Shown here: positions 1 through 64,000 of the stretch, one piece after another
How the letters are laid out: each line of letters begins with the position of its first letter
How positions within the stretch are numbered: position 1 is the stretch's first letter
Virus record (IMG/VR): IMGVR_UViG_3300021254_000020
Span: 96,001 to 160,000 of that record
Direction: 5' to 3' (one strand)
DNA length: 64,000 nucleotides
Source of the DNA: a virus
Taxonomy: Duplodnaviria > Caudoviricetes
Position numbers and translations under genes: made by a program
Notes under the pieces: model-generated
Databases searched by the model: none
What the model saw: the letters and a program-made list of their open reading frames with translations, nothing else
Told to the model about the DNA's origin: nothing

Positions 1-182
1 CTAAAAGGTCTATCGTTTGTCTTTCCTTCTGGCCACTTAACTCTATGAAACTTATAGTAAGCCATGGCCTCTTCTGGAGTATCGAAATCTTTGCAGAAAT
101 CGTCTAGATTCTTATACATCTTTTTGTAATTCTTAGTTTTTGAAGATTCATCTATCGGTTCTTTTGGTATAGTTATTATCAT
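1..182 (-). CDS. Hypothetical protein, N-terminal part (runs off window edge); MIITIPKEPIDESSK...
   Basis: ATG at 182 preceded by AGAGGTG SD; open frame to position 1; not in ORF track because truncated. Confidence 0.75.
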   Translation of the reverse strand, partial: MIITIPKEPIDESSKTKNYKKMYKNLDDFCKDFDTPEEAMAYYKFHRVKWPEGKTNDRPF

Positions 183-187
183 CTATA

Positions 188-2155
188 TCACCTCTCTTTA
201 TTCCTCATCAAACAAGAGAGATCCATTTCTAAGAACGTACGATCTATATGAGGACCAAAGGTCTCATGCACAGTATCGTACTTCTTACCATCTAATACCT
301 TATCTCTCACTTGGTTATTTAAGTCTCTCATCTCATCATATTTATGGATAAACTTCCACCACCATTTGAGGAATGCAGTATCTACTTTACATTCTGGTCT
401 CTCAAACAGTTGTCTCTTCGTCATCCGGAACATAGACTTTATCATGCTAGTATTCTTAAATACCATCGGATAATCATTATATTCTGGATGCTCTATCAGG
501 AACTCTTCTACTGCTCCCTCGATAACTTTTCTCTCTTTTTGGTTAAGAATCCAAGAGACACAACGATTCCATTCCTTCTTCCTAACATCTTTAGGAAGAT
601 CATTGAATCCATTTCTATCTCCTTTATACTGAGTAGTAAACCATTTGTAAATCAGACTATGGGTCTTTTTCATCTCCTCATCAGAGTAATGGGAATTTCC
701 TCTAATCTTATCAGTCTCTACGTATTGAGCATTATACTTCTTAGCCAACTTCTTACCAAGTGTACTCTTACCAGATCCTGATAATCCTAGAACAAAGATG
801 GTTTTACATTCACCTTTATCCCATTTATCGAAGTTATAGTAGATATCATTACCACTTATTAGCAATGGGATATGAAGATCTCCAGTATTAGTTCCTATAA
901 TATCCTCATATTCCATCTCTTTGGCCCCAGCCTTTTTCATGTCTTGATAGAACTGTTCCATCTTGGGACCTATCTTTTTAAGATTAGCATGCAATCTATT
1001 AGCTCCTTGGGCCATCTTAAATTTGAATTTCCCCAATGGAGTTTTATCCGGACTCCATCTTTCTGCATTCTCATCATCTATCCAAGCTCGTTTCCATGCT
1101 CTCATAGAAGAAGTAATAGCTGAAGTTCCTTTAAAGATAACAGCATAATCTTTGAGCGAATCAAATCCAGCTCCGCATAATTGACCCCCTTCAATGATAT
1201 GCTTGTCTCTATTACCATACCTTTCAATATATTTTCTAACGAAGAACTTTCCTTTATTAGGATTCTCTATTGTACCACCTGGACCTAGTTTGGAAAATTC
1301 ATCTTTATATGTTTCCTTCATCTCTTGATTTTCCATATCCATTTCACTAAGAGTACAATTATATTTCTTAGCTAATATTTTAGATAAAGTAGATTTACCA
1401 CTACCAGAGTATCCGCAGATGAACAGAAGATTTATATCTCCTCTTTTCCATTTATCTAGATTCCATACCAGATCCTTATCAGATATTAGTATAGATTCGT
1501 TTAATCCAATACTTTTATCTAATCCATTCTCTTTCTTATATAATCTTATAGCCTCTTCGTGAGCTGGGGTTAGATTGACCTCTTCTATCTTAACCCATTT
1601 AGCATCTCTAGCCATATCTTCATCTTTATCTTGGTCATCTATCTCTCCGGTATATAGACTATCACATATACCACAGCAGATCTGACTATAATCTCCCCAA
1701 GTAGTCCACTCTTGTTCTGTACCATCCGGAGATTGATTAATGTAATAGATGTGAGAATCCCACGAATCTCTTACATTCATTCTCACTTCCTGTTTTACTT
1801 CTATGATGGCAGTCTCTAGGAAGCTCTTCCCTTCCATTAATCCACCACCTGGTAATTCAAAGGGTACATTACTATTCTTATAGGAGGGATTATCTCTAAC
1901 CAGTATCTCTCCAGTCTTGTCGTTGAATACAATCATTTCTGCTCTAGGACGTAATCGTTTCCCATTCCAAACTAGGATTGGTTGTGGACCATGATCCTCA
2001 TGTCCCTTAATAACTTCGAACTTAATGTCTCTTTCTGGAACTACGTGTCCTACATTGTAATGCGGTCTAGTATCATTCCATAGAGCAGTATCCTTATTGA
2101 TAGTAGGATCCTTGAATTTATCCTCAGCCATTGACTCATTTATCTTAACTAACAT
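188..2155 (-). CDS. Multidomain protein: Nudix hydrolase + two P-loop (NMP-kinase-like) domains
   Basis: Nudix-box-like PGGGLMEGKSFLETAIIEVKQEV; two Walker A motifs CGYSGSGKST and LGLSGSGKST, each followed by an IIEG/VIEG motif. Confidence 0.8.
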   Translation of the reverse strand: MLVKINESMAEDKFKDPTINKDTALWNDTRPHYNVGHVVPERDIKFEVIKGHEDHGPQPILVWNGKRLRPRAEMIVFNDKTGEILVRDNPSYKNSNVPFELPGGGLMEGKSFLETAIIEVKQEVRMNVRDSWDSHIYYINQSPDGTEQEWTTWGDYSQICCGICDSLYTGEIDDQDKDEDMARDAKWVKIEEVNLTPAHEEAIRLYKKENGLDKSIGLNESILISDKDLVWNLDKWKRGDINLLFICGYSGSGKSTLSKILAKKYNCTLSEMDMENQEMKETYKDEFSKLGPGGTIENPNKGKFFVRKYIERYGNRDKHIIEGGQLCGAGFDSLKDYAVIFKGTSAITSSMRAWKRAWIDDENAERWSPDKTPLGKFKFKMAQGANRLHANLKKIGPKMEQFYQDMKKAGAKEMEYEDIIGTNTGDLHIPLLISGNDIYYNFDKWDKGECKTIFVLGLSGSGKSTLGKKLAKKYNAQYVETDKIRGNSHYSDEEMKKTHSLIYKWFTTQYKGDRNGFNDLPKDVRKKEWNRCVSWILNQKERKVIEGAVEEFLIEHPEYNDYPMVFKNTSMIKSMFRMTKRQLFERPECKVDTAFLKWWWKFIHKYDEMRDLNNQVRDKVLDGKKYDTVHETFGPHIDRTFLEMDLSCLMRNKER

Positions 2156-2179
2156 ATTTTATTCAACTCCTCTCTCAAT

Positions 2180-2191
2180 TACTTAGAAGTC
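2180..2191 (-). promoter_or_regulatory. Late-type promoter motif variant (GACT-N6-TA)
   Basis: Minus strand GACTTCTAAGTA just upstream of the SD of 188-2155. Confidence 0.45.
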
Positions 2192-2202
2192 AATCTAACG
2201 GT

Positions 2203-2236
2203 AAAAAGAAGGGGATAGGGATTGCTCCCTATCCCC
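2203..2236 (-). terminator. Intrinsic terminator
   Basis: GGGGATAGGG/CCCTATCCCC stem followed by T-tract on minus strand, directly after stop of 2242-2601. Confidence 0.8.
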
Positions 2237-2241
2237 ATTAA

Positions 2242-2601
2242 TTACTTAGTTTCATGAGCTTCATCTATGAAGTCTCGCATTATACTGCATATTACTTTAC
2301 TCATCTCAAACCAGTTATCATCTATTTGTTTAAATAACTCTTCTGCTTTATTTATTCTTGGTTCATATTTCTCTAATTTACCCATAGAATGTGCTTTAAA
2401 CATGAGCAACATAAACAGTGCTCTTGTATCTCTAGACAATTGTCTCATTTCTTCTGATATTCTCATACCAGCTTCTGGACCATCTCCGTATTCATTTTTG
2501 AATACTTTTACGTAATCTATTATTTCATCTTCTAATAGTTCTCTTTTCATTTTTCTTCTTTCTTCGAGAACCTTGTATAATTCTATTATCTTATCAGCCA
2601 T
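2242..2601 (-). CDS. Hypothetical helical protein
   Basis: ORF with GGGGAAG SD, collinear with neighbours. Confidence 0.75.
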   Translation of the reverse strand: MADKIIELYKVLEERRKMKRELLEDEIIDYVKVFKNEYGDGPEAGMRISEEMRQLSRDTRALFMLLMFKAHSMGKLEKYEPRINKAEELFKQIDDNWFEMSKVICSIMRDFIDEAHETK

Positions 2602-2613
2602 TGTATCTTCCCC

Positions 2614-3255
2614 CTATATAGCCTTAATAGTATTATATCTACGTATTATTGTATCCATCTCTGGAGTATCAATCTGATATACATAGAATTTAGTATATTT
2701 CTGTTTATGATAGTTAACAGTAAATATCTTCAAACCATATTCCTTAGCAATAGCCTCTATATCTTCTGCTATATCATTCGCAATTGCTGGATCGGAACTT
2801 ACCCAATGGACTACTAACTCAACATATGGCTCTTTACACAATCCAGTACCCATATTAAACATAGCATCATATATACCGCTAATCATCTTATTAGATGGAC
2901 TATCTGGATCTAATATACCGGTTGCTGCTATTGGACACATTGCGATATAACGTAAGGGTAGATATGGTTTGTATAAATCAGCTCTAGTCTTTCTAAATAT
3001 ATTTATCACAACACCATATAGATTCATATAATCTACGATAGTTACCCTAGGACAGATAAAATCAAATACCAAATCATTTGGCAGAATTTCATTTACTCTA
3101 TTCATAACCTCCTTTTTAAACTGATTCTTATCGTGAGCATAATCAAACACTATCCCGAAACTAATAGAGTGTATCGGTTTCATATCAGACGTGTTGATAG
3201 CTCTTCTTGTAAATGTGAGTATCTCCTCTATTGCTTCCTCGTACGGTCCTTCCAT
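2614..3255 (-). CDS. Hypothetical protein, paralog of 3267-3899
   Basis: Shared motifs TGILD/TGIFD, SP.N and C-terminal IRR.N. Confidence 0.75.
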   Translation of the reverse strand: MEGPYEEAIEEILTFTRRAINTSDMKPIHSISFGIVFDYAHDKNQFKKEVMNRVNEILPNDLVFDFICPRVTIVDYMNLYGVVINIFRKTRADLYKPYLPLRYIAMCPIAATGILDPDSPSNKMISGIYDAMFNMGTGLCKEPYVELVVHWVSSDPAIANDIAEDIEAIAKEYGLKIFTVNYHKQKYTKFYVYQIDTPEMDTIIRRYNTIKAI

Positions 3256-3266
3256 TAATATACCTC

Positions 3267-3899
3267 CTATTTAACTACATGAAATAGATTTAATCGACGT
3301 ATTTCTTTTTCAACATCTTTATTCATATCTTTATATATTAGGATATGAGTCTCGTTACCGATAGTCTTAATATAACACTGTAATTCGACTCCAGATTTCT
3401 TAATCCACGATAACACACAATTTTCCATCTCCTTTTCTGTATAAGTAATCTTTGGAGATGGGATATTTCTAATTACACAGAATGGCCTATTGTATACCAA
3501 CAACTGATATCCCGCTCTACCAATAGCTTTAACGAATTCATTAACTGGGGATTCTAGGATATCAAAGATACCAGTAAATAATTGTGGAGCTGCAAACATA
3601 TGTGCAAAGGTAGTGGCTCCATCATAGTAATCAGGATTATCTGGACTCTTAGCAAATAATATTAATGATGATTTATTTGAGCTGGTATCCTTATATGTAG
3701 ATAAAAATATTTCGATTTTATCTAGATCTATATTATCTTTTACTATCTTCGCTATTTCTTTACTAAAATCATCTACATCGATTGTTGGACCATTATCAAT
3801 AGCAGTTATTACTTCTATTGGTACTTTTAGAATATCATCAACATTGATTTTTAATATGTCTTCTTTGATATCCTCCAATATATCCTCATCATATTCCAT
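3267..3899 (-). CDS. Hypothetical protein, paralog of 2614-3255 (start revised to MEYDED)
   Basis: AGGAGG SD before ATG at 3899. Confidence 0.75.
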   Translation of the reverse strand: MEYDEDILEDIKEDILKINVDDILKVPIEVITAIDNGPTIDVDDFSKEIAKIVKDNIDLDKIEIFLSTYKDTSSNKSSLILFAKSPDNPDYYDGATTFAHMFAAPQLFTGIFDILESPVNEFVKAIGRAGYQLLVYNRPFCVIRNIPSPKITYTEKEMENCVLSWIKKSGVELQCYIKTIGNETHILIYKDMNKDVEKEIRRLNLFHVVK

Positions 3900-3959
3900 T
3901 ATATTCCTCCTAACAAAATAACACACTAAATGGGCTAGGGAGAAGATCCCTAGCCCTCT

Positions 3960-3980
3960 CACTATAATAGTATATTACTA
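3960..3980 (-). promoter_or_regulatory. Early-type promoter motif (ATATACTAT) followed by hairpin 3932-3957
   Basis: Minus strand TAGTAATATACTATTATAGTG matches the recurring motif. Confidence 0.55.
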
Positions 3981-3989
3981 TTTAGATTT

Positions 3990-5300
3990 TTAACCCCACT
4001 TAACAATTATACCAATAGCATTGGTAATATCATTGTCACCATAGAATTCCTTAATCTGATAACCAAGGACTCTCAGCGCATCGATTACGTCAGTCTTATA
4101 TTCCATATTCCAAGGAATGCTATAAGAGTGATACATAATCTGACACAGATAGAGACCCTTGCCGGCTGATACTTTGGCACGGTTGGTAATTGCACTTACA
4201 ATAGCTGCTACAGCCTCTTCTTTAGGAACAGTATGAGAATTGTACTCATCAGCAATTACCTTACATTCGCTTGCACTGTATTCGTCTTCAGTATCCGGAT
4301 CTTCAATCTCCTTTACATCTACGGCAGTTTCTTCAGCTACCGGAGTAAATGGTTTACCAGCTGCAGCTGCTGCTTCAGCAATCTCAGCATGACCATAGAT
4401 CTTAACAGCCTGAGTACCAGGGTTAGCATTGGTAATATTCTCAGGATGGGCAATACCAATAGTGACTTCATCAGCCTGTTTAGTATCAAGCAAATAAGCA
4501 CCGATAGCAGGTTTGAAATCACTACTAGTAACTGTAGCATCACCAGTGATAGTAATCTCAGTATTAGTACCTTTAGGATCACTATAAGTACCGCTCAGTA
4601 CGCAGATGGTATCACCAAGCCAGATACAACCAGAGGTAGTAATATTAGCACCAATTTCGTCACAGGATTCTGCGGTGATCGTAGTAGCGATGATTTTAGC
4701 ATCACCAGATACAAACAACTGACCCATACGCATCTGAACGCCCTGTACAGTACCACCAGAAATATTGATAATACCCTGAGCAGGGAAATAGATGGCATAA
4801 GCACGGTCTGCTAGCAGCTCACCACCAGTTATATTGAAAGTAGCACCACCGGTAGTGTTATTAGTGGACAGAGCAGATCCCTGGCTAACAATAATCTTAC
4901 CAGAGTTGAAGTTTACTTCGGCACCATTCTTGGCATAAACACCATAGCAATAATTGGCATCATTACCACCATATTTAATAGTGTCAATAGTGATACCATC
5001 GATATTGAGTACGGAACCACCATCAGCAGTGTAAACAGCAGCATTTGTATATTTGGTTGTAGTAGCAATAGTACCTTTACCATTAAGAGTAAGTGTACCA
5101 ATGGTTTGATTAATAATCCCACTTACACCCTTAATTTCTACACCTTCATTAAGTGTAATCGTTACGTCACGAGATACTACAAACTGCTTAATATCACCTG
5201 AAGTAATATCAATAGAATTCGTAACTACAATATTAGTAGCTTCTACATTTGCAAGAGCATCTTTGAGCTCCAATGCAGTTGATACATTTACAATAGACAT
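3990..5300 (-). CDS. Right-handed beta-helix-like repeat protein fused to a C-terminal L..LGY...I.W domain; possible virion accessory protein
   Basis: G/N/T/I-rich beta-strand repeats (GTLTLNGKGTI, FNITGGEL, INISGGTV); AGGAGG SD before ATG 5300; C-terminal domain similar to 36196-36567. Confidence 0.6.
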   Translation of the reverse strand: MSIVNVSTALELKDALANVEATNIVVTNSIDITSGDIKQFVVSRDVTITLNEGVEIKGVSGIINQTIGTLTLNGKGTIATTTKYTNAAVYTADGGSVLNIDGITIDTIKYGGNDANYCYGVYAKNGAEVNFNSGKIIVSQGSALSTNNTTGGATFNITGGELLADRAYAIYFPAQGIINISGGTVQGVQMRMGQLFVSGDAKIIATTITAESCDEIGANITTSGCIWLGDTICVLSGTYSDPKGTNTEITITGDATVTSSDFKPAIGAYLLDTKQADEVTIGIAHPENITNANPGTQAVKIYGHAEIAEAAAAAGKPFTPVAEETAVDVKEIEDPDTEDEYSASECKVIADEYNSHTVPKEEAVAAIVSAITNRAKVSAGKGLYLCQIMYHSYSIPWNMEYKTDVIDALRVLGYQIKEFYGDNDITNAIGIIVKWG

Positions 5301-5333
5301 TTTATTTCCTCCTTTATTATAGAGCAGGTTCAT

Positions 5334-5345
5334 TATGGAGATGTC
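5334..5345 (-). promoter_or_regulatory. Late-type promoter motif GACA-N6-TA
   Basis: Minus strand GACATCTCCATA. Confidence 0.5.
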
Positions 5346-5360
5346 GTTGATATCAATTAA

Positions 5361-6023
5361 TTATATATTTCGCATCTCTGTATCTTTGGTTAATATATGG
5401 GATCTAAGACTATTTATATGATCTTCCCAATTATCATAGGCTGGTAATAATTCTATTATATCTTGAACTAGATATTTTACATCATATCCATCTCTTTTGA
5501 ATCGTCTAAATAATGATTTATATTTAGAAGTGCCAACAAATATAATTGGTTCTTCAAATAGCCCATGGCTCATCATGAAAATAGGTATGTCTACGCCTTC
5601 TATTATCTTTCTAGATTTGTGTTTAATACACCATGAAAGGAATTTGTCTATTTTTTTAATAGCTATTGCATTTTGTTTTTTAGAATCAAAATCATAATTT
5701 TTAGCCCAATTTTTATCCTCATGGCCTTGGCTAATGTATTCGTATAATAACGGAATATCCTTAGCTAACTTATTTTCATCCATCTTATACATATTAAACA
5801 AATCGTCAGTACTTACAATCGTGCATTTATATTTTTTGGCAAGTTTCTTACATAGAGTGGACTTACCAGATCCAGACATTCCTGTCACAAACAATGTACT
5901 GGATTTCCCAGATTCAAATTTACTTAAATTACATGCAATATGATCCTCAGAGATAAATTTATTCATTCTAGTAGATATCCAATTATTAGATTCAGACAAG
6001 TTATTCCAGTTAATATATTGCAT
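5361..6023 (-). CDS. Stand-alone P-loop kinase, paralog of the kinase domains of 188-2155 (start MQYINW)
   Basis: Walker A VTGMSGSGKSTLCKKLAKKY, IIEG motif; GAGGTG SD before 6023. Confidence 0.8.
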   Translation of the reverse strand: MQYINWNNLSESNNWISTRMNKFISEDHIACNLSKFESGKSSTLFVTGMSGSGKSTLCKKLAKKYKCTIVSTDDLFNMYKMDENKLAKDIPLLYEYISQGHEDKNWAKNYDFDSKKQNAIAIKKIDKFLSWCIKHKSRKIIEGVDIPIFMMSHGLFEEPIIFVGTSKYKSLFRRFKRDGYDVKYLVQDIIELLPAYDNWEDHINSLRSHILTKDTEMRNI

Positions 6024-6092
6024 AGTACCACCTCTTATAGTACTCTTAAATAAATCCCTAGACCTAATTGGTCTAGGGACCATTAGTTAGTA

Positions 6093-7220
6093 TTAACCAG
6101 CCTTATTCTGCAGATAGCCCATCAGCTTATCGATAACTGAGAGAATCTTAGCTGCTACTCTCTTAAGTTTTGCAGCTATACCAGAATCTTGAGATGCTTG
6201 AGCTTTCTTCATAAACTTAGCATAGATGCTGCGTAAAGAAGCAATCTTCTTACCAATCACAGACTTAGGCTTATTTTGATAACTCTTGTATGCAGCCAAT
6301 GCAGCACCAGCTCCAGCCAATCCAATAGCTCCTGCAGCCAGCTTTCCTTTATTCTCTGAAGCAAAGTCTTTTACTTTTTCAAAAGTACCCTTTTCAGGAG
6401 CTGCTTTTGCAGGTTCAACCTTAGCAGGAAGATTGTTTACTTCCCCTTTGCTATCAGGTTTGCTGGTAGGAGCATTATCTGGTTCATCTTTAATCTGCAT
6501 TTGGGGAGCAGCTTGAGACTGTGTTTCTTTTTCTTCATTAGCCTTCTTTTCTGCTTCTTCCCTCTTAGACTGATTCAGTTTCATTTTATAGAGACGATCA
6601 GTAGCTGCATCAATATTCTTCAGCTTCTTCTCTTTCTTAGCATTTGCTGCTTGGATCTCATTATGAGCATCTGCTGCACTCTTATCACCAAAATAGAATG
6701 ACTTGTTAGCTGCGTATCTTTCATCAGCATTCTTTTGTTCTGCTTTCTCTATATGGCGCTTACGCATCTCTACCATTTTCTTCATCTGATCTGCGGTTAC
6801 CTCTTCAGATAGGCACAGATCAACGAACTCTTCTTCACTGATATCTTCATTGAAGAAATCAATGCAAGCTTCTTCCATAATGGAGTAGATTAGAGAGTCT
6901 TCATTTACAGGACGGATGAGAAGATTAGAGAAATTGATATCATTACCATATACTTCCGATTCATCCATTACTATACTCATTGAAGACGAATCAATGTTAT
7001 TAGCATTAGCTAACTCAGATACTATCTGCATTACCGGAGTATTGGTCTGCTCTGATAGATTATTAAGATAATAGTAATCTACCAAATAGTTACCATCTTC
7101 TTTTGCTACAACTGGAATCTCATTACAGTTAATACTAGCTTCTTCTTGAGTTAGATAAACTGCCTCATCTAGTTTATCAAAGATACTAGGTTTATACAGC
7201 TGTGATTCTTTGATTAACAT
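6093..7220 (-). CDS. MLIKES-family paralog (probable virion internal/ejection protein)
   Basis: N-term MLIKESQL..LDEAVYLTQEEA; C-term KPKSVIGKKIASLR...IDKLMGYLQNKAG. Confidence 0.8.
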   Translation of the reverse strand: MLIKESQLYKPSIFDKLDEAVYLTQEEASINCNEIPVVAKEDGNYLVDYYYLNNLSEQTNTPVMQIVSELANANNIDSSSMSIVMDESEVYGNDINFSNLLIRPVNEDSLIYSIMEEACIDFFNEDISEEEFVDLCLSEEVTADQMKKMVEMRKRHIEKAEQKNADERYAANKSFYFGDKSAADAHNEIQAANAKKEKKLKNIDAATDRLYKMKLNQSKREEAEKKANEEKETQSQAAPQMQIKDEPDNAPTSKPDSKGEVNNLPAKVEPAKAAPEKGTFEKVKDFASENKGKLAAGAIGLAGAGAALAAYKSYQNKPKSVIGKKIASLRSIYAKFMKKAQASQDSGIAAKLKRVAAKILSVIDKLMGYLQNKAG

Positions 7221-7235
7221 TTATATCACCTACCA

Positions 7236-7880
7236 TTACTTACGGGCAAACTCTCTACTAAAGTTACTACTAGCCTTTTGAGCAAACTTGAGAAGTTTAT
7301 CAATAGCTTCAGTAACCTTAGTGGCTACTTTTTGAAGAACATTCTTTTCTTTAGGAAGAATACCTCCACCATTGATTTTCTTTTTGAGTTTTGCTAATAC
7401 TTTTCTAAGAGAGGCAATCTTCTTTGCGATTACACCTACCGGTTTGTTTTCATAATCGTATATCTTCTTTAACCCAGTAGCTGCAGTAAGAGCTGCTGCG
7501 GCAGGCATAGACCATTTCATTACTTTTTCTGTAGTAGGATGAGCCCAGAATGCCATTGCTGCCAGTTTCTTTTTCTGAGGTTGATGCACTCCAATAGCTC
7601 TAGCACGACTCTCCATATCTCCAGGCATATCCATTATGAATTTTCTTACTTTAAACGGATTACTAGATATATTTTTAGCATCGTCTTTGATCTGTGAATA
7701 TTGATCCATTCCAAGGCTCATATTGCCCTTATGCTTATATAGAATATCCATATCGTCGTCATCTTTATCTTCACAGAACGAGATAAGATAAGATTCATCC
7801 AACGTCTCTATATATTTACCAACAGCTTCTTCGCACAGCTGATAAATAGGATCGTTTTCATTTACAGTAGTTAATAGCAT
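7236..7880 (-). CDS. MLIKES-family paralog with shortened N-domain (start MLLTTVNE)
   Basis: C-term KPVGVIAKKIASLR...IDKLL; AGGAGG SD before 7880. Confidence 0.75.
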   Translation of the reverse strand: MLLTTVNENDPIYQLCEEAVGKYIETLDESYLISFCEDKDDDDMDILYKHKGNMSLGMDQYSQIKDDAKNISSNPFKVRKFIMDMPGDMESRARAIGVHQPQKKKLAAMAFWAHPTTEKVMKWSMPAAAALTAATGLKKIYDYENKPVGVIAKKIASLRKVLAKLKKKINGGGILPKEKNVLQKVATKVTEAIDKLLKFAQKASSNFSREFARK

Positions 7881-7894
7881 CTCTATTCCTCCTT

Positions 7895-8797
7895 TCAAGA
7901 AGAGAATGAATTAGCAGTAGTCTGCATAGCTCTCATCAGTTTATCTATTACTTGCAAGATCTTAGCCCCTACTTTCTTTAGAGTAGCTACTGCTTTAGAA
8001 TCCTTTTTCAATATACCAGGTTTCTTCTCCAGTTTATCCTTAATTCCAGAATACATCTTCCTCAGTTTAGCTATTACTTTAGCAACTACGTTTTTCGGTT
8101 TGTTCTTATAGTTGTCGTATACTTGCTCAATCTTATCTGCAGCTTTGGATCCTATTTTTAATCCTACGCCTGTAGTAAACATTAGTCTCGATGTATTAGC
8201 ACTATCCAAATAATCTGCACTCTTGTTTATTGCTTCCGGATCTTTAAACATACCGAGTTTAGCCCCATATTTTTTACCACCCAGTTTATCCAATTTTTCC
8301 TTATATTTGTTGGCTGTATATGCGTCTTTTACTGAGTTAGCAATACTACCAGCTATGAGTGCATTACCTAATGAGTTAGCAACTCCCTCTAAGAGCGACT
8401 CATCATCCTGTTCTATGGCTTCATTTACCACAGTCTCTACCCATACTCCTACAGGGTCCTTATCAGATATTGGAGATATAACTACTTGATACATCTCATC
8501 TACTACTTCTGGATAGAGAATAGCCATATCTTCTTTGAGATCTACTGCCAACAAGCAAGACGGAACATCGTTAGCTTCAGCAATCTTTTCGATGGCTTCA
8601 TTAAGAGAACATTCGTATTGGTTACTAATTGCTAATACGTCTTCAAACATGACTGTATTGCAATCAATGCTACTATTCTCTCTAACAGTAATTTCTGTAG
8701 GGTATATAGTGCTCTCTTCTTGAGTTAGATAAACAGCCTCATTCAATTTTTCTAAGATATTATTCTTAGATTGAAATTGTTCTTCTTTTATCAGCAT
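7895..8797 (-). CDS. MLIKES-family paralog
   Basis: MLIKEEQ..LNEAVYLTQEES; C-term KPKNVVAKVIAKLRKMY...IDKLM. Confidence 0.8.
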   Translation of the reverse strand: MLIKEEQFQSKNNILEKLNEAVYLTQEESTIYPTEITVRENSSIDCNTVMFEDVLAISNQYECSLNEAIEKIAEANDVPSCLLAVDLKEDMAILYPEVVDEMYQVVISPISDKDPVGVWVETVVNEAIEQDDESLLEGVANSLGNALIAGSIANSVKDAYTANKYKEKLDKLGGKKYGAKLGMFKDPEAINKSADYLDSANTSRLMFTTGVGLKIGSKAADKIEQVYDNYKNKPKNVVAKVIAKLRKMYSGIKDKLEKKPGILKKDSKAVATLKKVGAKILQVIDKLMRAMQTTANSFSS

Positions 8798-8810
8798 TTA
8801 TATCACTCCC

Positions 8811-9812
8811 TTAACCACCCAGTTTATTCTGAGCATAATTCATCAGTTTGTTTATAGCCCCCGGTGCTTCAGCTGATGCATACTGCCTCAATTGGTCAAT
8901 AAAGAAGTCTGCGTCAACACCTTTACTCTGAGCTTTATTGCTCAGCCAAGCTGCGAATCTATTTATACCATCTTTGGCTTGATCTGTACCAAAGCCAGCA
9001 GCAGCTTGGGCATATTTATTAGTAGGAGTAGCAGGATTTGCCTTTCCATTCCCGAAGTTATTACCCCACCAGTTCTTAATACTTGACCACATACGGGAAA
9101 GCCATCCCTGTTGTTGTTGAGTCGGAGGAGCACTTTTTGGAGGTGTCGTATTTCCCTGTTGTTGATTACCAGTAGCTCCTTCCTTTTGCTTTTTCAGTTC
9201 CATAAATTTCTGAACTGTAGGATTGTTTTCAGCTGCGGTACCAGTCATTAATTTCTTTTGAGGTTGAGTAGGCTGTGGAGTATTATTAGCCGCTTTTTGT
9301 TGTTTCAAAGCCTGCATCTTGGCCAACTCAGTATTATATTCTGGGTCTGTCATGTCAGCTGCAGCACCAGCATTGCCTTCCAGTATACTCATGGCAAACT
9401 CTTCATTAAAACAGGCTTCTTCTAATATATCTAGCCAGATCTGGTTTTCTCCAGAACTAATGTAATTCTCAAGAATATGATCACATATTCTATATGGGGC
9501 ACTATTAGTACTTTCTTTAAATAGAACCACATCAGAAAACTGAGTAAGAATCTCAGGATTGCATAAGGGTCGCCATTCCTCAATAGCTACTACCAATCCT
9601 TTTCTAGGAATACAGTTTTCTTTGATAGTCATGTCTAGTGCTTCGTCTATTGAGATACAATTATCCTCAGATAAAGACAAAAGATCTTTATAATAAACCA
9701 TGTTTCTATGATCTTTGGTCTCTTGAACCGGAACCATACATCCGCATAATCTATCATCAATCATTTCCATATTCTCTAAAAGATATAATGGAGATCTTTC
9801 TTTCTCTTGCAT
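8811..9812 (-). CDS. Divergent MLIKES-family member: family N-domain, Gln/Pro-rich linker, different amphipathic C-terminus
   Basis: VPVQE..MVYYKDLLSLSED..LVVAIEE matches the family N-domain; GWLSRMWSSIKNWW amphipathic helix; GGAGG SD before 9812. Confidence 0.65.
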   Translation of the reverse strand: MQEKERSPLYLLENMEMIDDRLCGCMVPVQETKDHRNMVYYKDLLSLSEDNCISIDEALDMTIKENCIPRKGLVVAIEEWRPLCNPEILTQFSDVVLFKESTNSAPYRICDHILENYISSGENQIWLDILEEACFNEEFAMSILEGNAGAAADMTDPEYNTELAKMQALKQQKAANNTPQPTQPQKKLMTGTAAENNPTVQKFMELKKQKEGATGNQQQGNTTPPKSAPPTQQQQGWLSRMWSSIKNWWGNNFGNGKANPATPTNKYAQAAAGFGTDQAKDGINRFAAWLSNKAQSKGVDADFFIDQLRQYASAEAPGAINKLMNYAQNKLGG

Positions 9813-9826
9813 ATTATTCGCCTCCG

Positions 9827-10786
9827 TCATCCAGCATTCTTTTGTAATATGGCCAACAGTTTATCAATAACTGTAAGTATCTTATGAGCGGCATTCTTAA
9901 TAAGACTAGAGTTAGTTTTATCAGAGGTTTTCTCAGCAGCGCTCATCCATTTGGTGTAGATCTTTCTAAGAGAAGCAATCTTTTTACCAATCCATGATTT
10001 TGGTCTGTCTTTGGCCATTTGGACTAGCTTCTGAACTCCTTTGTATCCACCATATGCTGCTAACGCAGTACCACCTAGTTTGAGCTCACCTTTTGCATAA
10101 TTTTTTAATGCATCCTTTTCATGACCACGAAGAATATCAGCATTCATTTTTCTTTCGTCATTTATACTGTTTATTTCATCTTGTGCCATCTTTTTAGCAG
10201 CATCAGTAGCATTCTCATCTCTGAGTAAACGATTATTAGAATTAATAGTTCTATTAGTTGATCTAATATAGTCCGCATTATGCTTTGCTCTAGCTACAGC
10301 ATATCTAGCAGATTGTCCTGCCTTAGCGAAGTCACCAAGATAGAAGTCTTTAATCTTATCTACGAACTCATTTAGATAAGTATCTTCAACAATAGCATCT
10401 AGGTATTTATCATCGCTACTAGTAGACCATTTATCAATACACTCAGAAACATATTGATACTCCAAGCTAGACTCTTTGATAGGAGCTACTACTGAGCACT
10501 CAAATAACATCAATGGATTAATAATCACATCTTCTTCTTTTACTACATTAAGCATCTTACCCATATCAATGTCATTAGCTTTTGCTATATCCTGAAAAAG
10601 ACATTCGACTCCACTTTCAGACAATCTCTCTAAGTAATAGTTATCTACTAAGTAAGAGCCATTATTCTCAACTACTGGGACTTCTTCTACTTTTATCTCA
10701 GCCTCTTCCTGTGTTAAATAAACTGCTTGATCTAGTTGCTCTAATATATTAAATTGAGGCTGTAGATGTTCTTCCTTTATTAGCAT
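9827..10786 (-). CDS. MLIKES-family paralog
   Basis: MLIKEEHL..; C-term RPKSWIGKKIASLRKIY...IDKLL. Confidence 0.8.
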   Translation of the reverse strand: MLIKEEHLQPQFNILEQLDQAVYLTQEEAEIKVEEVPVVENNGSYLVDNYYLERLSESGVECLFQDIAKANDIDMGKMLNVVKEEDVIINPLMLFECSVVAPIKESSLEYQYVSECIDKWSTSSDDKYLDAIVEDTYLNEFVDKIKDFYLGDFAKAGQSARYAVARAKHNADYIRSTNRTINSNNRLLRDENATDAAKKMAQDEINSINDERKMNADILRGHEKDALKNYAKGELKLGGTALAAYGGYKGVQKLVQMAKDRPKSWIGKKIASLRKIYTKWMSAAEKTSDKTNSSLIKNAAHKILTVIDKLLAILQKNAG

Positions 10787-10804
10787 TCTTATCACATCCT
10801 TCAA

Positions 10805-10837
10805 AAATAAATAGGGAGGGAAACTAATCCCTCCCTT
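10805..10837 (-). terminator. Terminator-like hairpin, near-identical to 13161-13187
   Basis: AGGGAGGG-loop-CCCTCCCT followed by ATTTATTTTT on minus strand. Confidence 0.65.
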
Positions 10838-10884
10838 ATATCTATGTGTGAATTTGAATGAATGAAGAAACTTATGTAATGTGA

Positions 10885-11835
10885 TTAACCGGCTTTCTTT
10901 TGGAGGAATTCCATCAGCTTATCAATAACTGATAGAATCTTGGCAGCGACTTTCTTGAGCTTTGCTGCAATACCATTATCTTTTGCAGACTGGGCTTTCT
11001 TCATGAACTTAGCGTATACCTTTCTTAGAGCAGCAATACGCTTGCCTATCACTGACTTAGGTTTATCCTTATACTGCTTATATGCATATATACCTGCACC
11101 TACAAGAGCTGTTCCTGCTACTGCAGTAGCGATTTTCTTATTTCTTTTCTCATTATGAATTCGACGAATATTTTGCAAACGATTCCAAGCTACGTCAGTT
11201 CTATCGAATCCATCACCAAGCCTTTTATGAGCCTCATTATCTCTTTTTGTTCTCTCACTAGCAGCATCTGCCATTTTCTTATAGTACTCTTTATCATTCC
11301 TATCTATGTTTTTAATATCGTTATAATATTTGTCATAGGATGACAATAACTCTTTGTTTTTACGAGTCTCTAGTTTGTCTAAGTGTCTGTTGACCATAGC
11401 AAGATCTTTTGAATTATCTACCATAATAGCCTCGGTGAATACATCTTCATCTATCTCATCATTGAGATAAGCTTCAGAAACGAAATCGCACCAGAATACT
11501 TCATCGCTATCCTCACTAAGAGGTCTGACTACCATATGTTCTGGATCGAATGATTCTTGCATAGCGATGGCATTTCCCTCATCTACTAATAGAGTGAGGT
11601 TATCAATACCATTAGATTCTTTTATGGCCTCAATGGATTCGAACAACGAATATCCGTTATCTTCTGACAATTTGACCACATATCCGTAGTCTACCATATT
11701 GTTTCCATTTTCTTTTACTACTACCGGAACCTCAGATAGATTTAAACTCGCCTCTTCCTGAGTAATATATACTGCTTCATTAAGCTGATTCAGTATATCA
11801 GTTTTCTGAATGAGTTGGGATTCTTTGATTAACAT
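10885..11835 (-). CDS. MLIKES-family paralog
   Basis: Conserved N- and C-domains; TAVAGTALVGAGIYAY hydrophobic segment. Confidence 0.8.
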   Translation of the reverse strand: MLIKESQLIQKTDILNQLNEAVYITQEEASLNLSEVPVVVKENGNNMVDYGYVVKLSEDNGYSLFESIEAIKESNGIDNLTLLVDEGNAIAMQESFDPEHMVVRPLSEDSDEVFWCDFVSEAYLNDEIDEDVFTEAIMVDNSKDLAMVNRHLDKLETRKNKELLSSYDKYYNDIKNIDRNDKEYYKKMADAASERTKRDNEAHKRLGDGFDRTDVAWNRLQNIRRIHNEKRNKKIATAVAGTALVGAGIYAYKQYKDKPKSVIGKRIAALRKVYAKFMKKAQSAKDNGIAAKLKKVAAKILSVIDKLMEFLQKKAG

Positions 11836-11860
11836 AATATCACCTCAATAAATAAATATA

Positions 11861-11890
11861 AAGGGGGATGAACTTAATCACCCCCCCCCC
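11861..11890 (-). terminator. Hairpin whose 5' arm is a G10 homopolymer
   Basis: Plus strand AAGGGGGATGAACTTAATCA followed by C10; homologous element at 15034-15064. Confidence 0.55.
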
Positions 11891-11911
11891 ACGTCTATTT
11901 ATCTCTATTTA

Positions 11912-13132
11912 TCAACCTGCTTTATTTTGCAGATAACCAAGCAGTTTATCAATAACCTTGAGCACATGTGCAGCAACCTTCTTTAGTTTAGCTGCAATAC
12001 CATTATCTTTTGCGGATTGAGCTCTCTTCATGAATTTAGCATAGATCTGACGAAGAGCAGCAATGCGCTTACCGATTACCGACTTAGGTTGGTTCTTATA
12101 CTTCTTATAAGCATACCAAGCACCACCAGCCAAAGCAGCACCACCAACAGCAGCTGCACCATATTTGAGATACTTACCTTTATCAGATCCCGAACTACCA
12201 CCACCAAGCAAGCTGTTAGATGGGCGAGCAATCAATGCTCCGCCATTACCAGATGACGTAGATGGTGAACTTACTGTAGCAGAGACATTGCTTTTCTTCT
12301 CATCAGGAATATCAGCATTGTTTGTTCCATTTGCCGTGTTATTAACTGTATTGCCATTACTATCCGGCTTAGAGATATTTGCTGCTCGTGAGAGTAATCT
12401 CTCATCATCATCTGCGGCTCTATCTTCTTCTGATTTGCGCTCTTTAGCAATCTGACGAAGGCTATCTAATTTATTTTCCGCAGTTTTGCTATTGTCAAAT
12501 AATCGATTACTCCTATTATCAAATGCTTTCCTATGATTAGCCCTTAATTCACCGAATTTTGGTTCGTATTCATCTATTACATCTTTTACTTTTCCGTTTT
12601 TAAACGCTTTGTCTCTATCATCTAAGAGTTTATCCCATTTTTTGTTATATACGTCCCTCTCTCTGTCAAAGTGCTTATCTACTAAGTCTGCATAGTCTTC
12701 AGCTTCGGCAAAAGACATCATCATCTCATAGAATGACTCTTCATTTAGTTCTTCGTTATAGAAGCTTTCACAGATAGCCATTGCTCTAGTATATTCATAG
12801 CTATTCTCAGATACTGGACGAACTACCATTAGTTCTGGATTGAACTGTTCTCCAATAGTAATAGCATCTCCTTCATCAATAGAGATATTGAGAGAGTCTA
12901 ATCCATTAGACTGACTGATCGTAGATAATGCTTCGAACAGACCAATTCCATTCTGTTCAGAAATGCTATTAATATATTCATAGTCTACCAAGTTAGTTCC
13001 ATTTTCTTTTACCACTACTGGAACCTCTGAAGCATGAATCTGAGATTCTTCTTGAGTCAGATATACTGCTTCATTGAGCTGACTCAATATATCATTAGTA
13101 TTCTTAATCAGCTCTGATTCTTTAATAAGCAT
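11912..13132 (-). CDS. MLIKES-family paralog
   Basis: Conserved N- and C-domains; YGAAAVGGAALAGGAWYAY hydrophobic segment. Confidence 0.8.
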   Translation of the reverse strand: MLIKESELIKNTNDILSQLNEAVYLTQEESQIHASEVPVVVKENGTNLVDYEYINSISEQNGIGLFEALSTISQSNGLDSLNISIDEGDAITIGEQFNPELMVVRPVSENSYEYTRAMAICESFYNEELNEESFYEMMMSFAEAEDYADLVDKHFDRERDVYNKKWDKLLDDRDKAFKNGKVKDVIDEYEPKFGELRANHRKAFDNRSNRLFDNSKTAENKLDSLRQIAKERKSEEDRAADDDERLLSRAANISKPDSNGNTVNNTANGTNNADIPDEKKSNVSATVSSPSTSSGNGGALIARPSNSLLGGGSSGSDKGKYLKYGAAAVGGAALAGGAWYAYKKYKNQPKSVIGKRIAALRQIYAKFMKRAQSAKDNGIAAKLKKVAAHVLKVIDKLLGYLQNKAG

Positions 13133-13205
13133 ATTCATTCATTCCTTTCGTTAAATATTATAAGGGAGGGAAACTAACCCCTCCCTTATATCTATGTGTG
13201 AATAT

Positions 13206-14144
13206 TTACTTACTAAGATCATTTGCAGCCTTCTGCATTTTAAACATAAGCTTATCTATTGTGGTAAGAATCTTACCAGCAAACTTCTTAAGCTTATTTT
13301 TGATACCTTTATCTCCAGCACTATTCATCTTGTCCATAATCTTAGAATACATCTTACGAAGTTTTGCGATAGCTTTAGCTATTACATTACGAGGCCTATT
13401 TTTATACTTCAGATAAAGGCTGTCCAGGGTTGCTGCTGTTTGTCCAACAGCGGCAGATTTGAGTCCTTTGGCCCCAAAACTAAGACCAGCAACTCCCCAG
13501 TTACGATATCTATCAGCCTTTTTCTGCTCATCTGGTGATAACGGTACAACATCTGAATTATCGGTAGCTTGTTTATATTTATGACCAGCATATCCAGCTA
13601 ATGCAGCCCCAGCTCCAGCTTTCATCAAGCCTAATCTTCTTGTATGTTTACCGAATGCCTGAATGTACCCATGTAAGCCACTATCAGCATCATAATCTTT
13701 TAGCTCAGTTAATGAGATCAGATTGGATTCCATTAGTTCTACATCATCTTTTTCGTAGGCATCTTCTACAATAGATTCTACTAGAATGCCGATAGGATCA
13801 TTGCTACTCATTTCAGATACTACTATATTATTCAATCCATATACGATATCAGGATCTTCTACAATAGTATCTTCGCTTACTGCTACAACTAGTTTATCTA
13901 GTTCTACATCATTAGCTTCAGCAATAATACTCATTGCCTCTGCATAAGAGATACCATATTCTTCTGATAGAAGATCAACATCTTCGAATCTAACCATAGC
14001 AACCCCTTCACCAAGACGGCTCATTTCACGAACCGGAATGGTTACAGGATGAACTTTGGATTCTTCTTCGCTGATATAAATAGCTTCGTCTAGTATTTTC
14101 AAACCACTCAGGCTGTTCTTTAATTCACTTTCCTTTATAAGCAT
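13206..14144 (-). CDS. MLIKES-family paralog (start revised to MLIKESEL)
   Basis: AAAGGATG SD before 14144; C-term RPRNVIAKAIAKLRKMY...IDKLM. Confidence 0.8.
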   Translation of the reverse strand: MLIKESELKNSLSGLKILDEAIYISEEESKVHPVTIPVREMSRLGEGVAMVRFEDVDLLSEEYGISYAEAMSIIAEANDVELDKLVVAVSEDTIVEDPDIVYGLNNIVVSEMSSNDPIGILVESIVEDAYEKDDVELMESNLISLTELKDYDADSGLHGYIQAFGKHTRRLGLMKAGAGAALAGYAGHKYKQATDNSDVVPLSPDEQKKADRYRNWGVAGLSFGAKGLKSAAVGQTAATLDSLYLKYKNRPRNVIAKAIAKLRKMYSKIMDKMNSAGDKGIKNKLKKFAGKILTTIDKLMFKMQKAANDLSK

Positions 14145-14231
14145 TGATATCATCCTTTCAAAAAAAGAGGTGGGGAGGGGACGATTCCCCTCCCCATTTA
14201 TGTATGTGAATGAATGAATGAAACCCATGAA

Positions 14232-15008
14232 TCAACCGAGTTTGTTAGCTCCACGCTGCATAGCCTGCAACAGTTTATCAATTACAGTCATAAGAGCATG
14301 GCCAGCTTTCTTGAAAACAGAAGCAATCTTAGCATCTTTTTCAATCTTGGCTTTTTCCATCCATTTAGAATAAATCTTACGAAGTGATGCGATCTTTTTA
14401 GCAATTACATTGCGCGGACGATCTTTGAATTTATTGTATAAACCCTTAATCGTTCTAATGTCAGTTTTCGCATTAGTTTTAAAGTTGTAATACGGGGCTT
14501 TGATCCCATGAGTTTGCCAGGATTTTTTCGTAGCCTTAGCACTCCACTTAACATCATCTTTTAGATCCCCGAGAATTCCTTCATCAAGAACTGCTTCGAG
14601 AACGCTTTCATCACCAGATTCCAGATAAGCATCAGTAACTGCTTCGCAGAACTGATAAATTACATCATTGTCGCTGATCGGAGCTACAACAACGTTAGCC
14701 AATTCATCAAGAACTTCCGGAGATTCGATGATAGTAGCTTCATCAACAGCAATAGTCATTTTAGATGCATCTACTTCACTAGCTTCAGCAATAGCAGCTA
14801 CTGCATCCATATAAGAAACCTGACTATCTTCAGCCAGACGTTCTACATCTGCAAAGCGAACCATTGTTACACCTTCACCAAGACGACTCATTTCACGAAC
14901 CGGAATGGTTACAGGCTGAACTTTGGATTCAGATTCGTCTATATATACAGCTTCATTGAGCTGATTGATTACATTGGTCTTATTAATACATGATTCTTTA
15001 ATAAGCAT
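14232..15008 (-). CDS. MLIKES-family paralog lacking an obvious hydrophobic segment
   Basis: Conserved N- and C-domains. Confidence 0.8.
   Translation of the reverse strand: MLIKESCINKTNVINQLNEAVYIDESESKVQPVTIPVREMSRLGEGVTMVRFADVERLAEDSQVSYMDAVAAIAEASEVDASKMTIAVDEATIIESPEVLDELANVVVAPISDNDVIYQFCEAVTDAYLESGDESVLEAVLDEGILGDLKDDVKWSAKATKKSWQTHGIKAPYYNFKTNAKTDIRTIKGLYNKFKDRPRNVIAKKIASLRKIYSKWMEKAKIEKDAKIASVFKKAGHALMTVIDKLLQAMQRGANKLG
14736..14930. repeat. ~195 bp direct repeat, copy 1 (copy 2 at 15686-15880; partial copy at about 14003-14067)
   Basis: About 7 mismatches by eye; identical 64-aa translation SKVQPVTIPVREMSRLGEG...TIAVDEA. Confidence 0.9.
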
Positions 15009-15085
15009 TTATATCACCTCGTAACAAATATATTGGAGGAGGATGAACCTAATCACCCCCCCCCATGTCTATTTGAATGTAGTTA

Positions 15086-15961
15086 TCAGCCAGCAGCTTT
15101 CTGCAGTTTGGCCATCAATTTATCGATGATAGCCATCAATTTACCGGCCGCAGCTTTCAGTCGACCAGCCACAGAAGCATCGGAGTTCTGAGCCTTCTTC
15201 ATCCATTTAGCATAGATATTGCGAAGAGCAGCGATCTTTTGACCAATCCAAGATTTGGGTTTACCATCAGCAGATTTCAAAATTTTGTAGCCGAGACCAA
15301 GTCCAGCAGTAGCAAGAGCTGCACCGCCTAGTGCCTTAGGATTGTCTTTTGCAAACTGAACAGCTTTACCAGCAGCACCTTTTACTGCATCAGCAGCTTT
15401 GCCAAAGGTACCTTTTTCTTTGGGTTGATCTACTGCAACCGGAGGATTCTTATCTTCTTTTGGAGCAGGAAGGGCCTTAATCTCTTCTGCTTCAATAAAT
15501 GCCTCAAGATCAGAATCCTCTACAAGAGCTGCTTCGAGCATAGTATCTACTTCATCTGTGTCATCCATACCGGCCCAAGCATCAATGCATTCTGCCACAT
15601 ACTTATATGCCAGACTGTTTTCGCTCAGCGGAGCTACAACGATGTTGGTCATTTCGTCCAACAGTGACGGATCAACAATCAGATCAGCTTCATCAACAGC
15701 GATAGTCATTTTAGATGCATCTACTTCACTAGCTTCAGCAATAGCAGCTACTGCATCCATATAAGAAACCTGGCTGTCTTCAGCCAGACGTTCTACATCT
15801 GCAAAACGAACCATCGTTACACCTTCACCAAGACGGCTCATTTCACGAACCGGAATGGTTACAGGCTGAACTTTTGATTCTTCTTCACTAAGAAACGTTG
15901 CTTCAGCAAGCATGGACATCGGGTCCAGCCGACTTTGCAACTGTGATTCTTTAATCAACAT
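15086..15961 (-). CDS. MLIKES-family paralog
   Basis: Conserved N- and C-domains; ALGGAALATAGLGLGY segment; GGAGG SD before 15961. Confidence 0.8.
   Translation of the reverse strand: MLIKESQLQSRLDPMSMLAEATFLSEEESKVQPVTIPVREMSRLGEGVTMVRFADVERLAEDSQVSYMDAVAAIAEASEVDASKMTIAVDEADLIVDPSLLDEMTNIVVAPLSENSLAYKYVAECIDAWAGMDDTDEVDTMLEAALVEDSDLEAFIEAEEIKALPAPKEDKNPPVAVDQPKEKGTFGKAADAVKGAAGKAVQFAKDNPKALGGAALATAGLGLGYKILKSADGKPKSWIGQKIAALRNIYAKWMKKAQNSDASVAGRLKAAAGKLMAIIDKLMAKLQKAAG
15686..15880. repeat. ~195 bp direct repeat, copy 2
   Basis: Matches 14736-14930 at offset 950. Confidence 0.9.
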
Positions 15962-15990
15962 GATTAGTTCCTCCATTCATTCATTATTTA

Positions 15991-16788
15991 TTAAGCAAAC
16001 TTGGATTGAATCGTCTTACTAGCCTTCTTCAGCTGTTTAGATAGGAATTCAATAGCCTGTTTGATCTTAGCAATAACTTTATTGAATACCTTTTTATAGG
16101 CAGGTTCGCCTTTGATACGACTAGACAGCTTGTCAGCCAAGCTACGAAAAGCACTGATCTTCTTAGAGATCCAGTTAGCAGATTTGCTACCAGCCTGCTT
16201 CATTACATTAGCAATCCGGTTACCAATCTCTTCTGCTTTCTTACCAGCTTTGCCAGCTTTTTCTTTTACGACTTTAGTGACTTCAGCTTCGTTAAAGAAA
16301 GTATCGAAGTCATCATTTACGAATGCTTCCAACAGTGCATCCGTACCTGCCGTATCCCCAGCAGATTCTCCCATGATCATATAATCAGTCACGGTTTCTG
16401 CCATAATGCTAGCCATGTCGTTCTCGCTAACCGGAACTGCATATACAGTAGCACCTGCTTCAATGAGACCACGAACAGTGTCCTCCATATTCACATCTTC
16501 TAGTACATGAACCTCATCTACTGAGAAGACTACAGAGCTCGGCTGGATATCACTAGCTTCACAGATCTGTCTCAGAGCGTAGCCACCATCACTAATACCA
16601 TTAGCCATAGAGTATTCCAGAAGATCTTCCAGACGTACTACATTCTTACCTAGACGAGCATTCTCCCGTACCGGAACCAGTTCAGGATAATAACGGGATT
16701 CAGACTCACTCAGATAGCTACTATTTTCCAGCAATTGCAGAGCTTCATCAATTGCGTTAGATTTCATTTGTTCTGCTTTGATCAGCAT
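15991..16788 (-). CDS. MLIKES-family paralog
   Basis: MLIKAEQ; VPVRENARLG; C-term WISKKISAFR...KIKQAIEFL. Confidence 0.75.
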   Translation of the reverse strand: MLIKAEQMKSNAIDEALQLLENSSYLSESESRYYPELVPVRENARLGKNVVRLEDLLEYSMANGISDGGYALRQICEASDIQPSSVVFSVDEVHVLEDVNMEDTVRGLIEAGATVYAVPVSENDMASIMAETVTDYMIMGESAGDTAGTDALLEAFVNDDFDTFFNEAEVTKVVKEKAGKAGKKAEEIGNRIANVMKQAGSKSANWISKKISAFRSLADKLSSRIKGEPAYKKVFNKVIAKIKQAIEFLSKQLKKASKTIQSKFA

Positions 16789-16831
16789 GACCTACTCCTC
16801 CTTCTTTAAAGCATTAACAGCACTTAGCCAT

Positions 16832-16843
16832 TATTTAGATGTA
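16832..16843 (-). promoter_or_regulatory. Late-type promoter motif TACA-N6-TA
   Basis: Minus strand TACATCTAAATA upstream of 16788. Confidence 0.45.
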
Positions 16844-16847
16844 TCTC

Positions 16848-17513
16848 TTAACCCTCATCAGCTACCGGTTTTACTTTGAATACATCGGCATTAGAATCAT
16901 GCTTGTTAATACCATTGTGGACGGTCTTAGGATCTGGGTCACCACCTGCAGTCTTAGCTGCAAGAATAGAAGGAACATTAACTTTGCTGGTTTCAGGATC
17001 TTCACCATCACCTACAAAGTTACTATCACTCTTTTGGAACTGGTTTACCGGAATCTTGTGCAGCAAACCATCTGCTTTTGCTACTCCAGTGGATACACCC
17101 TGACCACAATTGCAGTTGTCTTTACCACAAGCACATTCCTCACCCAGCTTGAAGATGGATTTATCAATTGCATCTTCTTTTACTGCTTTCTTTTTATCTT
17201 TCTCACCATTGCATTCAGGGCAGCTTTTAGATCCGCAGTTGCATGCTTCATTCAATTTAAAGAAAGGCATCTTTGCTTCCTCCTTTATGTTTTCTTCTTC
17301 ATTAGAATTGTTATTTCCGCGACTTAATTTTTGACGATAGCTTTCCGGTATTTCACCATTCTTTATGAAGTCTCTAGCTACCCTATCCATATTGGATTTA
17401 GGTCCTTGGTCTTCATGCCTCTTATCGTACAGTAAACTGGCTATGGTGAACTTACCGTTAGTAGCGCGGTCAATAACGTCCTCCGATAAAGAGAATAAGT
17501 TTGGGTGTCTCAT
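16848..17513 (-). CDS. Hypothetical protein with two Cys-rich repeats
   Basis: FKLNEACNCGSKSCPEC and FKLGEECACGKDNCNCG. Confidence 0.7.
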   Translation of the reverse strand: MRHPNLFSLSEDVIDRATNGKFTIASLLYDKRHEDQGPKSNMDRVARDFIKNGEIPESYRQKLSRGNNNSNEEENIKEEAKMPFFKLNEACNCGSKSCPECNGEKDKKKAVKEDAIDKSIFKLGEECACGKDNCNCGQGVSTGVAKADGLLHKIPVNQFQKSDSNFVGDGEDPETSKVNVPSILAAKTAGGDPDPKTVHNGINKHDSNADVFKVKPVADEG

Positions 17514-17524
17514 ATTATACTACC

Positions 17525-17830
17525 TCATTTCTTAATTAAAGAACCAGTAGTATTGGTAGGACTATTCGGGATTTGTCTTTTTATAAGAGAAGTTTGCATC
17601 TGTTTCTGACCAGCACTAGTGGGATTACCAGCAAACCCTTTAGCTCCTACAGCCTTAGCAAAGTTGTTAACTTTGGTCTGTGCTCTATTAGCTGCATTGG
17701 TTACTGATCTACCAGCATCTCGTACTCTATTAACGATTCCGCTTACAGCACTAGATGCATTTCCTAGATTGGTCTGAACACGATTCTTCACATCATCAAG
17801 AAATCCCTCTTGAAAGGTAACGTATCTCAT
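17525..17830 (-). CDS. Small basic protein with acidic leader (MRYVTFQEGFLDD), probable virion protein
   Basis: GAGGG SD before 17830; xxEGF motif shared with 19688-19894. Confidence 0.6.
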   Translation of the reverse strand: MRYVTFQEGFLDDVKNRVQTNLGNASSAVSGIVNRVRDAGRSVTNAANRAQTKVNNFAKAVGAKGFAGNPTSAGQKQMQTSLIKRQIPNSPTNTTGSLIKK

Positions 17831-17843
17831 GATGGTACCCTCA

Positions 17844-18689
17844 TTACATGTAATCGTATTTACCGGCAATGATATCTTTGATACGCTGTACACCAGCCTG
17901 ATAAGGATCGAGATTAGCAGATTCTTCTACTGCTTCATCTTCGTCTTCTTCCTCATCATCATCGTCATCCTTTTCTTTGGACTTCTTGGATTTCTTCTCA
18001 TCTTTATCGTCGTCCTTATCTTCGCATTCCTTGCATTTCTTATCTTTCTTTTCGGGTTCTTCTTCATGGATTACATCCTGATCTGCACCCTTCTTCAGCT
18101 CTACATCTTCTTCAGATGCTTGCTTTGCTGCTTCCAGGAACCCTTCCTGCTTGTAGTTCTTCTTTACAAGAGGTAGGCCATATCGACCAGTGATAAGATC
18201 CAAGAGTTGTTTGGTGTTAGCTACACGACGAATCTTAGCGAAATCTTTCTGATCATTACCGAAAATAGGTTTACCCAAACCAGGTTCAGGATTAGCAACA
18301 CTACCATCAGTATTATGACCTAAGTCTTCCATCTCATCTAAGATTGATGCTTCGTCTACTACTATAGCAACGTCATAGAAACGATCAGCAACATCGTTAG
18401 CTTCTAGTATATTACTAATAGCCGTCTTTACATTGACGACACCATTAGTCAACATATAACGACTGAGATCTTCCATCTCAATCAAAAGACGACCCAATCG
18501 GTCGCTCTGACGAACAACAACCATGTCAGGACTAAAACGCATTTCCTGCTCGTTAAGAGAAGGCATATTCGTCAGCATCTGAGCTACATCTTCCAAGAGA
18601 GTACGATCAGCTGTCTCTGGTAGAGTAAGACCAGACTCATTAATAGCCATTTCGGAAAGGGTCTGTATAGCTGATTTAAACAGTGACAT
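17844..18689 (-). CDS. MLIKES-family N-domain with a highly charged low-complexity tail; scaffold-like
   Basis: VVVRQSDRLGRLLIEMEDL..AIVVDEASI matches the family; K/D/E-rich tail. Confidence 0.65.
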   Translation of the reverse strand: MSLFKSAIQTLSEMAINESGLTLPETADRTLLEDVAQMLTNMPSLNEQEMRFSPDMVVVRQSDRLGRLLIEMEDLSRYMLTNGVVNVKTAISNILEANDVADRFYDVAIVVDEASILDEMEDLGHNTDGSVANPEPGLGKPIFGNDQKDFAKIRRVANTKQLLDLITGRYGLPLVKKNYKQEGFLEAAKQASEEDVELKKGADQDVIHEEEPEKKDKKCKECEDKDDDKDEKKSKKSKEKDDDDDEEEDEDEAVEESANLDPYQAGVQRIKDIIAGKYDYM

Positions 18690-18691
18690 TA

Positions 18692-19603
18692 TTACCCCTC
18701 CTTAGAGAATTTGCTCTTGATTTTGTCAATACCACTAGTAATACCATTCTTCACTTTAGAAGCCTGGTTGCTAACAGCATCTGCAGCTTTGCCACCCATC
18801 TCCTTAGCACTCTTAGCAGCACCAGAGATCTTCTTACCAGCACTATCCTTCAAATCGAACAGTTTGGATTTTAGTGATTTAGCCATAGCTTTCAGCTTAT
18901 CCATTTGACGAACAATCAGAGCTTTTGCACTAGCCGGAGCTTTCTTGGCTTCAGCCGCCTTAGCAGCAAGTGCCTTACGAACACTAGCCAGTTTCTTTGA
19001 TACTACAGATACAGCTCCTGACACTTTGTTTTTGGCCACACCATATGCGCCAGATACTTTATCCTTAGCATAGTCATAACCAGAGGATACCTTTCCTTTA
19101 GCGGTATTAAATCCACTAGAGAGTTTATCCTTAGCATCAGTGATGATGGACTCGTTCAAATAGTTCAAGCAATTTACACTCTCATCAAGAGTAGCATATT
19201 CCTGATCCATTTCAAGAGCTTCCATCAAAGAGCTGTAATACAAACTATCACTAGAAATACGAGCAACGTGACAGGGAAATCCAGCTTCGGCCAATTGAGT
19301 AAATGTATCAGCCAATTCATCATCAGCAATGATATTTTCTTCATTAGCTACAAAGCCCAAGTTATCCCGAGGAACACTATTAGCCTCACATACTCTATGG
19401 ATAGCAAGTCCAGCATCTTCGATGCCATAACACTGAGCAAAACCTAAGAATGATTCCAGCTGAATGAGATCTTGACCAAGACGAGAATTATGGCGTACAT
19501 TTACCATACTCGGGTCAAAAGCACTCTCACTCAGACTAAGATGGTCTATGCTGTCGAGGAGAGCAGTTGCTTCTCCCAACAGCTGATTCTGCTTAATCAG
19601 CAT
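18692..19603 (-). CDS. MLIKES-family paralog with 11-mer amphipathic repeats
   Basis: MLIKQNQL; AKDKLSSGFNT/AKGKVSSGYDY/AKDKVSGAYGV/AKNKVSGAVSV. Confidence 0.75.
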   Translation of the reverse strand: MLIKQNQLLGEATALLDSIDHLSLSESAFDPSMVNVRHNSRLGQDLIQLESFLGFAQCYGIEDAGLAIHRVCEANSVPRDNLGFVANEENIIADDELADTFTQLAEAGFPCHVARISSDSLYYSSLMEALEMDQEYATLDESVNCLNYLNESIITDAKDKLSSGFNTAKGKVSSGYDYAKDKVSGAYGVAKNKVSGAVSVVSKKLASVRKALAAKAAEAKKAPASAKALIVRQMDKLKAMAKSLKSKLFDLKDSAGKKISGAAKSAKEMGGKAADAVSNQASKVKNGITSGIDKIKSKFSKEG

Positions 19604-19655
19604 TTTTCATAACTCCTTCCATTATGGTATTAGCTGAACACAGTAGTTCAGCCAT

Positions 19656-19667
19656 TATAGGTTTGTC
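19656..19667 (-). promoter_or_regulatory. Late-type promoter motif GACA-N6-TA
   Basis: Minus strand GACAAACCTATA. Confidence 0.5.
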
Positions 19668-19687
19668 AAGTAAGTTAATTAATTCCA

Positions 19688-19894
19688 TTAAGATCTAGAT
19701 TGATTTATTGCCCTTTGCCGTTCATCAACTAGTTTAGCGATATGGGGAGGAACGTCCTTCTCATTCACTTCCGTAGTTGTTTTGTATATATTCATTTTCG
19801 GCTTACCAAGAAGCTTGTTAGTGGAATTAGTAACAGTAGATTTCAGTTTATCCATGAATCCCTCATTGAGATTTTGTGGTTTAAAGAACGGCAT
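19688..19894 (-). CDS. Small protein MPFFKPQNLNEGFMDK, probable virion protein
   Basis: GGTGG SD; LNEG leader motif. Confidence 0.6.
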   Translation of the reverse strand: MPFFKPQNLNEGFMDKLKSTVTNSTNKLLGKPKMNIYKTTTEVNEKDVPPHIAKLVDERQRAINQSRS

Positions 19895-19899
19895 ATCAT

Positions 19900-20466
19900 T
19901 CACCACCATTTACTATTATTGGCTACATAATCTACATTCTTATTCATCAACCAAATATAATCTCTCTTGGCTTGAGAAGAACCAGCCTCTCTATCATTCC
20001 AAGCGTCGACTACAGTATCTCTCAGGTCTTTGAATTTCTTCACTAACCAAGCAATGGCTTGTTTAATAGTATAAATAACAGTGGCAATGAATCCACCCTC
20101 TTCAGCCCTAGCTCTTGCCCTCCTACTTTCCATCTCCTCTAATTTATCTCTTAGAGCACGGAATAATACTTTAGCAGATCTAGGTTCTTTAACGAGTTTC
20201 CCAGCAGTATATTTGGTGATACCTAATGCAGCACCAATAGCAGTAATTCCCTCATCATCAGCAGATTCATTCAAGTTATTTAATGGGAACGTGGTGTTCT
20301 TAATATCATTAGCAATAATTTGGATATCATCTAGAGTACCACATTCTCCAAGAATAAACTCAGCCATCTTATATTGGAAAATACCACTTTCTACATATGC
20401 TTCTAAATTATTGGAAAACTCATTAGCCATTTCATTTTCTTGAGGGGTATTATCATTAATCAGCAT
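19900..20466 (-). CDS. Divergent MLIKES-family member
   Basis: LNES followed by GITAIGAALGI; C-domain GFIATVIYTIKQAIAWL. Confidence 0.6.
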   Translation of the reverse strand: MLINDNTPQENEMANEFSNNLEAYVESGIFQYKMAEFILGECGTLDDIQIIANDIKNTTFPLNNLNESADDEGITAIGAALGITKYTAGKLVKEPRSAKVLFRALRDKLEEMESRRARARAEEGGFIATVIYTIKQAIAWLVKKFKDLRDTVVDAWNDREAGSSQAKRDYIWLMNKNVDYVANNSKWW

Positions 20467-20479
20467 GATTATCCCTCCA

Positions 20480-21406
20480 TTATTTCTTGATACCTCTTAT
20501 CTTATTCATGATGGCATCTTTAAGTCTAATAAGCGCATCTATTCCCTTTTGAACTAAGCTTTTCTTATTCTGATCATATTCACCACTGGCCAGCTTTCTG
20601 CTAAAGAAGCTAATCTTCTGAGTAACCTGATCAAACATATCTCTTAGTTTATCTGCAACAGCTCCAGCTCCACCATTAGCCATATCACCAACAGTACTAG
20701 CAAGAGATCTCTTCATACCATTAACAAAGTCACCAACTGCTTCCAAACCCTCACCACTAACACCATGTGCTTGAGCAATGTTTTGAATAGCTTGAGTAGG
20801 AGCAAAGCTATCCAGTCTACGTCTAGCAGCACCTTCACCAGCAGATTTTACACCACTGCTTACTGCATTTTTAGCAGCATTGAGTCCTACAGATACTGCA
20901 CCCATAGCAGTATCTTTTGCACCTTGACTGATTCCTCTTTTAACCCCTGAGAAAAAGTCTCCAAGACCTTCATTAACAATAGCATCAATGGCTTCGCTAT
21001 TATCAGTTTCTACAGCTTCTTGTAGCTTATCTCCAAATGCTTTTGCAAGAGGATTTTGGTTTACTCTAGCGTATACTTCCTTACCCTCTTTAATGAGAGA
21101 TTTGTATAAATTATTAGCTTCTTCATTCATACAGATAGTGCTAGGACGAATGGAGTAGCAAATATCTGATTCACAAATTCTATTCATCTCAGATACTTTC
21201 TCAATCAATTCGTTAAAACCAATATTATTCTCATGACAGAATCGATATCCTTCTTCTACACTGATCATATACTGATCACAATTAGGTCTCTCATAAATCT
21301 TAAATAAGCTAAGTTGTTCAGTTTCAGAATCTGCCTCTTCATCAATAGGAAGATAGCTCATCTCTTCTAGAACAGACTTAGTATTCTCTCTAGTATTAAA
21401 TAGCAT
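20480..21406 (-). CDS. Divergent MLIKES-family member
   Basis: Acidic N-domain ending IVNEG; Gly/Ala-rich basic C-half. Confidence 0.6.
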   Translation of the reverse strand: MLFNTRENTKSVLEEMSYLPIDEEADSETEQLSLFKIYERPNCDQYMISVEEGYRFCHENNIGFNELIEKVSEMNRICESDICYSIRPSTICMNEEANNLYKSLIKEGKEVYARVNQNPLAKAFGDKLQEAVETDNSEAIDAIVNEGLGDFFSGVKRGISQGAKDTAMGAVSVGLNAAKNAVSSGVKSAGEGAARRRLDSFAPTQAIQNIAQAHGVSGEGLEAVGDFVNGMKRSLASTVGDMANGGAGAVADKLRDMFDQVTQKISFFSRKLASGEYDQNKKSLVQKGIDALIRLKDAIMNKIRGIKK

Positions 21407-21429
21407 ATTGATTCAACCTCCTTTATAAT

Positions 21430-21441
21430 TACTCTCATGTC
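21430..21441 (-). promoter_or_regulatory. Late-type promoter motif GACA-N6-TA
   Basis: Minus strand GACATGAGAGTA. Confidence 0.5.
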
Positions 21442-21446
21442 TTCCA

Positions 21447-22238
21447 TCATCTATTTAGCATACTATGTAATTTATCAGTCAACTTTCTTATAGCAGCCTT
21501 TATCTTCCATAGTATCTTACCAATTATTCCCTTATTCTCCCAGTGCTCTCTTTCAGCCCGTTCATACTTTGATTCATACTCTGCTTTTTTGCCAGCTAGT
21601 ACTCTTAGCTTCTTAATTAACTCTGATCTCTGCCATCTTGGTTTTCTAGCATCATTATCAGCAACATGATCAGCTATCTTTTTCCCTACATAAAGAGTTC
21701 CTAATAGAGCAGCACCTTGCTTAGCTGTTCTTTTTAGATTATCCTTTGCTTCTCTTTTTGCTTGGTTAATCTGTTTAGGAACCTCACTTCTAATAGCACT
21801 GGTTATTCCATGAACAAAACCATTCTTCAAATCTTCTATATCACTTTCGTTTATGAATTGATCAAAGAGAGTAAAGTCTTGGTATTGCTCATAAAATGAT
21901 ATAGCATCCTCTATAAGTTTAGTATGATGCTTAGTATTTAGTGGACGTATAGACACCTTGGTGTTCTTAATATACTTCTTTTTATTTCTTAGATAATGAG
22001 GATTATTTATTAGCCTAACCTCATCAACTATAACTCCTAGTTTAGATGGATCTACATGATAATGGCTATATATTAGGCCCTCTTTACCAGACTCTACTAA
22101 AGAGATATAATCATCTAAAAAAATATAGACGGTACCATCAAGGGATTCTATTAATCTAGCTTCTTCGATAGTCATATCTCTATATTGTATTCTGGGAAGA
22201 GAATCTAATACGCTGGGCTGATCTACAAACTTAATCAT
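21447..22238 (-). CDS. Divergent MLIKES-family member
   Basis: LGVIVDEV; FINES; GAALLGTLYVG; GIIGKILWKIKAAIRKL. Confidence 0.6.
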   Translation of the reverse strand: MIKFVDQPSVLDSLPRIQYRDMTIEEARLIESLDGTVYIFLDDYISLVESGKEGLIYSHYHVDPSKLGVIVDEVRLINNPHYLRNKKKYIKNTKVSIRPLNTKHHTKLIEDAISFYEQYQDFTLFDQFINESDIEDLKNGFVHGITSAIRSEVPKQINQAKREAKDNLKRTAKQGAALLGTLYVGKKIADHVADNDARKPRWQRSELIKKLRVLAGKKAEYESKYERAEREHWENKGIIGKILWKIKAAIRKLTDKLHSMLNR

Positions 22239-23170
22239 TTTACCAACCCCACTTTACGCCCTAGGGCTTGTATAGCCCATTTAATCTTAGCAATAATCTT
22301 AGAGATTATGCCCTGCTGCTGAGGAGGAGCTGTCTGCGCTTTACCAGTAAGAATATTTAGCATCTTATTCAGACTATTAATCATTCTAGTAGCTACTCCT
22401 GGATTAGCATTATTTATATTATCCTGACTAGTGAGACTATTAAACATAGCACCCATACCACCAAGTACTGCTACTACTCCAGCACCAAATTTAGCTCCTC
22501 GAACATATGGTTTCAATTTATCTTTAGTGGTACCAGCAGCTTTGTCTATAGTGTTACCAACTACCTTATTAGCTGTATCAGACATGTTGCTGATAAACTT
22601 CTTTTTTCTTTCAGGATCGCTTAGATAATCTTGAGCACCTTTCATCAAACCACTAGTTAGTTTAGAACCTATATAGCCCAAAACATCATTCTTGGCTTGA
22701 TTATAACTATCCTTAGCATCGTTTCCTAGTTTATTCAATCCCTGAAGTTGGCTACTAGTCCAAGATAATACACCCTCAGTCAACATCTCAGTCATATAGG
22801 TATCTTCAGCAGCTAGATCCATTTCTACTACATCTTCTAATACCTTATCCAATTGGAAATCAGTACCAGCATCAACATACTGCATCTTGATATTATTTAT
22901 AGACTCTAATACAGCATCTCTATATTCTGTATTCTCATAAAACATAGCTTGATGAACTACAGCTATACACTCATTCACTTTATGCTCTTTAGCAATATCC
23001 TTCATAGCTTTAGTAAGAGTAATCTCTTTTCTATTAGCCGTCTCAATAATAGAGGAAAAGTTAACAATACATTCTTCTCTATTCTTTGGTCTAGCTATAA
23101 TCATACTCTCATTAGTGATTCTAGGTAATACCAATGGGATTGGTTTCGTTTGTGACCGTGATATTAACAT
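22235..23170 (-). CDS. Divergent MLIKES-family member
   Basis: MLTEG junction; FGAGVVAVLGGMGAMF; GIISKIIAKIKWAIQAL. Confidence 0.6.
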   Translation of the reverse strand: MLISRSQTKPIPLVLPRITNESMIIARPKNREECIVNFSSIIETANRKEITLTKAMKDIAKEHKVNECIAVVHQAMFYENTEYRDAVLESINNIKMQYVDAGTDFQLDKVLEDVVEMDLAAEDTYMTEMLTEGVLSWTSSQLQGLNKLGNDAKDSYNQAKNDVLGYIGSKLTSGLMKGAQDYLSDPERKKKFISNMSDTANKVVGNTIDKAAGTTKDKLKPYVRGAKFGAGVVAVLGGMGAMFNSLTSQDNINNANPGVATRMINSLNKMLNILTGKAQTAPPQQQGIISKIIAKIKWAIQALGRKVGLVK

Positions 23171-23933
23171 TACCAATCACCCCTCCTTCTTGCTGTTCTC
23201 TTATAGCCAATGCGTTCTCTTGTTGCTCTCTTAGAGCGTTATTATATCTATCGATTCTAGTCTGTAAAGTTTTGATTATATCTTCAGTTTTAGGGAACTC
23301 ATAACTACCAGTAGGATCTATATAAACAGACGATACATTCAGTATCTTGGTTTCTTTAGCAAACTCATATTGAGCAGAATAGTGCTCATTGGTTGCTAGT
23401 ATACGTTTCAGTTCAGGGTCGATCCAAGGATCGTACTCTTTGAAGAAAACTTTGTAATACCCGAAAGGTGCAAATGTAGGAACGAATAGGAACCCATTAT
23501 GAACCAACTCATGCACTGTCTCAGATAATGGTATTAAACCTATAACCATCCTATAGTGGTTCCACATAACCTCTTGAGCTATGTCATTCTCTTCTATAGA
23601 TTCATGCAAAGCTAATCTCTTTTGGTATACAGTGGCCACTATATCAAATAAAGTCGGAATGGCATGATGAATATGTATGTGAATTGATGGAGTATCTAGA
23701 TTACTCACATTCTTATAGAAAGCACATTTATTCATATCAGAGTGTTGTCTCAGGAACTGGATCATTCTCTGATAGCACCATGACTGTCTACAAATACGTT
23801 CTACAGCAAAAAAGAATTTAGTAAGATTCTTAGACTTAGTAAGATCATAATCCTCAATATCAAATTCGGGAAGATGATCGATTTTAATCACTTCCTTTGG
23901 TTCAGGAAGTGGGACTTGACAATATTGCATCAT
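23121..23933 (-). CDS. Hypothetical protein with degenerate HNH-like His motifs
   Basis: IHIHIHH...GLIPLSETVHELVHNG resembles the HNH pattern H...L..LC..CH..VH. Confidence 0.5.
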   Translation of the reverse strand: MMQYCQVPLPEPKEVIKIDHLPEFDIEDYDLTKSKNLTKFFFAVERICRQSWCYQRMIQFLRQHSDMNKCAFYKNVSNLDTPSIHIHIHHAIPTLFDIVATVYQKRLALHESIEENDIAQEVMWNHYRMVIGLIPLSETVHELVHNGFLFVPTFAPFGYYKVFFKEYDPWIDPELKRILATNEHYSAQYEFAKETKILNVSSVYIDPTGSYEFPKTEDIIKTLQTRIDRYNNALREQQENALAIREQQEGGVIGNVNITVTNETNPIGIT

Positions 23934-23966
23934 TTTAACTCACCCCTTTCAATTAGGTGTCGTAAT

Positions 23967-23978
23967 TACCTAAATGTT
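23967..23978 (-). promoter_or_regulatory. Late-type promoter motif AACA-N6-TA at the head of the virion-protein array
   Basis: Minus strand AACATTTAGGTA, exact match to the AR9 late consensus. Confidence 0.6.
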
Positions 23979-24047
23979 GCGCATGGGGCATTTTAGGCAA
24001 AAAAGAAGGGCCCACTAGGGGCCAAGTAGATGTGAGGATATGTGCTG

Positions 24048-24365
24048 TTAGAGCTGGAGCTCTAACAATTTCCCCAATTGATGGCCATTGGTTAGGTCCA
24101 TCGATTCAGGAACACATGCATATGCAAAGATATACTGGTCAGGATTATTTACAGGAGAGACCTCTGTGGTGATAGCCACGAGATCCTGTTTGTCTGCAGC
24201 ATCATTCCAGATCTTTGCAGACGCTACAGTCTTACCCTTGAATTCCAGAATTTGCATTACTTCAGCAATAATATCGCCAGGTTCTCCGTCCTTAGTGGCG
24301 ATGGTTTTCACATGGATCTGATCATTTTCTAACAATTGGGTCAGTTTAACAACCTTGTACTTCAT
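24048..24365 (-). CDS. Hypothetical protein, paralog of 25505-25828
   Basis: MKYK/MNYK start; YACVPESM vs YAVIPSDM; LLEL near end. Confidence 0.7.
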   Translation of the reverse strand: MKYKVVKLTQLLENDQIHVKTIATKDGEPGDIIAEVMQILEFKGKTVASAKIWNDAADKQDLVAITTEVSPVNNPDQYIFAYACVPESMDLTNGHQLGKLLELQL

Positions 24366-24613
24366 TTTAATCCCTCCATATATTCTCCAAGTCTTTTAAT
24401 ATCAGACTTGATTCTATCTTTGAATTTCTCATCCATGGGAGTGGTTCTACCAGTCATCAACTGATAAGCGCAATGTTTCTCCCATCCTTGCAGCGTTTCG
24501 AAAATTGGTTCTGCTAACTCTTTTAGTTTCTGTAGTTCCTCATCCCTCCCTTGAACTTGTAGATTGTTATACATATTATCCAATTCAATTCTTAATGCCT
24601 CTATTATAGTCAT
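24362..24613 (-). CDS. Hypothetical protein
   Basis: ORF with GGAGG SD, overlaps next start. Confidence 0.7.
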   Translation of the reverse strand: MTIIEALRIELDNMYNNLQVQGRDEELQKLKELAEPIFETLQGWEKHCAYQLMTGRTTPMDEKFKDRIKSDIKRLGEYMEGLK

Positions 24614-24633
24614 TCTACCTCCCTCCTAATAAC

Positions 24634-24933
24634 CTATGAATCAGACTTCCTAGTCTTCTTGCGAGTCTTATTCTTTTCTTCATTGTACTCAGCCTCCTCC
24701 TGGTACTTATCCAGCCACTCAAGACGCATTTTGCTCGCCTTTTTAATGTTAAAGGTATACTCACATCTTATTTCCTCTGCTTCTTCTTCCATGCAGAGTA
24801 ATACATTGTAAAGAGCGATCACCATCCCATAATCAGCCTTGTCTTGGTAAGTGCGGATACGTAATTTCATACGGCTCCGCATCACCTTCACCAGTTCGAT
24901 AAAATCCTCTTTTGCCATGCTATCAATTTCCAT
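24634..24933 (-). CDS. Hypothetical protein
   Basis: ORF with AGGAGG SD. Confidence 0.7.
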   Translation of the reverse strand: MEIDSMAKEDFIELVKVMRSRMKLRIRTYQDKADYGMVIALYNVLLCMEEEAEEIRCEYTFNIKKASKMRLEWLDKYQEEAEYNEEKNKTRKKTRKSDS

Positions 24934-24954
24934 GATATATCCTCCTTCATTAAT

Positions 24955-25404
24955 CTACATATGCGGAATCCATTTCTTCAGGCATTCAATAAAATCGTAA
25001 TTCCTTTCTACTTCGATTTTGTCTAAATTAAGATCCTTGCATAAATCTAATAATTCTTCATCACTAGCTCCTCCTTTTGTAGCAAATGCTACTACTTCGA
25101 TTAACTTACACTTCTCCTTATAATCTTCATCCTTATAATTTAAAATGATATAAGAGACTAATGGATCAAAAACTGGAGAGGTATTATGAGTCATTTCTCT
25201 CCCGATACGCTCTATTATTCCATAGAATGATAACCATCTTATTCCTCCCTTCTCCCAATTTGACACTGTTTGCGGAGATACGCTGAATACTTCGGCAAAT
25301 TCCCTAAGAGAATATCTGCCAAGATAGCGGATATTCCTTATATTTGCTGATAGTGCATTGAGCTTCATCAGATCATATTTATCTGCTGGATATTGCATCC
25401 CCAT
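24955..25404 (-). CDS. XRE-family helix-turn-helix protein
   Basis: NIRNIRYLGRYSLREFAEVFSVSPQTVSNWEKG. Confidence 0.8.
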   Translation of the reverse strand: MGMQYPADKYDLMKLNALSANIRNIRYLGRYSLREFAEVFSVSPQTVSNWEKGGIRWLSFYGIIERIGREMTHNTSPVFDPLVSYIILNYKDEDYKEKCKLIEVVAFATKGGASDEELLDLCKDLNLDKIEVERNYDFIECLKKWIPHM

Positions 25405-25421
25405 GATATATCATCTCCTTT

Positions 25422-25441
25422 CACTACTATAATATATCATC
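25422..25441 (-). promoter_or_regulatory. Early-type promoter motif
   Basis: Minus strand GATGATATATTATAGTAGTG. Confidence 0.55.
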
Positions 25442-25504
25442 ATATTTGGTTCAATTTACAGACAAACAATGGAGTCTCAATTAAGAGACTCCACTATAGT
25501 TGTA

Positions 25505-25828
25505 TTACAATTCTAATAATGCTTCAATCTGATCTATGTATTCAATCTGCATATCACTAGGAATTACTGCATATGTAAGAAGAGGATCTTTAGCCTTATC
25601 ATCTACCTCTTCAATAGTTCTAGCACAGTAGAGAGTCATAACCCCACCTTGAGACCTATCTTGTACAAACCCAATATGGATTTTCTTATCCTTAAATAGA
25701 TCTACCATAGTAGCCCAAGCCATAGCCTGTTCTTGGTTAATTCCCTTACGTTCTTCGATATGAGAGATGAAATATCCTCCTTCTTTGTTACTAGAATCCT
25801 TCTTAATACCAATCAGTTTGTAGTTCAT
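25505..25828 (-). CDS. Hypothetical protein, paralog of 24048-24365
   Basis: See paralog; AGGAGG SD. Confidence 0.7.
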   Translation of the reverse strand: MNYKLIGIKKDSSNKEGGYFISHIEERKGINQEQAMAWATMVDLFKDKKIHIGFVQDRSQGGVMTLYCARTIEEVDDKAKDPLLTYAVIPSDMQIEYIDQIEALLEL

Positions 25829-25879
25829 ATTATCAACCTCCTATATATCTATACTTAATGGTTATTGAAAAAATCAAAA

Positions 25880-25910
25880 TAGAAAAGGGTAGGCATGGAA
25901 GCCTACCCTA
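25880..25910 (-). terminator. Intrinsic terminator ending the tRNA-like transcript
   Basis: AGGGTAGGC-TTCCAT-GCCTACCCT-TTTCTATTTT on minus strand. Confidence 0.75.
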
Positions 25911-25941
25911 AACTATTTTTTAGAAGTTTTATGATGCCAAG

Positions 25942-26023
25942 TGACGGAACTACTCAGACTCGCACTGAGATTCTCAGGGAAAAATTGGCAAAACCTGAGC
26001 TTCTACTATTGAATTATAGTTCC
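25942..26023 (-). ncRNA. tRNA-like element with an expanded 15-nt anticodon loop containing TTGCCAA and a TGCGAGT T-loop
   Basis: Acceptor GGAACTA/TAGTTCC, D-arm TTC/GAA, anticodon stem TCAGG/CCTGA, T-stem CTCAG/CTGAG; ends GTCA rather than NCCA. Confidence 0.7.
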
Positions 26024-26150
26024 ATGAATCTAGGACTCGAACCTAGATTAGTTTATATCAATGGGAGCTTCCAACCCATTTGATATCGGAGGTGGGAGAG
26101 GTAGAAAAACATATAAAAAGCCCTCTCCCATAGCAATAGGATTCTACTGC

Positions 26151-26170
26151 TACATGTAATATATATTGAC
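26151..26170 (-). promoter_or_regulatory. Early-type promoter driving a non-coding hairpin/tRNA-like transcript
   Basis: Minus strand GTCAATATATATTACATGTA contains TATATTAC. Confidence 0.55.
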
Positions 26171-26192
26171 TCTCGAAAATGAGGGGAATATC

Positions 26193-26231
26193 AAAAAAGA
26201 AGAAGAATAGGTGATCAGACTATCTTCTTCT
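26193..26231 (-). terminator. Intrinsic terminator of the large ncRNA candidate
   Basis: AGAAGAAGATAG...CTATTCTTCTTC followed by TTTTTT on minus strand. Confidence 0.7.
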
Positions 26232-26235
26232 CATT

Positions 26236-26627
26236 CTCGGACGTCCCAAATATGACCATGTATCCCAAGCCTACCCGACACAACAGAGTTATCTCTGTCT
26301 GTTGCCGGCTTAATTTATAGACAAAAGAACATCCGAACTAGTTAAGGAATTGTAACCAGGTGACTAATTTGTTTTAATCAATCCCTTCATACTTCCAGTA
26401 CTACTGTATAGCATGGCCCGCACCATTCGCGGTTCACGGAATCAAACTAGTGCACCAGTCTTGGGTTCCTGGCACTTTGTCTTTTGGACTCATCTCTGCA
26501 CCTACAAGAAGGTCTCTGGTAATTATAAAATAATACTCGAGGATAGACTACTTGAAACCGCATCCTCATGAACGCATATTCATCTCTCCGTATGAATATA
26601 TCAAGAATTACATCAATCTCCCCGAGT
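26236..26627 (-). ncRNA. Candidate large structured non-coding RNA (~390 nt)
   Basis: Closing helix CTCGG/CCGAG, more than 10 internal complementary pairs, own promoter motif (26627-26638) and terminator, no SD-led ORF. Confidence 0.65.
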
Positions 26628-26638
26628 ACTATATTGTC
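26627..26638 (-). promoter_or_regulatory. Late-type promoter GACA-N6-TA placing +1 at the 5' end of the ncRNA
   Basis: Minus strand GACAATATAGTA followed directly by CTCGGGG. Confidence 0.6.
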
Positions 26639-26662
26639 ACTAGTATATTTATTTTTTAAATA

Positions 26663-26747
26663 TGGTGCGCCCGGAGGGGGTCGAACCCTCACTCACTTAA
26701 GAATACGCTCCTAAGGCGTACGTGTATACCTATTTCACCACGGGCGC
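26663..26747 (-). tRNA. trnL: tRNA-Leu (anticodon UAG), CCA encoded
   Basis: GCGCCCG acceptor, TACGC-CTTAGGA-GCGTA anticodon arm, long variable region, GAGGG-TTCGACC-CCCTC T-arm, ACCA end. Confidence 0.95.
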
Positions 26748-26756
26748 AACTACTAG

Positions 26757-26768
26757 TACTATAGTGTT
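26757..26768 (-). promoter_or_regulatory. Late-type promoter AACA-N6-TA upstream of tRNA-Leu
   Basis: Minus strand AACACTATAGTA about 10 nt before the tRNA 5' end. Confidence 0.6.
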
Positions 26769-26777
26769 ATATCCGTA

Positions 26778-26954
26778 TTATTTTTTAATATCATCTAAAA
26801 CGGAGAAGATAGTAGACAAGATATTCTCCATAGAATCTAACAGCATATCTACCTTGAAGCTAGCGCCTTTATCATCCTTGCCGGGGATAAGCTTCATGAT
26901 ATCTTGCCTTAGTTTATCGAAATCATCATTGATTTTCTTATATTTACCATTCAT
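26778..26954 (-). CDS. Small hypothetical protein
   Basis: GGAGGTG SD before 26954; early-like motif at about 26981-27000. Confidence 0.65.
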   Translation of the reverse strand: MNGKYKKINDDFDKLRQDIMKLIPGKDDKGASFKVDMLLDSMENILSTIFSVLDDIKK

Positions 26955-27046
26955 ATTTTCACCTCCCATTAACTGCTTCCACAGTAATAATATGCAATCG
27001 AAATTAAAATTACCCTACTCGTAATTGAGTAGGGTAATGGATTATT

Positions 27047-27679
27047 TTAATTTTTGTATTCATTTGGATTAACAGTGCGGAACTGGCGTACTTCTTCTAT
27101 ATCTAATCCTTCACCATTTCCACCTTTGGAGTACTTATTCTTACATACTACCTGAACTCGTTTGATTTCATCAGAGTCAAAAGTGATATATAACAAATAG
27201 CCTTTATTATTACCAGCATCTAGTATATAAGAGCAAGTGGCATTAGTTACACTATTAACACCATTACTACTTCTAGCCTTTCTCTGAAGAGTAAGTTCTT
27301 TAGTCTGACTAGTCTCATAGTCATAAGAATGAGCATAACCCATTCCATGACCATAATTAGCATATGTATAACCAGTATGCTTCTCAGTATCCATAGCATT
27401 AGTCAGCTGATAGATCTCAGTCTTATTCATACACATAGCACCAGGAACCTGGGAACACCAAGTCAACATCTTCTTCTTTAGCTGAGGAGTAATAGTAAAT
27501 AACTCATTAAAGTATTTACGTTTACTATTCAGATATTTTTGAGAAGCATGTTTATCAGAAGCCCAAGATTCGGTATCAAAAGAATTCTTAATTGAATCCC
27601 ATAATTGCCTACCCATTGTAGATATAGACTCGTTTACTGTAGTGGATTCATTCAAAGAGTCCCATTTAATCAGTTCCAT
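27047..27679 (-). CDS. Hypothetical protein with LNES/VNES leader, probable virion protein
   Basis: MELIKWDSLNESTTVNES; AGGAGG SD. Confidence 0.65.
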   Translation of the reverse strand: MELIKWDSLNESTTVNESISTMGRQLWDSIKNSFDTESWASDKHASQKYLNSKRKYFNELFTITPQLKKKMLTWCSQVPGAMCMNKTEIYQLTNAMDTEKHTGYTYANYGHGMGYAHSYDYETSQTKELTLQRKARSSNGVNSVTNATCSYILDAGNNKGYLLYITFDSDEIKRVQVVCKNKYSKGGNGEGLDIEEVRQFRTVNPNEYKN

Positions 27680-27718
27680 AATATAGCCTCCTTATCAAAT
27701 AAAAATATTACTAAAAAG

Positions 27719-28231
27719 TCATGATGATTTAGGAGGGGTATTATTAGGAACTAGAGTAGGACTAGAAGAAGTTGGTTTAGGAGCACTACTACTAGGAGTA
27801 GATGGCTTAGGAGGAGCAATATCGGTAATCTTTGGAGGAGTAGAACCACCTGCTCCTTTAGAAGCCAATTGTGTCTGTACCTCACTCTTAACCATATCAT
27901 GTACTGGTTGTTTAATCTGATTGAAATCGAATTTTGGAGCATCTGTCCCCAGGAATTGCTTAGTAGTATTGATAGAGTTGTCAGACATTCCTAGTTTGCC
28001 ACCAACCTTATCAACTACCTTGTTTACACCTTTATCAAATACACCATACGCTTTTGTGAGCAACTTATTATTCTTACTATTAAGATACCCACTTCCGATT
28101 GTAGCAGCTGCTACTGGGGCAGCTGCAGCAATATAATTTGCTATATCTGGTAGCATACCCAATTCGAACTCATTCAATGGCTTGAACATACCATCTTCTT
28201 TAATCGAGTCAAATTTTATATATTGCGCCAT
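27719..28231 (-). CDS. Hypothetical protein with IKE/LNE leader, Ala-rich hydrophobic stretch and Pro/Ser tail; probable virion protein
   Basis: MAQYIKFDSIKEDGMFKPLNEF; late-type motif at 28258-28269. Confidence 0.65.
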   Translation of the reverse strand: MAQYIKFDSIKEDGMFKPLNEFELGMLPDIANYIAAAAPVAAATIGSGYLNSKNNKLLTKAYGVFDKGVNKVVDKVGGKLGMSDNSINTTKQFLGTDAPKFDFNQIKQPVHDMVKSEVQTQLASKGAGGSTPPKITDIAPPKPSTPSSSAPKPTSSSPTLVPNNTPPKSS

Positions 28232-28277
28232 TATTATAACCTCCTTATATATTTCATTACTAAGAGGTCACGATGAT

Positions 28278-28571
28278 TTATTCGAATTTCTTCAGTTTTT
28301 CTTTATCGTAATTAATTAATAATTTCCTCTCCTCTTCGGTGAGATCCTTATAATACCTCTTAGGGAATCTATCATGCCACTCACCATTCCATTCATGTAA
28401 TCCATTATATCCTACTGGTTCTCCATCAATAAACTTAGTAGGGGCGCATTCACTACAAAGAGCCTTTCCTTCGGCCCACTCTGGCCACATGTTTTTCATA
28501 TCCTTAGACCAATAGAATCCAATAGCGGTATTATCAATACCACCACATTTCTCACAACAAAACATAGACAT
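28278..28571 (-). CDS. Zinc-binding (CxxC...CxxC) phage protein
   Basis: CEKC ... CSEC; GGAGG SD before 28571. Confidence 0.7.
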   Translation of the reverse strand: MSMFCCEKCGGIDNTAIGFYWSKDMKNMWPEWAEGKALCSECAPTKFIDGEPVGYNGLHEWNGEWHDRFPKRYYKDLTEEERKLLINYDKEKLKKFE

Positions 28572-28635
28572 AGTATACCCTCCAATCAAAAAAGAAACGG
28601 TAATCCGTAGATTACCGTTTGTGTTAGTGGATTAT

Positions 28636-28905
28636 TTAGAACAGACGATCGTTAGCCCGTTCTCTTCTAATCTCCAATAAGATATCTTTGATAACACTAC
28701 CAAGAGCAGCAAGAATTTCAGCATTGATAGGAATTCTAGCCGGTAGTTTACCAAAGTGAACCACACCAGCTCTATTACCAGCAAATAGTAATAGAGACAT
28801 GGCTAGTACAGTCAGACCGACTGTTTTGAGCTGATCTTTAAATCTCTGATCCTCTTTAATCTGCTCAAACTCTTCTTTAGTTAACGTAAACTCTTTCTCT
28901 TCCAT
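28636..28905 (-). CDS. Small membrane protein
   Basis: VGLTVLAMSLLLFAG hydrophobic segment; early motif at 28981-29003. Confidence 0.65.
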   Translation of the reverse strand: MEEKEFTLTKEEFEQIKEDQRFKDQLKTVGLTVLAMSLLLFAGNRAGVVHFGKLPARIPINAEILAALGSVIKDILLEIRRERANDRLF

Positions 28906-29064
28906 TTAGTATCCCTCCTACTAAAAAACAAATAGAAATTCCGATACATCCTTTTAGTATAAATAGACTTTCGTCTATTTCACAGCTATAGTATATTATT
29001 GATTTTATATTTGGTTTATTATAAAAAAAAACAATACCCATTTAGGGTATTGTCATTGTATTAA

Positions 29065-29463
29065 TCAATCTTCGTCATCCATATTATTTTGATCGATGAT
29101 CTGTCTAGCCTCATACTGGTATTCAGGAGGTAGGGAATAAACGTCACTATAATTGGTACTTCCTGATATTCTTAGATAATTTAGTTGAGACGTAGCCTGT
29201 ACTTGCTTTTGAACGAATTCATCATGTTCCTTTCTCCATCTCTCCCTAGTCTCCTCATCTACCTCTCCACTGTTACTATGAGTAGTGGTTATTATAGTTA
29301 TGGTAGTTCTAGAATTAGGAATCCCTTGGCTTGATTTAGTAACTACTGGTTTGCTATCAATGTAGTTATCAATAGCCCAACTGATAGTAGAGTCTACTAC
29401 TGAATGAGGATCTACCATCGTTTGGAATAATACTAACTCCTTTTCTACGATATTATGCTCCAT
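29065..29463 (-). CDS. Hypothetical protein
   Basis: AGGAGG SD. Confidence 0.65.
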   Translation of the reverse strand: MEHNIVEKELVLFQTMVDPHSVVDSTISWAIDNYIDSKPVVTKSSQGIPNSRTTITIITTTHSNSGEVDEETRERWRKEHDEFVQKQVQATSQLNYLRISGSTNYSDVYSLPPEYQYEARQIIDQNNMDDED

Positions 29464-29523
29464 ACTATACCTCCTTATACAGATAAATGGATCACCTAGA
29501 ATTAACTAGGTGATCCACATGTA

Positions 29524-29850
29524 TTACTTAGTTAGCTTATGCATTTCGATATATACCTTATTATGCTCGAAGAGTTCTTGCTCGATACGATCATATATAT
29601 CAGAGATATTACCGGCAGTGATAGAGCTAAACTTAGCGCCATACGATTTCGTAACACTGATCTGATATTCTTTGAGAGTAGTATTATCTATATAGAGACC
29701 TGATTTATCCTCATAGTCATCATATACCCATGGATCATAATCTGTACTACCCTCATCTATCCAGATGCAATCATATTCCTTATCGTAGACAACACGATTA
29801 GCTTCGATCAGGTGCCTAGAACCATTGGAAACATGAACACATAACAACAT
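29524..29850 (-). CDS. Hypothetical protein, possible paralog of 30127-30393
   Basis: Similar spacing of IEAN/MECI and IEQELFEHNKVYI / MENEIQNNGYVSI. Confidence 0.65.
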   Translation of the reverse strand: MLLCVHVSNGSRHLIEANRVVYDKEYDCIWIDEGSTDYDPWVYDDYEDKSGLYIDNTTLKEYQISVTKSYGAKFSSITAGNISDIYDRIEQELFEHNKVYIEMHKLTK

Positions 29851-29897
29851 AACTTATTCCTCCTATAGATACAAATTCATATCAATATAGTATAACC

Positions 29898-30122
29898 TCA
29901 AATATGAGTCTTATACTTTACTACCTTTTTAGACTTTGGGACGACCTTTGAGAGTATATTTTTAATTTTATTAATAGTCTCCCTACCATCTTTAGAAATT
30001 ACCAGTGCTTTGGCTCTATTGATTCCAACCAACCTACGATGACCTCTAGAACTAAGAGACTGTGCCCTTGGTAAACTATCAATCACAACTACACCGATAT
30101 CTTTTTTACCAACTCCTGTCAT
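29898..30122 (-). CDS. Small basic hypothetical protein (start MTGVG)
   Basis: GGAGGAG SD before 30122. Confidence 0.55.
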   Translation of the reverse strand: MTGVGKKDIGVVVIDSLPRAQSLSSRGHRRLVGINRAKALVISKDGRETINKIKNILSKVVPKSKKVVKYKTHI

Positions 30123-30126
30123 GGTT

Positions 30127-30393
30127 TTATCTCCTCCATATAGATACATAACCATTATTTTGAATTTCATTCTCCATAGCAATGAAGAACTCATTAACAC
30201 TGCTAAACTTCACAGGAATGGTGCTAAGACCTTTCTTATAGATAACAGCATTGCCGGATACGACATCAGATCCGCTCACCTCTTCAGTATCAGTAGGAAT
30301 ACCATTAGAAAAGTAGATAACCTTTCTTTCATTGTTCCAACCTATCTTTATACATTCCATCATCAGGTTCTTATCTTCGAAGATTACTCGCAT
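30127..30393 (-). CDS. Hypothetical protein
   Basis: Collinear ORF. Confidence 0.65.
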   Translation of the reverse strand: MRVIFEDKNLMMECIKIGWNNERKVIYFSNGIPTDTEEVSGSDVVSGNAVIYKKGLSTIPVKFSSVNEFFIAMENEIQNNGYVSIWRR

Positions 30394-30399
30394 ATTTAC

Positions 30400-30708
30400 T
30401 TACTTCTCCTTATCGTGTTCTACGAATACAATCTTGCCCTCTAATGCTCCTAAGTTAGAGGATTCTCTAAACTCATAGGACTTTGGTTTATATCCAGGCT
30501 CTGCATCTTCAGTAAGATACCAGAGATTACTCTCCTTGGGTTCCCACTGTACTGTATAGGGAACTAACTTCTTACCAGCAGGGATATCTATGGTAGTAGT
30601 ACCGCCAAATCTCTTAGTTACATATTGAGCATTTAGCATATAGAATGTTCCTACTATTACCACTACCAAGAAGACAATGAATCCTAAACATCCTTTTCTT
30701 TGGTTCAT
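30400..30708 (-). CDS. Membrane-anchored phage protein
   Basis: N-terminal TM helix followed by a beta-rich domain (FGGTTTIDIP..LWYLT..ESSNLG). Confidence 0.7.
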   Translation of the reverse strand: MNQRKGCLGFIVFLVVVIVGTFYMLNAQYVTKRFGGTTTIDIPAGKKLVPYTVQWEPKESNLWYLTEDAEPGYKPKSYEFRESSNLGALEGKIVFVEHDKEK

Positions 30709-31130
30709 TCTATACCCTCCTTCTCCTTTTCCTCTTTCTCCAATTTTTCTATTCTTAGTTTCAGACTATTAGACGCTTCTACATAAGCGTTTCTCAACTG
30801 TTCTGATGCCTCTAGATTATCCTTATACAACTTTAATGCTTGTGCATAATGATCATCTAGCTCTTTGGTGTTATCTATAACCTCTCTTAATTCCTTAGCC
30901 TCTTTAGCTACTATGCACAACTTAATATAGCTTATAGTGTAAAAGGCTAAAACCATGAGGATTAGAAATCTAACTAACTCATAGTTCTCTCCGGCAATAT
31001 TTTTAAATTCATCTCCAAAGATCACTGTAATAGTGAATGAGACTAGTATGATATACATTAAGTCGTCTTTATCATAGACCTTACGTAATATCTCAATCAG
31101 ACCCTTAGACTTCTTTTTCTCATTATCCAT
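30705..31130 (-). CDS. Two-TM protein with C-terminal coiled coil
   Basis: Two hydrophobic segments followed by a heptad-rich tail. Confidence 0.7.
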   Translation of the reverse strand: MDNEKKKSKGLIEILRKVYDKDDLMYIILVSFTITVIFGDEFKNIAGENYELVRFLILMVLAFYTISYIKLCIVAKEAKELREVIDNTKELDDHYAQALKLYKDNLEASEQLRNAYVEASNSLKLRIEKLEKEEKEKEGIE

Positions 31131-31704
31131 TGTTTACCTCCAATTTAGAACGATTTATCTTTCTTCTACAATACAGCGGAGCATGCTCAATCATTTTGAT
31201 AACGATTTTATTCAACTTAGTGTTGGGATCGTTCATAACCTCCTCTAAGAAGAATCGGATTTCAGCATTCATAACTTTATCATATTTGGTCTTAGAGGTA
31301 TACCCTTTGTTAATATGGCCAGCCAGACCATTTATGATTAGAAGATATTCAGCAAAAGACACTAGGTCCTCACTAAATATATTAGTCAGTTTATTATCGA
31401 AACCATCTACCTCCAAAGCAACTTGCTCCATCTCATCCCCAATGAACATATCGATCAGCTCTTTTATGATCTGATCTTTGTACTTATTATCTTTTATATC
31501 TAAGCCAGTGAGCTGTCTTTTAGTCTTGCCCATATACTCTGCCAGCTTATCTATATATAGATAAGTTATACCTCTTGTGATCTGATCATCAAACTTCTCA
31601 TCACACTTTCTGAGATATTCAGATTTAGAGGTCACTTCCTCTAATACAATTTTACGTACTCCAAAGAATACACTTTCATTGATTCCATCTGTTGTCCATT
31701 CCAT
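31123..31704 (-). CDS. Hypothetical protein
   Basis: AGGAGG SD. Confidence 0.7.
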   Translation of the reverse strand: MEWTTDGINESVFFGVRKIVLEEVTSKSEYLRKCDEKFDDQITRGITYLYIDKLAEYMGKTKRQLTGLDIKDNKYKDQIIKELIDMFIGDEMEQVALEVDGFDNKLTNIFSEDLVSFAEYLLIINGLAGHINKGYTSKTKYDKVMNAEIRFFLEEVMNDPNTKLNKIVIKMIEHAPLYCRRKINRSKLEVNNG

Positions 31705-31779
31705 TTCTTTTTCCTCCTAATATATGTATATAGAATATAATATAGGCTAGGGAATTAACCCTAGCCTACAATTACCCAC

Positions 31780-32208
31780 TTAATTACCGACAATAACTTG
31801 TTCTATCAAGTCATGATGGTTCAGAGCCATGAACTTCATATCCTCAGCAGAATTGCTCAGATACATAATTAATAGTTCAGAACCAATCAATTCACCAATA
31901 GAACACTTATGTGCCTTTGCCAAGATCTTAAGAGCCTCGGCCTGATTTTCGGTCAATGTGATACTAATGCGCTTCTTCTCAGACACAACAGATTTCTTCT
32001 TTTCAGCCATTTGTTCCATCAACTCATCCCGATTCTGAAGAGCTGTAGTTAGCTTGTTAGCCGGAGCTCCTTTTGGGACTGGTTTGATATCGACTGGAAT
32101 ATGAGACTTAGTTGATATTTTTGACTCTTTCTTTTTAGTAGATGTAGCTTTGGGTTTTGGTTTGGTATCCTTCGTCTTCTTCGTAGTCGATTTCTTTGCT
32201 GTTGCCAT
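31780..32208 (-). CDS. Ribbon-helix-helix DNA-binding protein with Lys-rich N-terminal tail
   Basis: KKRISITLTENQAEALKILAKAHKCSIGELI (RHH pattern); K/T/S-rich N-terminus. Confidence 0.7.
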   Translation of the reverse strand: MATAKKSTTKKTKDTKPKPKATSTKKKESKISTKSHIPVDIKPVPKGAPANKLTTALQNRDELMEQMAEKKKSVVSEKKRISITLTENQAEALKILAKAHKCSIGELIGSELLIMYLSNSAEDMKFMALNHHDLIEQVIVGN

Positions 32209-32349
32209 GATAGTTACCTCCTAATGATTTGAATTTGTACTCATACCCATCATCTATATCATACTCTTCATGATCACGAGTAATATAGAATCTGGGATAC
32301 ATAGTAGCATAATGAAGTTGACTTGCTGTAATACACATATTGCTTACCT

Positions 32350-32427
32350 CTACTCTCTGTCTGCCAAGACATAAGCAATCACACTGCCTACAGCTAGTAC
32401 AACCACGATAATCGTCCCGACATCCAT
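32350..32427 (-). CDS. 25-aa single-TM microprotein MDVGTIIVVVLAVGSVIAYVLADRE
   Basis: G-rich SD directly after the SbcC stop; hydrophobic core; below ORF-track cutoff. Confidence 0.55.
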   Translation of the reverse strand: MDVGTIIVVVLAVGSVIAYVLADRE

Positions 32428-32445
32428 ATTTATTTCCCCCTTACA

Positions 32446-35145
32446 CTATCTGGCTCTAGTAAAATCGGCAATAATATTAGCGCCAGAATTTAGTAGTGCT
32501 TTATATTGCTCGATATTCTGAAGCCGTGTTATTATCAAGTCACAATTAGAGAGATCTAACTCTACGTTATGAGAGATAATAACTGCCTGATCAAAGTTCA
32601 GGATTTGCATAATAGTGTAAACTAAACTAAAGAACCTCAATCTATTGTCATTGTCGAGATTATTATCTACCTCGTCTAATCTGATTATATTGAATTTCTC
32701 AGATGCATTATGCAATAAGACGAAGCTAATAATCATGGATAATTGTCCTAGCTGAGAGGCACTCATCATACTTATATCTGGACGTATGCTACCAGTCTCA
32801 CTATCATAGAAGCTGATCAAGAAATCGTCTGCAGTGATCTCGAACTTCTCTAAAGAGAATCGTCCACCAAACATCATTGCCGATAACTGATTAACCATAC
32901 TGAGAATCTGATTCATAGTATAATCCATAATCTCAGCTTGAATACCATTGATCCCTACAGATTGTTTTACCATTTCGATTTTGTCGTATAATTGATTATA
33001 GTTATTATAATCTTTTCTATATTGCTCGAATAAAACCATTTGATACTTAGCTTGTTCTATCTGTTTTTGTAAGTCTGGTATAGATATCATAGACACATCA
33101 TTGTATTCTATATTAACGGAATTGAGATCTTCTTCATATTTCTTGTATAGCTCTACATTGTTCAACATAGAATCTATATCTTGAGAGATTTTCTTTATCT
33201 CTTCGGAAAACGTCTCATATTCGCGTTTAATAGCCTTTGCTGTGTTCAGATACTCGACCCTTTGTTTCACGCTTAAAATGGAATTTTGGGTATCTCTAAA
33301 TAAGGCGAGTGCGCTTTGTTTAGAACCCACTAACTCGTTCAATCTAGCACTTTTGTCTTCTACGGAACGTTGTAGCATCCAACTTTCTTTATTTTGATTT
33401 GTTAGACTAGATATCTTCTCTTTAAGAGTCATTATATCGGCACTAGTACTACTTATTAGATTAACGTAATTAGTATATTCCTTATAAGCAGATACGTTTA
33501 TATCTAACTGCTTTAGTCCTACTATACAATCTACGATATGTTTGGTATCCAATACATTTTCTGTATTTGGAAACTTCTTTAGTAGTTTGCTTAGACTAGA
33601 TATATATTTCACTATATCTCTGACTTGATGAACGCAAGATATTAGCTCATCTTGTTCCTTTAGCATCTTCTTAGCATCATCAAGAGAAGATACTAATTCT
33701 TCTCTCATCCTTCTAGCCTGTTCATACTGATCATCTGTCATCATAGAGTTTCTATCTCTTACTAGACTATTGATGAATGGACAGTCATCTAGATGATTAC
33801 AATCTTTAGGGATTTTAGCATAATCCTCAGTTCTATTTATTAGATCCATTTGTGTAGATATACTACTCTTAACCTCGTCTAGTTTCAGTTCTAGAGATGA
33901 TATTAGTTTAGAGTAGTCATTCACTTTAGGATCACAGTTAATGTACTGGATACTCTTAGATAACAATCCAGGAGTGAATTGGTTTCCTAATACACTAATA
34001 GTATTATTGAATCTCTCTATAGCTCCTACAGCTACAGTATATTCTCCCTCTGTAATATTATTATACTCATGAAATCCTAGCTTCTCAAAGCATTCGATAT
34101 AAAATTTCATCTTCTTCTCAGCTTGTTGTAATCTATTCTGAGTGTCTTCTAATAAACCAGGATCAAATAGGGATTTCAGCTTAATAGTATCAGCTTCTAG
34201 ATCACTTCTTAGATCAGATTCCATTTTAGTAATCTTATCTAACTCTTCTTTATAGTGTTCTAGTTTAGTCTCTAGCTGTATTTCTTCTTTCTCTTTTTCT
34301 TTTAATTCTAACTCATCAAAGTTCTTAGCCTCATCTGGAATATCATCTATTTTATTTTGCATATCTCTTCTCTTATTCAAGAGATCAGTATATATCTTTA
34401 TAGGACTACCATCCTTATCTAAGAGATTCATATTAGCTTTAATCTCTGATTGCTTAGCTAATAACTCATCTCTCTTTCTTTCTAGTATCTTTAGTTCATG
34501 ACCATTCTTATCTAGATTAGCTTTGATTACTTCTATATTTCCTAATTGAGATAATTTAGCATTTAATGCTGTTATCATAGATCTTAGAGTACTATGTTTA
34601 GCGGCTAGGGTTTTATACATTTTTGCATATGGAGCTATAGCACTAACTATAAGAGCCATAAACCGTTTCCTTTCTCCTGGCTTCATAGCCCCAATACCTT
34701 TACTATTGGCTGATATAGCTGATAGTGCCATATAATCATCATTGATATCTAATAGGTCGCAGATGATATCTTTACCACTAGTCATATTACCATTTGGGTT
34801 TAATTCTATTACATTCCCATCTGGATATATTCTTTGGATAAAGCATTTACTACCTTTGCTTCTAGTTGTTCTTCCCTTATATCCATTATAGGTTATAGCT
34901 AATATGGTACCATCATTGAGATCAAACTCAATAGTCTTAATGATATCAGTGTCCTCCATGAATACATTTGGATTTGAAAAGAATGGATGCAATTCGTTTA
35001 TTATGCTTGATTTACCACTACCATTCTCAGATCTGATTACTACTATACGATTCTTACACTTAGTAAAATCGATATTGATCTCAGATCTATTCATTGCATT
35101 CATGATATTAGCATATCCTCTTAGATATAACCGTCGTAATCTCAT
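32446..35145 (-). CDS. sbcC: SbcC/Rad50-like SMC ATPase (recombination nuclease subunit)
   Basis: Walker A SENGSGKS, long coiled coils with central Cys hook (CNHLDDCPF), signature MSASQ, Walker B/D-loop IIRLDEVDNNLD, ISHN. Confidence 0.9.
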   Translation of the reverse strand: MRLRRLYLRGYANIMNAMNRSEINIDFTKCKNRIVVIRSENGSGKSSIINELHPFFSNPNVFMEDTDIIKTIEFDLNDGTILAITYNGYKGRTTRSKGSKCFIQRIYPDGNVIELNPNGNMTSGKDIICDLLDINDDYMALSAISANSKGIGAMKPGERKRFMALIVSAIAPYAKMYKTLAAKHSTLRSMITALNAKLSQLGNIEVIKANLDKNGHELKILERKRDELLAKQSEIKANMNLLDKDGSPIKIYTDLLNKRRDMQNKIDDIPDEAKNFDELELKEKEKEEIQLETKLEHYKEELDKITKMESDLRSDLEADTIKLKSLFDPGLLEDTQNRLQQAEKKMKFYIECFEKLGFHEYNNITEGEYTVAVGAIERFNNTISVLGNQFTPGLLSKSIQYINCDPKVNDYSKLISSLELKLDEVKSSISTQMDLINRTEDYAKIPKDCNHLDDCPFINSLVRDRNSMMTDDQYEQARRMREELVSSLDDAKKMLKEQDELISCVHQVRDIVKYISSLSKLLKKFPNTENVLDTKHIVDCIVGLKQLDINVSAYKEYTNYVNLISSTSADIMTLKEKISSLTNQNKESWMLQRSVEDKSARLNELVGSKQSALALFRDTQNSILSVKQRVEYLNTAKAIKREYETFSEEIKKISQDIDSMLNNVELYKKYEEDLNSVNIEYNDVSMISIPDLQKQIEQAKYQMVLFEQYRKDYNNYNQLYDKIEMVKQSVGINGIQAEIMDYTMNQILSMVNQLSAMMFGGRFSLEKFEITADDFLISFYDSETGSIRPDISMMSASQLGQLSMIISFVLLHNASEKFNIIRLDEVDNNLDNDNRLRFFSLVYTIMQILNFDQAVIISHNVELDLSNCDLIITRLQNIEQYKALLNSGANIIADFTRAR

Positions 35146-35288
35146 TTAATCACCTCTCAGGATAATTTATGATAGGATATTTCTTACATAACTCTAGGTC
35201 AGTTCTTTCTGAATAAGATATTACAGTTTTATTAGTTGAAAGTATACCTGTATCATCAATTAAAATTATGGATACAGTTCCTAATTTT

Positions 35289-35597
35289 TTAGCTTTCGCT
35301 TTCATTCTTTTTCGGGTATTCATAACTAGCTTCGACTCCTTTTAACCAAAGACCTTCTACCTCTTTTATAATACTGCCATTAGGCTCTGTTATCTGTACT
35401 CTAATTTTAAATTTTCTTCTCTTCTTCTTTGATTTAAAATATGATTTACGGTTTATAATAGGGCATCTAATACTAAGTAAACTATTTCTCAACCAATTAG
35501 TATAATTTTGTGTTTCAGAATTAGTTGCAAATCTGTAGGCAAAATAGTGCTGTCTTTGTTTTATTAATTTATTTACTAATCTTGATCTTGTATTCAT
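35289..35597 (-). CDS. Basic hypothetical protein
   Basis: ORF, weak SD. Confidence 0.5.
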   Translation of the reverse strand: MNTRSRLVNKLIKQRQHYFAYRFATNSETQNYTNWLRNSLLSIRCPIINRKSYFKSKKKRRKFKIRVQITEPNGSIIKEVEGLWLKGVEASYEYPKKNESES

Positions 35598-35852
35598 ATA
35601 TCATCTACATCCATTTCTTTCTTAAAAATCTATGTGGTTCTCGTTTTTGATGAACTCTTATATTTTTGCATCTAGATATGTTCATGATTTGGATTTTAGG
35701 ATCATCATAAATAGTGTCTTGACTTTGATGATATATTTTATGATATGCGTTAAATATATTTTTCAATCTATTATTCATAATATCACTTCCTTTATAGTGC
35801 TGTTTTTGAGTATATCAAATATGAGGGAGAGTAGGATTTAACCTACTCTCCT

Positions 35853-35874
35853 CACTATTATAGTATATGATTCA
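35853..35874 (-). promoter_or_regulatory. Early-type promoter motif abutting hairpin 35823-35852
   Basis: Minus strand TGAATCATATACTATAATAGTG. Confidence 0.55.
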
Positions 35875-36171
35875 AAATCTAATTTCGTATACCAAGGCTC
35901 CTAGACAGTCAGCAGCAAAATCTCCACTATCCCATCTATCATCCACTACCAATTCTTTAGTAGCACCAATGGCTGCTACTGTAAGAAATCTCTCAAAGGC
36001 ACTCATCTTAGTATGTCTAGCTAACTGATCATTGATCAGGTATGACACAGCAAAATGAGCAGCCTTATCAGCCCCAATATTATCTTGAATATTATGAATT
36101 ACGTTTGCGTTACACTGGGTAGGAATAATAAGGGTAACTGCAAACAACATAGCAAGAAACCACTTCTTCAT
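35872..36171 (-). CDS. Secreted/membrane protein of the DKxxHF (YfiM/VanZ-like) type
   Basis: Signal peptide; DKAAHFAVS...GATKE...DFAADCLGA. Confidence 0.65.
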   Translation of the reverse strand: MKKWFLAMLFAVTLIIPTQCNANVIHNIQDNIGADKAAHFAVSYLINDQLARHTKMSAFERFLTVAAIGATKELVVDDRWDSGDFAADCLGALVYEIRF

Positions 36172-36195
36172 AATTCTCCCCCGCTTTAAATTCTC

Positions 36196-36567
36196 TTATT
36201 CGTCCCAAGTTACGGTGAAACCAATAGCAGTATCGCCTTCCATAACTTCTCTTACTACATATCCCAAAACAAATAAGTTGTTAATAACTGCTCCTCTTAG
36301 TTTAGGTTTAAAATCCATGGAAGCAGATGCGTATAATACGCTCAGTGAGTATTTGCCTTTAATGGCTTGGGCTTTGATTAGATTAAGAACTCTAGCAGTC
36401 AATATATTGATATTCTCTTCATCAGTATAAGTGTCTGCCTTTGCCGATAGTTCTTTCATCTTAGTAGCAGTGAAGTCATCAAAATCAACTACTACCTCTT
36501 CTTTGGTATCGTTTTCCGCTCCAGTTCCCTCTTTGGGAACATTGTTTAATTGTTCTTCATCAGCCAT
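36196..36567 (-). CDS. Stand-alone L..LGY...W domain protein (homologous to the C-terminus of 3990-5300)
   Basis: AIKGKY..VINNLFVLGYVVRE..AIGFTVTW vs AGKGLY..VIDALRVLGYQIKE..AIGIIVKW. Confidence 0.7.
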   Translation of the reverse strand: MADEEQLNNVPKEGTGAENDTKEEVVVDFDDFTATKMKELSAKADTYTDEENINILTARVLNLIKAQAIKGKYSLSVLYASASMDFKPKLRGAVINNLFVLGYVVREVMEGDTAIGFTVTWDE

Positions 36568-36652
36568 AGTATAACTCCTTTCTATATCAATTTACACTGT
36601 TGTCTAAGAAAAATAAAACACGAGGAGCATTACGCCCCTCGTGCCTGTGTTA

Positions 36653-37195
36653 TTACTCAAGAATGGTTTCGAACTTAACACTCTTAGTCATTTCATTAGT
36701 GGTCAACAGAACTACCTTCTTGCTAGTATCAGGAGCTACCGCCTGAGATTCAACAGCAAATATATAATTCGTGCCTTTAGTGATCTGAGTAGCCAGCAGA
36801 GCAAACGGTTTTACATTAGAACCAACGAACCCGGCCAGGCAAACATCATAGGATGCTTTTGCATCAGCCGGAATATCAGTCTTAACGTCGATCTTAACTG
36901 CACCACAGCCTTCAGAGCTTTTTACTACCGGAGTGATTGATACGAGAGAGAATCCGTCATCTTGTTCATTCAGAACGATAATGACTACATTCTTAGTATC
37001 ACGACCAGTAGTCAGCAGTTGTTCAGCGAGAATAGCATGGTTGAGACCATTTACTACCTGATCACCCAGATAAGCAATCGGAGTATATTCTGCCCCAAAG
37101 AATCTGGAGAAGACGTCATAGAAAGCAGTAGCTACTTTTTCAGGCATCTTATCAACAGTAACATTTACATTCCAACCACCAAGTACATTCGACAT
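36653..37195 (-). CDS. Tandem cystatin-like domain protein
   Basis: N-terminal LGGW plus QVVNG motif; second repeat with QITKGTNY. Confidence 0.6.
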   Translation of the reverse strand: MSNVLGGWNVNVTVDKMPEKVATAFYDVFSRFFGAEYTPIAYLGDQVVNGLNHAILAEQLLTTGRDTKNVVIIVLNEQDDGFSLVSITPVVKSSEGCGAVKIDVKTDIPADAKASYDVCLAGFVGSNVKPFALLATQITKGTNYIFAVESQAVAPDTSKKVVLLTTNEMTKSVKFETILE

Positions 37196-37291
37196 TAGAA
37201 TTCCTCCTTACAAAAAAGATTGGATACGATTATGACTATGTATTCCTTATAAAAAAGAAAAGAGAGGAGAATAACTCCTCTCAAATCTTAT

Positions 37292-37762
37292 TTATTTCTT
37301 TTCGGATTTCTTTTGCTCTATCAGGATATCTCTAACCTTCATAAGAGCTTTACCAAGAGCGTTGTATCCCTTACCAGTATCTTGACGTACTCCAATCCAG
37401 TCATCCATATGAGTAACCACATGCACCAGATTCTTAGGATAAGTAGCTATCAACCAGTTTGCTAAAACCTGATTCTTGAACTTCAGTAACAATACCTTTT
37501 CTAAGTAGAATTCTTTGTTCTCCTCATAATCCTCATTGTAAGGAAGATTTGCTGCTTTCTGCCTAGCCTTATTAGGACTCAGCCTAGCAATCTTTCTCAT
37601 TATCTTGGGATTAGTACTCTTTAGAGCATAGAATAGAGTAGCAGCGCATGGGTACGTTTCTCCTTCATACTCAATAGCACTTGGGAACTCCAAGGTCAAA
37701 TACTTATAACCAGTCTTTACGAAGTCACGAATCTCTCCATTAGTTTTGCTTACAGTTGACAT
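37292..37762 (-). CDS. NADAR (YbiA-like) family protein, divergent
   Basis: EYEGETYP..FYALK, LLLKF, LIAT, GKGYNALGKALMKVRD. Confidence 0.75.
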   Translation of the reverse strand: MSTVSKTNGEIRDFVKTGYKYLTLEFPSAIEYEGETYPCAATLFYALKSTNPKIMRKIARLSPNKARQKAANLPYNEDYEENKEFYLEKVLLLKFKNQVLANWLIATYPKNLVHVVTHMDDWIGVRQDTGKGYNALGKALMKVRDILIEQKKSEKK

Positions 37763-38641
37763 TTACTTTTTCTCTCCAATCTTCTTAATCTGTATTAAAG
37801 TAATAGCTGGATCTCTATACTCACTAGCATTCAATATCTCCATAATCTTCAGAATATTCTCTATCTCTCCAGGATTGTTTACAAAGAACTGATCGTCTAG
37901 TGCCCAGTTCTCATAATCCATTAATTGATAGAGCATAGGTTTAACTTCCTTCTTTATTCTCTCCTTAACGTTAATTACACAGTAGCTACCCAGCCTCTTG
38001 TCTAAGAGACAGCTGTAATAGTTATAGGCTACCAGTATACTGCTTATGCCATATACAGACATAGTATCATATGGATAACACGTACTAAATGCAGTATAAT
38101 TCTGAGTAACTGTATTGATCATATCCATGAGATCTTCATATACGCTTTCCTGAATCCATGACCAATACTGCTCTCTATAGGTAGGAGTCTTTTTCTCTAT
38201 ACTACCATCTGGCTCAAATATACTACTCATGTGTTTAAAGGATTGTTCTATAGTATCCTCTAGCACAATGAAAGTACCATACTTATAGAACTGATCTGGG
38301 ATATGAATAATGCACTTACCCATATCCTTAACCACATGCTCTTCTAGAATAGTACTTTCTCCATTATGCAATGATAAATTACCAATGTTAACTCCTCTAA
38401 CCATATAGAAGCAGAATCTATTAGGATCATTCTCTTTATCTCCATATGCGTCTGTAGAGATAATCCTCATGAACCATCCTTCTCTGAAGAATACGTTATC
38501 AGGATACAGACTCTCTAAGATCGTTCTAACCTTTTCTGGTTCGTCCTTCCCCATCCATCTAGTAATAGTGTCGGCATGAATGATATAATCTCTTACGAAT
38601 GCACCCATCCTAAATGGATTAGGACCAAGATTCTTTGTCAT
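37763..38641 (-). CDS. Hypothetical protein
   Basis: 292-aa ORF, collinear. Confidence 0.7.
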   Translation of the reverse strand: MTKNLGPNPFRMGAFVRDYIIHADTITRWMGKDEPEKVRTILESLYPDNVFFREGWFMRIISTDAYGDKENDPNRFCFYMVRGVNIGNLSLHNGESTILEEHVVKDMGKCIIHIPDQFYKYGTFIVLEDTIEQSFKHMSSIFEPDGSIEKKTPTYREQYWSWIQESVYEDLMDMINTVTQNYTAFSTCYPYDTMSVYGISSILVAYNYYSCLLDKRLGSYCVINVKERIKKEVKPMLYQLMDYENWALDDQFFVNNPGEIENILKIMEILNASEYRDPAITLIQIKKIGEKK

Positions 38642-38645
38642 TTAA

Positions 38646-38951
38646 TTATCCCCTTTCATCTACATAACCTATCAGGTTCATACCCTTTTTATTTATTCTC
38701 TCCTGATCTTCTGCTAACTTGTAGTATTCAGGAGTTGTGATACCATAAATAGAGCTAGTCAATCTAACCTTATTATTACAAGTTGGGCATACTCCAGTAA
38801 TATCTTTATCTTCTCCTATAATCCTTTCTAGAGTTCTTCCGCCAGCCGATGGTAATCCTAATTGATATACGCTAGTCAAGTACAGTAACCGAGAACCACA
38901 TTTTGGGCACAAGCCAAAGTCTCTAGTCACTACTTCTTTCATCTTTTTCAC
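38646..38951 (-). CDS. Zinc-ribbon protein
   Basis: CPKCG ... CPTC. Confidence 0.7.
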   Translation of the reverse strand: MKKMKEVVTRDFGLCPKCGSRLLYLTSVYQLGLPSAGGRTLERIIGEDKDITGVCPTCNNKVRLTSSIYGITTPEYYKLAEDQERINKKGMNLIGYVDERG

Positions 38952-39225
38952 CTTCCTCCGGTTCTGTTATTAATACGCTCTCAAAATATTTAGTATGTGC
39001 TTTTAGAGACTCGAATGGATTATCATATTCTTTATTCTCCATTTCTAAAATCTCTTGTCTTGTTTTCTCAAGAACTTCTTTATCAATTCCATATGTATCA
39101 TGGATCTCATCAATCATCTGCTTATCAGAATGGCTTTGTATTATCATTTGCAGTATTGTAACAGCAGCTATTCTTGCTAGAGTATCTTTATCTAATTCAA
39201 TCAATTTCTTTTTTAGTGGATGCAT
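38923..39225 (-). CDS. Hypothetical protein
   Basis: GGAGG SD; late-type motif 39249-39260. Confidence 0.7.
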   Translation of the reverse strand: MHPLKKKLIELDKDTLARIAAVTILQMIIQSHSDKQMIDEIHDTYGIDKEVLEKTRQEILEMENKEYDNPFESLKAHTKYFESVLITEPEEGEKDERSSD

Positions 39226-39315
39226 TACGATTCCTCCCGTATTATAGTTATGACTGTGTTACCATGATCTTAATAAATTAAAGAGAGATAGCTATTATGC
39301 TATCTCTCTCATCTT

Positions 39316-39564
39316 TTATAATAAATGTCGCGTGTAATGGACTTTCCGAATATCCCCTTCTCGTACTATAACCGAATCTGGATATGCTATCTTACTCTTA
39401 TCTCTAATGATACTAGTATAAGCTTTAGCAATACCACCTTCGGTTACAACAGTCCCTAGCTTGAAGTCATTACTACTCATTGTTTTAGTGACGCTCTTTA
39501 ATTGGGTCGCTTCAGTCTTACTGTATATCCAATATCTCTTAAATATGCTATTAACGTCTGCCAT
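39316..39564 (-). CDS. Hypothetical protein (start MADVNS)
   Basis: AGGGGTG SD before 39564. Confidence 0.65.
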   Translation of the reverse strand: MADVNSIFKRYWIYSKTEATQLKSVTKTMSSNDFKLGTVVTEGGIAKAYTSIIRDKSKIAYPDSVIVREGDIRKVHYTRHLL

Positions 39565-39615
39565 AATAATCACCCCTTAAAAAAAGTTGTATTCAAACTT
39601 TTACACTTATGTGGG

Positions 39616-40035
39616 TTATATCAATTCTCCCAGATGCTGAGTGGATCCAAACAAGGATTCAATTATCTTAAATATCTTTCCTCTACGTGGACTTCTAACG
39701 ATAACATTAATCTTGACTCTATTCGTCATAATTAAGGTTATGACTCGTTGTAAGAAATGAGGATCCATAGCTTCAATGTACTTCTCCTCTTTTTCATTAA
39801 TCATAATATAGCCACGATCATCTTGTTTCAGTATCCACATCTTGTCTCCTGGTAGGAATGAAAAATAGTTATATTGATACTCTTTGCTAGTTATGAATGA
39901 TTTCCCTGGTCCTCTATCACAGTAACCAACATTAGTTCCATTAGATTTATAAGTCAAAATGAATATATCACCATATCTAACCCCATGTTCCCTTAATACT
40001 TTTTTTAATGGTCTAGCATTTATTGCTGCGTACAT
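39616..40035 (-). CDS. Hypothetical protein, paralog of 40040-40519
   Basis: GVRYGDIFILT..SNG vs GIRYGEPFMVT.SNG; LGELI vs LGKQI. Confidence 0.7.
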   Translation of the reverse strand: MYAAINARPLKKVLREHGVRYGDIFILTYKSNGTNVGYCDRGPGKSFITSKEYQYNYFSFLPGDKMWILKQDDRGYIMINEKEEKYIEAMDPHFLQRVITLIMTNRVKINVIVRSPRRGKIFKIIESLFGSTQHLGELI

Positions 40036-40039
40036 AATC

Positions 40040-40519
40040 TCACACCTTTATCTGTTTTCCTAATTTATCTTTACTGAAGATAGATAAACTGAGTAGCCTT
40101 ACTAAGAAATTACTTCTATATCCAGTAGTGATAGGAACTACTTTTAGAGTACCACTTAATATACAATCTCTAATCTTATTCAGAAACTGATCTACTCGTT
40201 CTCTATCAGCAGGGGTGGAAATCCATGCTGGAGATCTAGTGATATGGATGCAATTTTCGTATTTAGATCCATCTGGATTGTATAGTTGTAACGTATCGTT
40301 GTACTCATTAGGAAGTTTAGATCCATAAAAACAGAATAGATCTATCATATACTCTGGATGGCAATTACGCATTCTAGAATAGGAATGGGATATGTATCTA
40401 CCATCACCATTAGAGTGCGTGACCATAAATGGTTCTCCATACCTTATTCCTAGATTGTGCAAGTATCTACCTAACTTCCTATTGTTGTCTTCAATCAATG
40501 TTACCATCCTCCTAATCAA
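40040..40519 (-). CDS. Hypothetical protein, paralog of 39616-40035
   Basis: See paralog. Confidence 0.7.
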   Translation of the reverse strand: MIRRMVTLIEDNNRKLGRYLHNLGIRYGEPFMVTHSNGDGRYISHSYSRMRNCHPEYMIDLFCFYGSKLPNEYNDTLQLYNPDGSKYENCIHITRSPAWISTPADRERVDQFLNKIRDCILSGTLKVVPITTGYRSNFLVRLLSLSIFSKDKLGKQIKV

Positions 40520-40528
40520 ATTGTGTAT

Positions 40529-40711
40529 TTAGTTTAATAAACTCATTAAGTGATCATATTGAGTTCCAGATAGTCTATTGTTATCATATGCTTCTTGGAT
40601 CTTATACTGAAGATCTTCTTCAGTTATACTCACGTTTTCACCATCCACTACATCTGCTACCAGTCTCAATAATTTATGATAGTCGCAAGGTTCAAAATAA
40701 TTGTCATACAT
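40529..40711 (-). CDS. Small helical protein, paralog of 40720-40917
   Basis: EAYDNNRLSGTQY vs EAYANDIITKEQC. Confidence 0.6.
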   Translation of the reverse strand: MYDNYFEPCDYHKLLRLVADVVDGENVSITEEDLQYKIQEAYDNNRLSGTQYDHLMSLLN

Positions 40712-40719
40712 AATAACAC

Positions 40720-40917
40720 CTACTTTCCCTCTAATACATCAAATATATTAGTACATTGCTCTTTAGTAATTATATCATTAGCATAAGCCTCATATGCTTT
40801 AGCTTCTAAATTAAATCTCCGATTCTTGACCTTACTATCATTTTCATCTAATTCGCTTATCTTTTTAGCTCTTCTCAAGTATTGATTATAAATGATATTA
40901 GGTCTAGTTTTTGCCAC
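40720..40917 (-). CDS. Small helical protein
   Basis: See paralog. Confidence 0.6.
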   Translation of the reverse strand: MAKTRPNIIYNQYLRRAKKISELDENDSKVKNRRFNLEAKAYEAYANDIITKEQCTNIFDVLEGK

Positions 40918-40982
40918 TTCTTATCGCCCCATTTTAGAAAATAAAATAAGGGAGAGGGAATTATATCCCCTCCCCACCATAA

Positions 40983-42707
40983 TTATCTATTTGCTGTTAA
41001 TAACAGCCTCTTTCTATCTTCGTCACTAATCTTAAAGTCGTTAATGGCCATCTCAGGAACATTGCTATCTTCGAGAACAGGATTCACCCGTTCTACTATC
41101 TGTTTCAGCTTAGATCCTTTATTGTATTCATTAACGCTGTTAGCTAATCTATCTCTCCATCCAGAAGGTTCATGATAATTAGGATCTACATATCCACCAT
41201 GAGACAAGCTAATGAATGGTACTAATACCGAGCTTGTACCTGGATTGGAAGGAGATGATGTGTTCAAGCAAGATACCCCCAAGCTAGTAGGATGTAAATA
41301 ACGGTAGATTACAGGCATGGCTGCGTTACCATTATTCTCGCTTATAGCACTAGGACCATTCTTGCTATATCGTATAGCATTAAAACTATCACAATCAGTT
41401 ACAGTATCATTGAAAACTACTATGGATTCTTTCCCCAATTCAGTTAAGAGGTAATCAAATGGGATTATGATTCTCTTCTTGATACTAATAGTATTTACCC
41501 GATCACCCATATCTCCAAGAGTACACATGGCTTTAAAGAGTTTAGGAGCAATCAAGAATGCAGCATATTCCCCAACTCTGAATCTCTTCTGATAAATATC
41601 CAGATTAGATTTCAGAATCAATGCATTATATTCATACATACACCATCTAAGTACTTGATATACATCTTGCATATCATTGTAATCCATTCTAGATATATCT
41701 TTAGTAATCAGATCATATACCATCTCGAAAGAGCTTAGAACACTAATAGCCTTACTTCTAGGAGTTGCCAAACTATAATGTCTACCTAGTGCTTCCAACC
41801 AAGTATCATTGCTATTTATCCCCTCGTAAGTCATAAACTTACGAGTAGACTCATTAAGAATAGTATTTACTACGTGCTGTAATACATAGTTGCTATTAAA
41901 CAACTGTCTAGGAACAGCAACGTAGTAATGGGTTGCATCACTTAATTTAGCAGGCTGGAAGATATAATGATCTTCTGGAAATGGAGGAAGTGTCGGATGA
42001 ATCCAAATCTGTCCTCCTAATCCAAGGAACTGAAGACCTCTAGCCAAACCCATCTTTGCAAAGATATATTCACAAGCTGGAAGACTCTTGCTAAAAGTAT
42101 CACAGTCAAAGTGAACACACTCTACATCCTCATTGGTGATAGTATGTAGAGTATAGATATTTCTATAGATCTTTATAGGCTGGAAGTTGGTCTTAAATAC
42201 TACCATAGGATTCTTGGCATTGCTAGTTTGGTTGTTATATGTAGATGCATCAACCATCTGAAACATCATTTGGCGTTCATTCCCATTAAGATTTACATAC
42301 TGCCCATTAACAACTCTAGGAACTGCTAATACAGTTTCTACAATCTCATGTGTATCATATGCCTCTAAGTACATCTCGATGATCAGTATCTTCACATCAG
42401 ACTCTTTGAGATCTATGAAGTTGAATCTGTTCTCAGTATTACCTCTAAGTTTGACACTCTTCTTGATAGCAGCCTCTTGGTATTTAGAGAGAATAGCTCT
42501 TACCGAATCATAATCCTCTATGACCGTAAAGTTACGAATATGAATAGTAAAGTAACTATCCAAACCCATAGTTTTCTGAATAGAGAGATACAACAACTTG
42601 ATATTCTCTATTATCTCATTCTCATCCCTCTTAAACAGTTCAGGATTGATCTGCAATACATGTTTCGGGTTAGAATTAAACTTTTGGATAAATTGTCCTT
42701 GATTCAA
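40983..42707 (-). CDS. Phage multisubunit RNA polymerase beta subunit, N-terminal half (probably non-virion RNAP)
   Basis: VPRVVNGQYVNLNGNERQMMFQ resembles RpoB P.M...GTFVINGTERVIVSQ; YRYLHPTSLGVSCLNTSSPSNPG resembles RpoB [23 protein letters not shown]. Confidence 0.85.
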   Translation of the reverse strand: MNQGQFIQKFNSNPKHVLQINPELFKRDENEIIENIKLLYLSIQKTMGLDSYFTIHIRNFTVIEDYDSVRAILSKYQEAAIKKSVKLRGNTENRFNFIDLKESDVKILIIEMYLEAYDTHEIVETVLAVPRVVNGQYVNLNGNERQMMFQMVDASTYNNQTSNAKNPMVVFKTNFQPIKIYRNIYTLHTITNEDVECVHFDCDTFSKSLPACEYIFAKMGLARGLQFLGLGGQIWIHPTLPPFPEDHYIFQPAKLSDATHYYVAVPRQLFNSNYVLQHVVNTILNESTRKFMTYEGINSNDTWLEALGRHYSLATPRSKAISVLSSFEMVYDLITKDISRMDYNDMQDVYQVLRWCMYEYNALILKSNLDIYQKRFRVGEYAAFLIAPKLFKAMCTLGDMGDRVNTISIKKRIIIPFDYLLTELGKESIVVFNDTVTDCDSFNAIRYSKNGPSAISENNGNAAMPVIYRYLHPTSLGVSCLNTSSPSNPGTSSVLVPFISLSHGGYVDPNYHEPSGWRDRLANSVNEYNKGSKLKQIVERVNPVLEDSNVPEMAINDFKISDEDRKRLLLTANR

Positions 42708-42719
42708 TTTGCTTCCCCC

Positions 42720-43355
42720 TTAAATAATAGTAGCTCTCAGTTCTTCTCCTATGGGATTGGCACAACCTGGTTTATCTCTCATAATGAGTTCTACTTCGAT
42801 ATCACTAGCTTCTGCGATGGCTTTCATCTTACCAAAAGTAATACTATCAGCAGTAGTGAGAATGCGCATATTGTTAGAATAGTCAGAACCATGACGATGG
42901 CGATAACTACTCATATCAATATTCTTTTGGTTTAATGCTTTCTTCAACAAAGCAAACTCTGGAGTATCATCAGGTTTAATCATGAACTGAGTTACGTTAT
43001 CTTTGCATATCAATACAGTTCTTTCTGCTGCTTCTAATTGGGCAGTCTTTTGAATCATGCCAACTACACCATTAGTATTCTTATTCAGATCAATGATATG
43101 GCTTGAAGAATGTGCCTGTTTATCTTCTGCAGTTTCAGGCTTGGTAAACTTCAATGCTCCGCCATAATCTCTCACACCAATAAGAGTAGAGTTTCTTACA
43201 CCAGCATTTATAATAGGATATACATATCCGTTCTTTTCGATAGCAGTATCACTAGCCATGGCTTGCATGGCCTCTGGATTGATACCAGTACGTCTAATAT
43301 ATTCGTCTACTGTAACAACGTCATACATAGATCTTCCTATGGACATTTTACGCAT
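42720..43355 (-). CDS. Hypothetical protein with C-terminal HTH-like region, adjacent to RNAP beta-N
   Basis: AAAGGAG SD before 43355; LLKKALNQKNID...ITFGKMKAIAEASDIEVELI. Confidence 0.55.
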   Translation of the reverse strand: MRKMSIGRSMYDVVTVDEYIRRTGINPEAMQAMASDTAIEKNGYVYPIINAGVRNSTLIGVRDYGGALKFTKPETAEDKQAHSSSHIIDLNKNTNGVVGMIQKTAQLEAAERTVLICKDNVTQFMIKPDDTPEFALLKKALNQKNIDMSSYRHRHGSDYSNNMRILTTADSITFGKMKAIAEASDIEVELIMRDKPGCANPIGEELRATII

Positions 43356-43653
43356 GGATAATCTCCTTTCTAACATGAGCAATAGTATCTTCTGCTTTTT
43401 TCATAGAATCCAAGATTACAATCTGACTATTATAAATAGCCTGTTGTATAATAGCATCAGCAAGAGAACCGTCTTCAGGATCTACAATCAACACCTTGCA
43501 GAGTGCGGCTTTATGTAGCATGCTTGTCTTGTGGACCTCCGGATCCTTCATATTGTTCGTATTAGAGACCTTCAATACTTGGTATCCATCCTTCATCAAC
43601 CCAGACGCAATATCAGTATAATTTTCTTTATCACTTACTACCCCAACTACCAT
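43348..43653 (-). CDS. Small alpha/beta protein
   Basis: GAGGG SD; alternating beta/alpha pattern. Confidence 0.6.
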   Translation of the reverse strand: MVVGVVSDKENYTDIASGLMKDGYQVLKVSNTNNMKDPEVHKTSMLHKAALCKVLIVDPEDGSLADAIIQQAIYNSQIVILDSMKKAEDTIAHVRKEIIHA

Positions 43654-43752
43654 ATTATAATTCCCTCTCTCACTAAAAATAAATATATATTCATAGACCT
43701 CAATCCCGAGCCCTCTTTCTAGGACTCGGGACGAGTGTCTACGCTATACTGC

Positions 43753-44415
43753 TTATGCGGCTGCAGTTACGTTAGTATCACCAACAACACCGATTACATC
43801 ATCTTGCTTGATGATCTGCTTCAGGAGTGCACCAGGAGTTACACCGATATATACCTTGTCACCTGCCAGTTCGCTACGGAATGCAACGAGATCACCAATA
43901 GCCATTTCCGGATCAATCGTAGCATTGAGACGCATATAATCAGCCAGGCAATCGAATACGATGCACAGAACCTGAGTGCTAGTACCTTCAGTAATCTGGT
44001 CTTTGGTTTCGCCCTGTTTGAAACGCCATACAAGACCACCAACCTGATAGGAAACCTGATCGAAGATAGATTCGGCTTCCTTATTCTCAGCGAAGTTATA
44101 TACTTCGTAAGTGTTCTTATCGATATCTGCCTCGTCAAACGTGCAGGAGAGAGCCCAGCTACCTTCATCTGCGCCTTCTTCAGATTGAGCCATGAACTGT
44201 ACTACCATTGCAAAATGGAACCCACCATTATAATCACGGAGTTCCAGAGCCACCGGTTTATCCTTGCTCTTATGGATTGCCAAGAACTTAGCGGATGCCT
44301 GGAAGTAGAAGCGCAATGCATCTACAGTCAGTTCGTCTGACCAACCGAACTGATAACCTTCAGTGATGCGTTTCAGAGTCTCATTGAGAAGGGTCGTGCT
44401 AGAAATGTCTTTCAT
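43753..44415 (-). CDS. Probably highly expressed protein, possible tandem HU/IHF-like fold
   Basis: AGGAGG SD; GC-richer codon usage; C-term QVLCIVFDCLADYM...VTPGALLKQIIK resembles HU helix 2 and FKPGKALK. Confidence 0.5.
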   Translation of the reverse strand: MKDISSTTLLNETLKRITEGYQFGWSDELTVDALRFYFQASAKFLAIHKSKDKPVALELRDYNGGFHFAMVVQFMAQSEEGADEGSWALSCTFDEADIDKNTYEVYNFAENKEAESIFDQVSYQVGGLVWRFKQGETKDQITEGTSTQVLCIVFDCLADYMRLNATIDPEMAIGDLVAFRSELAGDKVYIGVTPGALLKQIIKQDDVIGVVGDTNVTAAA

Positions 44416-44453
44416 AAAAAAATACCTCCTAATAAATAAAACATTTAAAAATT

Positions 44454-44752
44454 TGATCACTCCACCCGACCAGGATGGAGATGATCATAACACACAATAG
44501 TACTGGGACTGAGGATCTTAGCGATAATCATAAATATATCTAAAAACGTAAATGACGCAGTCTGGTTAAGGGGAACCATTATTGTTACCATTTACTTCGA
44601 GTCCTCCATCATTGTTATCTTCAGAGCGAATGCGAATCCTCTTAGATCAATGAATGAGAGAATAGTAGCTACAAAATCAATTTGGGAATACACCAATCAT
44701 AGATTTATTTTGTTTATTATTTTATACATGAACCTCGCCAAGTCCTACTATT
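44454..44752 (-). ncRNA. Candidate structured 5' leader or small RNA
   Basis: Long-range helix 44733-44752 with 44496-44514, internal helices, hairpin 44454-44487; follows early promoter 44762-44784. Confidence 0.45.
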
Positions 44753-44761
44753 ACCCACTAC

Positions 44762-44784
44762 CATCTCTATAGTATATGCTTGAT
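44762..44784 (-). promoter_or_regulatory. Early-type promoter upstream of the HU-like/RNAP beta-N operon
   Basis: Minus strand TCAAGCATATACTATAGAGATG. Confidence 0.6.
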
Positions 44785-44873
44785 ATTTTTATTACCAAAC
44801 ATCCACTAACTTAAAATACTCTTAATATAGGCTTATCTACAACTAGTTGGATTTTAATCTTCTACCGTAGTGT

Positions 44874-47264
44874 CTAGTTATTTTTAGATTTTAATATAAG
44901 CTCTTGAGCCATATCTCTAGTCAATACCATAGGAGTCAATCCAGCACATGACTGTAGATTTTCCCAGGTTACATGTAATGGAGCAGTATTATATGCTTTA
45001 GCATATGCTTGTCCTAAGAACTTGAATGCTTTGGCTACCTTAGTACTCATGTATCCTACATTGGGAACAATAAGAGCATAACAGTCTTTAGTGAATCCAG
45101 CTTTTACATCAGCGTCATAATCCCCTAACTGATTAAACTGATCAGCCAATACTTTATCATGGACACCACTAAATACTATCTTCTTTTTAGGTTGTTTACG
45201 TGGATCATACGGTTCTGTTCTAGTCCACATAAAGTTGTTAAATATGAATCTCAGTTCATCTATCAATAATGGACGTTCTTTCACTATAGTCTCCACTGTA
45301 GTTTCACCTATACCATCTATAGCAGCTAAATGACGGAAAGTCTCATTTGGTTCATTTAGAACTCGTTCAATTGGGAACTGTTCTAGAATAGCCTTCCAAG
45401 TCTTTGCTGCTATATTGGTAAATCCTATAGCCCCTATTAGCCTATAGTCTGGTAAACCAATATTTTTGAGGAAATCTAAGACTCCTCGAAGATTATATGC
45501 ATTCCCTTTGCCTATTCTTCTTTCCATCTCACACCTATCATACGAATATAGCTGAGATAACTTAGTGACCTCAAGAGTCTTAATAGTTTCATAAGAGAAT
45601 CCTTTGGCATTTAGTTTCTTCAATGTATTAGACAATCTACCATAAGCTCTCTCAGGACACCAGAAGTTAGTACAGAATACACTACTACCAGAATCGGATA
45701 CATATAGAGGACCTCCACAGCTAGGACAAGTAGTTGGGAACTGTTCCAACTCTCCTAGCTCTTTTGGTTGTAGATGATCTGGAGCTCTTCTTATATAAAC
45801 TATAACGTCGTTATTCAGAGTCAGAGTGACTTTATCTCCTTTATGGAGTCCTAGAGTCTTAAATCTCTCATAGGAATGAGCTGTAGTCTTATCATGAATT
45901 GCTCCAAAGAACTCTACTGGTAAGAAGTGTGCCATTGGGACTATAACTCCATCTTGTCCTACACTATAGGTATAGTGAGTGAAGGTACTATATCTCATTA
46001 GAGGAGGGAACTTAATAGCTATGCTATATCTAGGAACAGCCCCTCTCTTACCAAGATACTGACGGATATTTGGATTCAGTATCTCTACTACGATGCCATC
46101 ATACATGAACTCTTGATAGTCTCTTAATGCTTGTGCTTCTTCACTGAACTTGTGTACCAAATAAAGTGCAGTATTGAAGTCAGCTTTGATTACGCTATAA
46201 CGGAAGTCTATTCCCTTAGTATAGTACTGATTCATAAACATGATTTCAGTAAGTCTATCTACATTAAGACTAGTCTCTAATGGTATTGGAGTAAGATAAT
46301 CTCTATACATTCTAGCATCTAGACTACTAGTCAACCCAATAACTGCATTACGAGCATTGACGTAATTCTTACCAAATCTCTCTTTCAACAGTCTTAGATT
46401 CTCTTTAGTAACTATATACTCATTCTTAATACCAATAGGATTACCTTTAGCTAATCCTCTTGCTCTAGCAAATGTCATTCCTCCTAGTATTGGAGTCATA
46501 TCAGATGCCTCATTATTATCTGTATCCCCTCTAGTGCAAGAAGATATGATAGTATCACCATCTACAGTATTCTCAATAGATACACCATCATATTTAAACG
46601 ATACTACTAGTTCTATATTGTTAGGATCTAGTATTCCCTCTTGGCAATACTTTGCTAAAAAGTCTCTCTCAAATATGAGTACTGATGGATCTTGGAAAGC
46701 TGCATTGTTTATAGCATCAGCATTGGTAACATATTTACACTTATCTAGAGTACCACATAGATCCCATTGATGAGCAGTAGTGCGTGCTTTCTTAGCCACT
46801 ACTGTATCATCATGATTATAGATGAAATCTTCAGCCATCGGCATAGTCATATTGCTAGTCATTGGTTTAAAGAACACCATCTTATCATAATCCGGAACTC
46901 TATCTACTATCTTTAGTAATCCCTCTTGAGTCCTACCATTATCTATAGGACTACTAGCTTCAGTAGCTCCCTTGAAATCTATAGGAGGGGCTCCTATAGG
47001 AGTAGGTATCCCTAGATTCTTACAGATTACTATTAATCTATCATAGATATCATCTGGGATGATCGGATTACCACCTATATTATTATAGACTATATTTGCT
47101 ATCCTTATAATAGCTTGAACAGTCAATTGGTTAGTAATTAGCAGATCCTGATCGCTGATAAGTTTAGTAGCAATCTCAGTTATCTTAACCCTTTCAGAAT
47201 CTTGAATAGTTGGATCTCCACCCATTAATCTACTAAGAATAGTATTTAAATATATAAGGTCCAT
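44874..47264 (-). CDS. ligA: NAD-dependent DNA ligase
   Basis: KYDG adenylation motif, TRGD, ARNA, DGIVV, AIKFP, zinc finger CPSC...CTNFWC, HhH GIGETT, degenerate BRCT. Confidence 0.92.
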   Translation of the reverse strand: MDLIYLNTILSRLMGGDPTIQDSERVKITEIATKLISDQDLLITNQLTVQAIIRIANIVYNNIGGNPIIPDDIYDRLIVICKNLGIPTPIGAPPIDFKGATEASSPIDNGRTQEGLLKIVDRVPDYDKMVFFKPMTSNMTMPMAEDFIYNHDDTVVAKKARTTAHQWDLCGTLDKCKYVTNADAINNAAFQDPSVLIFERDFLAKYCQEGILDPNNIELVVSFKYDGVSIENTVDGDTIISSCTRGDTDNNEASDMTPILGGMTFARARGLAKGNPIGIKNEYIVTKENLRLLKERFGKNYVNARNAVIGLTSSLDARMYRDYLTPIPLETSLNVDRLTEIMFMNQYYTKGIDFRYSVIKADFNTALYLVHKFSEEAQALRDYQEFMYDGIVVEILNPNIRQYLGKRGAVPRYSIAIKFPPLMRYSTFTHYTYSVGQDGVIVPMAHFLPVEFFGAIHDKTTAHSYERFKTLGLHKGDKVTLTLNNDVIVYIRRAPDHLQPKELGELEQFPTTCPSCGGPLYVSDSGSSVFCTNFWCPERAYGRLSNTLKKLNAKGFSYETIKTLEVTKLSQLYSYDRCEMERRIGKGNAYNLRGVLDFLKNIGLPDYRLIGAIGFTNIAAKTWKAILEQFPIERVLNEPNETFRHLAAIDGIGETTVETIVKERPLLIDELRFIFNNFMWTRTEPYDPRKQPKKKIVFSGVHDKVLADQFNQLGDYDADVKAGFTKDCYALIVPNVGYMSTKVAKAFKFLGQAYAKAYNTAPLHVTWENLQSCAGLTPMVLTRDMAQELILKSKNN

Positions 47265-47279
47265 AATCTCACCTCCACA

Positions 47280-47645
47280 CTAATATGTTTCTTTAATAAA
47301 TTGGGTAATGGTATTTACAGCTTCCTTATATGATTCTAGATCTAGTACACTTATTGGATCCATTAGACTAACAGCTACGATATGTCTCAAAGTATCTGGG
47401 TCTGGTATTAGTACTGCTATTATTAACAATACTGGTCCAGGAAAGAGACATATTACGGCTAAACCATGCTTACTAAGGTCTTCTATATCCTTCCTAGTAC
47501 ATTCCATTATAAAGAAAAATACAACAATTGATATTAGTCCTCCAATACCGCCTATGATCATCTTCACATACATCATCCTATTTATAATGAAATAGAATAA
47601 TGCTGAATGAGTATGTATCAGATCTATGTACTGCATCCCTTCCAT
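47280..47645 (-). CDS. Two-TM membrane protein, paralog of 47657-48016
   Basis: FYFIINR/VYFVANR; LIPD/VLPS after the second TM. Confidence 0.7.
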   Translation of the reverse strand: MEGMQYIDLIHTHSALFYFIINRMMYVKMIIGGIGGLISIVVFFFIMECTRKDIEDLSKHGLAVICLFPGPVLLIIAVLIPDPDTLRHIVAVSLMDPISVLDLESYKEAVNTITQFIKETY

Positions 47646-47656
47646 AAACTCACCTC

Positions 47657-48016
47657 CTAATAATTTTTATTGATAATTTTGGTTAGAACTTCATGATCCC
47701 AATTAAATTGATCTACATTCCCATCATAATCAACAGGATTGATAATAGTATTTACTAAATATTTAGTTGCGGTTTCTGTACTAGGTAGAACTATAGATAT
47801 TATTATCATGAATAGAGCAATACCAATTAATACCGGTCTAAGTGGTAGATCTAATACATAATATACTCTATCATTTAAATCTTCATTCATGCCCAAGATT
47901 ACCAACGATATGAATAGAAGAGTAACTCCAGAGAAACCAATCGCTACTTCTACTGCAGTTAGTCTATTAGCAACGAAATACACAATGGTTGGATAGGTCT
48001 GCAGTGCATCTAACAT
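47657..48016 (-). CDS. Two-TM membrane protein
   Basis: GGAGGTG SD before 48016. Confidence 0.7.
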   Translation of the reverse strand: MLDALQTYPTIVYFVANRLTAVEVAIGFSGVTLLFISLVILGMNEDLNDRVYYVLDLPLRPVLIGIALFMIIISIVLPSTETATKYLVNTIINPVDYDGNVDQFNWDHEVLTKIINKNY

Positions 48017-48075
48017 AAACTCACCTCCAATCAAATAAAATAAATAGGGTAGGTAATTGTACCTACCCTATCTTC

Positions 48076-50511
48076 TTAGTGACGCTCTATCTTTGCTACG
48101 TATTTGGGATCCACCCCAATGGATTTGAGTTTAGCAATATACTCTTCTCTAGCCTGATTATACTCCTTGATACCAATATCTCTGTGTACAATCTGCTTGA
48201 GCTTAGTACTATTACCTTCTCTCTCCAGTTCTATAGTATGTTGTTGAACTCTATATTTCTCAACAGCATCAAGCTGTTCTTGAGTAATAGGTCCACCTTT
48301 ATATTGCAATTCTTCTGGAAGTTTAAATGCAATCTTCTTATGAACTACAGGAACTCTTTGTGCTACTATTCTTAAGCAAGGTTGATATCTAAACTTCTTA
48401 ACCTTATGGAAGTTGAGACGTTCTCCCAATACTTTCAAGAATGCCTGAACGATATCAGCTGACTGAGACACACAATCCTCATTCAGTCTAACATCGAATG
48501 CAAATGGATCTCCAGTCAACAGTTGTTCATTCAGACGTCTAGCCTCTGGAGAACTACTGTTCAGATTGAATTCTTCTATAAAGATTTCAGCCCCTACGTG
48601 AGAAGATATAGTAGAAGACTCCATTTCACCATAGACTCGTACTGGTGTACTAGCATATCTAGCATTGTGAGTCTTAGCCATTCTACTCTTGGAGTTCTCA
48701 TTACGTATATTAGTAGATGCCAATGATACAGCAGAGAACTTCTCTTCTGCCAGCTGCTTAAGACGGAAGATATACTTATAACCAATTACTACTGGTCTTC
48801 TAGTATATACCATTCTAGCCTTACCACTAGAGTCAATCATAGGAACCGCTACATGACAATACTTCTCTAAGAAGGGGAATTCATTATATATCATCCTCAG
48901 TTTATCAATGCCCATATTAGAACTGATAGGAGCCATTGATACCATAATATATCCGTCATGGAGTATCTCTTCGATAAAGAGATCTCTATTGAATTGATTA
49001 TCATCATCTACAGGATTGAGTCTAGCTCTATCATCCATAGGATCTGGCTTACCATAAGTAAACCTATAATGCATAGCCAACTCATCTGCTTGTTCAGGAT
49101 TTAATAACCAGATATACTTATGAATTAGTTGGAAAGCTACGTCGTAATCCTTTACATTAGTCTTAATGTATTCCAACAATTTCCAACCGATGGAAGTTAT
49201 GCTGGTCTCGAATAACTGACCATCATTGAGTCGGTTGATACAAGTACACATTGAATACAATACATCCACTGGATGCCAACGACCATCTTTGAGATAATGA
49301 GGCATCATACTATCTGGACGAACCTTAGAGATAACACCTTTACCACCATATCTATCAGTGATCTTATCTCCTCGTACCAGTGGTTTATTGTGTTGTATTA
49401 TGATTTCCATAGAGATATTACTGAATACTTTGTCTTGGATATATTGAGTACCTTGAGAAATCATAACCATATTATGGAAGAGCTTTTGAAGTTCATACGA
49501 GACATTGATCTCTTTTCTAGTACCATCCTCATTATATAAGAATGGACTGACCTTTTTGACAAACTCCTTAGCACATCTCATAGATTCATCATAGTATTTC
49601 TTTACCTGCTGATAATACATATTATCTTGTAATTTATCAGGATTATTGCAATACACGTTGATATCTATGACTTTACCATCATCACAAAGGAACTTCTTAT
49701 CATTCATCATAGGTTCTTTTAAACGGTCCCATGACTGAGAGAAGAGTGCTTCTTCATCTTTCATCTCTCTTCTTAATGCACAGATAATAGAATTCTCTAC
49801 TCTCTCACCAATATCTGGGAAGGTTTTGTATTCCTTATCTTTACCGTATCTATTGAGAAGAATGTCATTATCATTTATCTTGATCTCTATTTTAGAAATC
49901 AATGGAGAAGAGAATCTCTTAGCAGCTGATTCTGAAATAACGATTGGGTCTTCCTTTACATCCTCACATGCAATATACATGGTAGTCATATTCAGACCTT
50001 CTGCTCTATTCAGATTCTCGTCATAAGAAATGGTCTGTTTAATAACAGTACCTTTTCTAACCACATCGTTCAACAGTAAGCTATCTAAGTAATCATTATT
50101 AAACAGATAACCAAAGAACTCAGTAATGTGATGATATGGGGTACGTTCAATCACACTAATGAGATTGTGTTCTCTATTGTATAGTATCAACCAATAGTGA
50201 TCATTGGGTTTGAATGAAAACTTACTGATCTTGGCCAATACAGTATAATCACAATCAGCAGTCAAGAAGTTAGAGCTAGCGTAACCCAACTGGTTCTCAT
50301 ATCCAGTAGATATGATCGGAGCTTCAGGTTCTAGAATCTGGATAGCTTGTTCCATCTGAATACCCTGCATGATCTTTCTAGATCCTGAATTTGTATTACA
50401 AAATGGCTGTTTTAAGCTACGTCCTAAAATACGCTCCAGTTTACCACCCAACCGTTGATTAACTTTCTCGATTTCGTTTATAAGATTTAAACTTCCGGTA
50501 CTTCCTTTCAA
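48076..50511 (-). CDS. Phage multisubunit RNA polymerase beta subunit, C-terminal half (probably non-virion RNAP)
   Basis: PFCNTNSGSRKIMQGIQMEQA, EDPIVISES, GDKITDRYGGKGVIS, RLNDGQLFE, YIFRLKQ, VYGEME. Confidence 0.92.
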   Translation of the reverse strand: MKGSTGSLNLINEIEKVNQRLGGKLERILGRSLKQPFCNTNSGSRKIMQGIQMEQAIQILEPEAPIISTGYENQLGYASSNFLTADCDYTVLAKISKFSFKPNDHYWLILYNREHNLISVIERTPYHHITEFFGYLFNNDYLDSLLLNDVVRKGTVIKQTISYDENLNRAEGLNMTTMYIACEDVKEDPIVISESAAKRFSSPLISKIEIKINDNDILLNRYGKDKEYKTFPDIGERVENSIICALRREMKDEEALFSQSWDRLKEPMMNDKKFLCDDGKVIDINVYCNNPDKLQDNMYYQQVKKYYDESMRCAKEFVKKVSPFLYNEDGTRKEINVSYELQKLFHNMVMISQGTQYIQDKVFSNISMEIIIQHNKPLVRGDKITDRYGGKGVISKVRPDSMMPHYLKDGRWHPVDVLYSMCTCINRLNDGQLFETSITSIGWKLLEYIKTNVKDYDVAFQLIHKYIWLLNPEQADELAMHYRFTYGKPDPMDDRARLNPVDDDNQFNRDLFIEEILHDGYIMVSMAPISSNMGIDKLRMIYNEFPFLEKYCHVAVPMIDSSGKARMVYTRRPVVIGYKYIFRLKQLAEEKFSAVSLASTNIRNENSKSRMAKTHNARYASTPVRVYGEMESSTISSHVGAEIFIEEFNLNSSSPEARRLNEQLLTGDPFAFDVRLNEDCVSQSADIVQAFLKVLGERLNFHKVKKFRYQPCLRIVAQRVPVVHKKIAFKLPEELQYKGGPITQEQLDAVEKYRVQQHTIELEREGNSTKLKQIVHRDIGIKEYNQAREEYIAKLKSIGVDPKYVAKIERH

Positions 50512-50897
50512 AGATTTTCTCTCCCCTCTTTATAGATATAATTATATTCAGGAATTAATAACTTAAGTACGTCTAAAATAGCTCCTTGTATAGTTTCAGT
50601 CACTTCGAAACCATGAAGGAAAACTTCTACTTCTTTGGAAATACCTTCCATACCTTTAATCAAACTTGCCATCTTTACCACGCTTGGATAGATATCATCA
50701 CTAAGACTAATCTCTTTATCTACAATAAATACTGCATACGTATCAATCACAGGATAGAGATCAACACTACCAATGCATGGGGATCCTTTGGTGATATTTT
50801 TAATATCTTCTCTCTCGATATCACTAATATTCAAATCCTGTTTATCAAACCACTCTTTTGAGCAAAAGCTCATTCTCAAAACCATTTCTTCTTCCAT
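50508..50897 (-). CDS. Hypothetical protein
   Basis: GAGAGG SD; overlaps the RNAP start. Confidence 0.7.
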   Translation of the reverse strand: MEEEMVLRMSFCSKEWFDKQDLNISDIEREDIKNITKGSPCIGSVDLYPVIDTYAVFIVDKEISLSDDIYPSVVKMASLIKGMEGISKEVEVFLHGFEVTETIQGAILDVLKLLIPEYNYIYKEGRENL

Positions 50898-50952
50898 TTC
50901 TATTCCTCTCCTTAAATAGTATAGACTGGAGGGAGCAGTCCTTTTCTCCCTC

Positions 50953-50974
50953 CATATCTATAGTATGTGCTTCA
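50953..50974 (-). promoter_or_regulatory. Early-type promoter upstream of the RNAP beta-C/ligase operon, abutting a hairpin
   Basis: Minus strand TGAAGCACATACTATAGATATG then GAGGGAG/CTCCCTC hairpin. Confidence 0.55.
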
Positions 50975-50987
50975 GCATATTATGGGG

Positions 50988-52373
50988 TTAATAGAACCCC
51001 TCCAAAATATCGTCGAAGTGCATATTTGCAGATTCAGTTCTATCTATCTCCATTGGAATCTGTCTCAGGATCGGTAACATATGTTGTTTAAAGGCGTTTC
51101 TAAACTCGATATCATTATTTATCTTATCCTTGAATGTACCCATAGAGAACTTGAATACTCTTTCAGGATCGAAGGATACACTTGCTCCACCACCATATAA
51201 GAGTTTAGCACCTCTTAGGAACTCCAGCATAGAGAGCCAAGGATCAAACCCATTAATGAAGTCATAAACCATATTAATAGGTCTCTTAATACCCGAAGAG
51301 CGAGACTTAACTAAGGATACCTTAACAATACTACCCTCTACATGATATAGATCATCCATCTTCAGCTTAGATGCATTATCCATACGATAGATATTGTTGG
51401 CTAAGAGTGTAGCCTTCTTACCCTTAGGAATACGCTCACCTTGTTTCAACCAAGGAACATCCGGAGCCTTGGGGAACATAGTCATCTGTACATCGCTACT
51501 AAAGTGATTAATACCGAATACAATGATATTAGCAGCCTTCAATAACTGTAAGATAGCCTGCATCATCTGACTCATTACTGCTGCTGTATGAGCACCATAT
51601 GACTTACCTTGCAATTGATCTTCATCTACCATCTCTTCAGGCATCAATGCTGCAATGGAGTCAATGAGATATAAGGTAGGAAACATCTTTATGATGGGTT
51701 TACCATCCAGATCTTTCCTCCCTGAATCATAGATATAATCCTGAGGACGTTCCTTTGTCTTGATATCGCTAAGAGTCTTAATACGCTGATAGATATTCTC
51801 TATAGTAATACCAGAATTACGAATGATATATCTATCATCAAAATCATTCTTGCTGAACTTACTGAGATATCTACGACGTACTTCAGTCATACCCGATTCT
51901 ATGTCATCTACCATGATAGATGCTTTCGGATATGGACGAGCGATATTAGCAATGATCTGATTTGCAAGAGTAGATTTACCGACACTAGTATTTGCTACCA
52001 AGCATACATATGATCCATCGGTAATGCCAAGATTGTAGTAGTCTTCCAATTCTCCAGTCTTAGTATTGAGCTGTTGAGCAATATAGCCGTTCAAGTAATC
52101 GAGAGTAGGAAATCCAGTAGGATATAAGATATCGGGTACTGCTTCACTACTCATGGCTAATCCCATCTTGGCTACCTTAGACCTAAATACCTCGGTTAAT
52201 AAGCTAGATGGGCTACCACCTACAATATCATTTGCTGAATCAATAGCCTTTTTGGCAAAGAAAGGCATTTTTCTGTTGTACTCCTCCACCAATGAAATTG
52301 GTGTCCATTCTTGGAATACAGGAAATTGTGGGTGGTTGGGTTCTCTGTAATTCAATATAATCTCTCCTCTCAA
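50988..52373 (-). CDS. RecA/UvsX-like recombinase
   Basis: PTGFPTLDY, Walker A ANTSVGKST, DIESG, Walker B LIDSIAAL, INH, VKSR. Confidence 0.85.
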   Translation of the reverse strand: MRGEIILNYREPNHPQFPVFQEWTPISLVEEYNRKMPFFAKKAIDSANDIVGGSPSSLLTEVFRSKVAKMGLAMSSEAVPDILYPTGFPTLDYLNGYIAQQLNTKTGELEDYYNLGITDGSYVCLVANTSVGKSTLANQIIANIARPYPKASIMVDDIESGMTEVRRRYLSKFSKNDFDDRYIIRNSGITIENIYQRIKTLSDIKTKERPQDYIYDSGRKDLDGKPIIKMFPTLYLIDSIAALMPEEMVDEDQLQGKSYGAHTAAVMSQMMQAILQLLKAANIIVFGINHFSSDVQMTMFPKAPDVPWLKQGERIPKGKKATLLANNIYRMDNASKLKMDDLYHVEGSIVKVSLVKSRSSGIKRPINMVYDFINGFDPWLSMLEFLRGAKLLYGGGASVSFDPERVFKFSMGTFKDKINNDIEFRNAFKQHMLPILRQIPMEIDRTESANMHFDDILEGFY

Positions 52374-52410
52374 AATATGATGTATATGAGTGTCAACGTG
52401 GTTCTAATTT

Positions 52411-53229
52411 TTAAGGTAAGTGGATTCTTTTTTCCTTAGCTAGCCTATTAACCACGCTTGCAATATTAGGGAATATATTAGGCTGTATATTACTGAATGA
52501 GATACGAACCTCATCTATATCTATCTTCTTTTCTGCTATCTCATATAAATAATAGGCTTCTAGTATACTGGATAGATCTTCAGGTTTTAGACTCTCCAAT
52601 ATACTTAATATAGCACTATTCATTCTATTAGCTATAGTAATATGAGACTCTCCAATCCAATCAGCATCATTATTCTTATCATATACGAAAGAATCCTTAG
52701 CTGTATAGATGAATAGCATATATACATCCTCTATACTACTACAACTAGCACAATAGATATCAGTGATTCTTTTAGTAGTCATTAGGTCTTTACTAGTACA
52801 CAAGATTACGAAATTCATTCTAGATATGCAATCCTTCTTGGAGAATGAACTCTTTCTTGCTACTGCTAAGAATGCACTCATTGTTCTATCTAGTCCACAA
52901 TCAATAAAGGCTTGTACCATCTTTCTATTGGCTACGATTCCTAGATTAATCAATATAACCTTTAGTGTATCATTAGCCTCATTGATCTCCTTATAAATCA
53001 TAGCATTACAATAAACTCTTTCCTCATAAGTTAATTGTACGGCTAGTATTACTTGACTCAATAAAGATAGAAATCTAGCAGACTTCTTAAACACATTGAA
53101 ACAAGGATCGTCATTGATATTAGATAGGAATTCTTTATACTGACTAGCTAGAATGAGATATGCCTCCTCTTCTGGTAGGGTCAGTACTGGTTTTAGTTTC
53201 TTTGCGATTTGCTCTGGACCTGTAGGCAT
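52411..53229 (-). CDS. Hypothetical helical protein
   Basis: AGGAGG SD, 272-aa ORF. Confidence 0.75.
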   Translation of the reverse strand: MPTGPEQIAKKLKPVLTLPEEEAYLILASQYKEFLSNINDDPCFNVFKKSARFLSLLSQVILAVQLTYEERVYCNAMIYKEINEANDTLKVILINLGIVANRKMVQAFIDCGLDRTMSAFLAVARKSSFSKKDCISRMNFVILCTSKDLMTTKRITDIYCASCSSIEDVYMLFIYTAKDSFVYDKNNDADWIGESHITIANRMNSAILSILESLKPEDLSSILEAYYLYEIAEKKIDIDEVRISFSNIQPNIFPNIASVVNRLAKEKRIHLP

Positions 53230-53314
53230 AAAATCGCCTCCTTAAAAAAGAAAAAATAGGGAGTCTTAAAGACTCCCCTTATTTGTGTAGATAGGATTGC
53301 TCCTACCTACATTT

Positions 53315-54523
53315 TCACAACTCGTCTCTTACTTTGGGGTAACCTACGGTAATGACTTTCTTTTCAGTTTCGAATTGAGAGAAAAAGCTCTTCTTGTTCT
53401 TCTGTACTTTAGCCTTGTCCTTACTTTGGTTGGTACCAATAGGACCAGTGCCAAATCCGAGATTGGTATCCATGTTGCTAACCATATTGAAGAAGTTATC
53501 TTTTGCCAAGTCAGTCTTTTTCATAGCTCTTTCGAACTTATGATATACTTCCTTTATCTCATCAATAGGTAACTTCATACCGCTAGCAATTACGGCTACA
53601 CTATCAGTACCATCCCCATCCTGCTTATGACGGAAGATCTCAGTAGGGAATCCATATTTCTTGATGAGTTGATCATACCCTTCATCAATCAATCCCTGAA
53701 TACGATTAGAAGCAGATACAATAACCCCTAATCTCTTAGCAGATGGTTCAGTTGGAAGGGATACGGACTTATCAATCATAGCCTGAATAGAATCATTGAA
53801 CTGTTCAGGTTCGCTGATCTTTTCCAGTTCTATAGATTCTACAGTCATGTATCCAGGAGCTGTATTGAGCTTGTAGAGGTCCATATTATCTACATTGGAA
53901 TCAGACGGATTCAAATCCTTACCAATCAGAATACGAACTCTTTGGCTGAATACCTTATTGGCATATTCTTCAGCAGCTCTACGGTTATTATCTACCATAG
54001 GGAGACAGCTCTTATTGCTGATGGATTGAATCACCATGTTTTCATCGAGATCTTTGAACCATTCAACAGTATTTTTTAATCCACGAGCATCATCCTCAAA
54101 TCCAGTAAATGATACCATGTTTACAGGAATACCATTAGGGAGTTCATCGTTCTTAGTAATGGCCTGGATGTATTTACCCAGAATAACAGATGCGCCAGAA
54201 CCGGTGCCGCCTTCTGAGCTGGTTACAATATGAATTATCTTTTCATCACCATCAATGAGAGCATCAATCGGATTCTCATCAACACTCTGCAGATATTCGA
54301 TCATCATCTTCTTAGCAAGATCACGATCTTTCCCGCAACCGCCAGTACCTCCTATAATCAAAATATTATCTCGATCAAAATCTTCTGGAAGATCTCTATC
54401 GGTGGAATTGATCAAGAGACATTCGGTGATATCAGCTACCCCGTCTTTGATTAGTTGGATTATAGCTTTATTACCTGCTGCTCCAACCCCAATGTACTTG
54501 CACTTCAAACTCAAATTAAACAC
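53315..54523 (-). CDS. Tubulin/FtsZ-like GTPase (PhuZ/TubZ type)
   Basis: IGVGAAGNK, INST, GCGKD, signature SEGGTGSG, T7-loop-like NVDNMD. Confidence 0.9.
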   Translation of the reverse strand: MFNLSLKCKYIGVGAAGNKAIIQLIKDGVADITECLLINSTDRDLPEDFDRDNILIIGGTGGCGKDRDLAKKMMIEYLQSVDENPIDALIDGDEKIIHIVTSSEGGTGSGASVILGKYIQAITKNDELPNGIPVNMVSFTGFEDDARGLKNTVEWFKDLDENMVIQSISNKSCLPMVDNNRRAAEEYANKVFSQRVRILIGKDLNPSDSNVDNMDLYKLNTAPGYMTVESIELEKISEPEQFNDSIQAMIDKSVSLPTEPSAKRLGVIVSASNRIQGLIDEGYDQLIKKYGFPTEIFRHKQDGDGTDSVAVIASGMKLPIDEIKEVYHKFERAMKKTDLAKDNFFNMVSNMDTNLGFGTGPIGTNQSKDKAKVQKNKKSFFSQFETEKKVITVGYPKVRDEL

Positions 54524-54630
54524 AACCTTTCTTATATGATACTATATTTGACGCATATAAACCATGCGGCTTATATCAAACTTAAATAAAAAGTAAGAGG
54601 AGGTTCATTTAGTAACCTCCTCTACTTATA

Positions 54631-55383
54631 TTATAGAGCTTCAATAGCACTATTTGCTACACTAACAATGTCCGAGCTCCAATCAGGATCGCTGGCATAT
54701 CCTGCTTCCTGCATAGATGCAAGGGTAGTATACCCATTAGAGTAGTAATGTTTCTTAATCCACATGGCCCCGGCCATAATACCTTCATCTACACTAGAAC
54801 CCATTACATCGGCTTTGCCTGGATCACTATCCACAGCATTAATACCGAAATAATTATGTCTGGTTCTAGCTAAATAAGAAGTCCCATATCCACTTTCTAC
54901 TGACGCATGAGCGTATATATAGATTGGATTGAGACCAGTTGCTTCAGCAGCTTTTATGAACGCGGAACCATGACCAGAGAATCCTGTTTTTCCAATGGTT
55001 GATTCATAATAATCAATTATCCTATTCATATCCTCTACTGAGATCGAAGAGTTGGCGCCGATATCTGTATACTCAGAGTATCCAGACATCTTTAATTGTA
55101 ATACATTATGTTTTTGGATTCTTTTCTTGTGCGTTATATTCATCGCACTATTGAGTTTATTTGACTGATTTTCTTGTTCATCTCTAATTTGTTTGAGCAT
55201 CGCCAGTACTTCTTTTGAAGCTTCGCGGGATTCCTTTAACTCAACCTGTACCTCATTATACTGGTTAGTCAGGTCGTTAACCTTATATAGCAAAAATCCA
55301 TTTACTACAATAAGGCCTCCAATTAAAACCTGCATCCAACGAACCCTCTTCATTAAGTTCTGCTTAGTCTCTAAATTCATCAA
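54631..55383 (-). CDS. GH73 glucosaminidase with N-terminal TM anchor and coiled coil (cell-wall hydrolase)
   Basis: AHASVESGYG, NYFGINA, YASDPDW motifs. Confidence 0.85.
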   Translation of the reverse strand: MMNLETKQNLMKRVRWMQVLIGGLIVVNGFLLYKVNDLTNQYNEVQVELKESREASKEVLAMLKQIRDEQENQSNKLNSAMNITHKKRIQKHNVLQLKMSGYSEYTDIGANSSISVEDMNRIIDYYESTIGKTGFSGHGSAFIKAAEATGLNPIYIYAHASVESGYGTSYLARTRHNYFGINAVDSDPGKADVMGSSVDEGIMAGAMWIKKHYYSNGYTTLASMQEAGYASDPDWSSDIVSVANSAIEAL

Positions 55384-55492
55384 ATCATCCTTTCAGGTAG
55401 TTGTTCTCCAGACCAGTCTACTTACCTAATAACCTGTCATTCAGACCAGCTGGCGTGGCAAACACCCAGCATGTTACTGCTGGGTGAGGAAC

Positions 55493-55651
55493 TTACTTGC
55501 GATCTGCTTTCTGATTCTGCTGCTGCATCTCTTCGAGCTTACGTCGCAACGCTTCTCGTTCCTGTTCATTATTGGCATGTGTTACTCCGAGGCCTAAATC
55601 TCCTACTTCAGTTAAGGCCACCATCTCGCCTTCATTATCAGCTTTATACAT
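55493..55651 (-). CDS. 52-aa protein MYKADNEGEMVALTEVGDLG...KADRK
   Basis: AAGGAGGTG SD, late-type motif 55677-55688, hairpin 55464-55487 after stop; below ORF-track cutoff. Confidence 0.7.
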   Translation of the reverse strand: MYKADNEGEMVALTEVGDLGLGVTHANNEQEREALRRKLEEMQQQNQKADRK

Positions 55652-55713
55652 AATATATTCACCTCCTTATCGTAATTATTAAGCTGTTAAAAGGTTCATT
55701 AATATCCACACAC

Positions 55714-55735
55714 CATATCTATAGTATATAGTTGA
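55714..55735 (-). promoter_or_regulatory. Early-type promoter motif
   Basis: Minus strand TCAACTATATACTATAGATATG. Confidence 0.55.
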
Positions 55736-55788
55736 GAGTTAGTTTATAAAAAATAAAGATGGACAATTTGTCCATCTTTATTACCTAA

Positions 55789-55920
55789 TTATCTATAACT
55801 AAACATAATGGAGTCACTAGGGATTCCCAACATATTCCTTAGCTCTTCAATACTATACTTATCTTCCTCAGACACATCTTCTTCCTCTTCGACAACTGCC
55901 TTCTCTACGTTCTCTTCCAT
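55789..55920 (-). CDS. 43-aa acidic microprotein MEENVEKAVVEEEEDVSEEDKYSIEELRNMLGIPSDSIMFSYR
   Basis: AAGGAG SD immediately after the stop of the upstream gene. Confidence 0.6.
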   Translation of the reverse strand: MEENVEKAVVEEEEDVSEEDKYSIEELRNMLGIPSDSIMFSYR

Positions 55921-55933
55921 TATACTCTCCTTA

Positions 55934-56674
55934 TTATCTTTCTTCTGGTAACTGAACAGATTGATCAGACTCTAGCTCATCAGTATCATAATCAAATGGC
56001 TCTAGTTCATCTTCTACCTTCTTTTTAAGCTCTTCAGTATTCACCTCTTCTGGTTGTTTTGGGGTAACTTTGAATCCATTTGCTTGCTGTTTGGGTTGTT
56101 CTTCTTCATGGTGATGATGTTCCTCAGTATGAGTTTCATCATTAACCAGATCAGCCATTGGCCCTACAGCAGCCATGATATAAATCTGGATATAATTCTT
56201 AATAATCTTATCTTCCATCTCTACAAGATTACCAGGGAGATATGCAGTAATATCTGCTCTTTGAAGCATATCATTCTGAGGGCTAATACTATACACAGAT
56301 ACTTTGGTCATACCATACATCTCGCATAGATAATCGATTTTCAATAGCTTGGTATGTACCATATTCACGCCAGTCTCATTATCTACTACATAGAAACGTA
56401 TAGTAGCACTGCTGTTAGTCGGATGCATCACCTCCTGTAGATATACAGCTCCAGGAACTATCGTCTCATCCTTAAACTTTACTACATTCTCACTCCCTCT
56501 CGGAGTATTCTGAATCCAGTAATCTGTACCCAGTACTCCATTGTTCTCGATGTTATTCATAACATCATTTGCTTCAGCAACTGTTTTAAACCAAGCTACC
56601 TGCAGCTCCCCAGTAATATTGTTTTTAATTGTCATTTTCACTGGGGTAATAATTTCTGGTTCTAAGAATCTCAT
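55934..56674 (-). CDS. Hypothetical protein with acidic/His-rich tail (start MRFLEPE)
   Basis: GGAAGG SD before 56674; early motif 56742-56764. Confidence 0.7.
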   Translation of the reverse strand: MRFLEPEIITPVKMTIKNNITGELQVAWFKTVAEANDVMNNIENNGVLGTDYWIQNTPRGSENVVKFKDETIVPGAVYLQEVMHPTNSSATIRFYVVDNETGVNMVHTKLLKIDYLCEMYGMTKVSVYSISPQNDMLQRADITAYLPGNLVEMEDKIIKNYIQIYIMAAVGPMADLVNDETHTEEHHHHEEEQPKQQANGFKVTPKQPEEVNTEELKKKVEDELEPFDYDTDELESDQSVQLPEER

Positions 56675-56747
56675 TTTAAATACCTTCCTTTCAAAAAACG
56701 ATCCTAACAACTGTCGCGATAGATGATTAATTAATCATCTATCACTA

Positions 56748-57284
56748 CTATAATATGTGGTTGATTATCGTTTTATCTCTCGTTTCTTTATTAACCATTC
56801 TAAGGTATATCTCAGGGTCTATTATTGTTCTACATCTACTATCATCATCGAGATCAATAATACAATCGAATATCGTATTTCTGTGGTTCCTCTTAGCAGT
56901 TCTAAGCATATATGGTAATTCATTCTCATCCATATTCCATTTCTTAATAAGAACATTTCCAAAGAATAAATAAGAGAATAATCTATCTATCCTTTCTTCT
57001 CTATTTGCACACTTGTTAACGTATGATGATAATAATGGTACTATTAGAACGATCTTATTTCCTATAGACAAATGCATTATTTTATCTTCAGTAGACCAGA
57101 GGTAGTTCTTCTTATAAAAGGTATCACTATTCTTTTCATATCTAAATAATATTTCATCTATACTAGATAATCTATTGTATTTATTAGCCTCATATAAAAA
57201 GTTCTTGGCCATTTTCCAAATAATACTACTATTTTCGCACCTTAAGATATTCTTTAAATCATTCTCTATTAATCTGGTATCCAT
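56748..57284 (-). CDS. Hypothetical protein
   Basis: GGAGGG SD before 57284. Confidence 0.6.
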   Translation of the reverse strand: MDTRLIENDLKNILRCENSSIIWKMAKNFLYEANKYNRLSSIDEILFRYEKNSDTFYKKNYLWSTEDKIMHLSIGNKIVLIVPLLSSYVNKCANREERIDRLFSYLFFGNVLIKKWNMDENELPYMLRTAKRNHRNTIFDCIIDLDDDSRCRTIIDPEIYLRMVNKETRDKTIINHIL

Positions 57285-57384
57285 ATTATATCCCTCCATT
57301 TACACACTAAAACACCACTAGAGGATTATCCTCTAGTGGCATTGATCCTCTTATTAGATACGTCTTCGATATTGTAGAATCCTA

Positions 57385-58161
57385 CTACTGGCGCTTTACG
57401 CCACTCTGACCGGCTGATTTTTTGGCTAAAGTACGTGGCAACATACCAGCAACGTTCACCAGGTTAGAATTAAGATGAGCACCTAATAGATATGCAGAGA
57501 TAAGATTACGAGCAATAGAATCTGCATTATCAGTAGGAACATCTTTCTGACTAACCATTCCTGATGCTGATATCTGATTGTAAAACTTTTGTTTTGCGCT
57601 CATTGCATCACCGCGATAAGTAATTAGCTCATGCATTGATTTATCTAGTCCTAATACAGCCATTGATTCTAATTCACGGTCTGAGCTGTTTGAGTTCTTA
57701 TCTACGTCTATTAGCAAACCAGTTCTATAATCTCGTTTACTAATATTAGTACTATATCCGGACTTTTTTTGTGCAAACTGCTTAAGCCTTTTCAATGGTA
57801 GATACACTACTAGGACTGGATTGGTAGATACTGCTTCACCATTCTTATTCTTATATAAGAATGGCATACTTACTCTTTCTATTATAGGTACTCCTAAGAA
57901 CGTTAAGAAGTCAGCGATATCTTCCATTTTAGGGTCTACTTCAAATACTTTAGTTTGGAACTTAAGAGGAAAATCTTGTTTAAAGAACTCTAGAAACTGA
58001 GCATCACTCATAGCTGCAAATTTCTTCTTATAATATTCGGTATTTTGACCAGTCTTGTCTAGTACCTTAAATGCTTTATATATTTTCTCTTCACATTTCT
58101 TTCTAGCTGCTTTAAGAGCAGGACCAGAAAGTGCTGCTTCTTGAACTACTTCTTCACTCAT
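57385..58161 (-). CDS. RNA polymerase beta extreme C-terminal fragment (probably a virion RNAP subunit)
   Basis: PVLVVYLPLKRLKQ..RDYRTG..SDRELESM..HELITYRGD resembles RpoB C-term YMLKL.H..VTQQ..GEMEVWAL..QEMLTVKSD. Confidence 0.75.
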   Translation of the reverse strand: MSEEVVQEAALSGPALKAARKKCEEKIYKAFKVLDKTGQNTEYYKKKFAAMSDAQFLEFFKQDFPLKFQTKVFEVDPKMEDIADFLTFLGVPIIERVSMPFLYKNKNGEAVSTNPVLVVYLPLKRLKQFAQKKSGYSTNISKRDYRTGLLIDVDKNSNSSDRELESMAVLGLDKSMHELITYRGDAMSAKQKFYNQISASGMVSQKDVPTDNADSIARNLISAYLLGAHLNSNLVNVAGMLPRTLAKKSAGQSGVKRQ

Positions 58162-59165
58162 AAGAACCAACCTTTCTTATGCTGATACTTTTTAATTTTT
58201 TCATTAAGCTTAGCAGGATGACTTACTTTATCAGCTTCTTCATTACCTTTTCTCTCCCAATACTCATTTGGCTGATTGCGGAGATGTGCTTTAAACATTC
58301 TAGTTCCTATATTATCTCCTTCTTTAGAATCAAAGCTATCCTTTACATGTTGTTTTAGATTAGCCAATTGCTTCTCCAAATCAGCTTTGGCTTCAGGAGT
58401 CATAGGCGTATCTTTTAGGTCTTGCTCCATTTGTGATATTAGTGCATTTATTCTACTCAGTAAATGAGGATGTACAAAATCACTACCGCTATTCTTACGT
58501 ATTTGATTTAATCCATAAAAGAAGTTTAGGATAGGAATGTCTTTTAGTTTCTTATCAAAACTACTTTCTCTATCCATATTCATTTTAGTAAGAGCAGTAG
58601 CTAATTCAGTACCATAGCCATACATGACGCATAGTTGATCAGCGAACTTCTCATTAGCCCTCTCATCATAAGATCTAGTGACTACATAGAAGAATTGATG
58701 GCCAATTTCATGTAAGAGAACTGCTACTAGTTCTTGTACAGATATATTCGGCATAGCAAAGCAACCATATGTTATTACTACTGTAAATACAACTGGGCAT
58801 TTCTTAGTAATGAATCTAAATCCATTATTAGTTACTTTTACTACACTATCCATATCTTCTTTTCTCAGTATCTTATCCTCTAATGGGAACATATTACCAT
58901 TATCATCTATTACATGAGTAATAGTACGAGCATTGATAAACAGTTCTGGAGATATGGTTAAGATAGATTCCTTAAACCCAAATAGTGAGGTCAATTGTTC
59001 TGCTATCTTTTTGAATATAGGGTCTCTCAATATCTGTTTGTATTTACTCATATTGAGATTGCCTACTGTACTATACTTAGTCTTTACTTCAGTAAAGAGA
59101 TCCTCTATTCTAGTGAGCTGTATTGGTTTCCCGAAATACATCTCATTTAGTGGTATCATATCCAT
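58158..59165 (-). CDS. Zincin (HExxH) metallopeptidase, M48-like; LNE leader suggests virion localisation
   Basis: ELVAVLLHEIGH, EKFADQ, YGTELATALTKM, HPHLLSRI; AGGAGG SD before 59165. Confidence 0.8.
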   Translation of the reverse strand: MDMIPLNEMYFGKPIQLTRIEDLFTEVKTKYSTVGNLNMSKYKQILRDPIFKKIAEQLTSLFGFKESILTISPELFINARTITHVIDDNGNMFPLEDKILRKEDMDSVVKVTNNGFRFITKKCPVVFTVVITYGCFAMPNISVQELVAVLLHEIGHQFFYVVTRSYDERANEKFADQLCVMYGYGTELATALTKMNMDRESSFDKKLKDIPILNFFYGLNQIRKNSGSDFVHPHLLSRINALISQMEQDLKDTPMTPEAKADLEKQLANLKQHVKDSFDSKEGDNIGTRMFKAHLRNQPNEYWERKGNEEADKVSHPAKLNEKIKKYQHKKGWFL

Positions 59166-59181
59166 AGTGTAATATCCTCCT

Positions 59182-60390
59182 TTATGCATTCGGATTTGCA
59201 CGTATTACGTTAATAGCCATATACATATTAAAGGCATATAAATAACTCTGTTTAGTAGCTACCCTATGCTTTCTTTTTCTAAACCCTACAGAGTAATCAT
59301 CTAATAGATCCTCTATAATCCCTTTCATTCTGTTAATCATAGGATCTTTAGAATTGGGTTTAGGCTTAGTAACGTACTTAATGAATTTAGTACTATTAAT
59401 AGTTTTGATCTCTTCGTTCACTAAGAAGGAAGATATAACCAGTTCTAAGTATTCTCGTATCTTAGGCATATTATTGCTATCTTCAAAGATAGATTCCATA
59501 ATTCCTCTAATCTCATCAGGTTTGATATTACTATCAGCACATGCTTTGCAAAGTGTATAATCTACATGAGAAGTGGTTAATCTAGTCATTGTATTCTCAA
59601 TGCACTGTTGCATCTTGAACGAGTCATTAGTAGTTAGGTGATAGTCTCCTCCACCACTTTCACTGTCAGTGATATTATCAGAGTCGTAAGATATATAACT
59701 CTTCTGCTCATATGCTTCATAGTACAGAGATGCAATGTTTTTCATAAACGATTTAATTCGATTATGCAACTGCTGTATTACGTATACTATATCTTCGTCA
59801 TCAAAGTCAGTAATCTGTTTCTTATAAGCAGTGATCCATGTATTATTAATGCTCTTAACTGCACCTATTACACTACCTTTAGATTTTATATCAAACTTAT
59901 TAGATAGCTTATGATTAATTACATATTCCATTATATGACGATACTTAGATGGTGCTACTGTTTTGAAGAAACCATAATGGATAGAAGGATAATACTTACC
60001 AGAAAAGGATTGGTATATCATAGCCAAGTCTAGTTCCTTCTCTTTCTTCTTTAGGAAGAAATATCGTACTATACATAATACCACTATAGTAGTAGGATCC
60101 TTTGCTTGACTAGGATTAAATGCACTAATACCATAATAGTATGCTCCTTTAAGAGCATTCCTAACCTCATTTTGGCTTATATTAAGAGCAGAAAATAAAT
60201 CATCACGATCGTTATCTGTATAATAGATTCTATCACATGGTGCTATATCAAATAAGCTACTAGATCTCTTCTCAATGAATCTACTAATCATACCTCTCCA
60301 TTGATTTAATCTAGTAGAGAGAGCGCTCTCTACTAGAGGATATATTTTATCTAAAGTAGCTTCAGTGCCAAAGTTACTACGTTTAGGCAT
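59182..60390 (-). CDS. Hypothetical helical protein (start MPKRSN), co-transcribed with the vRNAP fragment
   Basis: GGGAGG SD before 60390; late motif 60415-60426. Confidence 0.7.
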   Translation of the reverse strand: MPKRSNFGTEATLDKIYPLVESALSTRLNQWRGMISRFIEKRSSSLFDIAPCDRIYYTDNDRDDLFSALNISQNEVRNALKGAYYYGISAFNPSQAKDPTTIVVLCIVRYFFLKKKEKELDLAMIYQSFSGKYYPSIHYGFFKTVAPSKYRHIMEYVINHKLSNKFDIKSKGSVIGAVKSINNTWITAYKKQITDFDDEDIVYVIQQLHNRIKSFMKNIASLYYEAYEQKSYISYDSDNITDSESGGGDYHLTTNDSFKMQQCIENTMTRLTTSHVDYTLCKACADSNIKPDEIRGIMESIFEDSNNMPKIREYLELVISSFLVNEEIKTINSTKFIKYVTKPKPNSKDPMINRMKGIIEDLLDDYSVGFRKRKHRVATKQSYLYAFNMYMAINVIRANPNA

Positions 60391-60414
60391 CTCATTACCT
60401 CCCTTATAAAATCT

Positions 60415-60426
60415 TACGCTTATGTC
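60415..60426 (-). promoter_or_regulatory. Late-type promoter GACA-N6-TA
   Basis: Minus strand GACATAAGCGTA. Confidence 0.55.
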
Positions 60427-60465
60427 ACGCAAGATAAAAAAGGAAGGCTAGATGCCTTCCTTTTC

Positions 60466-60654
60466 TCAGAGGTTATACAGTCTCAATTTAGTCTCAATAG
60501 AATCCAAATCCTTCTCTGACTTAGCTTTTGTAGCTTTCTTAGATAAGGACTTGAGGATTCCTATTCTTTGTTTCAATATCTGTGATTGGAAATCCATAGC
60601 GTTAATCATACGATTTCTACGTTCAATAAACTCTTCTTGCTCTATATCTGTCAT
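60466..60654 (-). CDS. Small coiled-coil protein, possible paralog of 60977-61201
   Basis: RIGILKSL..KAKSEKDL vs RIKMMKEL..SAKNLDEI. Confidence 0.6.
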   Translation of the reverse strand: MTDIEQEEFIERRNRMINAMDFQSQILKQRIGILKSLSKKATKAKSEKDLDSIETKLRLYNL

Positions 60655-60666
60655 AGTTCCTCCTAC

Positions 60667-60972
60667 TTATATTACAGGCCAACTAATATAGAATGATACA
60701 TCTACAATATTAGTACCTTCATCTTCGGTCATTGTCTGGAACCTAGCTCCATAACCAGCCTTCTTCAACTCATTAAGTATATTAGATGCATTATATTTAC
60801 TCATCTTCATCTCTGGGGTAGTTACGCTTATTCCCTTACCTCCTATCTTAGTCACATAAACTAGATAATTTATTAAGCTAATAGCATCAGCTATAGGGAC
60901 TACCTTTAACCCACATTTGATATTAGCAGATTGGAGCATAGGAACTCTAATAATCTTTTCCATTAGACTCAC
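60667..60972 (-). CDS. L...GY...ISW domain protein
   Basis: ILNELKKAGYG...FYISW. Confidence 0.6.
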   Translation of the reverse strand: MSLMEKIIRVPMLQSANIKCGLKVVPIADAISLINYLVYVTKIGGKGISVTTPEMKMSKYNASNILNELKKAGYGARFQTMTEDEGTNIVDVSFYISWPVI

Positions 60973-60976
60973 CTTC

Positions 60977-61201
60977 TTAAAATTTAGTATTTTCTATCTC
61001 TTTGCATTTCTTTGATAGTTCTCTAATCTCGTCTAAATTCTTTGCTGATTTGATTTGAGGTTCCAATTCCTTCATCATTTTAATACGATGCCTATACTTT
61101 ATTAACCCATATTTCACTTCATCTAATAGACACTCTTTAGCATCATTCAGGTTTATAACCTCTCTTTTCAATGGAATCATAGATTTTATTTTATAGCTCA
61201 T
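60977..61201 (-). CDS. Small hypothetical protein
   Basis: AGGAGG SD. Confidence 0.6.
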   Translation of the reverse strand: MSYKIKSMIPLKREVINLNDAKECLLDEVKYGLIKYRHRIKMMKELEPQIKSAKNLDEIRELSKKCKEIENTKF

Positions 61202-61257
61202 TTATCCTCCTGTGATAAAAGATAGAAGGGAATGGAAGATTCCATTCCCATCATACC

Positions 61258-63627
61258 TTAGTATACTATCATGACCTTATTTACGTCAGCAAACATTTTC
61301 TTACCAGTATCAACAGTAGATCCTATCTTGAATCCACTAACTGGGAATTCTTTCTGACTTCTTCCTTCTCTTACTACCAATTTAGCATCAGGAGTACAAG
61401 TCCAGATTGTATGGATAGTATCTCCTTTAGTTAACTTGATAACAGATATACCAGCTCTTCCTCTATTAACTCTACCAATATGGTCTAATGGTAATCTATT
61501 AACATAACCATTCTTGGTTACTACTACCATATCAGTCATCTTAGGTAAGATGAAATTCATACCACTAATAATAGTGGAAGCAGTAGATACTCTATTACCT
61601 TTGGTAGCTCTTCTCAGATAAGGAACTTCTTTTGGATTCAAACGGATAACTTTGTTGGATGTATACAACATGATATCCATTTTGCTTGGTCCAAATAATA
61701 CAGAGTTAACATGATCTCCTTCATCTACTCTTGCATATATAATGCCAGAGGTTGGGGCATTGATCACATCATCTATATCTATCTTCTTAATATAACCTTG
61801 ATTAGTTACTGTGAAGATGAAGTTCTTACTCTTACCCTTAGAAGTATCTGCTAAGTTCTTAAGAGTAGTTTCTCTAGCAGCCCCAATGATATTAGTAGTA
61901 CAATATTTATTCAATACTCGTACATCAGTACCATCACTGCTAGGTTCAGATAACGGTATTTTATGAACTGGTACTTTGAATGCTTTTCCTAGAGCACTGA
62001 AGAGAACAATATCTTCAGCATTATCTGCTACTAAGACTAGATTCACTTTACCCATCTGAGATGGTGGAACCATATCATTCACATTCATTTTCTTAATATA
62101 GTTATTAGTCATAATAACCATTTTAAACATACCAGGAGCTATACCCTTAATCTGATTCGGAGATACTAAGACACATTTCTTGGAATCATTATACTTAGCC
62201 TTGATATCCAGCATCTCTTTAATAATAACCTCGTCAATCTGCTTGGGATCTAACAGAATCTTCATAATCTGTTTAATCTCTTCATTATAGGCTTTCATCC
62301 TTTCCTGACACTGTTTCAGATATCCAGCAGATAATTCAGGCAAGGTTACTCTACTCATGAAACGTGCTTGTACTGGAGACATATTGAATTTCTTCATGAA
62401 GAATTCTATAATCTCCGATTTATCATGTGACTTAGATTTTCTGATTAGCTTAATTAATTGATCAATCTTACCAGACGTCAATAGCATGATATATAATTCA
62501 GTTTCATGAATCTTGGTCTTAAGAGTCTGTAGTTTGGCATTGAGCTTACGGAAGATACTCATTCTTCTAAAGTCAATAAACCCTAACAGATATTCTCTAT
62601 AGCCCATAGTAGCCAAGTTATTATTCTTGATAACGATCAAGTTAACCTGTCTAGTCTGACGTATATTAGTATTAGTATAGAGGAACTCTCTAACGAAGTT
62701 GGGATCAGTACCCTTCTTGAGCACAATAATCTCTTCAAAGTTGTATAGTCTAGGAATCCTCTTATCTACACCAGATCTAGATATTACGTCGACTATAAAT
62801 GGCATTTTACCATTCTTAGCCAGTTCCTTAATACGTTCATCAATCTTATAATAGAAGGTGAAGTCTGGAAGTGATCTTACAATAAGACACGGTTTCCCAT
62901 CATATTCTCCTATATCTATTATACCTTGAGCTACATAAGTACCATAGCCGGTTTCGTTTATCTTATTCCAATCAGTATCCATGATTTCACATGGCATACA
63001 TTCATCAGGAATGAGAGTAAACTTGGCTTTAGGATTACGCATCAGTTTAATGGTAACATCAATTACATCTCCTAGATTATGACTAGGAATAGTAGTTTTG
63101 ATACCAACACCAATACCCATCTGACCTAGGATTAGTAGTACTGGAATTTTAGCAGGTAAGTATACTGGTTCCATGCACTTATTATCATAGTTACTCATCC
63201 AGTCAGTAGCACGTTTATCCTCTTTGATATCATTGATGAAAACATCCATAGCGAATTGGGATATTTTACATTCATTATATCGAGGCTGTGCAGCATATGG
63301 ATCAACCTTAGTACCCCATGAACCACTACCCTCCATGGTAGGATATTTTGTACTAAAGTCATTTATCATATTTCTTATAGCTGAGTTTACACCAGCATCA
63401 CCATGTGGGTTATACTTACGCATAACCTGACCAACTATGTTAGCAGTCTTGATAAACCCTTGGCCACCAAAGTCATTAGCAGCACACCATAGGATCTTTC
63501 TTATTACTGGTTTGCACCCATCTATAAAATCTGGAATAGCTCTGTCTCTAGCTACATAGATAGCATAAGCTTGGCTATCATCTCTTGCTTGGACAGCAAG
63601 ATTAACATCAACTAGTTTCTCTGCCAT
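61258..63627 (-). CDS. gyrA: Type IIA topoisomerase subunit A (GyrA/ParC-like) with C-terminal pinwheel repeats
   Basis: RAIPDFIDGCKPV.R, YNPHGD, catalytic Tyr in AAQPRY, IPSHNL; CTD repeats RRATKG and NRGRAG. Confidence 0.9.
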   Translation of the reverse strand: MAEKLVDVNLAVQARDDSQAYAIYVARDRAIPDFIDGCKPVIRKILWCAANDFGGQGFIKTANIVGQVMRKYNPHGDAGVNSAIRNMINDFSTKYPTMEGSGSWGTKVDPYAAQPRYNECKISQFAMDVFINDIKEDKRATDWMSNYDNKCMEPVYLPAKIPVLLILGQMGIGVGIKTTIPSHNLGDVIDVTIKLMRNPKAKFTLIPDECMPCEIMDTDWNKINETGYGTYVAQGIIDIGEYDGKPCLIVRSLPDFTFYYKIDERIKELAKNGKMPFIVDVISRSGVDKRIPRLYNFEEIIVLKKGTDPNFVREFLYTNTNIRQTRQVNLIVIKNNNLATMGYREYLLGFIDFRRMSIFRKLNAKLQTLKTKIHETELYIMLLTSGKIDQLIKLIRKSKSHDKSEIIEFFMKKFNMSPVQARFMSRVTLPELSAGYLKQCQERMKAYNEEIKQIMKILLDPKQIDEVIIKEMLDIKAKYNDSKKCVLVSPNQIKGIAPGMFKMVIMTNNYIKKMNVNDMVPPSQMGKVNLVLVADNAEDIVLFSALGKAFKVPVHKIPLSEPSSDGTDVRVLNKYCTTNIIGAARETTLKNLADTSKGKSKNFIFTVTNQGYIKKIDIDDVINAPTSGIIYARVDEGDHVNSVLFGPSKMDIMLYTSNKVIRLNPKEVPYLRRATKGNRVSTASTIISGMNFILPKMTDMVVVTKNGYVNRLPLDHIGRVNRGRAGISVIKLTKGDTIHTIWTCTPDAKLVVREGRSQKEFPVSGFKIGSTVDTGKKMFADVNKVMIVY

Positions 63628-63938
63628 TATTCTCCTCCAACGATTTCTTCTACCTGTACTTTATATTGCTGAAAGAGTTCTTCGTCTTTAGCTGCTTTAT
63701 TTAGTCTGCCTAAGAGATATGCTTTTGCTTTTTTAATAAATTCTTCATCCATACGAAAGATGGAAAATTCTAAATAAACGTCTCCAGCAATATCCTTAAC
63801 AATGTGCTCAACACGTTTATCTTCCATCTCTGGTTTAATTCTAGTATATACTTTGTTTCCAAGAATCTCCAAAGAGATCGTATGCTCCATAGAAGAATCC
63901 TCTTTGTTCATAACCAGCTTAGCTACAGGTGTAATCAT
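63627..63938 (-). CDS. Hypothetical protein (start MITPV)
   Basis: GGAGG SD before 63938; stop abuts the gyrA start. Confidence 0.65.
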   Translation of the reverse strand: MITPVAKLVMNKEDSSMEHTISLEILGNKVYTRIKPEMEDKRVEHIVKDIAGDVYLEFSIFRMDEEFIKKAKAYLLGRLNKAAKDEELFQQYKVQVEEIVGGE

Positions 63939-64000
63939 AATATTTAATCCTCCCAAAATGAATAACAAGATATTTGTGCATCTTTATCTTTAAAGATCCC

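Follow-up and report, generated by a model that had tools for sequence, protein, structure and literature searches.

Organization of the array

The window analyzed here is a 64,000-nucleotide stretch from the 266-kb genome of an uncultured jumbo phage. An ORF listing with translations reveals, at positions 6093-23176, a gap-poor run of 17 paralogous ORFs on the minus strand. A profile of the shared N-domain, seeded with eight clear copies and iterated over every ORF of the 266-kb genome, matches 15 ORFs with E-values from 1e-54 to 2e-08; ORF 22235-23176 is marginal (E 0.04), and no credible match lies outside the array. An iterated C-domain profile matches 13 ORFs, all within the array, including 19900-20466, 21447-22238 and 22235-23176. 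The union of both sets gives 17 members, which agrees with the preliminary description of about 17 modular paralogs with a common acidic N-domain. The basic, Lys-rich C-domain described there holds for the 13 ORFs matched by the profile but not for member 12, which has none.

All genes below lie on the minus strand and are numbered along the window, with E-values for the N and C profiles. Member 1 (6093-7220, 375 aa; N 1e-44, C 8e-25) consists of an N-domain, a 146-aa K/A/E-rich linker, a Gly/Ala hydrophobic stretch and a basic C-hairpin, with charges of -24/+13 and a best 19-residue Kyte-Doolittle mean (KD19) of 1.38. The same order of N-domain, linker, hydrophobic stretch and C-hairpin is seen in member 6 (10885-11835, 316 aa; N 4e-46, C 2e-24), member 7 (11912-13132, 406 aa from MLIKES, with a 175-aa D/K/S/N-rich linker; N 1e-45, C 1e-22) and member 10 (15086-15961, 291 aa from MLIKES; N 1e-54, C 4e-23). 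N-domain, linker and C-hairpin make up member 3 (7895-8797, 300 aa; N 1e-50, C 7e-17), member 5 (9827-10786, 319 aa from an MLIKEE start; N 1e-45, C 5e-24), for which the related locus L013 holds an ortholog with support 100/100, and member 8 (13206-14144, 312 aa from MLIKES; N 2e-47, C 3e-24). Member 9 (14232-15008, 258 aa; N 1e-54, C 8e-26) is the shortest complete copy and was used for modelling; a 263-nt block of member 10 is near-identical to its positions 14668-14930 (88% identity).

The remaining copies depart from this plan. Only the last N-domain helices are kept in member 2 (7236-7898, 220 aa), where they precede a C-hairpin, and in the N-truncated member 14 (19900-20466, 188 aa; C 1.5e-4), which ends in an amphipathic helix and has an ortholog in L004. 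Member 2 is matched by the N profile at positions 104-143 only (N 2e-08, C 4e-17), and its TTG start overlaps the upstream stop as TTGA. Member 4 (8811-9830, 339 aa; N 5e-43 after iteration), with a 1:1 ortholog in L013, has a divergent N-domain without MLIKE, a 196-aa Q/N/A/G-rich tail and, of the last C-helix, just a remnant. Member 11 (15991-16788, 265 aa; N 9e-43, C 3e-13) is a conserved single-copy type with a divergent C-hairpin and orthologs in L005, L006, L007, L019 and L022. Member 12 (17844-18689, 281 aa; N 2e-25) joins a partial N-domain to an Asp/Glu/Lys-rich tail, with a charge of -15 over the last 75 aa, and is the best-conserved type across relatives (44-49% identity with its L004-L007 orthologs). 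In member 13 (18692-19603, 303 aa; N 6e-41) the N-domain is followed by a repetitive, amphipathic Lys/Ala/Ser/Gly-rich tail whose matches to apolipoprotein, perilipin and tape-measure proteins are all sub-threshold. Member 15 (20480-21406, 308 aa; N 3e-34 after iteration) has a divergent N-domain and a Gly/Ala/Ser-rich tail, member 16 (21447-22238, 263 aa; N 7e-16, C 9e-07) a divergent, weakly acidic N-domain and a C-helix, and member 17 (22235-23170, 311 aa from MLIS; N 0.04, C 4e-10) a marginal N-domain, a hydrophobic stretch and a C-helix. For ORFs 9827-10804, 11912-13138, 13206-14228, 15086-15976 and 22235-23176, internal MLIKE/MLIS starts at 10786, 13132, 14144, 15961 and 23170, respectively, are most likely; the longer form of member 8, to 14228, would cross a hairpin at 14171-14196.

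Two non-members are embedded in the run. A 221-aa Cys-rich protein (16848-17513), matched by neither profile, is kept inside the module in relatives; its homologs in L005 and L007 occupy the corresponding place. The small basic protein at 17525-17893 (net +11) probably starts at an internal ATG at 17830. The module is led by a phrog_12252 gene (23121-23933; PHROG E 3e-37), which precedes the paralogs in all relatives and has homologs in AR9, PBS1 and Staphylococcus jumbo phages. The array's neighbours are DNA-metabolism genes (SbcC-like, ligase, RNAP, UvsX-like and topoisomerase), and the head module lies ~65 kb away.

Distribution and expansion of the family

The family comprises 623 clusters at 50% identity. 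Pfam, PHROGs and PDB contain no match to it, and neither do phiKZ, AR9 and Staphylococcus phage S6; the N-domain profile itself finds nothing in those three phages. Related phages of 250-290 kb carry four copies with the same synteny, and relatives repeatedly show arrays in which 4 to 8 or more copies stand in tandem. One of four ancestral gene types has been amplified to nine copies in this lineage. Because paralogs have 1:1 orthologs, the copies are maintained and not in decay.

An acidic, folded N-domain

The N-domain is ~145 aa long and begins with a near-invariant ML(I/F)(K/T)E. In 13 copies the net charge of the first 150 aa is -16 to -25; the four others (7236, 19900, 21447 and 22235) have -5 to -7. 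The mean over 183 family members is -24 for the N-domain and +15 for the rest of the protein. In member 9 the N-domain is modelled confidently by AF2 (pLDDT 88), and a structural search with this model matched no solved fold. The full-length model shows an alpha/beta N-domain, a disordered linker at residues 144-196 and a helical C-hairpin at 198-257. Its best structural alignments cover residues 112-258 as a single helical bundle, suggesting that the C-hairpin packs onto the last N-domain helices.

Is the N-domain itself the working part? The array could encode non-virion late proteins in which this domain acts as a DNA mimic or as a module binding RNA polymerase or defence proteins, while the basic hairpin tethers it to nucleic acid or membrane, the family having diversified in an arms race. 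DNA-mimic proteins typically have a net charge like the one seen here, about -24 in 145 aa, and a folded, conserved domain of unknown fold would suit such a role. Residues 52-93 also match PF16805 (Trans_coact, the T4 gp33 late-transcription coactivator) consistently, at 17-22 bits in 13 of 149 members, but all recorded scores (14-22 bits) fall under the 25-bit curated cut-off, and the matches span half of the profile (positions 11-47 of 73) and have no structural match in support. Moreover, the linker varies and the N-domain does not, the opposite of target-driven diversification, and this explanation would not account for the conserved N-terminus and the conserved boundary motif described below. 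We consider it improbable.

Linker and C-terminal hairpin

The middles of these proteins had been described as hypervariable cargo. They are instead low-complexity, charged linkers rich in K/A/G/D/N/S, with ~20% hydrophobic residues and low pLDDT, and not folded domains. No Pfam domain was found in them among 149 family members or in the longer forms, which makes the suggested display of polymorphic effectors unlikely. The Gly/Ala hydrophobic stretch does exist, but in some copies only, with KD19 values of 1.2-1.5, below the mean of at least 1.6 taken as the criterion for a single-pass membrane segment. No window copy reaches that threshold (most lie at 0.7-1.4, and the best, member 17, at 1.51), contrary to the membrane insertion proposed at first. 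Strong amphipathicity marks the helices of the C-domain (hydrophobic moment over 18 residues 0.47-0.71, mean hydrophobicity near 0), and the last 75 aa carry a net charge of +12 to +16 in the 10 core copies.

The preliminary description held that the cationic parts are ejected, insert into the host membrane, build or remodel an early-infection vesicle and display the variable middles. The amphipathic helices would fit such a role, as would the Gly/Ala-rich stretches, which reach a KD19 of at least 1.6 in 20 of 183 family members, and the apolipoprotein and perilipin matches of member 13. There is also a precedent in SPN3US gp47, a propeptide-bearing ejection protein whose mature part starts with a transmembrane segment (PMC5694885). 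However, the hydrophobicity of the window copies and the domain-free middles argue against it, and the structural matches of the C-hairpin to Snf7 and PspA (Z 7.7-7.8) are such as any helical hairpin could give. The phage groups with AR9/PBS1 and is not detectably phiKZ-like: a single-sequence search of the genome with phiKZ gp054 gave no chimallin match at E <=1, and PF12699 (phiKZ_IP; Pfam cut-off 27 bits) gave none at E <=0.01 for 10 array proteins and none across the 266 kb at E <=10. Given this affiliation, and with no chimallin match in the single-sequence search and none to PF12699, the vesicle, carried over from phiKZ-like phages, finds no support here, and we judge this reading very unlikely.

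Late-type promoter motifs

Three RACA-N6-TAAT sites on the minus strand bear out the earlier remark that the array lies downstream of late-type promoter motifs. GACAAACCTATAAT (19654-19667) is 64 nt upstream of member 13, and the same motif stands at the same distance before its L007 ortholog. GACATGAGAGTAAT (21428-21441) is 35 nt upstream of member 15, and AACATTTAGGTAAT (23965-23978) is 45 nt upstream of the leader gene, just past a terminator-like hairpin at 24009-24023; an equivalent precedes the leader gene in L005 and L006. Genome-wide, 22 of 37 such sites lie 25-70 nt upstream of a same-strand start, where 1.0 would be expected (p 2e-25). Among ten other genes tested behind the motif, seven encode PHROG virion structural proteins, tail sheath or RNAP beta-like subunits, and the motif also heads the prohead protease operon. 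The 70 early-type sites in the genome (TATA[CT]TAT-N6-G) include none within the array. The late promoter of AR9, AACA-N6-TA/G, has the same layout as these three putative sites (PMC5312081); it is read by the non-virion RNAP, with the TSS at the last A/G. From its promoter class, the array is predicted to be switched on together with the virion genes.

Strong hairpin/T-run elements between copies argue against a simple operon. GC-rich hairpins with a T-rich tail (type A) separate paralogs on the minus strand at 10803-10853, 13153-13203 and 14161-14211, and type B hairpins do so at 11860-11889 and 15034-15065. Terminator-like sites number 21, compared with 9.3 +/- 3.1 in shuffles.

Prohead protease, boundary motif and a proposed role in the head

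The genome encodes a T4 gp21-type prohead protease at genome positions 37483-37959 (Peptidase_S77, PF03420; 51.7 bits against a cut-off of 27), which also matches a PHROG head maturation protease (E 2e-22). Just upstream, in the same operon, is a gene for a Lys/Glu-rich 246-aa protein. Substrates of proteases of this type are cut after Glu in a hydrophobic/small-x-Glu motif, which frees an N-terminal propeptide. At the N-domain boundary, all 17 copies carry a hydrophobic-x-Glu motif, and the variants quoted earlier (LNEF, LDEG, VNEG, INES, LTEG and FIEA) were all found in the translations. Of the boundary windows in 196 family members, 60% contain hydrophobic-hydrophobic-x-E, compared with 29% of background windows, and in 61 of 117 cases Ala or Gly follows the boundary Glu. 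Cleavage at this motif would imply a propeptide with a median length of 144 aa.

We propose, with a probability of roughly 0.5, that these proteins reside inside the capsid, are probably ejected and carry a cleavable pro-domain for targeting, as analogs, not homologs, of the internal head paralogs of phiKZ and SPN3US. The late-expressed proteins would be loaded into the prohead and stay with the DNA inside the capsid. The folded acidic N-domain would serve as the capsid-targeting pro-domain, also offsetting the charge of the basic tail, until the S77 protease cuts after the Glu of the boundary motif. The mature cationic product would combine a flexible linker with a Lys-rich amphipathic helical hairpin and, in some copies, a Gly/Ala-rich segment; it would remain with the packaged DNA and probably be ejected alongside it.

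This proposal draws on the promoter class, the protease, the cleavage-like motif, the SPN3US/phiKZ precedent, the charge pattern, the modelled architecture and the maintained tandem copies in relatives. The earlier suggestion of a head-internal family whose acidic propeptide is removed after Glu thus gains circumstantial support from the promoters, protease and motif. Against it stand the absence of homology to any protein shown in a virion, the lack of PF12699, and the location of the array among DNA-metabolism genes, away from the head module. Nor does late expression always mark a virion gene. Enrichment of the boundary motif is two-fold in a domain that is Glu-rich, where it could simply mark a helix end; the N-domain is better folded and conserved than a disposable tag requires; relatives encode C-domain proteins without an N-domain; and the hairpin/T-run elements between copies would break up a simple operon.

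An alternative is a role in assembly. The proteins could be core or scaffold-like components of the prohead: while the head assembles, their acidic N-domains and basic hairpins would form an internal core or attach to one, and at maturation the proteins would be broken down or expelled, without delivery to the host. Late-type promoters and oppositely charged ends, which would favour self-assembly, are in keeping with this, as is the faint match (E 0.004) of the best-conserved copy, member 12, through its Asp/Glu/Lys-rich tail, to the scaffold-like part of the phrog_2229 head maturation protease. The authors on SPN3US also raise the possibility that long propeptides act as a core or scaffold (PMC5694885). 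But 17 diverged, individually maintained paralogs are many for a scaffold, no coiled-coil scaffold homology was found, and the 246-aa gene adjoining the protease is a more conventional candidate. A scaffold is unlikely, if somewhat less so than the other alternatives.

Comparison with known internal head proteins

The closest analogs are SPN3US gp53/gp54 and the phiKZ gp93-type internal head or ejection proteins, which have conserved N-termini and 124-137-aa propeptides cut after x-E by an S77-type protease, and whose paralog numbers differ between phages (2-7 and 2-20) (PMC5694885, PMC10052503, PMC7411985). The PF12699 group, comprising phiKZ gp93-95, gp162 and gp163 and SPN3US gp53/gp54, resembles the array in its tandem paralogs, its varying copy number between related jumbo phages, its conserved extreme N-termini, its pro-regions, comparable in length to the ~144 aa predicted here, and an S77-type protease in the genome, with cleavage after x-Glu known there (PMC5694885, PMC10052503). 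The acidic N-region is likewise shared with phiKZ gp93 and gp95, whose N-terminal 130 aa have computed charges of -22 and -23, similar to the -17 to -25 of most copies here. No sequence relationship exists, however. The mature parts of gp93/95 are larger and near-neutral, whereas those of the array are predicted to be short, basic and mostly linker plus one hairpin; the array's host is AR9-like, and virion location and cleavage are predictions here.

T4 offers a second parallel. Its IPI, IPII, IPIII and Alt are packaged in the head and ejected, and their conserved N-terminal targeting peptide, the capsid targeting sequence (CTS), is cut by gp21, of the S77 family, after L/I-x-Glu; their genes occupy variable loci (PMC5694885, PMC7411985). 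The CTS, however, is 10-20 residues rather than a folded 145-aa domain, there are three IPs rather than 17, and no sequence similarity is found. SPN3US head paralog family B (gp83, gp138-154, gp161 and gp237; 20 members) is another very large, mostly tandem head family, of unknown function, whose copy number in related jumbo phages ranges from 2 to 20 (PMC5694885). Compared by description only, it differs in architecture, and most of its members are not reported as protease substrates. AR9 itself has no detectable homolog of the array family.

Implications

The capsids of jumbo phages hold, beside the DNA, tens of megadaltons of protein, most of it without an assigned role. To our knowledge, it has been catalogued only in phiKZ-like phages. 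The array family would be a second, unrelated example, from the AR9-like branch, which is common in rumen and gut samples. A bolder and distinctly doubtful version is that the N-domain is a new-fold capsid-loading module and that the cationic hairpin proteins, ejected in bulk, target the host envelope or the DNA as it enters, for instance as a coating or protective early compartment, an independent solution for protecting the genome during entry in a lineage apparently lacking chimallin. If head packaging is confirmed, the compact, confidently modelled pro-domain with its predicted cleavage point would provide a defined tag for loading large capsids, and the mature products would form a family of small, cationic proteins that are ejected, with DNA, membrane or host defences as candidate targets. 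Since neither Pfam nor PHROGs includes this family, naming it would provide an annotation for many phage genes from metagenomes.

A paralog family expanded within a single array

The parent record of the window (G000) is an IMG/VR virus genome of 266,420 bp, rated complete, of which the window covers bases 96001-160000. Judged by RNA-polymerase beta-subunit similarity, its closest cultured relatives are the Bacillus phages AR9 and PBS1 and the Staphylococcus jumbo phages (~31% identity); by the same subunit, phiKZ-type phages are more distant than AR9/PBS1. ORF listing and translation show that minus-strand ORFs cover almost all bases of 6093-23176. A profile of the N-domain, seeded with the eight obvious copies and iterated on all ORFs of the genome, detected this ~145-aa region in 15 ORFs at E values of 1e-54 to 2e-08 and in a marginal 16th, with no credible match outside the array. 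A second iterated profile, covering the C-terminal ~60 aa, matched 13 ORFs, all within the array. The union of the two profiles gives 17 members, confirming the count of about 17 paralogs made from the sequence. Two genes embedded in the array, both on the minus strand, are not members. One encodes a Cys-rich protein of 221 aa (16848-17513) with paired CxC/CxxC clusters, possibly a zinc binder, and the other a small basic protein of charge +11 (17525-17893). Because their position inside the module is the same in relatives, both are probably part of the functional unit of the array.

How widespread is this family? An exhaustive profile search returned 623 cluster representatives at E <= 0.001, and the best 150 of these 623 matches are proteins of 145-547 aa in which the N-domain is N-terminal. 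BLAST searches of DNA and protein, using the array and single members, found no match among 50,697 phage records, and the N-domain profile found none in AR9, Staphylococcus phage S6 or phiKZ; the family appears to be absent from the cultured phages covered by these searches. No relative matched a Pfam or PHROG family, and 10 array members scanned gave weak compositional matches only, on which tape measure, apolipoprotein and perilipin identities were rejected. In the member at 18692-19603, residues ~150-300 form a Lys/Ala/Ser/Gly-rich repetitive tail with sub-threshold matches to apolipoprotein A1/A4/E, perilipin and tape-measure PHROGs, the pattern that repeated amphipathic helices would be expected to produce. 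PDB sequence-profile searches with full-length and N-domain alignments gave no usable match, the only BFVD proteins matched by Foldseek were three paralogs from 'Myoviridae sp. ctIty1', all uncharacterised, and the ESM Atlas yielded unnamed viral clusters only, at scores < 0.8. We regard the family as new, sizeable and without Pfam or PHROG annotation.

In each of two complete relatives with terminal repeats (251 and 290 kb), and likewise in each of two fragments, four N-domain genes form one cluster, ordered as in the window and downstream of a phrog_12252 gene (23121-23933 in the window); synteny around the phrog_12252 homolog of AR9 was uninformative. In a maximum-likelihood tree, three single-copy types (17844, 18692 and 15991) stand apart from a fourth, the 'MLIKES' type, which has one copy in the basal relatives versus nine in the window phage. 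Several of the nine have well-supported 1:1 orthologs on the metagenomic contig L013, which argues that the expansion is old and that the copies are individually maintained. Other contigs bear arrays with copy numbers from 5 to 8 or more. Members 9 and 10 (14232-15008 and 15086-15961) are 88% identical over a 263-nt block, which shows that gene conversion is ongoing.

Domain organization of the array proteins

The N-domain is acidic, as the preliminary description had it: the first 150 aa carry a net charge of -16 to -25 in 13 copies. Across 183 metagenomic relatives the mean charge is -24 for the N-domain and +15 for the remainder, which is positive in 176. The best-conserved stretch of the family is the extreme N-terminus, ML(I/F)(K/T)E. 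Modelled alone from 149 sequences, the N-domain forms a small alpha/beta domain (pLDDT 88, pTM 0.71) without a convincing match among solved structures (best Foldseek E 0.12 against the PDB, best VIA-align Z 3.9); Foldseek against the PDB with full-length and N-domain models returned nothing at E <= 0.001. Residues ~52-93 resemble PF16805, the T4 gp33 late-transcription coactivator, at a sub-threshold 14-22 bits (cut-off 25 bits). This similarity recurs in 13 of 149 family members, always at profile positions 11-47, for example in those at 14232-15008, 15086-15976 and 13206-14144, and may reflect a shared helix-turn-helix-like hairpin and nothing more. Since it is consistent, though sub-threshold, the N-domain may yet have a function of its own.

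The region between the two domains, 33 to 183 aa long, had been described as hypervariable cargo. It is rich in K/A/G/D/N/S, about 20% hydrophobic and modelled by AF2 with low confidence, and no Pfam domain was found in the middles of 149 family members or in longer forms; as weaker evidence, no fused longer form among the matches listed exceeds 448 aa or carries a Pfam domain. By its low-complexity composition, low model confidence and lack of Pfam domains, we take this region to be a spacer and not cargo. The absence of folded domains also makes the proposed display of polymorphic effectors unlikely.

Do these proteins insert into membranes? A Gly/Ala-rich stretch does exist in some copies, but its 19-residue Kyte-Doolittle mean is at most 1.51, and the hydrophobic segments of the array copies fall below the membrane-spanning threshold. 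The basic amphipathic C-terminal helices were correctly recognized: the last 75 aa carry +12 to +16 in the ten core copies, and in the AF2 model the C-domain consists of two long amphipathic helices with a hydrophobic moment of 0.47-0.71 and a mean hydrophobicity near zero. Such a cationic amphipathic hairpin could possibly bind a membrane surface, and could possibly bind DNA. A wide VIA-align search with the full-length model yielded mainly generic helical hairpins at Z up to 9.1, values that are not meaningful for helical bundles. The hairpin also matched those of ESCRT-III and PspA, at a Z of 7.7-7.8 that lies in the range reached by any helical hairpin. Relatives encode proteins with the C-hairpin and no N-domain (loci L004 15808-16437; L005 2683-3390 and 15740-16357; L033 113-1786), some of them outside the array, which argues that the hairpin is a module in its own right. 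The suggestion of an early-infection vesicle rests on phiKZ biology; the phage groups with AR9. A phiKZ chimallin query matched nothing in the genome, although a single-sequence search of this kind is weak. The membrane-compartment and effector part of the preliminary description is unsupported.

Are the array proteins internal capsid proteins?

We consider it plausible, at roughly even odds, that the array proteins are internal capsid proteins that bear propeptides. The N-domain would be a propeptide removed by the prohead protease after a boundary Glu. The phage encodes a Peptidase_S77 (T4 gp21-type) prohead protease (genome 37138-38019), and proteases of this type cut after Glu, the site being L/I-x-E for T4, S/A/G-x-E for phiKZ and A-x-E for SPN3US (PMC5694885). 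The boundary E motif noted earlier is present, as hydrophobic-x-E, at the end of the N-domain in every array member. In the family as a whole, 60% of boundary windows contain hydrophobic-hydrophobic-x-E, versus 29% of equal-size windows inside the Glu-rich N-domain; the residue that follows is Ala or Gly in about half, and the implied propeptide has a median length of 144 aa. Internal head or ejection proteins of the SPN3US gp53/gp54 and phiKZ gp93 type have propeptides of 124-137 aa with conserved N-termini, cut by the prohead protease, and their paralog families differ in size between phages, from 2-7 for PF12699 to 2-20 for SPN3US family B (PMC5694885, PMC10052503, PMC7411985). Protease, boundary motif and conserved N-terminus each have a published precedent in phiKZ-like phages, and on these grounds we prefer cleavage within the capsid to other roles.

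The first 130 aa of phiKZ gp93 and gp95 have computed net charges of -22 and -23, an acidic region like that of the array N-domain, whereas their mature parts are larger and near-neutral and those predicted for the array are short and basic. PF12699 matched neither the array nor the genome, and phiKZ gave no match to the N-domain profile. With these profile matches absent and the mature parts different, the likeness is one of analogy and not of membership; the family would work like the known phiKZ-like internal head paralog families while being unrelated to them. Several observations weigh against a cleaved capsid protein. Enrichment of the boundary motif is modest, the array lies amid replication and recombination genes ~65 kb from the head module, the N-domain is folded and conserved beyond the need of a disposable tag, and relatives have C-domain proteins that lack it.

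Promoter-like motifs and duplicated hairpins

Two sharply defined classes of promoter-like motif lie upstream of genes in this phage (e.g. upstream of window 25404+; genome 2893-264999). The early type, TATA[CT]TAT-N6-G, has 70 sites genome-wide, mostly before small genes and none in the array; its layout matches the AR9 early promoter, AAATATATATTAT-N6-G (PMC5312081). The late type, RACA-N6-TAAT, matches the AR9 late promoter, AACA-N6-TA/G (PMC5312081). With 37 sites where composition predicts about 51, it is not over-represented overall, yet 22 of the 37 fall 25-70 nt ahead of a start codon on the same strand, mostly those of virion genes, versus 1.0 expected (p 2e-25). Sigma-70-type promoters were not enriched in a scan (62 sites versus 64.7 in shuffles).

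Three late-type sites occur in the array, before 23121-23933, 20480-21406 and 18692-19603, the first and last of which are kept at the equivalent genes of relatives. Ten other genes preceded by the motif were scanned and include five PHROG 'virion structural protein' genes, one tail sheath and two RNAP beta-like subunits, and the motif also heads the operon that encodes the prohead protease and an adjoining Lys/Glu-rich protein. A late-type motif, GACATAGCTATAAT, lies 39 nt upstream of a single ORF of 5,640 aa outside the window (genome positions 222326-239248), whose product is presumably a giant virion protein. By analogy with AR9, the positioning of the motif and the gene classes behind it lend support to the earlier remark on late-type promoters.

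GC-rich hairpins with T-rich tails separate the amplified copies, and terminator-like sites number 21 versus 9.3 +/- 3.1 in shuffles. Type A hairpins (10803-10853, 13153-13203 and 14161-14211) have a conserved 5' flank, ATTCACACATAGATATAA, that is loosely late-promoter-like; type B hairpins lie at 11860-11889 and 15034-15065. Both families were duplicated together with the amplified paralogs, and may act as terminators, 5' stabilisers or processing sites. As a hairpin at 14171-14196 falls within the long ORF 13206-14228, a start at 14144 is favoured for that member. Together, the two motif classes could be used to predict when each gene in this phage clade is expressed.

What the first reader, a model, noticed from the sequence alone, without database searches (positions are those of the whole stretch)
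25880..26170. Early non-coding transcript of stacked hairpins ending in an aberrant tRNA
Seen on the minus strand: promoter motif TATATTAC, hairpin TAGCAGTAG/CTATTGCTA, hairpin TGGGAGAGG/CCTCTCCCA, hairpin ATATCAA.TGGG/CCCATTGATAT, an isolated T-arm mimic AATCTAGG-TTCGAGT-CCTAGATT (26027-26049), then a cloverleaf (25942-26023) with intact stems but a 15-nt anticodon loop TTTTGCCAATTTTTC, T-loop TGCGAGT and a GTCA end, then a terminator. Intact stems argue against simple decay. Inference: a tRNA mimic, for example a decoy for anticodon nucleases, a T-box or synthetase ligand, or a non-ribosomal aminoacyl donor.
Basis: partly seen in the sequence, partly recalled or inferred. Interest (0 to 1): 0.7.

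Follow-up and report, generated by a model that had tools for sequence, protein, structure and literature searches.

The report
Conserved tRNA-shaped RNA that cannot decode
A rumen giant phage carries, downstream of a real leucine tRNA gene, a tRNA-shaped RNA gene with a normal tRNA body but a 14-16-base anticodon loop; close relatives keep it unchanged, so it is probably a working tRNA look-alike, though an inert leftover is not excluded and its role is unknown.

Summary
Hairpins, a free-standing T-arm hairpin, an 78-nt cloverleaf (25946-26023, minus strand) and a terminator all sit where stated. The 281-nt stretch folds far better than shuffles (z -5.55). The cloverleaf is the best sub-threshold tRNA candidate in the 266-kb genome.

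The window belongs to a distant AR9/PBS1-type jumbo phage from rumen metagenomes. I recovered the locus from 15 further contigs, giving seven sequence variants in three lineages. All keep the same oddities:
- a loop core TTTTGCCAATTT inside a 14-16-nt loop;
- T-loop TGC instead of TTC;
- one G in the D-loop;
- no CCA and a variable discriminator.
The cloverleaf and T-arm are the most conserved non-coding segments (0.90-1.00 identity, against 0.69-0.79 for the real tRNA-Leu). Cloverleaf stems show no compensatory changes.

The "early promoter" is not supported. The phage has about 52 copies of its own early-type motif, and the candidate misses three conserved positions and is absent from relatives.

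Best reading (about 45%): a selected, non-decoding tRNA mimic derived from a shrinking tRNA cluster. Main rival (about 30%): an inert relic. This scan noted comparable anticodon-less tRNA shapes in other phages.

The parts
26153..26167 (-). It resembles the AR9-type early consensus but is probably not a promoter.
   Evidence: Misses three conserved positions of the phage's own roughly 52-site motif. Not conserved in L031/L032. TATATTAC is not enriched. No sigma-70-like site lies here.
26131..26152 (-). Hairpin 1 (TAGCAGTAG / CTATTGCTA, loop AATC). A variable module.
   Evidence: Folds. Relatives L031/L032 carry a different, longer hairpin here; segment identity is 0.47-0.58.
26093..26130 (-). 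Hairpin 2 (TGGGAGAGG / CCTCTCCCA) with a 20-nt U-rich loop.
   Evidence: 100% of cells are paired in 6 sequences, with one A-U to G-C compensatory change in L031.
26054..26087 (-). Hairpin 3 (ATATCAA.TGGG / CCCATTGATAT).
   Evidence: One pair changed on both sides (U-A in window/L027; G.U or G-C in the other lineages); 91% of cells are paired.
26027..26049 (-). T-arm hairpin with canonical T-loop TTCGAGT and a closing G-C pair. The surviving T arm of a neighbouring, otherwise lost tRNA.
   Evidence: The 21-nt core ATCTAGGTTCGAGTCCTAGAT is identical in all 16 contigs. In L031/L032/L034 it closes a weak second cloverleaf. The same 21-mer is the T arm of an ordinary tRNA in one bacterial MAG.
25946..26023 (-). 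tRNA-shaped cloverleaf, 78 nt. U8, A14, A15-U48, A21, G53-C61, U54-A58 and C56 are kept. G55 replaces U55, the D-loop has a single G, and the anticodon loop has 15 nt.
   Evidence: ARAGORN with inserts allowed, 25943-26024. The cloverleaf evaluates at -18.1 kcal/mol, within about 1 kcal/mol of the MFE. Identity to other lineages is 0.90-0.96. 19 of 21 pairs never vary.
25979..25993 (-). Enlarged anticodon loop TTTTGCCAATTTTTC.
   Evidence: Loop length is 14, 15 or 16 nt in different variants, with an invariant core TTTTGCCAATTT. The same variants recur in independent assemblies.
25910..25945 (-). 3' trailer (GTCAC TTGGCAT ... A-rich). No CCA. The discriminator position varies (G / T / C).
   Evidence: TTGGCA is complementary to the loop's TGCCAA, but a 6-mer match is not significant, and the geometry of an L-shaped tRNA argues against pairing (inference).
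25876..25909 (-). Intrinsic terminator (9-bp GC-rich stem plus T-run) ending the unit.
   Evidence: The stem is kept in all lineages, with wobble-compatible changes.
26663..26747 (-). Context: genuine tRNA-Leu(UAG) with encoded CCA, preceded by AACA-N6-TA.
   Evidence: ARAGORN and Rfam, 56.2 bits. The AACA-N6-TA motif at 26757-26768 is conserved in relatives and fits AR9's late consensus (PMC5312081).
26188..26640 (-). Context: about 430-nt structured RNA between tRNA-Leu and this unit, ending in a terminator at 26191-26232.
   Evidence: 33 of 119 predicted pairs show compensatory double changes in 5 sequences. No Rfam family matches.
25505..25828 (-). Context: downstream 107-aa gene of unknown function. 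It was used to find relatives.
   Evidence: No Pfam or PHROG hit. The AlphaFold model has low confidence, pLDDT 49.6.

Best explanation
The cloverleaf is a tRNA-derived gene that has lost its decoding and charging ends but keeps an intact tRNA body. Selection retains it as a non-decoding tRNA look-alike. It lies in the remains of a phage tRNA cluster.

Inferred mechanism:
1. The unit is transcribed together with, or just after, the upstream tRNA-Leu and large-RNA transcripts. Those have AR9-type late (AACA-N6-TA) and early-type promoters. Transcription stops at the terminator at 25876-25909.
2. The acceptor/T-arm stack and the elbow are intact, and U sits at -1. Host RNase P and RNase Z should therefore excise an RNA of about 78-80 nt.
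3. That RNA cannot read codons. Its loop is 14-16 nt, and EF-Tu and ribosome use is unlikely with G55 and no G18G19. It would act in trans by occupying something that recognises tRNA bodies or U-rich anticodon loops, for example a host tRNA-directed defence nuclease or a processing or modifying enzyme.

Shown: the structure, its tRNA signature positions, and its retention with the same aberrations across lineages and samples.
Inferred: transcription, processing, and the decoy role.
For: Cloverleaf geometry and significance:
-.
- Core tRNA tertiary positions are kept and invariant: U8, A14, A15-U48, A21, G53-C61, U54-A58, C56. This was read from the sequence.

Retention across relatives:
- The same aberrant features occur in all seven variants from 16 contigs in many independent samples. 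L046 is included; there the downstream gene is only 53% identical, yet the unit is nearly unchanged.

Conservation:
- Cloverleaf 0.90-0.96 and T-arm 1.00.
- Compare tRNA-Leu 0.69-0.79, large RNA 0.60-0.77, tail 0.87, and four-fold sites 0.63-0.69 over five genes, or 0.67-0.69 over the three well-conserved orthologues.

Pattern of variation:
- Only 2 of 9 variable sites fall in the 42 stem positions, and one of those is a C-G to U.G change.
- Indels occur only in the loop's T-runs.
- T-loop changes in L032 (G57A, G59A) keep R57 and A58.

Context:
- Neighbouring hairpins 2 and 3 and the upstream large RNA show compensatory changes, so this region encodes working RNAs.
- There is a precedent for tRNAs with TGC in the T-loop being kept out of translation: S. 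aureus non-proteogenic tRNAGly (PMC7826273).
Against: - No RNA evidence was obtained.
- No promoter of its own could be identified.
- No compensatory change supports any cloverleaf stem.
- Lineage L032-34 has an A.A mismatch in the acceptor stem.
- Thermodynamic ensembles do not consistently favour the cloverleaf.
- The block from hairpin 2 to the 107-aa gene is generally little diverged: four-fold sites of that gene are 0.81-0.89 identical. Judged against this local rate, the extra conservation is only modest, roughly p 0.04 by my count of 9/99 versus about 21/115 variable sites.
- The element is confined to a narrow clade. It is absent from relatives at about 60% RNAP identity.
- The cluster is visibly losing tRNAs. 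tRNA-Leu(UAA) is present in L032/L034 and absent here, and the neighbouring tRNA is reduced to a T arm.
- No partner protein was found: no TROVE, CCA-adding enzyme or PTH2.
Confidence: 0.45

Rival explanations
1. It is an inert relic: a pseudo-tRNA left in a decaying phage tRNA cluster. It looks conserved only because the sampled relatives share a recently exchanged, little-diverged block. Its stems persist simply because too little time has passed.
For: - The relative G001 has a 7-tRNA cluster, G002 has none, and this clade has 1-2 plus fragments.
- The neighbouring tRNA is reduced to a T arm here and is only a weak cloverleaf in L031/L032.
- An HNH endonuclease gene is inserted beside tRNA-Leu in L027/L028.
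- Local four-fold identity is 0.81-0.89.
- The cloverleaf shows no covariation and has one disruptive acceptor change.
- The element has a narrow distribution.
Against: - The cloverleaf and T arm are the best-conserved non-coding pieces of the locus. They are better conserved than the terminator and UTR in the same block.
- Variable sites avoid stems.
- Adjacent segments (hairpin 1 and the roughly 70-nt stretch before the T arm) have diverged beyond easy alignment, at 0.44-0.58.
- The unit is unchanged next to a 53%-identical allele of the downstream gene.
Confidence: 0.3
2. It is a cis-acting processing and stability signal. The tRNA shape serves only as an RNase P/Z cutting site ('punctuation'). 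Cutting gives the upstream hairpin RNA a defined, hairpin-protected 3' end and separates it from the terminator. The excised cloverleaf itself is waste.
For: - The acceptor/T-arm stack is intact, with U at -1 in all lineages.
- Upstream hairpins 2 and 3 are conserved with compensatory changes, so there is an upstream RNA to mature.
- The T-arm hairpin sits 3-6 nt before the cut site.
- By general knowledge, tRNA-like elements mark 3' ends in MALAT1/mascRNA, and tRNA spacers act as small RNAs in E. coli.
Against: - A mere cutting signal would not need an invariant loop core (TTTTGCCAATTT) or an invariant D-arm.
- No processing data exist.
Confidence: 0.13
3. It is a two-state RNA switch. The anticodon stem and the T stem have the same sequence (CTCAG/CTGAG). 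The RNA could therefore toggle between a cloverleaf and one long hairpin in which loop UUUGC pairs with T-loop GCRAR. This double constraint would freeze the sequence.
For: - RNAalifold prefers the extended hairpin on the alignment.
- Two 5-bp stems being identical has a chance of about 1e-3.
- The only stem change (C to U in L031) is tolerated in both folds.
- G57A and G59A in L032 turn two U.G pairs into U-A pairs in the alternative fold.
- In L032 the ensemble favours the alternative outer helix, 0.95.
Against: - In window and L031 the cloverleaf is 3-4 kcal/mol better than this alternative.
- No ligand, and no regulated downstream event, is evident. The downstream gene has its own AACC-N6-TA element after the terminator.
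- The pattern is equally consistent with a plain cloverleaf.
Confidence: 0.07
4. It is a chargeable tRNA used outside the ribosome, as a non-ribosomal aminoacyl donor like the staphylococcal cell-wall tRNAGly.
For: - The TGC T-loop triplet and the missing G18G19 match the staphylococcal non-proteogenic tRNAGly signature (PMC7826273).
- GCC lies within the loop motif TTGCCAA.
Against: - CCA is not encoded, while the phage's real tRNAs encode it.
- The discriminator differs between lineages: G, T, C.
- The acceptor pairs are G1-C72, G2-C71 and A3-U70, not the bacterial Gly set (general knowledge).
- Loop length varies from 14 to 16 nt.
- The phage has no CCA-adding enzyme.
Confidence: 0.03

Closest known systems
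Canonical elongator tRNA (Rfam RF00005), including phage-encoded tRNAs
   Same: Cloverleaf order and stem lengths. U8, A14, R15-Y48, A21, G53-C61, U54-A58 and C56 are present. It lies in a phage tRNA cluster on the gene strand.
   Different: The anticodon loop has 14-16 nt. G55 replaces U55, and there is a single D-loop G. There is no CCA and the discriminator varies. It scores below the detection limits of Rfam and default ARAGORN.
Staphylococcal non-proteogenic tRNAGly (NP1-3; PMC7826273)
   Same: TGC (or TGT) instead of TTC in the T-loop, and an altered D-loop. These features keep a tRNA out of EF-Tu and ribosome use.
   Different: Those tRNAs have normal 7-nt UCC anticodon loops and Gly identity elements, are charged, and are used by Fem transferases. 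None of that is seen here.
tRNA-like non-coding RNAs: bacterial YrlA/Y RNAs (PMC4201824), and mascRNA of MALAT1 (general knowledge)
   Same: A tRNA-shaped module that is not used for decoding and is expected to be handled by tRNA-processing enzymes.
   Different: The phage has no Ro60/TROVE gene, no Rfam match, and no long Ro-binding stem. Here the anticodon arm is kept but its loop is enlarged.
Phage T4 RNAC and RNAD, small stable RNAs of unknown function (PMC9697503; their location in the T4 tRNA region is from my own knowledge)
   Same: Non-tRNA structured RNAs in a phage that also encodes tRNAs, classed as late RNAs, with function still unknown.
   Different: There is no sequence or structural relation, and expression of the present unit has not been shown.
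tRNA pseudogenes and wreckage left by homing-endonuclease traffic in phage tRNA clusters (e.g. T4 SegB; general knowledge)
   Same: The cluster is shrinking, a neighbour is truncated to its T arm, and an HNH gene is inserted next to tRNA-Leu in L027/L028.
   Different: The element is kept with the same sequence across lineages and is better conserved than its surroundings.

Membership tests
Canonical decoding tRNA | Cloverleaf with 7-bp acceptor, 3-4-bp D, 5-bp anticodon and 5-bp T stems and correct spacers | tested here: met
   ARAGORN drawing and manual numbering. All stems are Watson-Crick apart from an A.G at the outer D-stem position.
Canonical decoding tRNA | 7-nt anticodon loop with U33 and purine 37 | tested here: not met
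   The loop has 14-16 nt in all variants.
Canonical decoding tRNA | T-loop T54-Psi55-C56 and D-loop G18G19 | tested here: not met
   TGC is present in all variants, and the D-loop is AATAGTA or AATAGCA.
Canonical decoding tRNA | Conserved discriminator plus CCA end (encoded in this phage's real tRNAs) | tested here: not met
   GTCA, TTTC or CATC follow the acceptor stem. tRNA-Leu ends in ACCA.
Canonical decoding tRNA | Detected by the Rfam tRNA model or by default ARAGORN | tested here: not met
   No hit even at E<=10. ARAGORN finds it only at a 94% threshold with an 8-nt 'intron'.
Recent tRNA pseudogene | Relatives carry a canonical tRNA at the orthologous site | tested here: not met
   All 16 contigs carry the same aberrant form.
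Recent tRNA pseudogene | Substitutions fall on stems and loops alike, at the neutral rate | tested here: inconclusive
   2 of 9 variable sites lie in 42 stem positions. Identity is 0.90-0.96, against a local four-fold identity of 0.81-0.89 and a wider one of 0.63-0.69.
YrlA / bacterial Y RNA | Ro60 (TROVE) gene in the same genome, and a Ro-binding stem | tested here: not met
   PF05731 is absent from G000. No Rfam match.
Non-proteogenic aminoacyl-donor tRNA | Chargeable acceptor end with fixed identity elements | tested here: not met
   The discriminator varies and there is no CCA. Aminoacylation itself is not testable with these tools.
AR9-type early (virion RNAP) promoter | Match to the phage's own conserved early motif, conserved in relatives | tested here: not met
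   About 52 genomic sites of ATATAYTAT(A)-N4-TG. The candidate differs at 3 conserved positions and is absent in L031/L032. The AR9 consensus is from PMC5312081.
Intron-containing tRNA | Group I intron or bulge-helix-bulge intron in the anticodon loop | tested here: not met
   The insert is only 7-9 nt. There is no Intron_gpI hit.
Phage attachment site in a tRNA gene | Integrase in the genome, and identity to a host tRNA 3' half | tested here: not met
   No PF00589 in G000. The 21-mer occurs in one unrelated MAG only.

The most novel reading that the evidence does not exclude
The cloverleaf and its companion T-arm hairpin are a dedicated phage counter-defence RNA. It would be a tRNA-shaped decoy whose enlarged U-rich loop soaks up a host anticodon-loop nuclease or another tRNA-body-binding immune factor. 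It might switch between cloverleaf and extended-hairpin forms, because its anticodon and T stems are identical in sequence. It would belong to a wider, undescribed class of anticodon-less tRNA shapes in phage tRNA clusters.
Probability: 0.12. Interest if true: 0.7.

Novelty: new variant of a known kind. Interest (0 to 1): 0.4.

Why it matters
Phage tRNA genes are now known to counter tRNA-cleaving host defences. A tRNA body kept by selection after it has lost both its decoding end and its charging end would point to a use of tRNA shape that has nothing to do with translation.

The locus is also a compact example of a phage 'RNA island': a tRNA, a covarying RNA of about 430 nt, hairpins and a tRNA mimic. 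It sits in an uncultured lineage of AR9-like jumbo phages from the rumen.

If it is only a relic, it still documents how phage tRNA clusters shrink. It also warns that intact stems alone do not prove function.

Tried and rejected
- **Phage collection, near and distant DNA search.** No match.
- **IMG/VR scans.** Queries with the flanking proteins and an exact 24-mer found no close relative.
- **Covariance model R1.** No second copy in the genome and no convincing homologue in the 60%-identity relatives. The best outside hit is simply 'T arm of tRNA-Asn plus tRNA-Ser' in G001.
- **Parent isotype.** Alignment to 13 tRNAs gave z <= 2.3. My idea that it derives from tRNA-Gly(GCC), because TTGCCAA is that loop, rests on memory and stays untested.
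- **Loop-to-trailer pseudoknot (TGCCAA with TTGGCA).** A 6-mer match is not significant, and the trailer as a whole is conserved. An L-shaped body could not bring the two together.
- **Antisense target of the loop in the phage genome.** Only chance 10-11-mers were found.
- **Coding explanation.** The plus-strand 62-aa ORF (25895-26083) is broken by the 1-nt loop indels in relatives.
- **Partner proteins.** TROVE, CCA-adding enzyme, tyrosine integrase and PTH2 are all absent.
- **The 107-aa neighbour.** No family hit. Its model has pLDDT 49.6, so no fold search was attempted.
- **Antiterminator pairing between hairpin 2 and the terminator.** Not conserved in L031.

Full report
**What the genome is.**
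- The window is bases 96001-160000 of a 266,420-bp IMG/VR virus record with 36% G+C.
- It encodes split multisubunit RNA polymerase pieces, gyrase and an NAD-dependent ligase.
- Its RNAP beta piece is 31% identical to those of Bacillus phages AR9 and PBS1, and 29% identical to Staphylococcus S6-type jumbo phages. It is therefore a distant, uncultured member of that group.
- Contig names and run accessions of the relatives point to rumen metagenomes.

**Checking the observation.**
- hairpin 1, 26131-26152;
- hairpin 2, 26093-26130;
- hairpin 3, 26054-26087;
- a hairpin with an 8-bp stem and the canonical T-loop TTCGAGT, 26027-26049;
- a cloverleaf, 25946-26023;
- an intrinsic terminator, 25876-25909.

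The 281-nt stretch folds to -89.2 kcal/mol against -63.9 +/- 4.6 for shuffles (z -5.55).

Default ARAGORN and Rfam find only tRNA-Leu(UAG) at 26663-26747. Rfam's tRNA model does not report the cloverleaf even at E<=10. When short loop inserts are allowed, the cloverleaf is the first additional hit in the whole genome as the threshold is lowered. It appears at 94%, and nothing else appears until 90%. Shuffled genomes give 0.45 such hits per genome, so about 7e-4 are expected by chance in this 830-nt gap on this strand.

Reading the sequence with tRNA numbering:
- Kept: U8, A14, A15-U48, A21, G53-C61, U54-A58 and C56.
- Altered: G55 instead of U55, and one G instead of G18G19.
- The loop has 15 nt.
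- GTCA follows the acceptor stem instead of N-CCA.

**The promoter claim.**
- TATATTAC is not enriched (21 and 18 copies, about 16 expected).
- AR9's published consensus sequences are AAATATATATTAT-(6N)-G for early promoters and AACA-(6N)-TA/G for late ones (PMC5312081).
- This phage has about 52 sites of a closely similar motif of its own, ATATAYTAT(A)-N4-TG(A).
- The candidate upstream of the unit (CAATATATATTAC atgtag C) differs at three of the most conserved positions.
- In lineages L031/L032 it is replaced by GATACATGTAG.
- No sigma-70-like site is present either.
- Good early-type sites do exist upstream of the 63-aa ORF (26979-26997, conserved in relatives) and upstream of the HTH gene (25417-25438).
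- AACA/GACA-N6-TA elements precede tRNA-Leu (26757-26768) and the large RNA (26627-26638), and are conserved.
- How the unit itself is transcribed therefore remains open. Read-through of the 26191-26232 terminator, or an unrecognised promoter near the conserved TACATGTAG, are the two options.

**Relatives.**
- Phage-collection and IMG/VR searches found only 60%-identity relatives (G001-G004). These lack the element.
- G001 has a 7-tRNA cluster including a Leu(UAG) that is 74% identical to ours. G002 has no tRNA.
- The 107-aa gene just downstream led to close relatives. A metagenome pattern scan added L034, the 63-aa ORF added six more contigs, and an exhaustive profile search added L046.
- In all, 16 contigs give seven variants of the T-arm-plus-cloverleaf core in three lineages: window/L027/L040, L031, and L032/L034/L046.

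Every variant keeps the following:
- the 21-nt T-arm core, unchanged;
- the TGC T-loop (TGCGAGT or TGCAAAT, so R57 and A58 are kept);
- the GG-less D-loop;
- a loop of 14, 15 or 16 nt around an invariant TTTTGCCAATTT;
- a non-CCA 3' end with a different discriminator in each lineage.

Identical variants recur in independent assemblies, so the length differences are real.

**How strong is the case for selection?**

| Segment | Identity between lineages |
|---|---|
| tRNA-Leu (which evolves by compensatory changes) | 0.69-0.79 |
| Upstream large RNA | 0.60-0.77 |
| Hairpin-1 region | 0.47-0.58 |
| Hairpins 2-3 | 0.84-0.93 |
| T arm | 1.00 |
| Cloverleaf | 0.90-0.96 |
| Trailer + terminator + UTR | 0.87-0.88, with many indels |

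- Four-fold degenerate sites average 0.63-0.69 over several genes. In the adjacent 107-aa gene alone they are 0.81-0.89.
- The unit therefore lies in a generally young, probably exchanged block.
- L046 shows such exchange directly. Its unit is almost identical to L032's, but its downstream gene is only 53% identical.
- Against the wider genome the cloverleaf is clearly constrained. Against its own block the excess is modest.
- Variable sites avoid stems (2 of 9 in 42 stem positions, one of them C-G to U.G), and indels occur only in the loop's T-runs.
- However, 19 of 21 cloverleaf pairs never vary, and one acceptor pair is broken (A.A) in L032-34. There is thus no covariation for or against the cloverleaf.
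- Hairpins 2 and 3 each have one pair changed on both sides. The upstream RNA of about 430 nt has 33 of 119 pairs with double changes. The neighbourhood therefore does encode functional RNAs.

**The T-arm 'mimic'.**
- In L031, L032 and L034, about 70 extra nucleotides precede it. Together with it, they give a weak second cloverleaf, again with a long loop.
- In the window that part is deleted.
- The covariance model's best outside hit is the arrangement 'T arm of tRNA-Asn, short spacer, tRNA-Ser' in G001.
- The exact 21-mer is an ordinary tRNA T arm in one MAG.
- The hairpin is best read as the surviving T arm of a neighbouring tRNA. Its perfect conservation beside a fast-changing stretch is unexplained.

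**Alternative fold.** The anticodon stem and the T stem share the sequence CTCAG/CTGAG.
- RNAalifold therefore prefers one long hairpin, in which loop UUUGC pairs with T-loop GCRAR.
- By energy, the cloverleaf is 3-4 kcal/mol better in window and L031, and about equal in L032.
- This could be a switch or a coincidence. It would also explain the frozen sequence.

**Function.**
- A 14-16-nt loop of variable length cannot present an anticodon the way ribosomes require (established knowledge).
- G55 and the missing GG parallel the staphylococcal tRNAGly species that are excluded from translation (PMC7826273).
- The absent CCA and the drifting discriminator argue against charging.
- The acceptor/T-arm stack and the elbow are intact. 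These are what RNase P, RNase Z and other tRNA-body binders recognise.
- I therefore favour a processed, non-decoding tRNA look-alike that acts by being bound (45%).
- The rivals are an inert relic (30%), a pure processing signal (13%), a two-state switch (7%) and a non-ribosomal aminoacyl donor (3%).
- No partner was found. TROVE, CCA-adding enzyme, PTH2 and integrase are absent, and the 107-aa neighbour has no recognisable family or confident fold.
- No Rfam family matches any part of the unit.

**Comparison and novelty.**
- It fails several defining tests of a decoding tRNA.
- It is not a YrlA, a tmRNA, an intron-bearing tRNA or an attachment site.
- It works most like the known tRNA-shaped non-coding RNAs, and it resembles the anticodon-less tRNA shapes this scan has noted in other phage tRNA clusters (unverified notes).
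- I class it as a new variant of a known kind, of moderate interest, pending RNA evidence.

Noticed in passing
window 26188-26640 (-): A structured RNA of about 430 nt lies between tRNA-Leu and the unit. It is preceded by GACA/AACA-N6-TA and ends in a strong terminator. 33 of 119 predicted pairs show compensatory double changes in 5 sequences, and no Rfam family matches.
   Followed up: partly
whole genome G000; in the window e.g. 29006(-), 35878(-), 44787(-), 55739(-), 26979-26997(-), 25417-25438(-): There are about 52 copies of a conserved motif ATATAYTAT(A)-N4-TG(A). It resembles AR9's early promoter consensus and is probably this phage's virion-RNAP promoter set.
   Followed up: partly
G000:C1:165397-165482 (-), outside the window: The genome's only other ARAGORN tRNA is 'Phe(GAA)', but it has a class-II body: a long variable arm and a Ser/Leu-like D-loop. 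It also has an A1-U72 pair and no encoded CCA. This is an odd pairing of body and anticodon.
   Followed up: no
G000:C1:165150-165340 (-), outside the window: Several copies of AAAYTGATAAC-like repeats lie in the non-coding stretch downstream of that tRNA. They may be protein-binding iterons.
   Followed up: no
L027 and L028, 1548-2063: A 171-aa HNH endonuclease gene sits just upstream of tRNA-Leu, where the window has the 63-aa ORF. This is homing-endonuclease traffic at the tRNA locus.
   Followed up: no
L032 1981-2068; L034 1794-1881: These lineages carry a second tRNA, Leu(UAA), directly after Leu(UAG). It is cleanly absent from the window and from L031, which shows ongoing tRNA loss or gain in the clade.
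   Followed up: partly
L046 1-560: The unit and the 5' UTR are almost identical to L032, but the downstream gene is only 53% identical to the 107-aa gene. A recombination breakpoint lies at about the start codon.
   Followed up: partly
window 25505-25828 (-): The 107-aa gene has unusually low synonymous divergence: four-fold identity 0.81-0.89, against 0.55-0.67 in the neighbouring 105-aa and 270-aa genes. It has no detectable family.
   Followed up: partly
window 26663-26747 (-) versus L031 1996-2080 and L032 1893-1978: The genuine tRNA-Leu(UAG) differs by 21-31% between lineages. It has many paired changes in its anticodon, variable and T stems, a useful contrast to the frozen cloverleaf.
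   Followed up: partly

What the first reader, a model, noticed from the sequence alone, without database searches (positions are those of the whole stretch)
26193..26638. ~400-nt ornate ncRNA candidate with its own promoter and terminator next to tRNA-Leu
Seen on the minus strand: GACA-N6-TA puts +1 at 26627, one base before a closing helix CTCGG/CCGAG (26622-26626 with 26236-26240), and a terminator follows at once. Internal pairings include ATATTCAT/ATGAATAT, GAGGAT/ATCCTC, AAAAGACA/TGTTCTTTT, CTAGTT/AACTAG, CCGC/GCGG, CAGT/ACTG, AAGGGATTG/CAATTCCTT, AAGCC/GGCTT and CAGAG/CTCTG. Further long-range, potentially crossing pairs are GCCATG/CATGGT, GTCC/GGAC and ACCAG/CTGGT. There is no SD-led ORF. 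Known: large structured RNAs such as GOLLD and ROOL occur near tRNAs in phages of Bacillota. It lacks tmRNA ends and the RNase P GAGGAAAGUCC/ACCCGGC core. Inference: a late-expressed large RNA, either a divergent member of those classes or a new class, possibly packaged or catalytic.
Basis: partly seen in the sequence, partly recalled or inferred. Interest (0 to 1): 0.85.

Follow-up and report, generated by a model that had tools for sequence, protein, structure and literature searches.

The report
New pseudoknotted RNA in rumen jumbo phages
A roughly 400-base stretch next to a tRNA gene in a 266-kb rumen phage encodes a conserved, intricately folded non-coding RNA that matches no described RNA family; it adds a new example to the small set of large, ornate phage RNAs whose function is still unknown.

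Summary
The candidate is real. On the minus strand, 26627 to about 26193, lies a single-copy non-coding gene. Five further distinct full-length versions, 60-86% alike, occur in rumen metagenome contigs of related jumbo phages.

Seven helices placed on an uncurated alignment are 91% paired, against 30-44% when the partners are slid. Seventeen pairs change on both sides, against 7.5 in shuffles. Two long-range pseudoknots, PKa and PK2, also covary.

Only the minus strand folds better than shuffles (z -3.4 against -0.8). No ORF is conserved. No Rfam family matches any of the six versions, so ROOL, GOLLD, RNase P, tmRNA and group I all fail.

Its closing helix and its three long-range pairs do not hold, because their strands pair elsewhere with covariation.

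The AACA-N6-TA motif fits the AR9 late-promoter consensus. An extended form recurs four times in the genome, each time before non-coding sequence.

Function is unknown. My best guess is a late, trans-acting scaffold RNA that makes RNA-RNA contacts through three invariant loops, one of them palindromic.

Expression could not be tested. The scan has noted this stretch only on this same genome, not on other DNA.

The parts
26627..26638 (-). Promoter-like motif (G/A)ACA-N6-T-A, with the predicted +1 at 26627
   Evidence: The motif is read directly. It is conserved as AACA-N6-TA in L017, L018, L029, L030 and L031. It fits the AR9 late-promoter consensus A(-11)ACA-N6-U-A/G(+1) (PMC7598289). The extended form occurs four times in the genome, all on the coding strand and all before non-coding sequence. 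No start site has been mapped.
26193..26627 (-). Whole RNA (about 435 nt including the 3' hairpin and U-run)
   Evidence: Six distinct homologs were found. The copy is single in the genome. No Rfam family matches. Fold z is -3.38.
26535..26627 (-). 5' domain: helix P1 (26627-26620 with 26542-26535) closing a junction with hairpins hp1 (26599-26576, conserved purine-rich loop) and hp2 (26575-26560)
   Evidence: P1 is 92-94% paired, with two pairs changed on both sides. In hp1, 6-7 of 8 pairs are changed on both sides.
26487..26514 (-). Hairpin Py, with a variable stem and a conserved loop at 26505-26497 whose 3' six bases, containing GGUG, are invariant
   Evidence: The stems differ in every lineage but keep pairing. 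The invariant loop columns are listed.
26476..26482 (-). Pseudoknot PKa, 5' strand
   Evidence: It pairs with 26325-26319. All 42 cells are paired, and one position runs A-U (3 sequences), G-U (2) and G-C (1).
26319..26325 (-). Pseudoknot PKa, 3' strand, lying between helix b and helix P8a
   Evidence: The pairing crosses helix b, so it is a true pseudoknot.
26452..26475 (-). Hairpin H1 (7 bp); its loop carries the 5' strand of PK2 (26465-26460)
   Evidence: On alignment A4 it is 95% paired, against 19-45% when slid, and 5 of 7 pairs change on both sides.
26264..26269 (-). Pseudoknot PK2, 3' strand, in the 3' domain just after a conserved UAG
   Evidence: In all six homologs the H1 loop is complementary to this homologous site through five different sequence solutions. 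All 34 cells are paired and 4 of 7 positions change on both sides. Cognate pairings beat swapped ones in all but 11 of 720 permutations.
26338..26450 (-). Central multi-branch domain closed by Pz (26450-26445 with 26343-26338). It holds variable hairpins hpA (26440-26417) and hpB (26415-26388) and hairpin Pw (26387-26344), whose 9-nt loop motif at 26367-26359, containing CACC, is nearly invariant
   Evidence: In L018 every Pz pair is changed relative to the others yet still pairs.
26237..26336 (-). 3' domain closed by helix b (26336-26327 with 26246-26237, 10 bp). It contains the PKa 3' strand, P8a (26316-26313 with 26251-26248), a variable insert and the PK2 3' strand
   Evidence: Helix b is 97-100% paired, with 4-5 pairs changed on both sides.
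26193..26232 (-). 3' hairpin P9, loop at 26219-26211 with the invariant palindrome UGAUCA, then a U-run at 26198-26193
   Evidence: The stem varies, the loop palindrome is present in all six, and the U-run is present in five of six (not in L018).
26663..26747 (-). tRNA-Leu (anticodon UAG), 36 nt upstream; context, not part of the RNA
   Evidence: A tRNA-Leu sits at this place in L017, L025, L029, L030 and L031 but not in L018.

Best explanation
This is a gene for a stable non-coding RNA of about 390-430 nt that belongs to no described family.

Shown:
- The sequence is conserved in a small clade of rumen jumbo phages.
- The RNA-sense (minus) strand folds into a 5' three-way-junction domain, a hairpin with an invariant loop, a central multi-branch domain and a 3' domain.
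- Two long-range pseudoknots tie these together. PKa joins the middle of the RNA to the junction of the 3' domain. PK2 joins the H1 loop to the 3' domain.

Inferred:
- It is transcribed on its own from an AR9-type late promoter of the phage's multisubunit RNA polymerase, starting at 26627.
- Transcription ends at the 3' hairpin and U-run.

Guess at mechanism:
- It acts in trans as a compact scaffold RNA, as ROOL and GOLLD do.
- It would use three invariant exposed loops for RNA-RNA contacts.
- GGUG in the Py loop could pair with CACC in the Pw loop, within one molecule or between molecules.
- The palindromic UGAUCA loop of the 3' hairpin could form a kissing dimer.

My odds for each part:
- A real structured RNA gene: about 0.9.
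- A new family: about 0.85.
- The late promoter: about 0.6.
- The self-associating scaffold mechanism: about 0.3.

The overall confidence given for this explanation weighs the well-supported gene-and-fold claims against the weakly supported mechanism.
For: Homologs:
- Five further distinct full-length homologs and two partial ones were reached through flanking proteins.

Covariation:
- RNAalifold on the raw alignment predicts 84 pairs, 28 of them with compensatory change.
- My seven helices on the same uncurated alignment are 91.2% paired, against 30-44% when slid.
- Seventeen of those pairs change on both sides, against 7.5 (sd 1.9) in shuffles, with 0 of 500 shuffles reaching that.
- The curated eight-helix model is 97.9% paired, with 31 of 57 pairs changed on both sides, against 13.8 in shuffles (0 of 2000).
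- PK2 is solved by five different sequences at the same site.

Other support:
- The fold z-score is -3.4 on the minus strand against -0.8 on the plus strand. Homologs give -2.3 and -2.4.
- The many G-U pairs work on the minus strand only.
- No ORF is conserved, and close homologs differ by 1-nt indels.
- The promoter motif is conserved even in L018, where the upstream neighbour differs.
- It fits the published AR9 consensus.
- AACA-N6-TA is followed by an SD-led start in 15 of 96 cases, against 89 of 1215 for control motifs.
- The extended form stands before tRNA-Leu and before two other non-coding units.
- The loops are invariant while their stems vary.
- ROOL and GOLLD share the phage context near tRNAs, the pseudoknots and the kissing loops (PMC12286853).
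Against: - There is no expression evidence, and neither end has been mapped.
- Only six sequences are known. Three of them (window, L025, L029) are close, so the shuffle statistics overstate independence, and the curated alignment leans towards the model.
- The loop-loop and dimer contacts involve only invariant bases, so covariation cannot test them.
- L018 lacks the U-run after the 3' hairpin.
- The family is absent from two complete related jumbo phages, so it is not essential to the group.
- Whether this phage's polymerase uses the AR9 motif is not shown. Enrichment of the simple motif before genes is only about twofold.
Confidence: 0.55

Rival explanations
1. It is a free-standing ribozyme with a group-I-like core. 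The order of elements matches P1/P2, P2.1, P3, P4-P5, P6, P7, P3', P8, P7', P9 of group I introns. The elements are the 5' domain, a hairpin, the PKa 5' strand, hairpin H1, the Pz domain, the b 5' strand, the PKa 3' strand directly after it, the P8-like domain, the b 3' strand and a terminal hairpin. It would be an intron derivative that no longer sits in a gene and catalyses some other RNA reaction.
For: The topology follows from the covarying helices. The fold is pseudoknotted and strongly constrained, with invariant unpaired nucleotides near the PKa/b/P8a junction. Group I introns are common in phage genomes (established knowledge).
Against: - Rfam's group I model gives no hit at E 10 on any of the six homologs.
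- Helix b is a continuous 10-bp helix in five of six homologs, without the bulged G-binding site.
- Only 0-1 nt lies where J8/7 should be, and 0 nt where J3/4 should be.
- H1 has no J4/5 internal loop.
- There are no flanking exons. The upstream side is a complete tRNA or a terminator, the downstream side is non-coding.
- There is no U-G pair at the putative 5' junction.
Confidence: 0.1
2. It is the RNA part of a ribonucleoprotein, or a decoy or sponge. The invariant loops would be binding sites for a phage or host protein, or for tRNA 3' ends, since the GGUG-containing loop is complementary to the discriminator-CC end of the neighbouring tRNA-Leu. The RNA would sequester or guide that partner late in infection, for example to blunt a host defence that acts on tRNAs or to help tRNA handling.
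For: It lies in an RNA island next to tRNA-Leu and an odd tRNA-like element. The single-stranded motifs are invariant. The complementarity of the Py loop to the 3' end of the tRNA is read.
Against: No protein gene is consistently linked. The upstream neighbour differs among homologs: a 63-aa ORF, a 109-aa ORF or an HNH endonuclease. The flanking proteins have no informative family. L018 has the RNA without the adjacent tRNA. No target beyond chance was found in the genome for the loop sequences.
Confidence: 0.17
3. It is not an independent RNA. It would be a transcribed spacer or leader of a tRNA/ncRNA operon that is removed by processing, or a DNA-level element such as an origin or a packaging site whose palindromes act as DNA.
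For: It lies between a tRNA and another non-coding block. The loop palindrome contains a GATC site. Transcript ends are not mapped.
Against: Spacers do not keep two covarying long-range pseudoknots and invariant loops at 60-86% identity. The pairing depends on G-U pairs and is strand-specific. The promoter-like motif and the 3' hairpin bracket it in all homologs, including L018, which has a terminator hairpin instead of a tRNA upstream.
Confidence: 0.05

Closest known systems
ROOL and GOLLD RNAs (Rfam RF03087, RF01998)
   Same: Both are large, ornate, pseudoknotted RNAs of unknown function encoded by phages and prophages, often beside tRNA genes. ROOL was first found in rumen samples. Both have conserved loops that form kissing contacts (PMC12286853). 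The candidate shares the context (a rumen phage, next to a tRNA), the pseudoknots and the invariant loops.
   Different: There is no sequence or structure match. Neither model reaches E 10 on any of the six homologs. The candidate is shorter (about 390-430 nt, against about 580 and over 800). Its helix layout is different, and self-assembly is not shown.
Group I intron catalytic core
   Same: The order of helices is the same and so is the crossing P3/P7-type pseudoknot. The 5' strand of the P7-like helix b is followed directly by the 3' strand of the P3-like PKa, then a P8-like domain, then the b 3' strand and a terminal hairpin.
   Different: There is no Rfam hit, no J8/7, J3/4 or J4/5 joining regions, no bulged G-binding helix, no exons, and the RNA has its own promoter-like motif and terminator.
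phi29-family packaging RNA (pRNA)
   Same: pRNA is a phage-encoded structured RNA whose conserved complementary loops pair between molecules to build an oligomer (my own knowledge, not checked here). The candidate has a GGUG loop, a CACC loop and a palindromic loop that could do the same.
   Different: pRNA is about 170 nt, has no long-range pseudoknots, and occurs in small podophages at a genome end. There is no sequence likeness. A role in packaging is pure speculation here.
Stable RNAs C and D in the tRNA cluster of phage T4
   Same: They are phage non-coding RNAs of unknown function encoded beside phage tRNA genes (my own knowledge, not checked here).
   Different: The T4 species are about 120-140 nt, are processed out of tRNA precursors and are not known to be pseudoknotted. 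The candidate appears to have its own promoter.

Membership tests
ROOL RNA (RF03087) | Match to the family covariance model | tested here: not met
   cmscan with permissive filters, E up to 10, on the window region and on five homolog loci lists only tRNAs and chance hits.
ROOL / GOLLD | Encoded in a phage or prophage near tRNA genes | tested here: met
   The host genome is a 266-kb phage. tRNA-Leu lies 36 nt upstream. This context is shared but does not define membership.
GOLLD RNA (RF01998) | Match to the family covariance model, including its conserved 3' half | tested here: not met
   No hit.
Group I intron (RF00028) | Match to the covariance model | tested here: not met
   No hit at E 10 in six homologs. 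The Rfam model is known to miss some subgroups (my own knowledge).
Group I intron | P3/P7 pseudoknot with P7 5' strand adjacent to P3 3' strand, followed by P8 | tested here: met
   PKa, b and P8a have this arrangement. This is a resemblance in topology only.
Group I intron | G-binding P7 with a bulge, and J8/7, J3/4 and J4/5 joining strands | tested here: not met
   Helix b is 10 continuous pairs in five of six homologs. There are 0-1 nt between P8a and b, and 0 nt between PKa and H1. H1 is an uninterrupted 7-bp helix.
Group I intron | Inserted in a host gene with joinable exons | tested here: not met
   The flanks are a complete tRNA, or a terminator in L018, on one side and non-coding sequence on the other.
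Bacterial RNase P RNA | Covariance-model match and the conserved P4 strands (CR-I and CR-V) | tested here: not met
   No hit to any RNase P model. The conserved strands of PKa differ from the P4 consensus, and the helix order differs.
tmRNA | tRNA-like ends and a tag reading frame | tested here: not met
   ARAGORN finds none. There is no Rfam hit on the RNA body, and no conserved frame.
AR9-type late promoter of jumbo-phage non-virion RNA polymerase | A(-11)ACA, six bases, T(-1), A or G(+1) | tested here: met
   The sequence fits in all homologs, with G at -11 in the window and L025. The consensus is from PMC7598289.
AR9-type late promoter | Transcription starts there, late in infection | not testable with these tools
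Intrinsic terminator | Stable hairpin followed by a U-run | tested here: met
   Hairpin at 26232-26197 and a U-run to 26193. The U-run is present in five of six homologs and absent in L018.

The most novel reading that the evidence does not exclude
The RNA is a new class of self-assembling or catalytic phage RNA. One form would be a compact double-pseudoknot fold that dimerises or oligomerises through its invariant palindromic loop and its complementary GGUG and CACC loops, giving a third kind of natural RNA-only assembly beside ROOL and GOLLD. The other form would be a free-standing descendant of a group I intron that has taken on a new reaction.
Probability: 0.25. Interest if true: 0.9.

Novelty: new variant of a known kind. 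Interest (0 to 1): 0.72.

Why it matters
Only a handful of large, intricately folded bacterial and phage RNAs are known, and none of ROOL, GOLLD, OLE or raiA has an understood function. Two of them turned out to form RNA-only cages.

This adds an unrelated family of about 400 nt with the same phage, tRNA-adjacent context. It has two covarying long-range pseudoknots and a core topology like that of group I introns. That gives an independent case for asking what such RNAs do for phages.

It is also small enough for probing and cryo-EM. In addition, it points to a promoter variant in this phage that appears reserved for non-coding RNA genes.

Tried and rejected
- Phage GenBank collection by blastn: no match.
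- IMG/VR by flanking proteins and by DNA patterns: only distant relatives without the RNA, or chance hits.
- The single metagenome pattern scan gave one chance hit in a coding region, L024.
- The scan of genome contigs gave 120 or more chance hits. None extends beyond the pattern when scored with an HMM of the full alignment.
- Related jumbo phages G001-G004 (about 60% identity in RNA polymerase beta) have no copy by BLAST, by pattern with mismatches, or by covariance model R1. More distant relatives of the flanking 210-aa protein have coding sequence at the syntenic place.
- A typical early promoter of this phage was considered. Its consensus is clear from about 30 copies. The partial match upstream of the RNA is not conserved in homologs, so I rejected it.
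- Trans targets for the three invariant loops were sought in the genome. Nothing exceeded chance.
- A box C/D-like reading of the short motifs near the two ends was considered and dropped, because L029 and L018 lack the 5' motif.
I redid the analysis from coordinates.

Full report
**What the window is.** The window is bases 96001-160000 of a 266,420-base virus record rated complete. Nearly all genes lie on the minus strand. It encodes a phage-type multisubunit RNA polymerase beta subunit, a NAD-dependent ligase and an SbcC-like protein. It is therefore a jumbo phage with its own transcription apparatus. The contigs that carry close relatives come from sheep and cattle rumen metagenomes.

**The observation.**
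- tRNA-Leu (anticodon UAG) lies at 26747-26663 on the minus strand.
- It is followed by an AT-rich stretch, the motif GACA-N6-TA at 26638-26627, about 400 nt without a credible ORF, and a strong hairpin with a U-run at 26232-26193.
- The minus strand folds to -132.6 kcal/mol, z = -3.38 against dinucleotide shuffles, with no shuffle as good.
- The plus strand of the same bases gives z = -0.78.
- Rfam finds only the tRNA at curated thresholds.
- With permissive filters and E up to 10, Rfam finds nothing on the RNA body. The one other real hit is a second, odd tRNA-like element at 26023-25945.

**Finding relatives.**
- BLAST against phage GenBank records found nothing. The four IMG/VR relatives found through the polymerase, at about 60% identity, lack the RNA.
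- Relatives came from the flanking proteins. The 210-aa protein upstream (27679-27047) and the 107-aa protein downstream (25828-25505) have homologs in metagenome assemblies. I fetched the contigs that encode them.
- This gave five further distinct full-length versions of the RNA: L025 (the same as L026), L029, L030, L031 and L018.
- L025 and L029 are 86% and 83% identical to the window by BLAST, and L030 and L031 about 70%. L018 is the most distant: BLAST does not find it, and its neighbouring protein is 61% identical.
- There are two partial versions (L017, L028) and two identical copies (L011, L012).
- In L018 the upstream tRNA is replaced by a terminator hairpin, yet the promoter-like motif and the whole RNA are kept.
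- More distant relatives of the 210-aa protein have coding sequence at that place.
- The family is thus confined, as far as these collections show, to a narrow clade of rumen jumbo phages. It is single-copy in this genome.

**It is not coding.** The longest ORFs differ in strand, frame and position among the six versions. Close homologs differ by single-base indels.

**Structure from comparison.**
- RNAalifold on the raw MAFFT alignment predicts 84 pairs, 28 with compensatory change.
- Reading the six sequences side by side gave a model that I then tested in two ways.
- First, on the uncurated alignment A2, seven helices (50 pairs) are 91.2% paired. When the 3' partners are slid by 1-3 columns they are 30-44% paired.
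- In that test 17 pairs change on both sides, against 7.5 (sd 1.9) in column shuffles, with 0 of 500 shuffles reaching that. H1 alone on alignment A4 gives 95% paired and 5 of 7 pairs with double changes.
- Second, on a coordinate-based, structure-guided alignment of eight helices (57 pairs), 320 of 327 cells are standard pairs. There, 31 pairs change on both sides, against 13.8 (sd 2.3) in shuffles, 0 of 2000.
- With only six sequences, three of them close, these numbers overstate independence. The pattern is nonetheless consistent in every helix.
- The unconstrained minimum-energy fold of the most distant member, L018, recovers most of the same helices.

**The fold, in window coordinates.**
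- P1 (26627-20 with 26542-35) closes a junction with hairpins hp1 (26599-26576) and hp2 (26575-26560).
- After a linker comes hairpin Py (26514-26487), with a variable stem and a conserved loop containing GGUG.
- Next comes the PKa 5' strand (26482-76).
- Hairpin H1 (26475-52) follows directly.
- Helix Pz (26450-45 with 26343-38) encloses two variable hairpins and hairpin Pw. The loop of Pw holds a nearly invariant 9-nt motif containing CACC (26367-59).
- The helix b 5' strand (26336-27) is next, followed at once by the PKa 3' strand (26325-19).
- Then come P8a (26316-13 with 26251-48), a variable insert, a conserved UAG and the PK2 3' strand (26269-64).
- The helix b 3' strand (26246-37) closes the 3' domain.
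- Last is the 3' hairpin P9 (26232-26197), whose loop carries the invariant palindrome UGAUCA.

**The two pseudoknots.**
- PKa crosses helix b. It is fully paired in all six versions, with one position running A-U, G-U, G-C.
- PK2 joins the H1 loop to the 3' domain. It is complementary in all six through five different sequences at the same site, with three pair types at one position.
- Swapping PK2 partners between sequences is worse in all but 11 of 720 permutations.
- Many pairs are G-U, so the structure exists only on the minus-strand transcript.

- Supported: hp1, Pz, Pw and the small variable hairpins.
- The A-rich/U-rich long pairing is real but in another register (PKa).
- The 5'/3' closing helix is not supported. 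Its 5' strand is in P1 and its 3' strand is in helix b, and in L030 and L031 the 3' strand changes together with its internal partner while the 5' end does not.
- The three 'crossing' pairs clash with H1, with helix b, or are broken in L025 and L030.

**Ends of the RNA.**
- The motif upstream fits the published AR9 late-promoter consensus A(-11)ACA-N6-U-A/G(+1) (PMC7598289).
- It is conserved in every homolog, together with an A-rich tract further upstream.
- In this genome AACA-N6-TA is followed by a Shine-Dalgarno-led start 15-90 nt downstream in 15 of 96 cases, against 89 of 1215 for eight control motifs.
- An extended form of the motif occurs only four times, all on the coding strand. The four sites are before tRNA-Leu, before this RNA, and before two other non-coding units with terminators elsewhere in the genome.
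- The phage's abundant early-promoter motif is different, and the partial match upstream of the RNA is not conserved in homologs.
- Late, independent transcription from 26627 is therefore a reasonable inference, not a demonstrated fact.
- The 3' hairpin is followed by a U-run in five of six versions. Its conserved loop says it is more than a terminator.
- I could not obtain any read data.

**What it is like.**
- No Rfam family matches any of the six versions. It is therefore not a member of ROOL, GOLLD, RNase P, tmRNA, group I or any other curated family.
- In context and style it is closest to ROOL and GOLLD. Both are large pseudoknotted RNAs of phages and prophages, often beside tRNAs, and they use conserved loops for contacts between molecules (PMC12286853).
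- In helix order it mirrors the group I intron core, including the P3/P7-type pseudoknot.
- It lacks the joining strands, the bulged G-binding helix and any exon context, so membership fails.
- A literature search found no description of such an RNA in jumbo phages.

**Mechanism.**
- Function is not known. I commit to a trans-acting, late, compact scaffold RNA that uses its three invariant loops for RNA-RNA contacts, possibly assembling with itself through the palindromic loop. I give that about 0.3.
- The rivals are a protein- or tRNA-binding RNP or decoy (0.17), a group-I-like ribozyme (0.1), and a spacer or DNA element (0.05).
- The loops are invariant, so covariation cannot test these contacts, and no trans target stands out in the genome.

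**Verdict.** This is a real, new family of large structured phage RNA. The finding is worth experimental follow-up, but it rests on six sequences and no expression data.

Noticed in passing
window 25945-26023 (-): A tRNA-like cloverleaf scores 44.7 bits against the Rfam tRNA model, with an 11-nt insertion in the anticodon loop. ARAGORN does not call it. It is conserved in L018 and L025, together with the whole non-coding block 26170-25880 that follows the RNA.
   Followed up: partly
G000 60321 downstream to about 60130 (-), outside the window: The same extended promoter variant as before this RNA and tRNA-Leu is followed by about 190-240 nt of non-coding sequence that ends in a strong hairpin. 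It may be another stable RNA gene.
   Followed up: no
G000 265208 downstream to about 265030 (-), outside the window: This is the fourth copy of the extended promoter variant. It is followed by about 125 nt whose two ends form an 11-bp closing helix, then a terminator hairpin.
   Followed up: no
whole genome G000, e.g. window 28995, 35867, 44776 (-): The most enriched non-SD motif between genes is a 10-nt AT-rich box followed after four bases by TG. It has about 30 well-matched copies on the coding strand and is presumably the early promoter of the virion polymerase.
   Followed up: partly
L025:1048-1563 and L026, against window 26969-26778: The slot just upstream of tRNA-Leu is variable. It holds a 63-aa ORF in the window, a 109-aa ORF in L017 and L031, and a 171-aa HNH endonuclease in L025 and L026. 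This suggests homing-endonuclease traffic next to the RNA island.
   Followed up: no
L031:1393-1565: One homolog carries two tRNA genes in tandem upstream of the RNA instead of one.
   Followed up: no
G000 33069-33144 (+), outside the window: Covariance model R1 gives a weak match (19.5 bits, E 0.006) on the non-coding-sense strand. It is probably chance.
   Followed up: no
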